From Hydrolagus colliei (lineage: Eukaryota): a DNA stretch of 48,760 bases. Position numbers and translations under genes: made by a program. The stretch's first letter is position 1. Each line of letters starts with the position of its first letter. The notes under the pieces were generated by a model that saw only the letters and a program-made list of their open reading frames with translations, was not told the origin of the DNA and ran no database searches. The DNA lies in NCBI GenBank assembly GCA_035084275.1, contig JAYJKW010000046.1, positions 62,001 through 110,760 of the forward strand, written 5' to 3'. Positions 1 to 48,760 of the stretch are shown here, piece after piece.

Positions 1-47
1 CGCACCCCCCCCCCCCCCCACTGTCGGCTTGTCGGACTCGAACTCTC

Positions 48-53
48 AATAAA
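48..53 (+). terminator. AATAAA poly(A) signal for the membrane-form transcript of a preceding cluster (cluster 0)
   Basis: Same context (ctgtcggcttgtcggactcgaactctcAATAAAcgatag) as the signal about 300 bp after TM2 in clusters 1-3. Confidence 0.7.
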
Positions 54-145
54 CGATAGAACTCAGTGAACTGTTGACTCCCTCTCTTTCCTGTTGCTCG
101 AGCCTCGAGTTCTGTGGGTGTCTTGACGTCTGACTGGGAGCTCCC

Positions 146-265
146 GCAGCTCAGTGGGTTAGAGCAACGCACTAGCTCGCCTTACAAGCCGCGAGAGAGA
201 GACCTGGGTTCGAATCCAGGCAGGTCAGGTCAGGAAGAGACCTCGGGACACGTTTCCTTACTCCA
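146..265 (+). mobile_element. tRNA-derived SINE head
   Basis: A-box-like gctcagtgggttagag and B-box GGTTCGAATCC (207-217), then aggtcagg and a CA tail; homologous copies at about 13656, 27363, 41395, 12148, 25903 and 39714. Confidence 0.75.
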
Positions 266-356
266 CACACATACACACAGACACACACACACATGCAGAC
301 ACACACACATACAGACTACATAGACACACACACAGACAGACACACACAGACACACA

Positions 357-675
357 CGCGAGTTTTAAACGGTAGAAACATAAGAACAATAATAAAGAAT
401 AATAATCCTGGCGTTTGGATATCGCGGCTTCTCCCATTTTATCGACCGTGTCTCGAAGCTCTTCACGGGATAGACCGTCGAGTGTGGTGACTGTGTGTAT
501 GTGTCTGGGGACCCAAATCTGATGATGTGAGAAGGGCTCAGTTCCTTATCCACAGGAAACACCTGCTCTCTCTGCCACTGAATTAGAATCTGTGCCTCTT
601 AATACTGACCTGACCTGAAAGCCGACCACTGGAGACTGGTTAAAAATACTCCAAGAAACAGCTCAAGCTGTGAAC
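357..675 (-). repeat. Left arm of inter-cluster inverted repeat (L2-tailed, DeuSINE/SacSINE1-like relic)
   Basis: Reverse complement of about 1865-2186; minus strand ends ...tgtgaagcgcttcgagac...gatatccaaacgccaggattattatt, an L2-type SINE tail. Family name is from recalled similarity only. Confidence 0.65.
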
Positions 676-1015
676 ACACACACTCACACACACTCACACA
701 CACACTCACACTCTCACTCACTCACACACACACTCACACACACACTCACACTCACTCACATTCACTCACACAGCCACACACACACACTCACTCGCACACA
801 CAGATACGCACACACACACCACACATACTCACGCACACACTCAACACACAGTCACACACAAACCATACACACAAATACACACACACGCACACTCCACACA
901 TACACACTCACACGCAAACCACACACACACACACACACCACACAGACTCACACGCAAACTCCACACACACACACACACTCCACACACACACACAAACACA
1001 AATACGCACACACGT
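676..1015. repeat. Imperfect (CA)n microsatellite
   Basis: Direct inspection; source of His/Thr-rich spurious ORFs. Confidence 0.95.
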
Positions 1016-1471
1016 ATTGGTGAGGGGGGTGGGGGTCAATCCCAGCTGTGTCCTGTGACAAGCCGTGGCCGCCGCTCGAACCCCCTGCTCCCCGCCAGCC
1101 ACCCCCTGATGGTCTCCCGTCCACTCGCGAGTCTCTCGAATCGGTGACGAGGCCCAGAGAGAAACAATAATCTCCCGAATTATATAGAAATCTAATAATC
1201 ACATTAATGTTAATAATCACCGATCCCGGCATTGGATACGGCGGCGTTTTGTTTTCGACGGCGTCTAGAAGCGCTTCGCGGGATAGACCGTCAAGTGTAG
1301 TGACTGTATGTACATGGATATATTTGAGGGAGAGAGAAACGCGGCAGCCGATTGCGCACGGCAGCGTCACCCACCCCCCCCCCCCCACACACACACACAC
1401 ACACACTCACTCACAGATTGAAATGACAGATTTTTTATCATAGGGGTATTTTTGGAGGGATTATTATTAGG

Positions 1472-1870
1472 CGTGTGTGTGTGAGTGAGTGTGTGTGTGT
1501 GTTGAGTGTGTCGGTGTGTGTGTGTCCAAGTGTGTGTGTGTGGAGTGTGAGTATGTGTAGAGTGTCTGTGTGCATATTTGTGTGTGTGTGTGGAGTTTGT
1601 GTGTGAGTATGTGTGTGTGTGTCTGTTTGAGTGCGAGTGAGTGTGAGTGCGTGCGAGTGTGTGTGTGTCTGTATGAGTGTGTGTGAGTATGTATATGAGT
1701 GTGTGTGTGCGTATTTGTGTGTGAGTGGGTGTGTGACTGAGTGCTTGTGTGTGTGTGTGTGCGAGTGAGTGTGTGTGTGTCTGTGTGAGTGAATGTGAAT
1801 GCGTGTGAGTGTGTGTAGTGTGTGTGTCTATGTGTGTGTGTGTGTGTGTATGTGCGAGTGTGTGTGTGTG
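1472..1870. repeat. Imperfect (TG)n microsatellite
   Basis: Direct inspection; mirror of the (CA)n tract at 676-1015. Confidence 0.95.
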
Positions 1871-2186
1871 TTGAAAGCTTGACCTGTTTGTTGGAGTATT
1901 TTTAACCAGTCTCCAGTGGTCGGCTTTCAGGTCAGGTCAGTATTAAGAGGCAGAGACTCTAATTCAGTGGCAGAGAGAGCAGGTGTTTCCTGTAGATAAG
2001 GAACTGAGCCATTCTCACATCATCACATTTGGGTCCCCAGACACATACACACAGTCACTACACTCGACGGTCTATCCTGTGAAGCGCTTCGAGACACGGT
2101 CGATAAGACGGGAGAAGCCGCGATATCCAAACGCCAGGATTATTATTATTTATTATTATTATGTCTCTACCGTTTAAAACTCGTGA
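1865..2186 (+). repeat. Right arm of inter-cluster inverted repeat (L2-tailed SINE relic)
   Basis: ggagtatttttaaccagtctccagtgg...ctaccgtttaaaactcgtg mirrors 357-675; recurs in every spacer. Confidence 0.65.
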
Positions 2187-2802
2187 AAAAATTAAGTTAA
2201 ATTAGTTAAATTGAATTAAATCCGCTTAATTTCGCTTCACGTTCCATCAAAAGCCAGAGTGGTTTTGTGAGGCGGACACACGCGGCTGTGTGTGTGTGTG
2301 TGTGTGTTTGTGTGTGGACGTGTGTGTGTGAGTGTGTCTGTGTGTATGTGTTTATTTGTGTGTACAGTGTATATATGTTTGAGCGTATGTTTGTAATAAT
2401 AATCATAATTATAATCCTCGCGTTTGATATCGCGGCTCATCACCTCTTATCCACGTCTCAAAGCGCTTCACAGAATAGACTGTCAAGTGTAGTGACTGTA
2501 TATATGTTTTGTGGGGAGAGCGAATCGCGATCGGCAGCCGATTGCACAAATCAGCGTCCCCCCCACCCTCCCACACACACACACGCAGCCAATGGTGGGT
2601 TGAAAATGACCAACTTTCATTGTTTTATTTTTATTATAGTGGGTTTGTTTTTGGAGGNNNNNNNNNNNNNNNNNNNNNNNNNNNNNNNNNNNNNNNNNNN
2701 NNNNNNNNNNNNNNNNNNNNNNNNNNNNNNNNNNNNNNNNNNNNNNNNNNNNNNNNNNNNNNNNNNNNNNNNNNNNNNNNNNNNNNNNNNNNNNAAGCTT
2801 TC

Positions 2803-2935
2803 GCCCTGACCTGACCTGATCTGCCTGGATTTGAAACACACAGATATATCATGCTTGCAAGGCAAGCGAGCGAGAGAGAGAGAGAGAGCAAGAGAGAGAG
2901 AGAGAGCGAGCGAGCGAGCGCTCTAACCACCGAGC
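2803..2935 (-). mobile_element. Antisense tRNA-derived SINE upstream of VH promoter
   Basis: ccctgacctgacctgatctgcctggatttgaa...ctctaaccaccgagc is the reverse complement of the SINE head, with a (GA)n expansion; present before all four V genes. Confidence 0.6.
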
Positions 2936-3119
2936 CACAGAAAGCTCCCACTATTGACACTCGTATTAATTAATATGAACTTTACTGCCGTCCAGGCAGA
3001 AGGTAAATTAATGATCAGTGCGGGGGTCAGAGGGAATGTGAGGTGTGACTCTCCCCCCCCCCCCCCACCTCCTTCACTGCCCTCCCCCCCCACATCCTTC
3101 ACCCCCCTCCCTACCCTCT

Positions 3120-3225
3120 CTCCGCCCCCCCTCTCTTCCTCCCTCCGCCCCCCTCCCCAATCAGCCCTGATACCTCATTGGTCCGTTCCCCAGACACCCG
3201 GCCTCGTCCCCCTGGTTAAATAGCA
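3120..3225 (+). promoter_or_regulatory. VH1 core promoter (GC boxes, CCAAT at 3157, ATTGG at 3177, TATA-like TTAAATA 3216-3222)
   Basis: Motifs conserved upstream of all four leaders, about 110 bp before the ATG; no ATGCAAAT octamer seen. Confidence 0.55.
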
Positions 3226-3333
3226 GCTCAGTGTGTAACAGACCCCATCTGTCCACCAGACAGCTCTCTATCTCTCGGCTGTTGTGGCTCAAACAAACAG
3301 GGCGTCAAACTCTGATACTTTGTCTGGGAAGCC

Positions 3334-3379
3334 ATGAGGTCCCTGATATCTCTCAGCCTCTTGCTGGCTCTCTTCTCAT
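3334..3379 (+). CDS. IGHV: Cluster 1 VH leader exon (MRSLISLSLLLALFS)
   Basis: gccATG context, 46-nt hydrophobic signal exon, phase-1 donor gtgagt. Confidence 0.92.
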
Positions 3380-3580
3380 GTGAGTCGGCGTTCGTCCTCG
3401 TCTAGCTTGCGTCCGTGCGTCTGTGCGTGTGTGTCTCTCTCTGTCTCTCTCTGTGTCCCTCTCTGTCTCTCTGTGTGTCCCTCTCTCTCTCTGTCTCCGT
3501 CTCTCTCTCTGTCTCCGCGTCCACGGATCTCGGTTCTCGCCGCAATTAACCTCGGGTCCCGTTTTTCTCGTTTCTCGCAG

Positions 3581-3886
3581 GCGTCCAGGGCGCTGTGGTG
3601 CTGACACAGCCGGCGACTCTAACCGGGAAGCCTGGCACGGCCGTGAGACTCACCTGTAGAACCAGCGGGTTCAATCTCGGCAGCTCCAACATGGACTGGA
3701 TCAGGCAGGTTCCTGGGAAAGGCTTGGAATGGATTGTTTATTACTACAGCTCATCCGACAATTCTTACGCGCCCGGCATTCAAAGCCGTGTCACTGTCAT
3801 CAAAGAGAATTCCAACAACATCTTCGATCTGATAATCAAAAGTCCGACAGTTCACGACACCGCCATATATTACTGTGCCAGAGACT
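3581..3886 (+). CDS. IGHV: Cluster 1 VH exon, unrearranged, open frame
   Basis: Acceptor ttctcgcag; VVLTQP..LTC..GF..W(I)[19 protein letters not shown]; 3' RSS CACAGTG 3887-3893, 23-nt spacer, ACAAATACT 3917-3925. Confidence 0.97.
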
Positions 3887-4538
3887 CACAGTGAGAGGAA
3901 CCTGGGCTGGCCTCCTACAAATACTCACACAAGCGAAGAGAGGTCCCACCCTCGACTGACTGACTGACTGGGGGGAAGTCAAGTCATGGTGTCAACACTG
4001 TGTCTGCAGCACAGAAAGGAAGGACGGGGGGGAAAACACGGGCTTCACATTGGAATGGATTCCTCGTCTCATTCCCCAAACCGAGACAGTGACCGGCGGT
4101 TCGATGGAGGGGAGTGAGGAGGGGAGTGAGGAGGGGAGTGAGTGAACGAGCTGCCTGTCTGTGCTGCGATATGCCGCCATTTCAGCCGGTAAGTGACTGT
4201 GTGGTTCTTCAGGAATGAGGTTGGATTGCGTTCCCCCCCCCCCCCCCCCCCCACCCACACAGACATTTTCATCCCACAGTTGGCTGTGTGTGGGGGACGC
4301 TGCCGCGTTTCGCTCTCCCACAAACACACAGTCAATTCACTTTACAGTATTTCCTGTGAAACGCTTTGAGACACAGTCTTGAAGACGTGAAAAGTATCGA
4401 TATCAAATGGAATTATTATTATTATTATTATCTGAGACTCTGTCCGGCATTAAAATAGCCCATTTCAGTGACTTTTCGCAGCCAGTGTAGAGAGAGCAGA
4501 GACCGAGGCCAGTATTTGTATGGGACTGTATCACTGTG

Positions 4539-4550
4539 TATACAGTGGGT
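4539..4550 (+). other. IGHD: Cluster 1 DH1 (TATACAGTGGGT), 12/22 RSS
   Basis: AGTATTTGT 4511-4519, 12 nt, CACTGTG 4532-4538; CACAATG 4551-4557, 22 nt, ACAAAAACC 4580-4588. Confidence 0.93.
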
Positions 4551-4845
4551 CACAATGCTACATACAGCCACTTCCTCATACAAAAACCTCAGCCACAGAC
4601 TCCGCAAGCCACTGTCCTCACAGCTACAGTCACAGCGGCCGATGGCGCACGGCAGCGTCCCCCACACACAGCCAACGTTGGGTTGAAAACGGTCCATTTT
4701 ATTATTATTGTGTGTGTTTTCTCGGAGGGATTGTTATCGGGCGCGTGTGTGTGTAGAGTCTGTGGGAGGGTTGTCGGAAACGCCAGGACAGTATTTGTGG
4801 GTTCAGCCTGAGCCTGAGGTTTGTGTCACAGTGTGTATCACTGTG

Positions 4846-4855
4846 TAACTGGAGT
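4846..4855 (+). other. IGHD: Cluster 1 DH2 (TAACTGGAGT), 12/12 RSS
   Basis: GGTTTGTGT 4818-4826, 12 nt, CACTGTG 4839-4845; CACAGCG 4856-4862, 12 nt, ACAAAAACC 4875-4883. Confidence 0.93.
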
Positions 4856-5292
4856 CACAGCGTTAACTGTCAATACAAAAACCCTCCAACAGCAAAACCT
4901 TCTCAATCTCTCCCACCGCCGGCTTGTGAGGGTCCCAATTAACGCTCGGAGAGTTGACGTGTGTATGAGGAGACCCACCACTGAGGAATTTTCAGCCGAT
5001 TTGACTTAAAAACACATGAAACGTCGTATTTTGAATCTCAAATCCGTGGGCGACAATCGCAATGGGGGCTGTTTTGTTGTCGGGAACACAGCAAGACACA
5101 GGCGTTTAACAACAGGCGAACGCAGATTGTTCTGTGCGATTGTTGTTGTTGGTGTTGGGAACATGACAGAGAGAGACGGTTCCCTGCGTTTTGTTTTTGG
5201 GGGAATATACCATTTGGAATAACAGATTGTTTGTGTGACCTGTCCTCACAGCAAGTTATTGTAGTGAGCAGACCACTGACTGAGGCACTGTG

Positions 5293-5340
5293 ACTATCTT
5301 GACTACTGGGGACAAGGGACCATGCTGACAGTGACTGACG
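5293..5340 (+). CDS. IGHJ: Cluster 1 JH (YLDYWGQGTMLTVTD)
   Basis: AGTTATTGT 5254-5262, 23 nt, CACTGTG 5286-5292; WGQG motif; donor gtaaga. Confidence 0.96.
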
Positions 5341-5679
5341 GTAAGAAACAATTGCGAACGAGCGAAAGAAAGAACGCGCTCACTCACTCACTCAATAATA
5401 ATCCGTCCAAAAAAAAAATTCCCACTGAAATAAAATTGGTTATTTTCAATCCACGGCTATTTGTAGGGAAGCTGCTGTGCGCAATTGGCTGCCGTGTTCG
5501 TCTCTCCCACAAAATATATTGTCAATTCAGTGTATTCTGTGCAGAGCTTTTGAGACGTTGATAAAATGTGAAAAGCTCGCAGTCAAATGCAATGATTATT
5601 ATTTAATGTTTGATATTTAATGTTTAATGTGTACGGTTTAGAGTTTAAATTTGAAAGTTCAGCATGTAGCATGTAGAAA

Positions 5680-6010
5680 GTAATATTTAAAATTAAAAAA
5701 TGTAACTTTTAAAATGGAAAATTTTAATTTTAAAATGGAAAATTTTAATTTTNNNNNNNNNNNNNNNNNNNNNNNNNNNNNNNNNNNNNNNNNNNNNNNN
5801 NNNNNNNNNNNNNNNNNNNNNNNNNNNNNNNNNNNNNNNNNNNNNNNNNNNNNNNNNNNNNNNNNNNNNNNNNNNNNNNNNNNNNNNNNNNNNNNNNNNN
5901 NNNNNNNNNNNNNNNNNNNNTTTACAATTTTTACAATTTTTACATTGTACATTGTACATTGTACATTGTACATTGTACATTTTAAATTTTAAATTTTAAA
6001 ATTGAAATTT
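5680..6010. repeat. AT-rich 7-bp-period tandem array in J-CH1 intron (partly gapped)
   Basis: (CATTGTA)n and (TTTTAAA)n; fully resolved homologue at 19470-19770. Confidence 0.85.
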
Positions 6011-7289
6011 AATGTCACATGTTACATGTAAAATTTATATGAATTATTTCATTATAATTATATTATTAGTATTATTGCTGGTATATTTTCGGTGGTTAGT
6101 GACTCCACCGCTGAAGTCACACTGACAGACTTCCTGCGATGTCTGATCGTGGTGATGCCGGCTGCTGATTGTGGGGGTACGATGGGGTCGGGAATTGTAT
6201 AAATACGTTTGAAACTTTTGCCGCGTGTGGGAATCAGGGCCTGAATGTTGTGGGATGAGCGAGTGGCAGCCTGTCTGATCGGTTCCAATCTGAATTTCAA
6301 TCGTTTGGTTAGTAGGAAGGAAAGAGGCTCGACCGGGGGAGAGGGGGGGAGACTGGGGTGGTGTGGGGGAGACTGAGAGTCAAGTGGGTTTACACTGCTG
6401 GGATGTCATTGCAAATACAGTCACTAAAACTGCTTGGATATTACAATAATATAATAATTTTAACATCTTATCGACTGTGTCTCAAAGCGCTTCACAGAAT
6501 AGACTGTCAAGTGTAGTGACTGTATATTTGTGGGAGAGTGAAACACGGCAGCCAATTGCGCACACACAGCCGTGGATTGAAAATCACAATTTTTATTGTT
6601 GTGGTTTCTTTTGGAGGGATGACTATAGGTGTCTGTGTCTGTGTGTGTGTGGAGCAAGCAAACTTGGCCCCAGGTCTCGCCCTGACCTGATCTGCCCGGA
6701 TTCGAACACAGGTCTTGCGCTTGCGAGGCGAGTGAGTGTCTCTAACCACTGAGCTTCAGGAGCTCAGAATTTCATTTCAATTTGATTTTCACGGCAATTG
6801 AGTGAGGCTTCCTCACAGCGCACAGTAGACACTAGAGGTCGTTGCTGCTCTACAATCATCTGGTTCCTGTTTCACACCAACTGATCGGCGGAGAAAACAC
6901 ACACAGATCTGATTTCAATCGAACACACAGCGTAAACTCTGTATAAGAGATCCAGGTGTTAGTAATGAGAACATTCCTTGCGTTAGACGTGGCGGCTTTT
7001 CACATCCGATCGACTGTGTCTCAAAGCGCTTCACAGAACAGACTGTCAATTGAAGTGACTGTACGTTTGTGGGCGAAACGCAGATTGAAGGCTCCATGTT
7101 GTGACGTGGAAGGACAGAGTGTGAGCTGGCTGGCCAGTCACCGAGAGCGAGAGAAAGGGACAGAGAGAGAGAGAGAGAGAGAGGGAGATAGAGCATCAGG
7201 CTGAGAGAAGGGGAGTGTTGAGTAACCTGTGGGTTATTCGACGGAAACAGTTTGCGTTTGAGATGTCAGGGTTCAGGCTGTGATTGAGT

Positions 7290-7695
7290 GTGAGACCTGA
7301 TTAGAAGAATCAGAGGTGATCTTATAGAAACCTATCAGATTATTAAGGGGCATTGACACAGTAGACAGTGGGAGACTGTCTCCCTTGGTTGGAGAAACCA
7401 TAACTAGAGGATCACAGTCTGAAGATGAGGGGTCAGCCTTTTCACACTGAGTTGAGGAAAAACATCTTCACTCAAGAGGATAGTCAATGGATGGAATTCT
7501 CTACCCCAAAGGCCTATCGATACTCAGTCAGTCCCTCGACATACTTAAGACGGAGATTGATGAGATTTCTTGAGGATAAAGGGATTAAGAGGAGATGGGG
7601 ACAAGGCGGAGGGTGGGGGGAGTTAGATTAGAAGATCAGCCGTGATCTTATTGAATGGCAGGGCGGGCTCGAGGGGCTGAATGGCCTACTCCTGT
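7290..7695 (+). mobile_element. CR1-clade LINE 3' fragment
   Basis: Degenerate ORF2 C-terminus (RGDLIETYQIIKG; LRKNIFTQ) and 3' end gatcagccgtgatcttattgaatggc...gaggggctgaatggcctactcctg; copies at about 21045-21450 and 34975-35305. Confidence 0.8.
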
Positions 7696-7811
7696 GTGTG
7701 TATTGACGCGTGTGGCAGGTCTCGTCCAGTGTATCTGTGGCGTCTGACCCAATTGGACAAGAGCGGAAACCTGGTGGGCGGGGTCTAACTTTGCTCTCTT
7801 CGCGTTTCCAG

Positions 7812-8120
7812 ACACCCCTAGAGCTCCCAGTCTTTACGCCCTCCAGCCCACCTGCGGGTCGCCCCCCCTCGAAGGCCAACTCACGTTCGGGTGTCTGGCC
7901 GCCGACTACTCCCCCGAGCCGGCCACTTTCAGCTGGACCTCCAATGGACATCCCATCACCAACGAAGGCCAAGTCAAGAGTTACCCCCCAGTGCTAAACA
8001 AGGCCGGTTTCTACACAGCCAGCAGCCAGCTGACCATCCAGGCATCTCAGGTGGACATCTCCAATCTCGGTTGTCAGGTCAAAAGCAGCAGCTGGTCAGG
8101 CGAGAATATCATTTTCCCAG
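7812..8120 (+). CDS. IGHM: Cluster 1 Cmu1 exon
   Basis: Acceptor tttccag, donor gttagt; manual translation DTPRAPSLYALQPTC..LTFGCLAADYSPEPATFSW..SSQLTI..NLGCQVK..IIFP is open and homologous to ORF 35292-35735. Confidence 0.92.
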
Positions 8121-8269
8121 GTTAGTTTTGTGTTCACAAAGGTACAGAGACAATCAGACAACAACAACACCAACATTACCCCTGTGTAGAGCCTTTCACG
8201 CGAGGCTTGAGGGGCTGAATGGCCTACTTCTGCTCCTAGTGCTTATGCTCGTATGACGTTGAGCCTAAT

Positions 8270-8580
8270 GGGCCAGCCTTTCCATCCGTCCACCGCCCCC
8301 CAATCTCTGGAACTCCATCCCTCAGTCCCTCCGCCTAGCTCCCTCCCTCCCTCTCTCCATCCCTCTCTCCCTCCCTGGCCTCCTTCAAGTCTCGCCTCAA
8401 GACCCTCCTCTTCGATGCGCCCATCGGCAAATCCTAATCTCCCCACACCACACCCCCTCCCCACCCGCCCGCACCCCCCACCCCCCACACCCCACCCCAT
8501 CACATTGTCCTCCGCCTTGGGACGTCCTCCTGACGTGAAAGTCCCCGTCTGTGCGTATCTAATTTTGTCCTTGTTGTTGT
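8270..8580 (+). mobile_element. L2 LINE 3' relic in CH1-CH2 intron
   Basis: LWNSIPQSLR..FKSRLKTLLFD-like remnant, then cgccttgggacgtcctcctgacgtgaaag and a (TTG)n tail, matching the L2 end at 28826-29285. Confidence 0.7.
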
Positions 8581-8585
8581 CGCAG

Positions 8586-8918
8586 TTGTAGACCCGCCGC
8601 CACCGTCCTCGCCCCCAGTTGTGCTCCTCACACAGACGTCCCCAGAAGACATCGCCTTCGCCAACCAGGCCACCCTTCTCTGCTCAGTCTCTGGCTTCAG
8701 TCCGGACAAGCTCAGGGTTGACTGGCTGAAGGACGGGAAGGCCTTGGCCTCAGGCTTCAAGAGCTCCCCTTCGCTCAATGACAATGGGACCTTCAGTACT
8801 GACAGCCGGCTGATCATCCCAGCCACAGCCTGGACGAAAGACATGGTTTATTCCTGCAAAGTCACCCATGACCCCTCCCAGACCCTCATCATCAGGAACA
8901 TCACCAATTGGAGCCCAG
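8586..8918 (+). CDS. IGHM: Cluster 1 Cmu2 exon (alternative in-frame acceptor at 8592)
   Basis: VVDPPPPSSPPVVLLTQ..ATLLCSVSGFSP..VDWLKDG..YSCKVTH..NITNWSP; donor gtaggg. Confidence 0.92.
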
Positions 8919-9413
8919 GTAGGGTTGGGATCTCCTGTATCTCAGTGGTACAGAGCACTCGCTCTCTCTCACACACACACACACTCACAATAACCCAGTC
9001 CCCACACACACTCACACTCACTCACACAAACTCACTCATGCACACACACACACACTCTCACACATGCACACACACACACAAACACACACTCTCACACATG
9101 CACACACGCACACACTCACAAACGCACACATGCACACTCACATACACACACTCACACACACACATGCACACTCACGTACACACACACCTACTCACAATAA
9201 CCCAGTCCTACACACAAACGCACAACTAGAATCACCCAGCACCCCCCCCCACACACTCACACTAAGTGTGTTGTGTGTGCTACATGTGTGCTGCGTGTGT
9301 GTGCGTACGTGTGTGTGTGTGTTAGGGGGGAGAGTATGGAAACTTGCCCAGGGTCTCCCCCTGCCCTGCCCTGACCTTGACCCTGACCTGATCTGCCCGG
9401 ATTCGAACCGCAG

Positions 9414-9725
9414 GACCTCCCGATTGTCCGCCTGCTGTGCTAGAAGTCGGCGTGTCTCTGCTGCCGCCCTCACCGAGGCAGCTGCTGACGCAGCCCACCG
9501 TCACCCTGACCTGCGTCGTGACCAACGCCCCCATCGGCGTCACGGTGAGTTGGACTCAAGGACAGACGGCCTTACAGTCGACGCACGAGAATCTCTCGGA
9601 TCGGCGAGCGGTCAGCGAGTTGGTGATTCCCACCCAAGACTGGACCAGTAGGAAGAGATACGCCTGCCAGGCCAGCCACCCAAGCATGGCCTCTCCCAAG
9701 CGCGCAGAGATATCCAAGAGCGAAG
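9414..9725 (+). CDS. IGHM: Cluster 1 Cmu3 exon (alternative in-frame acceptor at 9444)
   Basis: GPPDCPPAVLEVGVSLLPPS..LTCVV..VSW..YACQASHPS..SKSE; donor gtgagc. The 5' boundary is inferred. Confidence 0.88.
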
Positions 9726-9779
9726 GTGAGCAAAGGACGCCAGGGGTTTTCGGGACCAACGAATGGTTTCTTTGGCTTA

Positions 9780-10150
9780 TTGGCAACTGGAACTCCTTAT
9801 CCCAACCTGCTCTCGCTCCCTTCCTCCCTCCCACCCTCCCTCACTCCCTCGCTCCCTCCGTCCCTCCGTCCCTCCCTCCCTCCCTCCCCACATCCCACAT
9901 TCCCTCCACCTCGCTCACTCGCCCCCTCCCTCCCTGGCGTCTCTTCGAGTCCCACCTCAAGACTCTCCTCTTCGATGCACCCATCGGCAACTCCTAATCT
10001 CCCCCCTCCCCCTCCCCCTCACGCCACCCCACCCCACCCCCCGTCTTACCCTCACACGGGTCTGACACAGTGACTGTCCCTCGCCGTGGGACGTCCTCCT
10101 GACGTGAAAGTGTCTCTGCGAGCGTCGTCCGTTTTGTCGCCGCCATTGAT
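9780..10150 (+). mobile_element. L2 LINE 3' relic in CH3-CH4 intron
   Basis: WNSL..FESHLKTLLFDAPIGNS remnant and gggacgtcctcctgacgtgaaag; homologous to 8270-8580. Confidence 0.65.
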
Positions 10151-10173
10151 TTGAGTGTCGACTCTCCCCACAG

Positions 10174-10559
10174 TCTCCCCAGAACAGCCATCAGTGTATC
10201 TCCTCCTCCCGTCGGCCGAGGAGCTCTCCTCTCACCAATCGGTCACCCTCACGTGCCTGGTGAAGGACTTCGCTCCCGAGGAGATCCTGGTGGAGTGGAC
10301 GGTCAACGGCCTGGCCATGAGCGAGGGCAACTACTCCAACACGGAGGTCATGGGAACCGAGGCCGGACTCAAACACTCCATGTACAGTCTGTTGTCCATC
10401 TCGAACTCCGAGTGGGAGCAGGGGAACACCTACTCCTGTGTGGTCAGACACGAATCCATGGACCAGAAAAAGACCAGATCAATCAACAAGTCCAGCGGTA
10501 AACCCAGTTTCGTAAACCTCTCTCTGGTCCTGATGGACAACGCCAATGGCTGCCAATGA
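10174..10559 (+). CDS. IGHM: Cluster 1 Cmu4 plus secretory tailpiece
   Basis: PSVYLLLP..LTCLVKDFAP..VEW..YSCVVRHE; internal donor G|GTAAA after 10497; tail GKPSFVNLSLVLMDNANGCQ* with N-glycan sequon and penultimate Cys. Confidence 0.96.
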
Positions 10560-10727
10560 CGTGTTTCCCATTGGCTTCACCCGTTGGCTGCTCCTTTTGT
10601 CGGCACCTCTCTCCCCCTACCCCTTACCCTCCCCCTACCCTCCTCTCCGCCCCTCCCCTCCCTCTCCTCCCACCTCCCCCCATCCCTAACCTTGACCAAT
10701 TTGAAGTCATGGAAAGAAAGTAACTCC

Positions 10728-10733
10728 AATAAA
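10728..10733 (+). terminator. Secretory-form poly(A) signal
   Basis: AATAAA about 170 nt after the tailpiece stop; conserved at 24483 and 38268. Confidence 0.8.
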
Positions 10734-12611
10734 AAATCTTTATTGTAAGTTATGAGTCAAGGTCCCAGAGGGGAAGGTTTCATTCAATTAGTAATAATTA
10801 TAATAATAATAATAATCCCGGCGTTTGATATCGCGGCTTTTCACGTCTTCTAGACTGTGTCTCAAAGCGCTTCACAGGATATACCGTAAAGTGTAGTGAC
10901 TGTACATATATTTGTGGGAGAGCGAAACAGCAGCATCCCCCCCCAAACACACCCCTCCCACCCACCACAGCTTTACACACATACTCAGCCACACTCGGAC
11001 ATAGCCAAATAAACACACCGATTCACACACAGACACACTCACACAGAGACACACTCGCACACACACAAACACGCGTTCACCCAAACACTCTCCGATCCAT
11101 CCAGATTGACACACATTCACACACTACTGTTTCCGCATTCCCAGCTCGGGTCACACGCACACACACACACGCGCGCGTGCGCACACAATCACAGAGACTC
11201 ACACTCATTCACACACTCACCCGTACTTTCACACACACTCTCAGCCACCCAGGCTCACACCCACAATACATTCACACCCAAAGGCTCACACACACTCACA
11301 TACGTCTCAACTTACACACAGTCACACACACTGATGTGGACCCATGACCAGCGAGGCTCACACACACACACATACACTCGCACAGACTCACACTCACTCA
11401 CACACTCACCCATACGCTCACAATCAATCTCATCTACCAGGGCCACATGCAATAATACACACAGGCCAATACACACATACTCTCTTGTCCATCCAGATTT
11501 ACAAACATTCACACACACACCCAGCTAGGATCTCACACACACACAGACTCACGATTATGAAAGCTTACACACATCCACACACACTATCAACCATTTCACA
11601 CTCACACACACTCACACCTACTCACAATAACCCAGTCCCCCATACANNNNNNNNNNNNNNNNNNNNNNNNNNNNNNNNNNNNNNNNNNNNNNNNNNNNNN
11701 NNNNNNNNNNNNNNNNNNNNNNNNNNNNNNNNNNNNNNNNNNNNNNNNNNNNNNNNNNNNNNNNNNNNNNNNNNNNNNNACTTCCCAAGCTCGCACATAC
11801 ACACGCACACATACATACAGTCACACCCACACACACAATCATAATCCCCCAGCCCACACAAACACACTCCTGCACTCACACACACACAGTCACTCACACA
11901 CACACTAACACACACACACTCACACACAGACACACACGTCTCCCCCTTTCCCTCCATCGCTGTTACACACACAGAGTAAAGTCAGCGTTTTATTTGAAGT
12001 GAATCTGAAGTGATTTTCGACAATAAACTCCACGTCATTGTTCCCTAAGATACGAAGCTTCACCCCGACTGTGAGGGACAGTGTCTGATCATCTCCCCCC
12101 CCCCCCAACCCCCAAATCAGCCTCACACAACCCACAGGCAGCAAAGTCCTGTAGCTCAGTGGGTTAGAGGCACTCACTCACTCTTACAAGCGTGAGAGGG
12201 AGAGAGAGACCTGGGTTCGAATCCAGGCAGATCAGGTCAGGGGGAGACCTTGGGACAAGTTTCCTTACTCCACACACGCACACGCACAGTCACCACACAT
12301 ACAGTCACCACACACAGACACACTCACACACACAGACACACACTCACACCAAATAATAATACCTTTTTCATAAAATACGGTCATTTTCAACCCACTGTTG
12401 GCTCTGTGTGTGTGTGTGTGGGGGGGGGGGGCTGCCGTGCGCAATCGGCTGCCGATCGCGTTTTGCTCTCCCCACAGATATACACACAGTCACTACACTA
12501 GACAGTCTATCCCGCGAAGCCGATGAGACGCGAGAAGCGGCGACATCAAACGCCAGGATTATTGTTATTAATATTAATATTATTATATATCTCCGGGTTG
12601 TATCCGCACAG

Positions 12612-12742
12612 ATTCCTCAGCCGAGATGACGCTACAGGATTTCTCATCAGATGAAAGTGGCAACCTCTGGCCTACAGCTTCCACCTTCATCATCCTCTTC
12701 TTCCTGAGTATGTTCTACAGCGCCACCGTCACTCTGATTAAG
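12612..12742 (+). CDS. IGHM: Cluster 1 TM1 exon
   Basis: [44 protein letters not shown] with the conserved antigen-receptor TM motif (T..F..LF.LS.FYS..VT); acceptor gcacag, donor gtgagg. Confidence 0.95.
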
Positions 12743-13245
12743 GTGAGGAGACGGCAACTCACGAACGAACAAACGAACGAACGAACGAATGAACGAACGA
12801 ACAAGTGAACTCACTCACTCACTCAGTCGCGAGCAAGCGAGCGAACGAACGAACGAACGACCTCACTCACTCACTCGTGAGCGAGTGAACTCATTCACAA
12901 GTAAACTTACCCACGAGTGAACTCGCTCACTCGCTCGCCTTACAAGCGTGAGTGAGAGACCTGTGGTTCGAACCCAGGCAGGTCAGGTCAGGGCGAAACC
13001 NNNNNNNNNNNNNNNNNNNNNNNNNNNNNNNNNNNNNNNNNNNNNNNNNNNNNNNNNNNNNNNNNNNNNNNNNNNNNNNNNNNNNNNNNNNNNNNNNNNN
13101 NNNNNNNNNNNNNNNNNNNNNNNNNNNNNNNNNNNNNNNNNNNNNNNNNNNNNNNNNNNNNNNNNNNNNNNNNNGGACACAGACACACACACACGAACAC
13201 ACAGAGGCTGAAATTATTAATCATATCTTTCATTTTATTTTCCAG

Positions 13246-13254
13246 GTGAAATGA
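13246..13254 (+). CDS. IGHM: Cluster 1 TM2 exon (VK*)
   Basis: ttttattttccag|GTGAAATGA gives the canonical IgM KVK cytoplasmic tail. Confidence 0.92.
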   Translation: MK

Positions 13255-13556
13255 ATCTCTTCACTTCAGCTTCACGGACGAGCCTCGCGTGTGTGTGTGT
13301 GTCTGTGTGTATATGTGTGTGTCTGTCTATATGTGTGTGTGTCTATGTAGATGTGTGTGTGTGTTGATTGACCGTGCCTCCTGCTGCCCTCCTATCTCTC
13401 CCCCCTTTCCTAGTCTCCCCCAGGGCCCTGCCCTGACTGTCCAGACCCTCGGGACGTCCCCCTGACGTGAGAGGCTCTGTCTGTACCAGTGTGGTTGTAT
13501 TGCTGTTGTCGTTGTTGTCGCCACAGACACTGTCGGCTTGTCGGACTCGAACTCTC

Positions 13557-13562
13557 AATAAA
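13557..13562 (+). terminator. Membrane-form poly(A) signal
   Basis: First AATAAA seen after TM2; conserved at 27264, 41296 and 48. Confidence 0.7.
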
Positions 13563-14823
13563 CGATAGAACTCAGTGAACTGTTGACTCCCTCTCTTTCC
13601 TGTTGCTCGAGCCTCGAGTTCTGTGGGTGTCTTGACGTCTGACTGGGAGCTCCCGCAGCTCAGTGGGTTAGAGCAACGCACTAGCTCGCCTTACAAGCCG
13701 CGAGAGAGAGACCTGGGTTCGAATCCAGGCAGGTCAGGTCAGGGAGAGACTTCGGGACNNNNNNNNNNNNNNNNNNNNNNNNNNNNNNNNNNNNNNNNNN
13801 NNNNNNNNNNNNNNNNNNNNNNNNNNNNNNNNNNNNNNNNNNNNNNNNNNNNNNNNNNNNNNNNNNNNNNNNNNNNNNNNNNNNNNNNNNNNNNNNNNNN
13901 NNNNNNNNNNNNNNNNNNNNNNNNNNNNNNNNNNNNNNNNNNNNNNNNNNNNNNNNGACACCGACACACAACACATGCAGACAGACACACACACACACAC
14001 AAGACACACATACAGACACACACACACACAGACACACACACACAGACACACAAGACACACGCACAGACACACACACATCAAATGCAAGGATTTAACTTGA
14101 TTTAGCTAATGTAATTTTATTTTTTCGCGAGTTTTAAACGGTAGAGACATAATAATAATAAATAATAATAATCCTGGCATTTGGATATCGCGGCTTCTCC
14201 CGTCTTATCGATCGTGTCTCGAAGCGCTTCACAGGATAGACCGTCGAGTGTAGTGACTGTGTGTATGTGTCTGGGGACCCAAATCTGATAATGTAAGAAG
14301 GGCTCAGTTCCTTATCCACAGGAAACACCTGCTCTCTCTGCCACTGAATTAGAGTCTCTGCCTCTTAATACTGAAATGACCTGAAAGCCGACCACTGGAG
14401 ACTGGTTAAAAATACTCCAACAAACAGCTCAAGCTTTCAACACACACACACACACTCACACTTGCACTCAGTCACACACAAATACGCACACATACACTCA
14501 CACAGACACACACACACTCGCACGCACTCACATTCACTCACGCAGACACACACACTCACACACAAACCACATACACACACACACAAATACCCACACACTC
14601 CACACATACTCACACACACACACACTCCACATACACACTCACACGCAAACTCCACACTCACACACGTATACTCACACACACTCAACACACACTCACACGC
14701 AAACTCCACACACACACACACACTCCACACACACACACACACAAATACGCACACACGTATTGGTGGGGGATGGGGGGGGGGGGGGGGGTCAATCCCAGCT
14801 GTGTCATGTGACAAGCCATGGCC

Positions 14824-15195
14824 GATCTACTCTCCCCCTACACGCCCACCCGGACCCTCCGTTCAACAGGACTTGGCCTGCTCCAAGCCCCCCGCCCGAA
14901 CCGCCCCACCATCGGAGGCCGGGCCTTCAGTTTCTCCGCTCCCACCCTATGGAATGCCATCCCTCAATCCCTCCGTTTCGTCTCTTCCCTTTCCTCTTTC
15001 AAGGCCGGTTTGAAGACTTTCCTCTTCGATCGTGCCTTTTGTTCCCCACCCCCTGAACTCTTTTACCTCCCCTTCGTGTTTCACCCCTTCCCAAACACTC
15101 CCCTCTCAGCTCGGGTCACACGCCTCATGTGCAGCGCCTTGGGACGTCCTCCCGACGTGAAAGGCGCTCTATAAATGTAATTTGTTGTTGTTCTT
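14824..15195 (+). mobile_element. 5'-deleted L2 LINE 3' fragment
   Basis: ORF 14818-15174 (DLLSPYTPTRTLRS..IGGRAFSFSAPTLWNAIP..FKAGLKTFLF) plus tail aaaggcgctctataaatgtaatttgttgtt. Confidence 0.85.
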
Positions 15196-17141
15196 GTTGT
15201 GTGTACATGGATATATTTGTGGGAGAGAGAAACGCGGCAGCCGATTGCGCACGGCAGCGTCACCCCCCCGCCCCCCCCCCCCCACACACACACACACACT
15301 CACACACTCACTCATAGATTGAAATGACAGATTTTTTATTATTGGGGTATTTTTGGAGGGATTATTATTAGGCGTGTGTGTGTGTGAGTGATTGTGCGAG
15401 TGTGTCAGTGTGTGTGTGTCTGTGTGTGTGTAGAGTGTGTGTGTGAGTATGTGTAGAGTGTCTGTGTGCATATTTGTGTGTGTGTGTGGGGGGGGGGGGG
15501 TTGTGTGTGAGTATGTGTGTGTGTCCGTGTGAGTGAGTGTGAGTGCGTGCGAGTGTGTGTGTCTGTATGAGTGTGAGTGTGAGTATGTGTATGAGTGTGT
15601 GTGTGTGTGTGGAGGGTGTGTGTGCGTATTTGTGTGTGNNNNNNNNNNNNNNNNNNNNNNNNNNNNNNNNNNNNNNNNNNNNNNNNNNNNNNNNNNNNNN
15701 NNNNNNNNNNNNNNNNNNNNNNNNNNNNNNNNNNNNNNNNNNNNNNNNNNNNNNNNNNNNNNNNNNNNNNGAAATCTCTCGCTGTTTGTTGGAGTATTTT
15801 TAACCAGTCTCCAGTGGTCGGCTTTCAGGTCAGGTCAGTATTAAGAGGCAGAGACTCTAATTCAGTGGCAGAGAGAGCAGGTGTTTCCTGTGGATAAGGA
15901 ACTGAGCCCTTCTCACATCATCAGATTTGGGTCCCCAGCCACATACACACAGTCACTACCCTCTGCGGTCTATCCTGTCAAGCGCTTCGAGACACGGTCG
16001 ATAAGACGGGAGAAGCCGCGATATCTAAACGCCAGGATTATTATTATTTATTAATATTATGTCTCTACCGTTTAAAACTCGTGAAAAAATTAAGTTAAAT
16101 TAGTTAAATAGAATTAAATCCGCTTAATTTCGCTTCACGTTCCATCAAAGCCGGAGTGGTTTTGTGAGGCGGACATACGCGGCTGTGTATGTGTGTGTGT
16201 GTGTCTGTGTGTATGTGTTTATTTGTGTGTACAGTGTATGTATGTTTGAGTGTATGTTTGTAATAATAATCATAATAATAATCCTCGCGTTTGATATCGC
16301 GGCTGATCACCTCTTATCCACGTCTCAAAGCGCTTCACAGAATAGACTGTCAAGTGTAGTGACTGTATATATGTTTTGTGGGGAGAGCGAAACGCGATCG
16401 GCAGCCGATTGCACACAGCAGCGTCCCCCCCCCCCCCCCACCCCCACACACACAGCCAACAGTGGGTTGAAAATGACTGATTTTTATTATTTTATTTTTA
16501 TTATAGTGGGTTTGTTTTTGGAGGCATTATTATTAGGCGTGTGTGTGTCTGTGTGTGTGTCTCTCTCTTTGTGAGTGTGTGTTTGTGTGGAGTAAGGAAA
16601 CTTGCCCAAGCTTTTGCCCTGACCTGACATGATCTGCCTGGATTTGAAACACACAGATCTCTCATGCTTGCAAGGCATGCGAGCGAGCGAGAGAGAGAGA
16701 GCAAGAGAGAGAGAGAGAGAGAGCAAGAGAGAGAGAGACAGCAAGAGAGAGAGCGAGTGAGTGAGCGAGTGCTCTAACCACCGAGCCACAGAAAGCTCCC
16801 ACTATTGACACTCGTATTAATTAATATGAACTTTGCTGCCGTCCAGGCAGAAGGTAAATTAATGATCAGTGCGGGGGTCAGAGGGAATGTGAGGTGTGAC
16901 CCTGCCCCCCCCGCACCTCCTTCACCCCCCTCCCCCTCCCTCCGCCCCCCCCTCCCTTGCTCCCCAATCAATCCGGATACCTCATTGGTCCGTTCCCCAG
17001 ACACCTGGCCTCGTCCCCCCTCGTTAAATAGCAGCTCTGTGTGTAACAGACCCCATCTGTCCACCCGACAGCTGTCTGTCTCTCGGCTGTTGTGGCTCAA
17101 ACAAACAGGGCGTCAAACTCTGATACTTTGTCTGGGAAGCC

Positions 17142-17187
17142 ATGAGTTCCCTGATATCTCTCAGCCTCTTGCTGGCTCTCTTCTCAT
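17142..17187 (+). CDS. IGHV: Cluster 2 VH leader exon (MSSLISLSLLLALFS)
   Basis: 46-nt signal exon, donor gtgagt. Confidence 0.92.
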
Positions 17188-17356
17188 GTGAGTCGGCGTT
17201 CGTCCTACCCTAGTCTCGCTGTTTTCGCGTGCGTCCGTGTGTCTCTCTCTGACTCTCTCTCTGTCTCTGTCTCCGTCTCTCTCTCTGTCTCCGCGTCCAC
17301 GGATCTCGGTTCTCGCCGTAATTAACCTCGGGTCCCGTTTTTCTCGTTTCTCGCAG

Positions 17357-17662
17357 GCGTCCAGGGCGCTGTGGTGCTGACACAGCCGGCGACTCTAACC
17401 GGGAAGCCTGGCACGGCCGTGAGACTCACCTGTAAAACCAGCGGGTTCGATCTCAGCAGCAACAGCATGAGCTGGGTCAGGCAGGTTCCTGGGAAAGGCT
17501 TGGAATGGCTCCTGTGGTATTACAGCTCAAGCATCAATGCTTACGCGCCCGGCATTGAAAGCCGTGTCACTGTCATCAAAGAGGATTCCAACAACATCTT
17601 CGATCTGATCATCAACAGTCCGACAGTTCACGACACCGCCATATATTACTGTGCCAGAGAGT
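17357..17662 (+). CDS. IGHV: Cluster 2 VH exon, unrearranged, open frame
   Basis: ORF 17371-17670; RSS CACAGTG 17663-17669, 23 nt, ACAAATACT 17693-17701. Confidence 0.97.
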
Positions 17663-18319
17663 CACAGTGAGAGGAACCTGGGCTGGCCTCCTACAAATAC
17701 TCACACAAGCGAAGAGAGGTCCCACCCTCGACTGAGTGACTGACTGACTGACTGGGGGAAGTCAAGTCATGGTGTCAACACTGTGTCTGCAGCACAGAAA
17801 GGAAGGACGGGGGGGGGAAACACGGGCATCGAATTGGAATGGATTCCTCGTCTCATTCCCCAAACCGAGACAGTGACCGGCGGTTCGATGGAGGGGAGTG
17901 AGGAGGGGAGTGAGTGAACGAGCTGCCTGTCTGTGTTGCGATTTCCCGCCATTTCAGCCGGTAAGTGACTGTGTGGTTGTTCAGGACTGAGGTTGGATTG
18001 CGTCCCCCCCCCCCCCCCCCCCCCACACACACAGACATTTTCATCCCACAGTTGGCTGTGTGTGGGGGACGCTGCCGCGTTTCGCTCTCCCACAAACACA
18101 CAGTTAATTCACTTTACAGTATTTCCTGTGAAATCCTGCTTTGAGACACAGTCTGGAAGACGTGAAAAATATCGACATCAAATAGAAGAATTATTATTAT
18201 TATTATTATCATCTGAGACTCTGTCCGGCATTAAAATAGCCCATTTCAGTGACTTTTGGCAGCCAGTGTAGAGAGAGCAGAGACCGAGGCCAGTATTTGT
18301 ATGGGACTGTATCACTGTG

Positions 18320-18331
18320 TATATACTGGGT
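18320..18331 (+). other. IGHD: Cluster 2 DH1 (TATATACTGGGT), 12/22 RSS
   Basis: AGTATTTGT 18292, CACTGTG 18313; CACAATG 18332, 22 nt, ACAAAAACC 18361. Confidence 0.93.
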
Positions 18332-18634
18332 CACAATGCTACATACAGCCACTTCCTCATACAAAAACCTCAGCCACAGACTCCGCAAGCCACTGTCCTC
18401 ACAGCTACAGTCACAGCGGCCGATGGCGCACGGCAGCGTCCCCCACACACAGCCAACGTTGGGTTGAAAACGGCCCATTTTATTATTATTGTGTGTGTTT
18501 TCTCGGAGGGATTGTTATCGGGCGCGTGTGTGTGTAGAGTCTGTGGGAGGGAGGGAGGGTTGTCGGAAACGCCAGGACAGTATTTGTGGGTTCAGCCTGA
18601 GCCTGAGGTTTGTGTCACAGTGTGTATCACTGTG

Positions 18635-18644
18635 TAACTGGAGT
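18635..18644 (+). other. IGHD: Cluster 2 DH2 (TAACTGGAGT), 12/12 RSS
   Basis: GGTTTGTGT 18607, CACTGTG 18628; CACAGCG 18645, 12 nt, ACAAAAACC 18664. Confidence 0.93.
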
Positions 18645-19084
18645 CACAGCGTTAACTGTCAATACAAAAACCCTCCAACAGCAAAACCTACTCAATCTCT
18701 CCCACCGCCGGCTTGTGAGGGTCCCAATTAACGCTCGGAGAGTTGACGTGTGTATGAGGAGACCCACCACTGAGGAATTTTCAGCCGATTTGACTTAAAA
18801 ACACATGAAACGTCGTATTTTGAATCTCAAATCCGTGGGCGACAATCGCAATGGGGGCTGTTTTGTTGTCGGGAACACAGCAAGACACAGGCGTTTAACA
18901 ACAGGCGAACGCAGATTATTCTGTGCGTTTGTTGTTGTTGTTGGTGTTGGGAACATGACAGAGAGAGACGGTTCCCTGCGTTTTGTTTTTGGGGGAATAT
19001 ACCATTTGGAATAACAGATTGTTTGTGTGACCTGTCCTCACAGCAAGTTATTGTAGTGAGCAGACCACTGACTGAGGCACTGTG

Positions 19085-19132
19085 ACTATCTTGACTACTG
19101 GGGACAAGGGACCATGCTGACAGTGACTGACG
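19085..19132 (+). CDS. IGHJ: Cluster 2 JH (YLDYWGQGTMLTVTD)
   Basis: AGTTATTGT 19046, 23 nt, CACTGTG 19078; donor gtaaga. Confidence 0.96.
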
Positions 19133-19469
19133 GTAAGAAACAATTGCGAACGAGCGAAAGAAAGAACGCGCTCACTCACTCACTCAATAATAATCCGTCC
19201 AAAAAAAAAATTCCCACTGAAATAAAATTGGTTATTTTCAATCCACGGCTATTTGTAGGGAAGCTGCTGTGCGCAATTGGCTGCCGTGTTCGTCTCTCCC
19301 ACAAAATATATTGTCAATTCAGTGTATTCTGTGCAGAGCTTTTGAGACGTTGATAAAATGTGAAAAGCTCGCAGTCAAATGCAATGATTATTATTTAATG
19401 TTTGATATTTAATGTTTAATGTGTACGGTTTAGAGTTTAAATTTGAAAGTTCAGCATGTAGCATGTAGA

Positions 19470-19770
19470 AAGTAATATTTAAAATTAAAAAATGTAACTT
19501 TTAAAATGGAAAATTTTAATTTTAAAATGGAAAATTTTAATTTTAAAATGGAAAAAAATAATTTTTAATTTTTAATTTTTAATTTTTAATTTTTAATTTT
19601 TATTTTTTAATTTTTAATTTACAATTTACAATTTACAATTTACAATTTACAATTTACAATTTTTACAATTTTTACAATTTTTACATTGTACATTGTACAT
19701 TGTACATTGTACATTGTACATTGTACATTGTACATTTTAAATTTTAAATTTTAAAATTGAAATTTAATGT
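19470..19770. repeat. AT-rich 7-bp-period compound tandem array
   Basis: 21-mer repeat, then (AATTTTT)n, (AATTTAC)n, (CATTGTA)n and (TTTTAAA)n. Confidence 0.9.
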
Positions 19771-21566
19771 CACATGTTACATGTAAAATTTATATGAATT
19801 ATTTCATTATAATTATATTATTAGTATTATTGCTGGTATATTTTCGGTGGTTAGTGACTCCACCGCTGAAGTCACACTGACAGACTTCCTGCGATGTCTG
19901 ATCGTGGTGATGCCGGCTGCTGATTGTGGGGGTACGATGGGGTCGGGAATTGTATAAATACGTTTGAAACTTTTGCCGCGTGTGGGAATCAGGGCCTGAA
20001 TGTTGTGGGATGAGCGAGTGGCAGCCTGTCTGATCGGTTCCAATCTGAATTTCAATCGTTTGGTTAGTAGGAAGGAAAGAGGCTCGACCGGGGGAGAGGG
20101 GGGGAGACTGGGGTGGTGTGGGGGAGACTGAGAGTCAAGTGGGTTTACACTGCTGGGATGTCATTGCAAATACAGTCACTAAAACTGCTTGGATATTACA
20201 ATAATATAATAATTTTAACATCTTATCGACTGTGTCTCAAAGCGCTTCACAGAATAGACTGTCAAGTGTAGTGACTGTATATTTGTGGGAGAGTGAAACA
20301 CGGCAGCCAATTGCGCACACACAGCCGTGGATTGAAAATCACAATTTTTATTGTTGTGGTTTCTTTTGGAGGGATGACTATAGGTGTCTGTGTCTGTGTG
20401 TGTGTGGAGCAAGCAAACTTGGCCCCAGGTCTCGCCCTGACCTGATCTGCCCGGATTCGAACACAGGTCTTGCGCTTGCGAGGCGAGTGAGTGTCTCTAA
20501 CCACTGAGCTTCAGGAGCTCAGAATTTCATTTCAATTTGATTTTCACGGCAATTGAGTGAGGCTTCCTCACAGCGCACAGTAGACACTAGAGGTCGTTGC
20601 TGCTCTACAATCATCTGGTTCCTGTTTCACACCAACTGATCGGCGGAGAAAACACACACAGATCTGATTTCAATCGAACACACAGCGTAAACTCTGTATA
20701 AGAGATCCAGGTGTTAGTAATGAGAACATTCCTTGCGTTAGACGTGGCGGCTTTTCACATCCGATCGACTGTGTCTCAAAGCGCTTCACAGAACAGACTG
20801 TCAATTGAAGTGACTGTACGTTTGTGGGCGAAACGCAGATTGAAGGCTCCATGTTGTGACGTGGAAGGACAGAGTGTGAGCTGGCTGGCCAGTCACCGAG
20901 AGCGAGAGAAAGGGACAGAGAGAGAGAGAGAGAGAGAGGGAGATAGAGCATCAGGCTGAGAGAAGGGGAGTGTTGAGTAACCTGTGGGTTATTCGACGGA
21001 AACAGTTTGCGTTTGAGATGTCAGGGTTCAGGCTGTGATTGAGTGTGAGACCTGATTAGAAGAATCAGAGGTGATCTTATAGAAACCTATCAGATTATTA
21101 AGGGGCATTGACACAGTAGACAGTGGGAGACTGTCTCCCTTGGTTGGAGAAACCATAACTAGAGGATCACAGTCTGAAGATGAGGGGTCAGCCTTTTCAC
21201 ACTGAGTTGAGGAAAAACATCTTCACTCAAGAGGATAGTCAATGGATGGAATTCTCTACCCCAAAGGCCTATCGATACTCAGTCAGTCCCTCGACATACT
21301 TAAGACGGAGATTGATGAGATTTCTTGAGGATAAAGGGATTAAGAGGAGATGGGAACAAGGCGGAGGGTGGGGGGAGTTAGATTAGAAGATCAGCCGTGA
21401 TCTTATTGAATGGCAGGGCGGGCTCGAGGGGCTGAATGGCCTACTCCTGTGTGTGTATTGACGCGTGTGGCAGGTCTCGTCCAGTGTATCTGTGGCGTCT
21501 GACCCAATTGGACAAGAGCGGAAACCTGGTGGGCGGGGTCTAACTTTGCTCTCTTCGCGTTTCCAG

Positions 21567-21875
21567 ACACCCCTAGAGCTCCCAGTCTTTACGCCCTCCA
21601 GCCCACCTGCGGGTCGCCCCCCCTCGAAGGCCAACTCACGTTCGGGTGTCTGGCCGCCGACTACTCCCCCGAGCCGGCCACTTTCAGCTGGACCTCCAAT
21701 GGACATCCCATCACCAACGAAGGCCAAGTCAAGAGTTACCCCCCAGTGCTAAACAAGGCCGGTTTCTACACAGCCAGCAGCCAGCTGACCATCCAGGCAT
21801 CTCAGGTGGACATCTCCAATCTCGGTTGTCAGGTCAAAAGCAGCAGCTGGTCAGGCGAGAATATCATTTTCCCAG
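21567..21875 (+). CDS. IGHM: Cluster 2 Cmu1 exon
   Basis: Matches 7812-8120 at offset 13755. Confidence 0.92.
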
Positions 21876-22340
21876 GTTAGTTTTGTGTTCACAAAGGTAC
21901 AGAGACAATCAGACAACAACAACACCAACATTACCCCTGTGTAGAGCCTTTCACGCGAGGCTTGAGGGGCTGAATGGCCTACTTCTGCTCCTAGTGCTTA
22001 TGCTCGTATGACGTTGAGCCTAATGGGCCAGCCTTTCCATCCGTCCACCGCCCCCCAATCTCTGGAACTCCATCCCTCAGTCCCTCCGCCTAGCTCCCTC
22101 CCTCCCTCTCTCCATCCCTCTCTCCCTCCCTGGCCTCCTTCAAGTCTCGCCTCAAGACCCTCCTCTTCGATGCGCCCATCGGCAAATCCTAATCTCCCCA
22201 CACCACACCCCCTCCCCACCCGCCCGCACCCCCCACCCCCCACACCCCACCCCATCACATTGTCCTCCGCCTTGGGACGTCCTCCTGACGTGAAAGTCCC
22301 CGTCTGTGCGTATCTAATTTTGTCCTTGTTGTTGTCGCAG

Positions 22341-22673
22341 TTGTAGACCCGCCGCCACCGTCCTCGCCCCCAGTTGTGCTCCTCACACAGACGTCCCCAG
22401 AAGACATCGCCTTCGCCAACCAGGCCACCCTTCTCTGCTCAGTCTCTGGCTTCAGTCCGGACAAGCTCAGGGTTGACTGGCTGAAGGACGGGAAGGCCTT
22501 GGCCTCAGGCTTCAAGAGCTCCCCTTCGCTCAATGACAATGGGACCTTCAGTACTGACAGCCGGCTGATCATCCCAGCCACAGCCTGGACGAAAGACATG
22601 GTTTATTCCTGCAAAGTCACCCATGACCCCTCCCAGACCCTCATCATCAGGAACATCACCAATTGGAGCCCAG
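22341..22673 (+). CDS. IGHM: Cluster 2 Cmu2 exon
   Basis: ORF 22376 is identical to the cluster 1 Cmu2 ORF; same splice sites. Confidence 0.92.
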
Positions 22674-23168
22674 GTAGGGTTGGGATCTCCTGTATCTCAG
22701 TGGTACAGAGCACTCGCTCTCTCTCACACACACACACACTCACAATAACCCAGTCCCCACACACACTCACACTCACTCACACAAACTCACTCATGCACAC
22801 ACACACACACTCTCACACATGCACACACACACACAAACACACACTCTCACACATGCACACACGCACACACTCACAAACGCACACATGCACACTCACATAC
22901 ACACACTCACACACACACATGCACACTCACGTACACACACACCTACTCACAATAACCCAGTCCTACACACAAACGCACAACTAGAATCACCCAGCACCCC
23001 CCCCCACACACTCACACTAAGTGTGTTGTGTGTGCTACATGTGTGCTGCGTGTGTGTGCGTACGTGTGTGTGTGTGTTAGGGGGGAGAGTATGGAAACTT
23101 GCCCAGGGTCTCCCCCTGCCCTGCCCTGACCTTGACCCTGACCTGATCTGCCCGGATTCGAACCGCAG

Positions 23169-23480
23169 GACCTCCCGATTGTCCGCCTGCTGTGCTAGAA
23201 GTCGGCGTGTCTCTGCTGCCGCCCTCACCGAGGCAGCTGCTGACGCAGCCCACCGTCACCCTGACCTGCGTCGTGACCAACGCCCCCATCGGCGTCACGG
23301 TGAGTTGGACTCAAGGACAGACGGCCTTACAGTCGACGCACGAGAATCTCTCGGATCGGCGAGCGGTCAGCGAGTTGGTGATTCCCACCCAAGACTGGAC
23401 CAGTAGGAAGAGATACGCCTGCCAGGCCAGCCACCCAAGCATGGCCTCTCCCAAGCGCGCAGAGATATCCAAGAGCGAAG
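23169..23480 (+). CDS. IGHM: Cluster 2 Cmu3 exon
   Basis: ORF 23192 is identical to cluster 1; same splice sites. Confidence 0.88.
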
Positions 23481-23928
23481 GTGAGCAAAGGACGCCAGGG
23501 GTTTTCGGGACCAACGAATGGTTTCTTTGGCTTATTGGCAACTGGAACTCCTTATCCCAACCTGCTCTCGCTCCCTTCCTCCCTCCCACCCTCCCTCACT
23601 CCCTCGCTCCCTCCGTCCCTCCGTCCCTCCCTCCCTCCCTCCCCACATCCCACATTCCCTCCACCTCGCTCACTCGCCCCCTCCCTCCCTGGCGTCTCTT
23701 CGAGTCCCACCTCAAGACTCTCCTCTTCGATGCACCCATCGGCAACTCCTAATCTCCCCCCTCCCCCTCCCCCTCACGCCACCCCACCCCACCCCCCGTC
23801 TTACCCTCACACGGGTCTGACACAGTGACTGTCCCTCGCCGTGGGACGTCCTCCTGACGTGAAAGTGTCTCTGCGAGCGTCGTCCGTTTTGTCGCCGCCA
23901 TTGATTTGAGTGTCGACTCTCCCCACAG

Positions 23929-24314
23929 TCTCCCCAGAACAGCCATCAGTGTATCTCCTCCTCCCGTCGGCCGAGGAGCTCTCCTCTCACCAATCGGTCA
24001 CCCTCACGTGCCTGGTGAAGGACTTCGCTCCCGAGGAGATCCTGGTGGAGTGGACGGTCAACGGCCTGGCCATGAGCGAGGGCAACTACTCCAACACGGA
24101 GGTCATGGGAACCGAGGCCGGACTCAAACACTCCATGTACAGTCTGTTGTCCATCTCGAACTCCGAGTGGGAGCAGGGGAACACCTACTCCTGTGTGGTC
24201 AGACACGAATCCATGGACCAGAAAAAGACCAGATCAATCAACAAGTCCAGCGGTAAACCCAGTTTCGTAAACCTCTCTCTGGTCCTGATGGACAACGCCA
24301 ATGGCTGCCAATGA
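23929..24314 (+). CDS. IGHM: Cluster 2 Cmu4 plus secretory tailpiece
   Basis: ORF 23910-24314; internal donor after 24252; AATAAA at 24483. Confidence 0.96.
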
Positions 24315-26368
24315 CGTGTTTCCCATTGGCTTCACCCGTTGGCTGCTCCTTTTGTCGGCACCTCTCTCCCCCTACCCCTTACCCTCCCCCTACCCTCCTC
24401 TCCGCCCCTCCCCTCCCTCTCCTCCCACCTCCCCCCATCCCTAACCTTGACCAATTTGAAGTCATGGAAAGAAAGTAACTCCAATAAAAAATCTTTATTG
24501 TAAGTTATGAGTCAAGGTCCCAGAGGGGAAGGTTTCATTCAATTAGTAATAATTATAATAATAATAATAATCTCGGCGTTTGATATCGCGGCTTTTCACG
24601 TCTTCTAGACTGTGTCTCAAAGCGCTTCACAGGATATACCGTAAAGTGTAGTGACTGTACATATATTTGTGGGAGAGCGAAACAGCAGCATCCCCCCCCA
24701 AACACACCCCTCCCACCCACCACAGCTTTACACACATACTCAGCCACACTCGGACATAGCCAAATAAACACACCGATTCACACACAGACACACTCACACA
24801 GAGACACACTCGCACACACACAAACACGCGTTCACCCAAACACTCTCCGATCCATCCAGATTGACACACATTCACACACTACTGTTTCCGCATTCCCAGC
24901 TCGGGTCACACGCACACACACACACGCGCGCGTGCGCACACAATCACAGAGACTCACACTCATTCACACACTCACCCGTACTTTCACACACACTCTCAGC
25001 CACCCAGGCTCACACCCACAATACATTCACACCCAAAGGCTCACACACACTCACATACGTCTCAACTTACACACAGTCACACACACTGATGTGGACCCAT
25101 GACCAGCGAGGCTCACACACACACACATACACTCGCACAGACTCACACTCACTCACACACTCACCCATACGCTCACAATCAATCTCATCTACCAGGGCCA
25201 CATGCAATAATACACACAGGCCAATACACACATACTCTCTTGTCCATCCAGATTTACAAACATTCACACACACACCCAGCTAGGATCTCACACACACACA
25301 GACTCACGATTATGAAAGCTTACACACATCCACACACACTATCAACCATTTCACACTCACACACACTCACACCTACTCACAATAACCCAGTCCCCCATAC
25401 ANNNNNNNNNNNNNNNNNNNNNNNNNNNNNNNNNNNNNNNNNNNNNNNNNNNNNNNNNNNNNNNNNNNNNNNNNNNNNNNNNNNNNNNNNNNNNNNNNNN
25501 NNNNNNNNNNNNNNNNNNNNNNNNNNNNNNACTTCCCAAGCTCGCACATACACACGCACACATACATACAGTCACACCCACACACACAATCATAATCCCC
25601 CAGCCCACACAAACACACTCCTGCACTCACACACACACAGTCACTCACACACACACTAACACACACACACTCACACACAGACACACACGTCTCCCCCTTT
25701 CCCTCCATCGCTGTTACACACACAGAGTAAAGTCAGCGTTTTATTTGAAGTGAATCTGAAGTGATTTTCGACAATAAACTCCACGTCATTGTTCCCTAAG
25801 ATACGAAGCTTCACCCCGACTGTGAGGGACAGTGTCTGATCATCTCCCCCCCCCCCCCAACCCCCAAATCAGCCTCACACAACCCACAGGCAGCAAAGTC
25901 CTGTAGCTCAGTGGGTTAGAGGCACTCACTCACTCTTACAAGCGTGAGAGGGAGAGAGAGACCTGGGTTCGAATCCAGGCAGATCAGGTCAGGGGGAGAC
26001 CTTGGGACAAGTTTCCTTACTCCACACACGCACACGCACAGTCACCACACATACAGTCACCACACACAGACACACTCACACACACAGACACACACTCACA
26101 CCAAATAATAATCCCTTTTTCATAAAATACGGTCATTTTCAACCCACTGTTGGCTCTGTGTGTGTGTGTGTGTGGGGGGGGGGGGTGGCTGCCGTGCGCA
26201 ATCGGCTGCCGATCGCGTTTTGCTCTCCCCACAGATATACACACAGTCACTACACTAGACAGTCTATCCCGCGAAGCCGGTGAGACGCGAGAAGCGGCGA
26301 CATCAAACGCCAGGATTATTGTTATTAATATTAATATTATTATATATCTCCGGGTTGTATCCGCACAG

Positions 26369-26499
26369 ATTCCTCAGCCGAGATGACGCTGGAGGGTTTC
26401 TCATCAGATGAAAGTGGCAACCTCTGGCCTACAGCTTCCACCTTCATCATCCTCTTCTTCCTGAGTATGTTCTACAGCGCCACCGTCACTCTGATTAAG
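26369..26499 (+). CDS. IGHM: Cluster 2 TM1 exon
   Basis: [44 protein letters not shown]. Confidence 0.95.
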
Positions 26500-26978
26500 G
26501 TGAGGAGACGGCAACTCACGAACGAACGAACAAACGAACGAACGAATGAACGAACGAACGAGTGACCTCACTCACTCACTCACTCGTGAGTGAGTGAACT
26601 CATTCACAAGTGAACTTACCCAGGAGGGAACTCACTCACTCACGAGTGAACTCGCTCACTCGCTCGCCTTACAAGCGTGAGTGAGAGACCTGTGGTTCGA
26701 ACCCAGGCAGGTCAGGTCAGGGCGGAACCNNNNNNNNNNNNNNNNNNNNNNNNNNNNNNNNNNNNNNNNNNNNNNNNNNNNNNNNNNNNNNNNNNNNNNN
26801 NNNNNNNNNNNNNNNNNNNNNNNNNNNNNNNNNNNNNNNNNNNNNNNNNNNNNNNNNNNNNNNNNNNNNNNNNNNNNNNNNNNNNNNNNNNNNNNNNNNN
26901 NNNNNGGACACAGACACACACACACATGAACACACAGAGGCTGAAATTATTAATCATATCTTTCATTTTATTTTCCAG

Positions 26979-26987
26979 GTGAAATGA
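26979..26987 (+). CDS. IGHM: Cluster 2 TM2 exon (VK*)
   Basis: ttttccag|GTGAAATGA; AATAAA at 27264. Confidence 0.92.
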   Translation: MK

Positions 26988-28825
26988 ATCTCTTCACTTC
27001 AGCTTGTGTCTGTGTGTATATGTGTGTGTCTGTCTATATGTGTGTGTGTCTATGTAGATGTGTGTGTGTGTTGATTGACCGTGCCTCCTGCTGCCCTCCT
27101 ATCTCTCCACCCTTTCCTAGTCTCCCCCAGGGCCCTGCCCTGACTGTCCAGACCCTCGGGACGTCCCCCTGACGTGAGAGGCTCTATCTGTACCAGTGTG
27201 GTTGTGTTGCTGTTGTCGTTGTTGTCGCCACAGACACTGTCGGCTTGTCGGACTCGAACTCTCAATAAACGATAGAACTCAGTGAACTGTTGACTCCCTC
27301 TCTTTCCTGTTGCTCGAGCCTCGAGTTCTGTGGGTGTCTTGACGTCTGACTGGGAGCTCCCGCAGCTCAGTGGGTTAGAGCAACGCACTAGCTCGCCTTA
27401 CAAGCCGCGAGAGAGAGACCTGGGTTCGAATCCAGGCAGGTCAGGGAGAGACTTCGGGACNNNNNNNNNNNNNNNNNNNNNNNNNNNNNNNNNNNNNNNN
27501 NNNNNNNNNNNNNNNNNNNNNNNNNNNNNNNNNNNNNNNNNNNNNNNNNNNNNNNNNNNNNNNNNNNNNNNNNNNNNNNNNNNNNNNNNNNNNNNNNNNN
27601 NNNNNNNNNNNNNNNNNNNNNNNNNNNNNNNNNNNNNNNNNNNNNNNNNNNNNNNNNNNNNNNNNNNNNNNNNNNNNNNNNNNNNNNNNNNNNNNNNNNN
27701 NNNNNNNNNNNNNNNNNNNNNNNNNNNNNNNNNNNACACACATGCGGACACACACACAGACACACACACACAGACACACACACACACAGATACACACACA
27801 CATAGACACACAAGACACACACACATCAAATGCAAGGATTTAACTTGATTTAACTAATGTAATTTTAATTTTTCGCGAGTTTTAAACGGCAGAGACATAA
27901 TAATAATAAATAATAATAATCCTGGCGTTTGGATATCGCGGCTTCTCCCGTCTTATCGATCGTGTCTCGAAGCGCTTCACAGGATAGACCGTCGAGTGTA
28001 GTGACTGTGTGTATGTGGCTGGGGACCCAAATCTGATGATGTAAGAAGGGCTCAGTTCCTTATCCACAGGAAACACCTGCTCTCTCTGCCACTGAATTAG
28101 AGTCTCTGCCTCTTAATACTGAAATGACCTGAAAGCCGACCACTGGAGACTGGTTAACTCCAACAAACAGCTCAAGCTTTCAACAGACACCCACACTCAC
28201 ACACACACACATACACCACACACACACTCATACACATACTCACACACACACTCACACAGACACACACAAACACACTCGCACGCACTCACACTCGCTGACG
28301 CAGACACACACACTCACACACAAACTCCACACACACGCATTCACATTCACTCACACAGACACACACACACACACTGACTCGCACACACAACTACGCACAC
28401 ACATACCACACATACTCACACACACTCAACACACACACACACTCCACATACACACACACTCACACGCAAACTCCACACACACACACACACTCCACACACA
28501 CACAAATACGCACACACGTATTGGTGGCGGGGTGGGTGGGGTCAATCCCAGCTGTGTCCTGTGACAAGCCGTGGCCGCCGCTCGAACCCCCTGCTCCCCG
28601 CCAGCCACCCCCTGATGATCTCCCGTCCACTCGCGAGTCACTCGAATCGGTGACGAGGCCCAGAGAGAAACAATAATCCCCCGAATAATATAGAAATCTA
28701 ATAATCACATTAATGTTAATAATCACCGATCCCGGCATTGGATACGGCGGCGTTTTGTTTTCGCGTCTCGTCGACGGCGTCTCGAAGCGCTTCGCGGTAT
28801 AGACCGTCAAGTGTAGTGACTGTGT

Positions 28826-29285
28826 CCTCCATCCTCCAGAGGATCGAGTTCAAGATCCTCGTCCTCACCTACAAGGCCTTACACGGCCTTGCCCCACCCG
28901 ATTTAACCGATCTACTCTCCCCCTACACGCCCACCCGGGCCCTCCGTTCAACAGGACTTGTCCTGCTCCAAGCCCCCCGCCCGAACTGCCTCACCATCGG
29001 AGGCCGGGCCTTCAGTTTCTCCGCTCCCACCTTATGGAATGCCATCCCTCAATCCCTCCGTTTCGTCTCTTCCCTTTCCTCTTTCAAGGCCGGTTTGAAG
29101 ACTTTCCTCTTCGATCGTGCCTTTTGTTCCCCACCCCCCGAACTCTTTTACCCCCTCCCCTTCGTGTTTCACCCCTTCCCAAACACTCCCCTCTCAGCTC
29201 GGGTCACACGCCTCATGTGCAGCGCCTTGGGACGTCCTCCCGACGTGAAAGGCGCTCTATAAATGTAATTTGTTGTTGTTCTTGT
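28826..29285 (+). mobile_element. L2 LINE 3' fragment (ORF2 C-terminus and tail)
   Basis: RIEFKILVLTYKALHGLAP..LLSPYTPTRALRS..GGRAFS..APTLWN..FKAGLKTFLF, typical of the L2 ORF2 end; (TTG)n tail. Confidence 0.9.
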
Positions 29286-31133
29286 TGCGTGTACATGGAT
29301 ATATTTGTGGGAGAGAGAAACGCGGCAGCCGATTGCGCACGGCAGCGTCACCCCCCCCCCCCCCCCCCCCCCACACACACTCACACACTCACTCACTCAC
29401 TCATAGATTGAAATGACAGATTTTTTATTATTGGGGTATTTTTGGAGGGATTATTATTAGGCGTGTGTGTGTGTGAGTGAGTGTGTCTGTGTGTGTGTGG
29501 AGTGTGTGTGTGAGTATGTGCGTGTGTGTCTGTGTGAGTGACTGTAAGTGCGTGCGAGTGTGTGTGTCTGTATGAGTGTGAGTGTGAGTATGTGTATGAG
29601 TGTGTGTGTGTATGGAGTGTGTGTGTGCGTATTTGTGTGTGAGTGGGTGTGTGACTGGGTGCGTGTGTGTGTGAATGTGTGTGCGAGTGAGTGTGTGTGT
29701 GTGTGTGTCTGTGTGAGTGAATGTGAAAGCGTGTGAGTGAGTGTGTGTGTTGAAAGCTTGAGCTGTTTGTTGGAGTATTTTTAACCAGTCTCCAGTGGTC
29801 GGCTTTCAGGTCAGGTCAGTATTAAGAGGCAGAGACTCTAATTCAGTGGCAGAGAGAGCAGGTGTTTCCTGTGGATAAGGAACTGAGCCCTTCTCACATC
29901 ATCAGATTTGGGTCCCCAGACACATACACACAGTCACTACCCTCTGCGGTCTATCCTGTGAAGCGCTTCGAGACACGGTCGATAAGACGTGAGAAGCCGC
30001 GATATCCAAACGCCAGGATTATTATTATTTATTATTATTATGTCTCCACCGTTTAAAACTCGCGAAAAAATTAAGTTAAATTAGTTAAATCGAATTAAAT
30101 CCGCTTAATTTCGCTTCACGTTCCATCAAAGCCGGGGTAGTTTTGTGAGGCGGACACACGCGGCTGTGTGTGTGTGTGGACGTGTGTGTGTGAGTGTGTC
30201 TGTGTGTATGTGTTTATTTTTGTGTACAGTGTATGTATGTTTGAGTGTATGTTTGTAATAATAATCATAATAATAATCCTCGCGTTTGATATCGCGGCTC
30301 ACCACCTCTTATCCACGTCTCAAAGCGCTTCACAGAATAGACTGTCAAGTGTAGTAACTATATATGTTTTGTGGGGAGAGCGAAACGCGATCGGCAGCCG
30401 ATTGCACACAGCAGCGTCTCCCCCCCCACCCCCCCACACACACACACAGCCAACAGTGGGTTGAAAATGACTGATTTTGATTATTTTATTTTTATTATAG
30501 TGGGTTTGTTTTTGGAGGCATTATTATTAGGCGTGTGTGTGTCTGTGTGTGTGTGTCTCTCTTTGTGAGTGTGTGTATGCGTGGAGTAAGGAAACTTGCC
30601 CAAGCTTTTGCCCTGACCTGACATGATCTGCCTGGATTTGAAACACACAGATCTCTCATGCTTGCAAGGCATGCGAGCGAGCGAGAGAGAGAGAGAGCAA
30701 GAGAGAGAGAGAGAGAGAGCAAGAGAGAGAGAGACAGCAAGAGAGAGAGCGAGTGAGCGAGTGCTCTAACCACCGAGCCACAGAAAGCTCCCACTATTGA
30801 CACTCGTATTAATTAATATGAACTTTGCTGCCGTCCAGGCAGAAGGTAAATTAATGATCAGTGCGGGGGTCAGAGGGAATGTGAGGTGTGACCCTGCCCC
30901 CCCCGCACCTCCTTCACCCCCCTCCCCCTCCCTCCGCCCCCCCCTCCCTTGCTCCTCAATCAATCCGGATACCTCATTGGTCCGTTCCCCAGACACCTGG
31001 CCTCGTCCCCCCTCGTTAAATAGCAGCTCAGTGTGTAACAGACCCCATCTGTCCACCCGACAGCTGTCTGTCTCTCGGCTGTTGTGGCTCAAACAAACAG
31101 GGCGTCAAACTCTGATACTTTGTCTGGGAAGCC

Positions 31134-31179
31134 ATGAGGTCCCTGATATCTCTCAGCCTCTTGCTGGCTCTCTTCTCAT
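31134..31179 (+). CDS. IGHV: Cluster 3 VH leader exon
   Basis: MRSLISLSLLLALFS, donor gtgagt. Confidence 0.92.
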
Positions 31180-31359
31180 GTGAGTCGGAGTTCCTCCTAC
31201 CCTAGTCTCGCTTGCGTCTGTCCCTCTCTGTCTCTCTCTCTGTCTCTCTGTGTGACTCTCTCTCTGTCTCTTTCTCCGTCTCTCTCTCTGTCTCCGCGTC
31301 CACGGATCTCGGTTCTCGCCGTAATTAACCTCGGGTCCTATTTTTCTCGTTTCTCGCAG

Positions 31360-31665
31360 GCGTCCAGGGCGCTGTGGTGCTGACACAGCCGGCGACTCTG
31401 ACCGGGAAGCCTGGCACGGCCGTGAGACTCACCTGTAGAACCAGCGGGTTCACTCTCAGCAGCTACGGCATGCACTGGGTCAGGCAGGTTCCTGGGAAAG
31501 GCTTGGAATGGCTCCTGTATTATTACAGCTCAAGCAGCAATGCTTACGCGCCCGGCATTCAAAGCCGTGTCACTGTCATCAGAGAGAATTCCAACAACAT
31601 CTTCGATCTGATCATCAAAAGTCCGACAGTTCACGACACCGCCATATATTACTGTGCCAGAGACT
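31360..31665 (+). CDS. IGHV: Cluster 3 VH exon, unrearranged, open frame
   Basis: ORF 31374-31673; CACAGTG 31666, 23 nt, ACAAATACT 31696. Confidence 0.97.
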
Positions 31666-32332
31666 CACAGTGAGAGGAACCTGGGCTGGCCTCCTACAAA
31701 TACTCACACAAGCGAAGAGAGGTCCCACCCTCGACTGACTGACTGACTGACTGACTGGGAGGAAGTCAAGTCATGGTGTCAACACTGTGTCTGCAGCACA
31801 GAAAGGAAGGACGGGGGGGGAAACACGGGCTTCCAATTGGAATGGATTCCTCGTCTCATTCCCCAAACCGAGACAGTGACCGGCGGTTCGATGGAGGGGA
31901 GTGAGGAGGGGAGTGAGGAGGGGAGTGAGTGAACGAGCTGCCTGTCTGTGCTGCGATATCCCGCCATTTCAGCCGGTAAGTGACTCTGTGGTTCTTCAGG
32001 ACTGAGGTTGGATTGCGTTCCCCCCCCCCCCCGCCCCCCCACCCACACAGACATTTTCATCCCACAGTAGGCTGTGTGTGGGGGACGCTGCCGCGTTTCG
32101 CTCTCCCACAAACACACAGTTAATTCACTTTACAGTATTTCCTGTGAAACGCTTTGAGACACAGTCTCGAAGACGCAAGAAGTATCGATATCAAATAGAA
32201 GAATTATTATCATTATTATTATCATCTGAGACTCTGTCCGGCATTAAAATAGCCCATTTCAGTGACTTTTGGCAGCCAGTGTAGAGAGAGCAGAGACCGA
32301 GGCCAGTATTTGTATGGGACTGTATCACTGTG

Positions 32333-32344
32333 TATATACTGGGT
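32333..32344 (+). other. IGHD: Cluster 3 DH1 (TATATACTGGGT), 12/22 RSS, variant 3' heptamer CACGATG
   Basis: AGTATTTGT 32305, CACTGTG 32326; CACGATG 32345, 22 nt, ACAAAAACC 32374. Confidence 0.9.
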
Positions 32345-32647
32345 CACGATGCTACATACAGCCACTTCCTCATACAAAAACCTCAGCCACAGACTCCGCA
32401 AGCCACTGTCCTCACAGCTACAGTCACAGCGGCCGATGGCGCACGGCAGCGTCCCCCACACACAGCCAACATTGGGTTGAAAACGGCCCATTTTATTATT
32501 ATTGTGTGTGTTTTCTCGGAGGGATTGTTATCGGGCGCGTGTGTGTGTAGAGTCTGTGGGAGGGAGGGAGGGTTGTCGGAAACGCCAGGACAGTATTTGT
32601 GGGTTCAGCCTGAGCCTGAGGTTTGTGTCACAGTGTGTATCACTGTG

Positions 32648-32657
32648 TAACTACAGG
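32648..32657 (+). other. IGHD: Cluster 3 DH2 (TAACTACAGG), 12/12 RSS
   Basis: GGTTTGTGT 32620, CACTGTG 32641; CACAGCG 32658, 12 nt, ACAAAAACC 32677. Confidence 0.93.
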
Positions 32658-33094
32658 CACAGCGTTAACTGTCAATACAAAAACCCTCCAACAGCAAAAC
32701 CTTCTCAATCTCTCCCACCGCCGGCTTGTGAGGATCCCAATTAACGCTCGGAGAGTTGACGTGTGTATGAGGAGACCCACCACTGAGGAATTTTCAGCCG
32801 ATTTGACTTAAAAACACATGAAACGTCGTATTTTGAATCTCAAATCCGTAGGCGACAATCGCAATGGGGGCTGTTTTGTTGTCGGGAACACAGCAAGACA
32901 CAGGCGTTTAACAACAGGCGAACGCAGATTGTTCTCTTCGATTGTTGTTGTTGGTGTTGGGAACATGACAGAGAGAGACGGTTCCCTGCGTTTTGTTTTT
33001 GGGGAAATTTACCATTTGGAATAACAGATTGTTTGTGTGACCTGTCCTCACAGCAAGTTATTGTAGTGAGCAGACCACTGACTGAGGCACTGTG

Positions 33095-33142
33095 ACTATC
33101 TTGACTACTGGGGACAAGGGACCATGCTGACAGTGACTGACG
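33095..33142 (+). CDS. IGHJ: Cluster 3 JH (YLDYWGQGTMLTVTD)
   Basis: AGTTATTGT 33056, 23 nt, CACTGTG 33088; donor gtaagt. Confidence 0.96.
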
Positions 33143-33479
33143 GTAAGTAACAATTGCGAACGAGCGAAAGAAAGAACGCGCTCACTCACTCACTTAATAA
33201 TAATCCGTCCAAAATAAAAAATTCCCACTGAAATAAAATTGGTTATTTTCAATCCACGGCTATTTGTGGGGAAGCTGCTGTGCGCAATTGGCTGCCGCGT
33301 TCGGCTCTCCCACAAAATATATATTCTATTCGGTGTATTCTGTGCAGAGCTTTTGAGACGTTGATAAAATGTGAAAAGCGCGAAGTCAAATGCAATGATT
33401 ATTCAATGTTTGATATTTAATGTTTAATGTTTACTGTTTAGAGTTGAAATTTGAAAGTTTAGCATGTAGAAAGTAACAT

Positions 33480-33635
33480 TTAAAATTCTAAATTTAACTT
33501 TTAAAATTGAATTTTTTAAATTTTAAATTTTAAGTTTTAAGTTTTAAGTTTTAAGTTTTAAGTTTTAAGTTTTAAATTTTAAATTTTAAATTTTAAATTT
33601 TAAATTTTAAATTTTAAATTTTAAAATTGAAATTT
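33480..33635. repeat. AT-rich 7-bp-period array (TTTTAAG/TTTTAAA)n
   Basis: Direct inspection; same position as 19470-19770. Confidence 0.9.
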
Positions 33636-35421
33636 AATGTCACATGTTACATTTAAAATTTATATGAATTATTTCATTATAATTATATTATTAGTATTAT
33701 TGCTGGTATATTTTCGGTGGTTAGTGACTGCACAGCTGAAGTCACACTGACAGACCTCCTGCGATGTCTGATCGTGGTGATGCCGGCTGCTGATTGTGGG
33801 GGTACGATGGGGTCGGGAATTGTATAAATACGTTTGCAACTTTTGCCGCGTGTTGGGAATCAGGGGCTGAATGTTGTGGGATGAGCGAGTGGCAGCCTGT
33901 CGGATCGGTTCCAATCTGAATTTCAATCGGTTGTTTAATAGGAAGGAAAGAGGCTCGTCCGGGATAGAGGGGAGGAGACTGGGGTGGTGGGGGGGAGACT
34001 GAGAGTAAAGTGGGTTTACACTGCTGGGATGTCATTGAAAATACAGTCACTAAAACTGCTCGGATATTACAATAATATAATAATTTTCACATCTTATCGA
34101 CTGTGTCTGAAAGCGCTTCACAGAATAGACTGTCAAGTGTAGTGACTGTATATTTGTGGGGGAGCGAAACACGGCAGCCAATTGCGCACAGCAGCGTCCC
34201 CCACACACAGCCGTGGATTGAAAATCACAATTTTTATTATTGTGGTTTCTTTTGGAGGGATGAATATAGGTGTCTATGTGTGTGTCTGTCTGTGTGTGTG
34301 TCTGTGACTATCTGTATGTACGTGTGTCTGTGACTATGTGTGTATGGAACAAGCAAACTTGGCCCCAGGTCTCGCCCTGACCTGATCTGCCCGGATTCGA
34401 ACACAGGTCTCGCGCTTGCGAGGCGAGTGAGTGTCTCTAACCACTGAGCTTCAGGAGCGCAGAATTTCATTTCAATTTGATTTTCACGGCAATTGAGTGA
34501 GGCTTCCTCACAGCGCACAGTAGACACTAGAGGCCGTTGCTGCTCTACAATCATCTGGTTCCTGTTTCACACCAACTGATCGGCGGAGAAAACAAACACA
34601 GATCTGATTTCAATCGAACACACAGCGTAAACTCTGTATAAGAGATCCAGGTGTTCGTAATGAGAACAATCCTTGCATTAGACGTGACGGCTTTTCACAT
34701 CCGATCGACTGTGTCTCAAAGCGCTTCACAGAATAGACTGTCAATTGAAGTGACTGTACGTTTGTGGGCGAAACGCAGATTGAAGGCTCCATGTTGTGAC
34801 GTGGAAGGACAGAGTGTGAGCTGGCTGGCCAGTCATCGAGAGCGAGAGAAAGGGACATAGAGAGAGAGAGAGAGGGAGAGAGAGCGTCTGGCTGAGAGAA
34901 GGAGAGTGTTGAGTAACCTGTGGGTTATTGGACGGAAACAGTTTGCGTTTGAGATGTCAGGGTTCAGGCTGTGATTGAGTGTGAGACCTGATGAGAAGAA
35001 TCAGAGGTGATCTTATAGAAACCTATCAGATTATTAAGGGGCATTGACACAGTAGACAGTGGGAGACTGTCTCCCCTGGTTGGAGAAACCATAACTAGAG
35101 GATCACAGTCTGAAGATGAGGGGTCAGCCCTTTTCACACTGAGTTGAGGAAAAACATCTTCACTCAAGAGGCCAGTGAATGGATGGAATTCTCTACCCCA
35201 AAGGGCTGTAGATGCTCAGTCAGTCCCTGGACATATTTAAGACTGAGATTGATGAGATTTCTTGAATGGCGGGGCGGGCTCAAGGGGCTGAATGGCCTAC
35301 TCCTGTGTGTGTATTGACGCGTGTGGCAGGTCTAGTCCAGTGTATCTGTGGCGTCTGACCCAATTGGACAAGGGCGGAAACCTGGTGGGGAGGTCTAACT
35401 TTGCTCTCTTCGCGTTTCCAG

Positions 35422-35730
35422 CCACCCCTACAGCTCCCAGTCTTTACGCCCTCCAGCCCACCTGCGGATCGCCCCTCCCCGCAGGCCGACTCACGTTCGG
35501 GTGTCTGGCCGCCGACTACTCCCCCGAGCCGGCCACTTTCAGCTGGACCTCCAATGGAAGTCCCATCGGCATCGAAGGCCAAGTCAGCAGTTACCCCTCG
35601 GTGCTCAGCAAGGCCGGTCTCTACACAGACAGCAGCCAGCTGACCATCCAGGCATCTCAGGTGGACATCTCCAATCTCTGTTGTCATGTCAAAAGCAGCA
35701 GCTGGACAGGCGGGGTCATCTGTATCTCAG
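35422..35730 (+). CDS. IGHM: Cluster 3 Cmu1 exon (divergent, two extra Cys)
   Basis: ATPTAPSLYALQPTC..FGCLAADY..FSW..NLCCHVKSSSWTGGVICIS; acceptor tttccag, donor gttagt. Confidence 0.93.
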
Positions 35731-36174
35731 GTTAGTTTTGTGTTTCCAACGGTACAGAGACGATCAGACAACAACAACACCAACATTACCCCTGTGTAGA
35801 GCCTTTCACGCGAGGCTCGAGGGACTGAATGGCCTACTTCTGCTCCTAGTGCTTATGCTCGTATGACGGTGAGCCTAATGGGCCAGCCTACAGCCTCTCT
35901 ATCCATCCGCCCACCTCCCCCCAATCTCTGGAACTCCATCCCTCAGTCCCTCCGCCTCACTCCCTCTCTCCCTCCCTCTCTGCCTCCCTGGCCTCCTTCA
36001 AGTCTCGCCTCAAGACCCTCCTCTTCGATGCGCCCATCAGCAAATCCTAATCTCCCACAACCACACCCCCTCCCCACCCGCCCCCATCACCCACCCCATC
36101 ACATTGTCATCCGCCTTGGGACGTCCTCCTGACGTGAAAGTCTAATTTTGTCCTTGTTGTTGTCGCCGTTGTAG

Positions 36175-36507
36175 ACCCGCCGTCACCGCTACCGTCGTCG
36201 CCCCCAATTGTGCTCCTCACACAGACGTCCCCCGAAGATATCGCCTTCGCCAAACAGGCCACCCTTCTCTGCTCAGTCTCTGGCTTCAGTCCGGACAAGC
36301 TCAGGGTTGACTGGCTGAAGGACGGGAAGGCCTTGGCCTCAGGCTTCAAGAGCTCCCCTTCGCTCAATGACAATGGGACCTTCAGTACTGACAGCCGGCT
36401 GATCATCCCAGCCACAGCCTGGACGAAATACGTGGTTTATTCCTGCAAAGTCACCCATGACCCCTCCCAGACCCTCATCATCAAGAACATCACCAATTGG
36501 AGCCCAG
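36175..36507 (+). CDS. IGHM: Cluster 3 Cmu2 exon
   Basis: Acceptor ttgtag at 36174; DPPSPLPSSPPIVLLTQ..; donor gtagag. Confidence 0.9.
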
Positions 36508-36959
36508 GTAGAGTTGGGGTCTCCTGTAGCTCAGTGGTACAGAGCACTCGCTCTCTCTCGCACACACACACACTCACACACACACTCACAATAACCCAGT
36601 CCCCACACACACTCACACTCACTCACNNNNNNNNNNNNNNNNNNNNNNNNNNNNNNNNNNNNNNNNNNNNNNNNNNNNNNNNNNNNNNNNNNNNNNNNNN
36701 NNNNNNNNNNNNNNNNNNNNNNNNNNNNNNNNNNNNNNNNNNNNNNNNNNNNNNNNNNNNNNNNNNNNNNNNNCCCAGTCCTACACACAAACGCACAACT
36801 AGAATCACCCAGCCCCCCCCCCCAGCTACGTATGTGTTGCGTGTGTGTGCGTACGTGTGTGTGTGTGTTGGGGGGGAGAGTATGGAAACTTGCCCAGGGT
36901 CTCCCCCTGCCCTGCCCTGACCTTGACCCTGACCTGATCTGCCCGGATTCGAACCGCAG

Positions 36960-37271
36960 GACCTCCCGATTGTCCGCCTGCTGTGCTAGAAGTCGGCGTG
37001 TCTCTGCTGCCGCCCTCACCGAGGCAGCTGCTGACGCAGCCCACAGTCACCCTGACCTGCGTCGTGACCAACGCCCCCATCGGCGTCATCGTGAGTTGGA
37101 CTCAAGGACAGACGGCCTTACAGTCGACGCACGAGAATCTCTCGGATCGGCGAGCGGTCAGCGAGTTGGTGATTCCCACCCAAGACTGGACCAGTAGGAA
37201 GAGATACGCCTGCCAGGCCAGCCACCCAAGCATGGCCTCTCCCAAGCGCGCAGAGATATCCAAGAGCGAAG
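36960..37271 (+). CDS. IGHM: Cluster 3 Cmu3 exon
   Basis: One amino-acid difference (T to I) from clusters 1/2; same splice sites. Confidence 0.88.
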
Positions 37272-37713
37272 GTGAGCAAAGGACGCCAGGGGTTTTCGGG
37301 ACAAACGAATGGTTTCTTTGGCTTATTGGCAACTGGAACTCCTTATCCCAACCTGCTCTCGCTCCCTTCCTCCCTCCCACCCTCCCTCACTCCCTCGCTC
37401 CCTCCGTCCCTCCGTCCCTCCCTCCCTCCCTCCCCACATCCCACATTCCCTCCACCTCGCTCACTCGCCCCCTCCCTCCCTGGCGTCTCTTCGAGTCCCA
37501 CCTCAAGACTCTCCTCTTCGATGCACCCATCGGCAACTCCTAATCTCCCCCCTCCCCCTCACGCCACCCCACCCCACCCCCCGTCTTACCCTCACACGGG
37601 TCTGACACAGTGACTGTCCCTCGCCATGGGACGTCCTCCTGACGTGAAAGTGTCTCTGCGAGCGTCGTCCGTTTTGTCGCCGCCATTGATTTGAGTGTCG
37701 ACTCTCCCCACAG

Positions 37714-38099
37714 TCTCCCCAGAACAGCCATCAGTGTATCTCCTCCTCCCGTCGGCCGAGGAGCTCTCCTCTCACCAATCGGTCACCCTCACGTGCCTGG
37801 TGAAGGACTTCGCCCCCGAGGAGATCCTGGTGGAGTGGACGGTCAACGGCCAGGCCATGAGCGAGGGCAACTACTCCAACACGGAGGTCATGGGAACCGA
37901 GGCCGGACTCAAACACTCCATGTACAGTCTGTTGTCCATCTCGAACTCCGAGTGGGAGCAGGGGAACACCTACTCCTGTGTGGTCAGACACGAATCCATG
38001 GACCAGAAAAAGACCAGATCAATCAACAAGTCCAGCGGTAAACCCAGTTTCGTAAACCTCTCTCTCGTCCTGATGGACAACGCCAATGGCTGCCAATGA
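37714..38099 (+). CDS. IGHM: Cluster 3 Cmu4 plus secretory tailpiece
   Basis: ORF 37695-38099 (one L to Q change); internal donor after 38037; AATAAA at 38268. Confidence 0.96.
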
Positions 38100-40194
38100 C
38101 GTGTTTCCCATTGGCTTCACCCGTTGGCTGCTCCTTTTGTCGGCACCTCTCTCCCCCTACCCCTTACCCTCCCCCTATCCTCCTCTCCTCCCCTCCCCTC
38201 CCTCTCCTCCCACCTCCCCCCATCCCTAACCTTGACCAATTTGAAGTCATGGAAAGAAAGTAACTCCAATAAAAAATCTTTATTGTAAGTTATGAGTCAA
38301 GATCCCAGAGGGGAAGGTTTCATTCAATTAGTAATAATTATAATAATAATAATAGTCCCGGCGTTTGATATCGCGGCTTTTCACGTCTTCTAGACTGTGT
38401 CTCAAAGCGCTTCACAGGATATACCGTAAAGTGTAGTGACTGTACATATATTTGTCGGAGAGCGAAACAGCAGCATCCCACCCCCACACCACCCACCCCT
38501 CCCACCCACCACAGCTTTACACACATACTCAGCCACACTCGGACATAGCCAAATAAACACACCGATTCACACACAGACACACTCACACAGAGACACAATC
38601 GCACACACACAAACACGCGTTCACCCAAACACTCTCCGATACATCCAGATTGACACACATTCACACACACTACTGTTTACGCATGCCCAGCTAGGGTCAC
38701 ACGCACACACACGCGCGCGTGCGCACACAGTCACAGGACTCACACTCATTCACACACTCACCCGTACTCTCACACACACTCTCAGCCACCCAGGCTCACA
38801 CCCACAATACATTCACACACACAGGCTCACACACACTCACATACATCACAACTTACACACAGTCACACACACTGCTGTGGACCCATGACCAGCGAGGCTC
38901 ACACACACACACACACAGACTCACACTCACTCACACACTCACCCATACGCTCACAATCAATCTCATCTACCAGGGCCACATGCAATAATACACACACACA
39001 CACAGGCCAATACACACATACTCTCTTGCCCATCCAGATTTACACACATTCACACACACCCAGCTAGGATCTCACACACACAGACTCACGATTATGAAAG
39101 CCTACACGCATCCACACACACTATCAACCATTTCACACTCACACACACTCACACACTCACACACTCACACCTACTCACAATAACCCAGTCCCCCATACAC
39201 ACAATCTTAATCACCCAGCACACACACACTCGCACACTCACTCACTCACTCACTCACTCTAACACACAGTCACTCACACACACACTCACACACGAACATT
39301 CACAACTACCCAAGCTCGCACATACACACGCACACATACACACAGTCACACCCACACACACAATCATAATCCCCCAGCCCACACAAACACACACACAAAC
39401 ACACTCCTGCACTCACACACACAGTCACTCACACACACACTCACACACAGACACACACTCACACACACACACTCACACACACTCACACACAGACACACAC
39501 GTCTCCCCCTTTCCTTCCATCGCTGTTACACACACAGAGTAAAGTCAGCGTTTTATTTGAAGTGAATCTGAAGTGATTTTCGACAATAAACTCCACGTCA
39601 TTGTTCCCTAAGATACGAAACTTCACCCCGACTGTGAGGGACAGTGTCTGATCATCTCCCCCCCCCCCCCCAACCCCCAAATCAGCCTTACACAACCCAC
39701 AGGCAGCAAAGTCCTGTAGCTCAGTGGGTTAGAGACACTCACTCACTCTTACAAGCGTGAGAGGGAGAGAGAGACCTGGGTTCGAATACAGGCAGATCAG
39801 GTCAGGGGGAGACCTTGGGACAAGTTTCCTTACTCCACACACGCACAAACACACACATACAGTCACCACACATACAGTCACCACACACAGACACACTCAC
39901 ACACACAGACACACACTCACACCAAATAATAATCCCTTTTTAATAAAATACGGTCATTTTCAACCCACTGTTGGCTCTGTGTGTGTGTGTGTGTGGAGGG
40001 GGGGGGGGGGGGGGCTGCCGTGCGCAATCGGCTGCCGATCGCGTTTTGCTCTCCCCACAGATATACACACAGTCACTACACTAGACAGTCTATCCCGCGA
40101 AGCCGGTGAGACGCGAGAAGCGGCGACATCAAACGCCAGGATTATTGTTATTAATATTAATATTATTATATATCTCCGGGTTGCATCCGCACAG

Positions 40195-40325
40195 ATTCCT
40201 CAGCCGAGATGACGTTGGAGGGTTTCTCCTCAGATGAAAGTGGCAACCTCTGGCCTACAGCTTCCACCTTCATCATCCTCTTCTTCCTGAGTATGTTCTA
40301 CAGCGCCACCGTCACTCTGATTAAG
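40195..40325 (+). CDS. IGHM: Cluster 3 TM1 exon
   Basis: ..[39 protein letters not shown]; donor gtgagg. Confidence 0.95.
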
Positions 40326-40986
40326 GTGAGGAGACGGCAACTCACGAACGAACGAACAAACGAACGAACAAGTGAACTCACTCACTCACTCAGTCGCGAG
40401 CAAGCGAGCGAACGAACGAACGAGTGACCTCACTCACTCACTCACTCACTCACTCGTGAGTGAGTGAACTCATTCACAAGTGAACTTACCCACGAGTGAA
40501 CTCACTCACTCACGAGTGAACTCGCTCACTCGCTCGCCTTACAAGCGTGAGCGAGAGACCTGTGGTTCGAACCCAGGCAGGTCAGGTCAGGGCGGAACCN
40601 NNNNNNNNNNNNNNNNNNNNNNNNNNNNNNNNNNNNNNNNNNNNNNNNNNNNNNNNNNNNNNNNNNNNNNNNNNNNNNNNNNNNNNNNNNNNNNNNNNNN
40701 NNNNNNNNNNNNNNNNNNNNNNNNNNNNNNNNNNNNNNNNNNNNNNNNNNNNNNNNNNNNNNNNNNNNNNNNNNNNNNNNNNNNNNNNNNNNNNNNNNNN
40801 NNNNNNNNNNNNNNNNNNNNNNNNNNNNNNNNNNNNNNNNNNNNNNNNNNNNNNNNNNNNNNNNNNNNNNNNNNNNNNNNNNNNNNNNNNNNNNNNNNNN
40901 NNNNNNNNNNNNNNNNGACACAGACACACACACACGAACACACAGAGGCTGAAATTATTAATCATATCTTTCATTTTATTTTCCAG

Positions 40987-40995
40987 GTGAAATGA
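40987..40995 (+). CDS. IGHM: Cluster 3 TM2 exon (VK*)
   Basis: ttccag|GTGAAATGA; AATAAA at 41296. Confidence 0.92.
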   Translation: MK

Positions 40996-43900
40996 ATCTC
41001 TTCACTTCAGCTTCACGGACGAGCCTCGCGTGTGTGTGTGTGTCTGTGTATATGTGTGTGTCTGTCTATATGTGTGTGTGTCTATGTAGATGTGTGTGTG
41101 TATTGATCGACCGTGCCTCCTGCTGCCCTCCTGTCTCTCCCCCCTTTCCTATTCTCCCCCAGGGCCCTGCCCTGACTGTCCAGACCCTCGGGACGTCCCC
41201 CTGACGTGAGAGGCTCTGTCTGTACCAGTGTGGTTGTGTTGCTATTGTCGTTGTTGTCGCCACAGACACTGTCGGCTTGTCGGACTCGAACTCTCAATAA
41301 ACGATAGAACTCAGTGAACTGTTGACTCCCTCTCTTTCCTGTTGCTCGAGCCTCGAGTTCTGTGGGTGTCTTGACGTCTGACTGGGAGCTCCCGCAGCTC
41401 AGTGGGTTAGAGCAACGCACTAGCTCGCCTTACAAGCCGCGAGAGAGAGACCTGGGTTCGAATCCAGGCAGGTCAGGTCAGGGAGAGACTTCGGGACNNN
41501 NNNNNNNNNNNNNNNNNNNNNNNNNNNNNNNNNNNNNNNNNNNNNNNNNNNNNNNNNNNNNNNNNNNNNNNNNNNNNNNNNNNNNNNNNNNNNNNNNNNN
41601 NNNNNNNNNNNNNNNNNNNNNNNNNNNNNNNNNNNNNNNNNNNNNNNNNNNNNNNNNNNNNNNNNNNNNNNNNNNNNNNNNNNNNNNNNNNNNNNNNNNN
41701 NNNNNNNNNNNNNNNNNNNNNNNNNNNNNNNNNNNNNNNNNNNNNNNNNNNNNNNNNNNNNNNNNNNNNNNNNNNNNNNNNNNNNNNNNNNNNNNNNNNN
41801 NNNNNNNNNNNNNNNNNNNNNNNNNNNNNNNNNNNNNNNNNNNNNNNNNNNNNNNNNNNNNNNNNNNTTTAACTTGATTTAACTAATGTAATTTTAATTT
41901 TTCGCGAGTTTTAAACGGCAGAGACATAATAATAATAAATAATAATAATCCTGGCGTTTGGATATCGCGGCTTCTCCCGTCTTATCGATCGTGTCTCGAA
42001 GCGCTTCACAGGATAGACCGTCGAGTGTAGTGACTGTGTGTATGTGTCTGGGGACCCAAATCTGATAATGTGAGAAGGGCTCAGTTCCTTATCCACAGGA
42101 AACACCTGCTCTCTCTGCCACTGAATTAGAGTCTCTGCCTCTTAATACTGAAATGACCTGAAAGCCGACCACTGGAGACTGGTTAAAAATACTCCAACAA
42201 GCAGCTCAAGCTTTCAACACACACACACTCACACACTCACACACACGCACTCAGTCACACACTAACTCACACACAAATACGCACACATACACCACACACA
42301 CACACACACTCATACACATACTCACACACACACTCACACAGACACACACAAACACACTCGCACGCACTCACACTCGCTCACGCAGACACACACACTCACA
42401 CACAAACTCCACACACACACACAAACACGCATTCACATTCACTCACACAGACACACACACACACACACTGACTCGCACACACAACTACGCACACACATAC
42501 CACACATACTCACACACACTCAACACACACACACACTCCACATACACACACACACTCACACGCAAACTCCACACACACACACACACTCCACACACACACA
42601 AATACGCACACACGTATTGGTGGCGGGGTGGTGGGGGTCAATCCCAGCTGTGTCCTGTGACAAGCCGTGGCCGCCGCTCGAACCCCCTGCTCCCCGCCAG
42701 CCACCCCCTGATGGTCTCCCGTCCACTCGCGAGTCTCTCGAATCGGTGACGAGGCCCAGAGAGAAACAATAATCTCCCGAATTATATAGAAATCTAATAA
42801 TCACATTAATGTTAATAATCACCGATCCCGGCATTGGATACGGCGGCGTTTTGTTTTCGACGGCGTCTAGAAGCGCTTCGCGGGATAGACCGTCAAGTGT
42901 AGTGACTGTATGTACATGGATATATTTGAGGGAGAGAGAAACGCGGCAGCCGATTGCGCACGGCAGCGTCACCCACCCCCCCCCCCCACACACACACACA
43001 CACACACTCACTCACAGATTGAAATGACAGATTTTTTATCATAGGGGTATTTTTGGAGGGATTATTATTAGGCGTGTGTGTGTGAGTGAGTGTGTGTGTG
43101 TGTTGAGTGTCTGTGTGTGTGTGGAGTGTGTGTGTGCGTATTTGTGTGTGTGTGGAGTTTGCGTGTGAGTGTGTGTTGAGTGTGTGAGTGTGTGGAGTGT
43201 GTTTGTGAATATGTGTAGAGTGTGTTTGCGTATTTGTGTGTGTGTGTGGATTTTGTGTGTGTGTGTGTCTGTGCGAGTGTGTGTGTGTCTGTGTGACTGT
43301 GCGTGTGCGTATTTGTGTGTGAGAGTGTGTGTGTGTGTTGAAAGCTTGAGCTGTTTGTTGGAGTATTTTTAAACAGTCTCCAGTGGTCGGCTTCAAGGTC
43401 AGGTCCGTATTAAGAGGCAGAGACTCTAATTCAGTGGCAGAGAGAGCAGGTGTTTCCTGTGGATAAGGAACTGAGCCCTTCTCACATTATCAGATTTGGG
43501 TCCCCAGCCACATATACACAGTCACTACACTCGACGGTCTATCCTGTGAAGCGCTTCGAGACACGGTCGATAAGACTTGAGAAGCCGCGATATCCAAACG
43601 CCAGGATTATTATTATTTATTATTATTACGTCTCCACCGTTTAAAACTCGCGAAAAAATTAAGTTAAATTAGTTAAATTGAATTAAATCCGCTTAATTTC
43701 GCTTCACGTTCCATCAAGGCCGGGGTGGTTTTGCGTGGCGCACAGTCACGGCTGTGGGTGTGTGTGATTGTGTGTGGACGTGTGTGTGTGAGTGTGTCTG
43801 TGTGTTTATTTGTGTGTACAGTGTATGTATGTTTGAGTGTACGTTTGTAATAATAATCATAATAATAATCCTCGCGTTTGATATCGCGGCTCATCACCTC

Positions 43901-44024
43901 TTATCCACGTCTCAAAGCGCTTCACAAAATAGACTGTCAAGTGTAGTGACTGTATATATGTTTTGTGGGGAGAGCGAAACGCGATCGGCAGCCAATTGCA
44001 CACAGCAGCGTCCCCCCCGTCCGC

Positions 44025-44055
<31 letters not shown>

Positions 44056-44726
44056 ACACAGCCAACAGTGGGTTGAAAATGACCAACTTTTATTATTTTA
44101 TTTTTATTATACTGGGTTTGTTTTTGGAGGCATTATTATTAGGCGTGTGTGTGTCTGTCTGTGTGTTTGTGTGTCTCTGTGTGCGTGTGTGTCTGTGTGC
44201 GTGGAGTAAGGAAACTTGCCCAAGGTTTCGCCCTGACCTGACCTGATCTGCCTGGATTTGAAACACACAGATCACTCATGCTTGCAAGGCAAGCGAGCGA
44301 GCGAGAGAGAGAGAGAGAGAGAGCAAGAGAGAGAGAGAGTGGGCGAGTGCTCTAAACACCGAGCCACAGAAAGCGCCCACTATTGACACTCGTATTAATT
44401 AATATGAACGTTTCTGCCGTCCAGGAAGAAGTTAAATTAATGATGAGTGCGGGGGTCAGAGGGAATGTGAGGTGTGACTCTCCCCCCCGCCCACCTCGTT
44501 CACTCCCCTCCCTCCCTGCCACCCCCCCCCCCCCCCCCCCCCGCCTCCCCAATCAGCCCTGATACCTCATTGGTCCGTTCCCCAGACACCTGGCCTCGTC
44601 CCCCCTCCTTAAATAGCAGCTCAGTGTGTAACAGACCCCATCTGTCCACCCGACAGCTGTCTTTTTCTCGGCTGTTGTGGCTCAAACAAACAGGGCGTCA
44701 AACTCTGATACTTTGTCTGGGAAGCC

Positions 44727-44772
44727 ATGAGGTCCCTGATATCTCTCAGCCTCTTGCTGGCTCTCTTCTCAT
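44727..44772 (+). CDS. IGHV: Cluster 4 VH leader exon
   Basis: MRSLISLSLLLALFS, donor gtgagt. Confidence 0.9.
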
Positions 44773-44906
44773 GTGAGTCGGCGTTCGTCCTACCCTAGTC
44801 TCGCTGTTTTCGCGTGCGTCCGTGTGTCTCTCTCTGTCTCCGCGTCCACGGATCTCGGTTCTCGCCGTAATTTAACCTCGGGTCCTATTTTTCTCGTTTC
44901 TCGCAG

Positions 44907-45218
44907 GCGTCCAGGGCGCTGTGGTGCTGACACAGCCGGCGACTCTAACCGGGAAGCCTGGCACAGCCGTGAGACTCACCTGTAAAACCAGCGGGTTCGA
45001 TCTCAGCGGCTATTACATGCACTGGATCAGGCAGTTGTCCTGGGAAAGGCTTGGAATGGCTCCTTAAGTATCGCACTCCACCCGCTAAATACACTGCTTA
45101 CGCGCCCGGCATTCAAAGCCGTGTCACTGTCATCAAGAGGATTCCAACAACATCTTCGATCTGATCATCAACAGTCCGACAGTTCACGACACCGCCATAT
45201 ATTACTGTGCCAGATGGT
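44907..45218 (+). pseudogene. IGHV: Cluster 4 VH with +1 and -1 frameshifts (apparent pseudogene)
   Basis: cagttgtcct instead of caggttcct (about 45035) leads to TAA at 45065-45067; atcaagag instead of atcaaagag (about 45135); RSS intact (CACAGTG 45219, 23 nt, ACAAATACT 45249). Sequencing error is not excluded. Confidence 0.7.
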
Positions 45219-45876
45219 CACAGTGAGAGGAACCTGGGCTGGCCTCCTACAAATACTCACACAAGCGAAGAGAGGTCCCACCCTCGACTGACTGACTGGG
45301 GGAAGTCAAGTCATGGTGTCAACACTGTGTCTGCAGCACAGAAAGGAAGGACGGGGGAGAAAACACGGGCTTCGAATTGGAATGGATTCCTCGTCTCATT
45401 CCCCAAACCGAGACAGTGACTGGCGGTTCGATGGAGGGGAGTGAGGATGGGAGTGAGGAGGGGAGTGAGAAGGTGAGTGAGTGAACGAGCTGCCTATCTG
45501 TGCTGCGATATCCGCCATTTCAGCCGGTAAGTGACTGTGTGGTTCTTCAGGACTGAGGTTGGATTGCGTTCCCCCCCCCCCCCCCCCCCCCCCCACCCAC
45601 ATAGACATTTTCATCCACAGTTGGCTGTGTGTGGCGGACGCTGCCGCGTTTCGCTCTCCCACAAACACACAGTCAATTCACTTTACAGATTTCCTGTGAA
45701 ACGCTTTGAGACACAGTCAGGAAGATGCAAAAAGTCACGACATCAAATAGAAGAATTATTATTATTATCTGAGACTCTGTCCGGCATTAAAATAGCCAAT
45801 TTCAGTGACTTTTGGCAGCCAGTGTAGAGAGAGCAGAGACCGAGGCCAGTATTTGTATGGGGACTGTATCACTGTG

Positions 45877-45888
45877 TACACAGTGGGT
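45877..45888 (+). other. IGHD: Cluster 4 DH1 (TACACAGTGGGT), 13/22 RSS with altered nonamer
   Basis: AGTATTTGT 45848, 13-nt spacer, CACTGTG 45870; CACAATG 45889, 22 nt, ACAAAATCC 45918. Confidence 0.85.
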
Positions 45889-46190
45889 CACAATGCTACA
45901 TACAGCCACTTCCTCATACAAAATCCTCAGCCACAGACTCCGCAAGCCACTGTCCTCACAGCTACAGTCACAGCGGCCGATGGCGCACGGCAGCGTCCCC
46001 CACACACAGCCAACATTGGGTTGAAAACGGCCCATTTATTATTATTGTGTGTGTTTTCTCGGAGGGATTGTTATCGGGCGCGTGAGTGTGTAGAGTCTGT
46101 GGGAGGGAGGTAGGGTTGTCGGAAACGTCAGGACAGTATTTGTGGGTTCAGCCTGAGCCTGAGGTTTGTGTCACAGTGTGTATCACTGTG

Positions 46191-46200
46191 TAACTACAGG
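46191..46200 (+). other. IGHD: Cluster 4 DH2 (TAACTACAGG), 12/12 RSS
   Basis: GGTTTGTGT 46163, CACTGTG 46184; CACAGCG 46201, 12 nt, ACAAAAACC 46220. Confidence 0.93.
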
Positions 46201-46640
46201 CACAGCGTTAACTGTCAATACAAAAACCCTCCAACAGCAAAACCTTCTCAATCTCTCCCACCGCCGGCTTGTGAGGGTCCCAATTAACGCTCGGAGAGTT
46301 GACGTGTGTATGAGGAGACCCACCACTGAGGAATTTTCAGCCGATTTGACTTAAAAACACATGAAACGTCGTATTTTGAATCTCAAATCCGTGGGCGACA
46401 ATCGAAATGGGGGCTGTTTTGTTGTCGGGAACACAGCAAGACACAGTCGTTTAACAACAGGCGAACGCAGATTGTTCTGTGCGGTTGTTGTTGTTGTTGG
46501 TGTTGGGAACATGACAGATAGAGACGGTTCCCTGCGTTTTGTTTTGTGGGAAATTTACCATTTGGAATAACAGATTGTTTGTGTGACCTGTCCTCACAGC
46601 AAGTTATTGTCGTGAGCAGACCACTGACTGAGGCACTGTG

Positions 46641-46679
46641 ATTACTGGGGACAAGGCACCATGCTGACAGTGACTGACG
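46641..46679 (+). CDS. IGHJ: Cluster 4 JH, 9 nt shorter at the 5' end (YWGQGTMLTVTD)
   Basis: AGTTATTGT 46602, 23 nt, CACTGTG 46634; donor gtaaga. Confidence 0.92.
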
Positions 46680-47274
46680 GTAAGAAACAATTGCGAATGA
46701 GCGAAAGAAAGAACGCGCTCACTCACTCACTTAATAATAATCCGTCCAAAAAAAAATTCCCACTGAAATACAATTGGTTATTTTCAATCCACGGCTATTT
46801 GTGGGGAAGCTGCTGTGCGCAATTGTCTGCCCCGTTCGGCTCTCCCACAAAATATATAGTCTATTCAGTGTATTCTGTGCAGAGCTTTTGAGACGTTGAT
46901 AAAACGTGAAAAGCGCGAAGTCAAATGCAATGATTATTATTTAATGTTTGATATTTAATGTTTACTGTTTAGAGTTTAAATTTGAAAGTTCAGCATGTAG
47001 CATGTAGAAAGTAACATTTAAAATTAAAAATGTAACTTTTAAAATGGAAAGTATTTTNNNNNNNNNNNNNNNNNNNNNNNNNNNNNNNNNNNNNNNNNNN
47101 NNNNNNNNNNNNNNNNNNNNNNNNNNNNNNNNNNNNNNNNNNNNNNNNNNNNNNNNNNNNNNNNNNNNNNNNNNNNNNNNNNNNNNNNNNNNNNNNNNNN
47201 NNNNNNNNNNNNNNNNNNNNNNNNNNNNNNNNNNNNNNNNNAAAATACTTTCCATTGTCTCAAAGCGCTTCACA

Positions 47275-47415
47275 GAAATTCGAAATTCGAAATTCGAAAT
47301 TTAAAATTTTAACTTTTAAATTTTTTGATTTTTGATTTTTGATTTTTGATTTTTGATTTTTGATTTTTGATTTTTGATTTTTGATTTTGAAATTTGAAAT
47401 TTGAAATTTGAAAGT
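47275..47415. repeat. AT-rich 7-bp-period array (AAATTCG, GATTTTT, GAAATTT)n
   Basis: Direct inspection; same position in the J-C intron of cluster 4. Confidence 0.9.
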
Positions 47416-48760
47416 TAATGTCACATGTTACATTTTAATTTATATGAATTATTTCATTATAATTATATTATTCGTATTATTGCTGGTATATTTTCGGTGG
47501 TTAGTGACTGCACAGCTGAAGTCACACTGACAGACTTCCTGTGATGTCTGATCGTGGTGATGCCGTCTGCTGATTGTGGGGGTACGATGGGGTCGGGAAT
47601 TGTATAAATACGTTTGAAACTTTTGCCGCGTGTTGGGAATCAGGGCCTGAATGTTGTGGGATGAGCGAGTGGCAGCCTGTCTGATCGGTTCCAATCGGAA
47701 TTTCAATCGGTTGTTTAATAGGAAGGAAAGAGGCTTGACCGAGGGAGAGGGGGGGAGACTGGGGTGGTGGTGGGGGAGACTGAGATTCAAGTGGGTTTAC
47801 ACTGCTGGGATATCATTGAAAATACAGTCACTAAAACTGCTTGGATATTACAATAATATAATAATTTTCAAATCTTATCGACTGTGTCTCAAAGTGCTTC
47901 ACAGAATAGACTGTCAAGTGTAGTCACTGTATATTTGTGGGAGAGTGAAACACGGCAGCCAATTGCGCACAGCAGCGTCCCCCACACACTATCGTGGATT
48001 GAAAATCACAATTTTTATTATTGTGGTTTCTTTTGGAGGGATGACTATAGGTGTCTATGTGTGTGTCTGTCTGTGTGTGTGTGTGTCTGTGACTATGTGT
48101 ATGTATGTGTGTCTGTGACTATGTGTGTGTGGAGCAAGCAAACTTGGCCCCAGGTCTTGCCCTGACCTGATCTGCCTGGATTCGAACACCGGTCTTGCGC
48201 TTGCGAGGCGAGTGAGTGTCTCTAACCACTGAGCTTCAGGAGCTCAGAATTTCATTTCAATTTGATTTTCACTGCAATTGAGTGACACTTCCTCACAGCG
48301 CACAGTAGACACTAGAGGCCGTTGCTGCTCTACAATCATCTGGTTCCTGTTTCACACAAACTGATCGGCGGAGAAAACACACACAGATCTGATTTCAATC
48401 GAACACACAGCGTAAACTCTGTATAAGAGATCCAGGTGTTAGTAATGAGAACAATCCTTGCGTTAGACGTGGCGGCTTTTCACATCCGATCGACTGTGTC
48501 TCAAAGCGCTTCACAGAATAGACTGTCAATTGAAGTGATTGTATGTTTGTGGGCGAAACGCAGATTGAAGGCTCCGTGTTGTGACGTGGAAGGACAGAGT
48601 GTGAGCTGGCTGGCCAGTCACCGAGAGCGAGAGAAAGGGACACAGAGAGAGAGAGAGAGAGAGAGAGGGAGATAGAGCATCAGGCTGAGAGAAGGAGAGT
48701 GTTGAGTAACCTGTGGGTTATTGGACGGAAACAGTTTGCGTTTGAGATGTCAGGGTTCAA

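Follow-up and report, generated by a model that had tools for sequence, protein, structure and literature searches.

Can immunoglobulin clusters that lie close together remain independent of each other? In the window analysed here (the whole stretch of 48,760 nucleotides), IgM clusters are spaced at 14 kb, whereas 120 kb or more is reported for the nurse shark, and an array so much denser is a natural experiment on whether clusters stay independent because of distance. In our judgement, the window is probably part of a real head-to-tail array of self-contained, unrearranged IgM heavy-chain miniloci in a chimaeroid (holocephalan) fish, which is kept up by germline exchange and in which rearrangement is mostly intra-cluster.

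Layout of the array

An earlier note had announced at least five miniloci. Three (U1-U3) are complete in the window, and two more are present in part, U4 with its 5' third and the preceding U0 with only about 250 bp of 3'UTR. Each unit has its own upstream region, one split-leader VH, the segments D1, D2 and JH, four Cmu exons that carry a secretory tail, and two TM exons. Using tblastn over the whole window and both strands, exactly four V and three sets of CH1-4 plus TM were found, all on the + strand, and the - strand of the window gave no V, CH or TM match. V, D1, D2 and J are unrearranged in all four sets, and every segment carries its own RSS. The leader ATGs, in near-identical sequence context, lie at 3334, 17142, 31134 and 44727, which gives periods of 13,808, 13,992 and 13,593 bp, each including 580-834 N of estimated length; the leader positions, common orientation, 13.6-14.0 kb period and germline state given earlier were thereby borne out. 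Each unit spans about 10.1-10.2 kb from leader ATG to TM poly(A) signal. From the TM AATAAA signals (48, 13557, 27264 and 41296) to the next leader ATG, 3,286, 3,585, 3,870 and 3,431 bp were measured (U0 to U1 through U3 to U4; about 3.5 kb had been claimed), and the J-CH1 introns, put at about 2.5 kb, are 2,471 (U1), 2,434 (U2) and 2,279 bp (U3).

The + strand features of U1 are the leader exon (3334-3379), an open VH exon (3581-3886, CDR1 SSNMD) with its 23-RSS (3887-3925, CACAGTG-23-ACAAATACT), D1 (4539-4550, TATACAGTGGGT) between a 12-RSS and a 22-RSS (4511-4588), D2 (4846-4855, TAACTGGAGT) between two 12-RSSs (4818-4883), a 23-RSS with JH (5254-5340, coding 5293-5340), CH1 (7812-8120), CH2 (8592-8918, counting a 27-nt Pro/Ser-rich 5' extension that depends on use of the upstream acceptor), CH3 (9444-9725), CH4 with secretory tail and stop (10174-10559; internal TM donor G|GTAAACC at 10497, secretory AATAAA at 10728), TM1 (12621-12742) and TM2 (13246-13254, encoding VK and the stop). 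The corresponding parts of U2 are the leader (17142-17187), an open VH exon (17357-17662, CDR1 SNSMS), 23-RSS (17663-17701), D1 (18320-18331, with RSSs 18292-18369), D2 (18635-18644, with RSSs 18607-18672), 23-RSS and JH (19046-19132, coding 19085-19132), CH1 (21567-21875), CH2 (22347-22673, upstream acceptor), CH3 (23199-23480), CH4 with secretory tail (23929-24314; internal donor 24252, secretory AATAAA 24483), TM1 (26378-26499) and TM2 (26979-26987, again VK and stop). Those of U3 are the leader (31134-31179), an open VH exon (31360-31665, CDR1 SYGMH), 23-RSS (31666-31704), D1 (32333-32344, with RSSs 32305-32382 and the variant heptamer CACGATG in the 22-RSS), D2 (32648-32657, TAACTACAGG, with RSSs 32620-32685), 23-RSS and JH (33056-33142, coding 33095-33142), CH1 (35422-35730), CH2 (36175-36507, with a 33-nt extension from the upstream acceptor, the downstream AG being mutated to AA), CH3 (36990-37271), CH4 with secretory tail (37714-38099; internal donor 38037, secretory AATAAA 38268), TM1 (40204-40325) and TM2 (40987-40995). 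U4 comprises the leader (44727-44772), a VH exon (44907-45218) that is frame-disrupted as written (reading-frame shifts of +1 in FR2 and of -1 in FR3 give two in-frame stops), 23-RSS (45219-45257), D1 (45877-45888) between a 13-nt-spacer RSS and a 22-RSS (45848-45926), D2 (46191-46200) with its 12-RSSs (46163-46228), a 23-RSS with a shorter JH (46602-46679, coding 46641-46679, 39 nt) and a J-C intron that ends at the window edge (46680-48760, N run 47058-47241).

The U0 remnant (1-270, +) belongs to the membrane-form 3'UTR, with AATAAA at 48-53; its positions 19-249 are 99-100% identical to the post-TM2 stretch of U1-U3 (13528-13758, 27235-27445 and 41267-41497). Units are separated by repeat-rich spacers of 3.3-3.9 kb. 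The U0/U1 spacer (271-3333) has an inverted repeat (359-1011 / 1545-2183), (AC)n/(GT)n runs, SINE-like repeats and an N run (2658-2794). The U1/U2 spacer (13563-17141), about 340 bp shorter relative to the others, has N runs at 13759-13956 and 15639-15770 and an inverted repeat at 14088-14428 / 15781-16121. The U2/U3 spacer (27270-31133) contains an N run (27461-27735), a 322-nt inverted repeat (27836-28157 / 29781-30102, 95% complementary), (AC)n at 28183-28517, (GT)n at 29463-29750, a SINE-like element at about 28830-29260 and a TATA-like TTAAATAG about 120 bp 5' of the U3 leader, and the U3/U4 spacer (41302-44726) an N run (41498-41867) and an inverted repeat (41877-42483 / 43075-43678).

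Paralogous units and exchange in the germline

The units encode a V-set and four C1-set domains. The spliced J-CH1-CH2-CH3-CH4 frames are open in U1, U2 and U3, all of which have a mu-type tail (...GKPSFVNLSLVLMDNANGCQ) and TM exons. The best protein matches were IgH of Hydrolagus colliei and Callorhinchus milii and nurse-shark mu, with Hydrolagus colliei first, which identifies the source as holocephalan and not elasmobranch. Compared with the database Hydrolagus colliei IgM, the closest protein, leader plus V is 90%, CH1 84% and CH2 78% identical, and both share the J motif and a Pro-rich stretch where CH1 meets CH2. In contrast, CH3 (55%) and CH4 (60%) are no closer than those of Callorhinchus, and the array does not have the Cys that the database protein carries at the CH2/CH3 junction. 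Given these CH3/CH4 values, the array may represent a divergent Cmu lineage relative to that IgM. Hydrolagus colliei reportedly has both a conventional IgM heavy chain and unjoined clusters. No published figure for holocephalan inter-cluster spacing was found in a literature search made without the text of Rast et al. 1998 (Immunogenetics 47:234).

Pairwise, the V exons differ by 18-26 nt, giving 11-16 amino-acid changes, and the differences concentrate in the CDRs (27-33% of positions in CDR1 versus 3-4% in FR1). Leader-intron lengths also vary, and U3 CH1 has 92% nucleotide identity to U1/U2 with its two extra Cys kept. Judged by these V CDR, leader-intron and CH1 differences, the units are distinct paralogues and not copies of one locus. 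At the same time, each of the three four-taxon partitions has the support of 13-23 sites, and these sites fall in blocks (15 runs versus 37.4 expected; none of 20,000 shuffles reached 15). Over about 7 kb, only 2 substitutions and one microsatellite indel separate U1 from U2 (99.97% identical), with flanks at 90-97%. The block-mosaic ancestry and this tract support the view that neighbouring clusters exchanged sequence in the germline while their V CDRs diverged. We infer that the array would have arisen and persisted through unequal crossing-over and gene conversion among neighbouring units.

Gaps and the order of the units

The window contains 13 N runs, where six had been reported; none falls within exons, and therefore no reading frame depends on a gap. 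Their variable lengths suggest a short-read scaffold, in which merged near-identical paralogues or chimeric contigs could give the appearance of the 7-kb identity tract and of part of the block mosaic. The IgM clusters might then be real while the scaffolding of highly similar paralogues or haplotypes produced the tandem order, copy number or spacing, with the U1/U2 tract being one locus written twice, and the 99.97% identity is what such a process would leave. Gap sites recur at homologous positions in successive units beside SINE or microsatellite sequence, namely within the CH4-TM1 and TM1-TM2 introns and immediately downstream of the TM poly(A) signal next to a SINE-like element. The last is bridged in U0 only (249 to 357) and the TM1-TM2 intron gap-free in no unit. 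The TM2 contigs are only about 555-585 bp long, with gaps at both sides. At least one N run lies on every path from TM exon to next V, no single gap-free contig spanning it, and unit order and number therefore rest on scaffolding.

We nevertheless consider this artefact quite unlikely. First, the flanks of all 13 gaps can be placed on a paralogous unit in colinear order and unchanged orientation, the interval there being 1-175 bp if that unit is gap-free, and gap-free contigs tile every junction type except the TM1-TM2 intron. In the gap-free stretch 1-2657, 2.3 kb of spacer follows a TM 3'UTR with its poly(A) signal, and in three other contigs (15771-25401, 27736-36626 and 41868-47057) homologous spacer extends unbroken into the next V. 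Second, the four spacers are mutually distinct (82-99% identity, with indels that reach about 340 bp), which gives every junction a sequence of its own. Third, the V genes are distinct in their CDRs, with a 10% difference too great for alleles, and both ends of the U1/U2 tract lie inside gap-free contigs that also carry unit-specific sequence.

Probable rearrangement within clusters and possible joins between them

Horn shark VH-D1-D2-JH-Cmu clusters follow the RSS plan V-23 / 12-D1-22 / 12-D2-12 / 23-J, and the same plan, as previously stated, is found in every unit of a real tandem array as described here (the U4 D1 5' spacer is written as 13 nt). By this geometry, deletional joins of V(n) to D1/D2(n+1), D1(n) to D2(n+1) and D2(n) to J(n+1) obey the 12/23 rule. 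The earlier note went further and proposed an intermediate between cluster and translocon organisation, with V-C shuffling and serial editing. On such a proto-translocon reading, adjacent clusters, with spacers of 3.3-3.9 kb, would be opened together, and RAG would often join V/D of one to D/J of the next by deletion, or replace a downstream V via an embedded TACTGTG heptamer. The formal legality of such joins holds, but the array sequence gives no sign of somatic inter-cluster joining, and RSS compatibility is a property of any co-oriented clusters sharing one chromosome; what is unusual in this array is distance alone. With co-oriented units of identical RSS geometry and sequence, RAG cannot distinguish the clusters by sequence, and a segment's closest legal partner in the neighbouring cluster lies at only about 14.5 kb. 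However, the four segments of one cluster span 1.42 kb, and intra-cluster partners at 0.30-0.66 kb are 22-33 times closer. The gain would also be small: there are only two variants of D2 and three of D1, and J does not vary among U1-U3, so V-C shuffling would add little diversity, and a completed VDDJ has no RSS to edit save the cryptic heptamer. The switch-like exchange suggested for the J-C introns fared no better, as a search there for likeness to switch regions found none, only an AT-rich 7-mer minisatellite. No CTCF consensus with at most one mismatch was found, and no insulator-like element could be demonstrated.

Work on other species points in both directions. In the nurse shark a minilocus rearranges within itself, and inter-cluster joining is "rare, if it exists", which the authors tie to wide locus separation (PMC2435157); reviews likewise describe rearrangement as almost exclusively within clusters (PMC5192425, PMC4279169). 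On the other hand, shark segments join without fixed order, so that partly joined intermediates keeping a 5' 12-RSS exist, and nurse-shark thymocytes yielded one join that appeared to be between loci (PMC2435157). Trans-rearrangements of Ig V to TCR-delta are common in sharks (PMC12227049), and inter-cluster rearrangement is documented for the many small, closely linked (V-J-C)n IgL clusters of zebrafish, which differ from the array in being light-chain clusters of another lineage with no D and with V often inverted, giving inversional joins (PMC3014032). On balance, frequent joining between neighbours is unlikely. By analogy with sharks, rearrangement in lymphocytes most likely stays mainly inside each cluster, an extrapolation from the nurse shark, an elasmobranch with loci at least 120 kb apart. 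Joins between adjacent clusters, allowed by the 12/23 rule, would be expected as a minority, limited by whether two neighbours are RAG-open in the same cell.

The array is a variation on the known multicluster organisation, and its compact periodic spacing sets it apart. Like nurse and horn shark IgM miniloci, it has co-oriented segments that fit within 2 kb at intervals of a few hundred bp, four Cmu and two TM exons; in the nurse shark (G1-G5), segments are 400 bp apart (PMC2435157). In contrast, 3.3-3.9 kb separates a cluster end from the next V, compared with nurse-shark loci "at least 120 kb apart", which bears out for the nurse shark the order of 100 kb given earlier for elasmobranch clusters, and the J-Cmu1 intron is 2.3-2.5 kb, compared with 6.3-6.8 kb in the nurse shark (PMC2435157) and about 11 kb in the bamboo shark. 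The cluster span of about 10 kb compares with about 23 kb (V to TM) in the bamboo shark, where no second cluster was found within 10 kb of that cluster, and the catshark C gene by itself takes 23.7 kb. In elasmobranch chromosome-level assemblies, IgM, IgW and IgNAR clusters are linked near TCR alpha/delta and grouped by isotype, so that same-isotype clusters lie together on one chromosome as in the array; such linkage was already proposed there as the seed of a translocon locus, and the main text, which deals with elasmobranchs, reports neither a 14-kb periodic array nor a holocephalan one (PMC12227049, 2025). The array shares RSS logic and Cmu exon plan with tetrapod and teleost IgH translocons, but these have pooled V upstream of common D, J and C, whereas every V of the array has its own D, J and C.

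Organization and assembly of the IgM clusters

The presence of compact, co-oriented IgM clusters in the window was confirmed, with corrections. The leader ATGs of the four units (U1-U4) at 3334, 17142, 31134 and 44727 are all present in near-identical context, as the earlier note had placed them, and the leader-to-leader periods are 13,808, 13,992 and 13,593 bp. When the products of U2 were used as tblastn queries, exactly four V exons and three CH1-CH4 plus TM sets were found in the window, all on the + strand, with no V, CH or TM match on the - strand, and therefore three clusters are complete: U1 (3334-13562), U2 (17142-27269) and U3 (31134-41301), all on the + strand. The earlier count of at least five clusters holds for these three, but U4 (+ strand, from 44727) comprises only the first third of a cluster, and U0, at the start of the window, is only a membrane-form 3'UTR, in which 19-249 is 99-100% identical to the post-TM2 stretch of the other units and AATAAA lies at 48. 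The length from ATG to TM poly(A) signal is about 10.1-10.2 kb, the J-CH1 introns are 2.28-2.47 kb, and 3.29-3.87 kb separate the TM poly(A) signal from the next leader, assuming that the gaps are roughly correctly sized; the earlier measurements of about 3.5 kb for this distance and 2.5 kb for the intron were correct within a few hundred bases.

The content of a unit was annotated from the sequence of U2, in which a leader exon of 46 nt and a V exon of 306 nt are followed by D1, D2 and J. Its four constant exons are joined by phase-1 splicing into a single open frame, and the C product ends with a mu-type secretory tail (...SSGKPSFVNLSLVLMDNANGCQ, then stop) with a penultimate Cys. CH4 carries an internal TM donor (G/GTAAACC), both TM1 and TM2 (VK, then stop) exons are present, and AATAAA signals lie 169 nt past the secretory stop and about 280 nt past TM2. 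Pfam identified a V-set domain in the V product (E = 9e-15) and four C1-set domains in the C product (E = 5e-64), and the spliced J-to-CH4 frames of U1, U2 and U3 are all open. The four VH exons, each with a split leader, occur one per cluster, and the single VH, two D and one JH segments and own C gene of a cartilaginous-fish IgM minilocus were all found.

Several other organizations were considered. A germline-joined cluster type (VD-J or VDJ) was ruled out, since all RSS pairs remain intact in the four units, which were rightly described before as unrearranged. A translocon IgH locus was ruled out by the strict V-D-D-J-C alternation, and no orphan V, D, J or C was found on either strand of the window. 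Dispersed miniloci of the nurse-shark type, about 100 kb or more apart, are excluded by the 3.3-3.9 kb between units, provided that the gap sizes are about right. The holocephalan heavy-chain-only IgM, in which CH1 is replaced by a second CH2-like exon, is also excluded by the presence of a true CH1: the first C exon aligns to H. colliei IgM CH1 with 84% identity and keeps the N-terminal Cys (...PTCGSPP...).

The window contains 13 N runs of 129-370 N each, instead of the six previously listed, and their variable lengths suggest a short-read scaffold. None of them lies inside an exon, and therefore no reading frame depends on a gap. The N runs were left unfilled, and only flank colinearity and interval lengths were used: the 200-bp flanks of all gaps map colinearly and in the same orientation onto a paralogous unit, with gap-free paralogue intervals of 1-175 bp, comparable with the N lengths. 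Gaps recur in the CH4-TM1 intron (U1 and U2), in the TM1-TM2 intron (all three complete units) and just 3' of the TM poly(A) signal (U1-U3), where they adjoin a tRNA-derived SINE-like element and microsatellites. The tRNA-like stretches beside gaps were rejected as genes and are degenerate SINE heads; Rfam (gathering thresholds) and ARAGORN gave no matches in the whole window. No gap-free contig spans the distance from a TM exon to the next V. In contig 1-2657, the TM 3'UTR and poly(A) signal are continuous with 2.3 kb of spacer, and the homologous spacer is continuous into V2, V3 and V4 (contigs 15771-25401, 27736-36626 and 41868-47057), which leaves the TM1-TM2 intron as the sole junction type without a gap-free bridge. 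The four spacers are mutually 82-99% identical with indels up to about 340 bp, and by these differences each junction has its own sequence. We consider that the head-to-tail arrangement is very probably real; the exact number and order of the units are less secure.

Recombination signals and cluster autonomy

The recombination signals follow one plan in all units: the V RSS is CACAGTG-23-ACAAATACT; D1 (12 nt) lies between AGTATTTGT-12-CACTGTG and CACAATG-22-ACAAAAACC; D2 (10 nt) lies between GGTTTGTGT-12-CACTGTG and CACAGCG-12-ACAAAAACC; and J is preceded by AGTTATTGT-23-CACTGTG. With the spacers counted in all units, D1 (12/22), D2 (12/12) and JH (23) are co-oriented within about 2 kb, and the distance from the V heptamer to J in U2 is 1,422 bp. 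The exceptions are the D1 3' heptamer of U3, which is CACGATG, and in U4 a D1 5' spacer of 13 nt, a D1 3' nonamer of ACAAAATCC and a J shorter by 9 nt. The V exon of U4 is also frameshifted twice (+1 in FR2, -1 in FR3), leading to two in-frame stops; these variant sites lie at 44907-45218 (V), 45848-45926 (D1) and 46641-46679 (J). As written, U4 is a pseudogene or poorly assembled; the unit may be decaying within the array, or its assembly may be less good than that of the others. In addition, a perfect lone heptamer CACTGTG is conserved in all four units about 110 bp 3' of the V RSS (3996, 17779, 31783 and 45323), with no recognizable nonamer beside it.

Shark IgH clusters are the textbook case of independently rearranging miniloci. 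The plan of the units described here is that of shark miniloci, and each unit holds everything that a self-sufficient heavy-chain gene needs. The partner segments inside one cluster are 657, 303 and 440 bp apart, and those of the next cluster are about 14.5 kb away (22-33 times further). In the nurse shark, rearrangement takes place inside the minilocus and joins between loci are called 'rare, if [they exist]': of 97 intermediates, one was a possible exception (PMC2435157). Reviews agree on rearrangement within clusters for cartilaginous fish generally (PMC5192425, PMC4279169). From this proximity and precedent, mostly intra-cluster assembly would be expected in the array.

The earlier note had pointed out that cross-cluster joining is legal, and this was borne out: joining of V of one cluster to D1 or D2 of the next downstream cluster, of D1 to the next D2 and of D2 to the next J would all be 12/23-legal deletions. 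Such legality is common to any co-oriented clusters on one chromosome, and only the distance is special here. The nurse-shark authors themselves call their loci 'widely separated', discuss cluster independence together with a separation of at least 120 kb, and use this independence to argue for heavy-chain exclusion without long-range recombination or locus contraction (PMC2435157); the separation in the present array is 30-40 times smaller. We also weighed the reading that the 3.5-kb spacing abolishes cluster autonomy, so that a measurable share of IgM comes from deletional joins between neighbor clusters and the array is an intermediate between cluster and translocon organization. In such a case, V of one cluster would join D or J of the next downstream cluster, or V replacement would proceed via the embedded heptamer, and the array would be a living intermediate in which heavy-chain exclusion is needed over the whole array and not per cluster. 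We regard this reading as unlikely. The interpretation in the earlier note was partly supported, by the legal 12/23 geometry, but its proposal of switch-like exchange has no support in the intron: TRF found no long G-rich pentamer-type tandem repeats of a class-switch (S) region 5' of CH1, and the sole tandem repeat in the J-C intron is a 7-mer minisatellite, AT-rich and about 300 bp long (19470-19765, units TAATTTT and TACATTG).

Regulatory motifs were also searched in the window. The CTCF consensus CCASYAGRKGGCRSY had no match with up to one mismatch, and at up to two mismatches there were two matches against 5.9 expected by chance, so that no insulator can be claimed. An identical CTCF-like sequence, CATCAGGGGGTGGCTGG, recurs at corresponding positions of three spacers (1095-1111, 28601-28617 and 42697-42713, - strand) and is missing from the fourth, the U1/U2 spacer, where about 340 bp are absent; because it fits the consensus only at two mismatches, we treat it as a lead and do not count it as evidence for an insulator. 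The canonical Ig octamer (ATGCAAAT/ATTTGCAT) has no exact copy anywhere in the window, and ATGCAAAT was not found within one mismatch upstream of any leader (about 700 bp, e.g. 16440-17141). The upstream regions carry a TATA-like TTAAATAG and an ATTGG box in place of the octamer, and a single intronic 7/8 match, TTGCAAAT, lies at 6409 and 20164.

The elasmobranch genes used for comparison are much larger than the present clusters. The bamboo-shark cluster extends over 23 kb between V and TM, including an intron of about 11 kb, and the 10 kb downstream of it contain no second cluster; in the catshark, the C gene by itself takes 23.7 kb. By literature search, no description of a 14-kb periodic holocephalan array was found, nor, in full texts, any statement on holocephalan cluster spacing; an earlier description is possible, and the work of Rast et al. 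1998 is reportedly the key older study of ratfish IgH organization. The array is a variant of the known multicluster organization, and its tandem order needs long-read confirmation. Its main value is that of a natural experiment on the source of cluster autonomy: units with the same gene plan and identical RSSs only 3.3-3.9 kb apart separate distance from cluster-intrinsic control as candidate causes, and the test is feasible because U3 can be told from U1/U2 by diagnostic variants in V, D1, D2 and CH1, with 8% of CH1 positions differing. In elasmobranchs, the IgM, IgW and IgNAR clusters are grouped in the vicinity of TCR alpha/delta, and this linkage has been proposed as a translocon seed by authors who note that the genomic distribution of clusters 'is not well known' (PMC12227049, 2025); the transitional idea is therefore not new. 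If its tandem order is confirmed, the array would bear on the origin of the translocon from clusters, as raised for elasmobranchs in 2025.

Probable exchange of sequence between clusters

The V exons of U1, U2 and U3 (V1-V3) differ pairwise by 18-26 nt and 11-16 amino acids, with the differences densest in CDR1 (27-33%) and CDR2 and FR1 at 3-4%; V1-V3 are separate V genes shaped by selection. A block-mosaic ancestry is seen in the four V-J regions (2795-5752, 16603-19544, 30597-33545 and 44217-47057). In the promoter, 13 informative sites set U1+U4 apart from U2+U3; in the leader intron, five sites unite U1 with U3 and U2 with U4. The V exon switches between the U1+U4 and U1+U3 groupings, and of the 18 sites that run from D2 into the J-C intron, 17 pair U1 with U2 and U3 with U4. 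The informative sites fall into 15 runs against 37.4 expected, and so few runs were seen in none of 20,000 shuffles. Moreover, U1 (5140-12094) and U2 (18932-25846) are almost identical along a tract of about 7 kb that starts just 5' of J and continues past CH4: two substitutions and a microsatellite indel of 14 bp are the only differences.

In biological terms, the exchange would be most simply explained by a tandem array whose units have repeatedly undergone gene conversion or unequal crossing-over. The technical alternative is that the U1/U2 tract and the mosaic come from merged or chimeric short-read contigs. Outside the tract, in the V regions and spacers, identity falls to 90-97%, and each end of the tract is inside a gap-free contig. 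Either the tract arose by conversion or duplication very recently, or short reads were merged into one consensus. That U1 and U2 as whole units are alleles was rejected, since identity is only 90% in their first 500 bp, which take in the leader exon and intron and most of the V exon, and since their CDRs differ. The array also provides direct sequence evidence on the evolution of such families, in which patchwork conversion would homogenize introns and C exons and leave the CDRs different.

Constant-region and repeat features

The best database matches of the C region were the IgH of Hydrolagus colliei (spotted ratfish, 67%), Callorhinchus milii IgH (54%) and nurse-shark mu (41%). Taken domain by domain, the identity with the ratfish chain, a database H. 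colliei IgM cDNA, is 90% for leader and V, 84% for CH1, 78% for CH2, 55% for CH3 and 60% for CH4, and in CH3 and CH4 the ratfish chain is no closer than Callorhinchus. By these identities the genes come from a chimaeroid (holocephalan) and not from an elasmobranch, and their Cmu either belongs to a divergent subclass or is a mosaic at the exon level. In a V-protein database search, the best V-only entry was from Callorhinchus (72%), and only the H. colliei cDNA was close.

The CH1 of U3 (35422-35730) has two extra Cys (...NLCC..., ...VICIS), as in the ratfish cDNA (...NLCC...DICFP), and both are lost in the CH1 of U1 and U2 (7812-8120 and 21567-21875; ...NLGC...NIIFP); this joint loss would be expected if the two formed a mutual disulfide. 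Ratfish IgM (ECLGE) and elephant-shark IgM (CPDCPP) have a Cys at the CH2-CH3 junction that the array lacks (...NWSPEVGVS...; CH2/CH3 boundaries at 8918/9444 in U1, 22673/23199 in U2 and 36507/36990 in U3), and the cysteines of U1 and U2 beyond the CH1 N-terminal Cys and the tail Cys are all intradomain. Covalent H-H linkage may therefore differ in this Cmu subclass.

An in-frame Pro/Ser-rich stretch, DPPPPSSPP in U1/U2 (8592-8618 and 22347-22373) and DPPSPLPSSPP in U3 (36175-36207), lies between an upstream acceptor (ttgtag/) and the conserved start of CH2. The upstream acceptor is probably the real one because U3 has no downstream AG. The result is a short hinge-like segment before CH2, as likewise in ratfish (VQPSPP).

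All four spacers contain a large inverted repeat (359-1011/1545-2183, 14088-14428/15781-16121, 27836-28157/29781-30102 and 41877-42483/43075-43678), which in the U2/U3 spacer is 322 nt with 95% complementarity. One arm is extended by (AC)n and the other by (GT)n, and the arms enclose a loop of 1-1.6 kb with a SINE-like element; the structure could be a paired repeat insertion or a recombination-prone one. Finally, a dispersed short repeat with a 39-nt core, AAGCGCTTCACAGRATAGACYGTCRAGTGTAGTRACTGT, occurs at 25 sites in the window, about seven per unit, against none expected by chance (e.g. 2461, 6485, 14222, 20240, 27970, 34111 and 41999), and it is present, among other places, in the J-C intron, 3' of CH4 and in the spacers.
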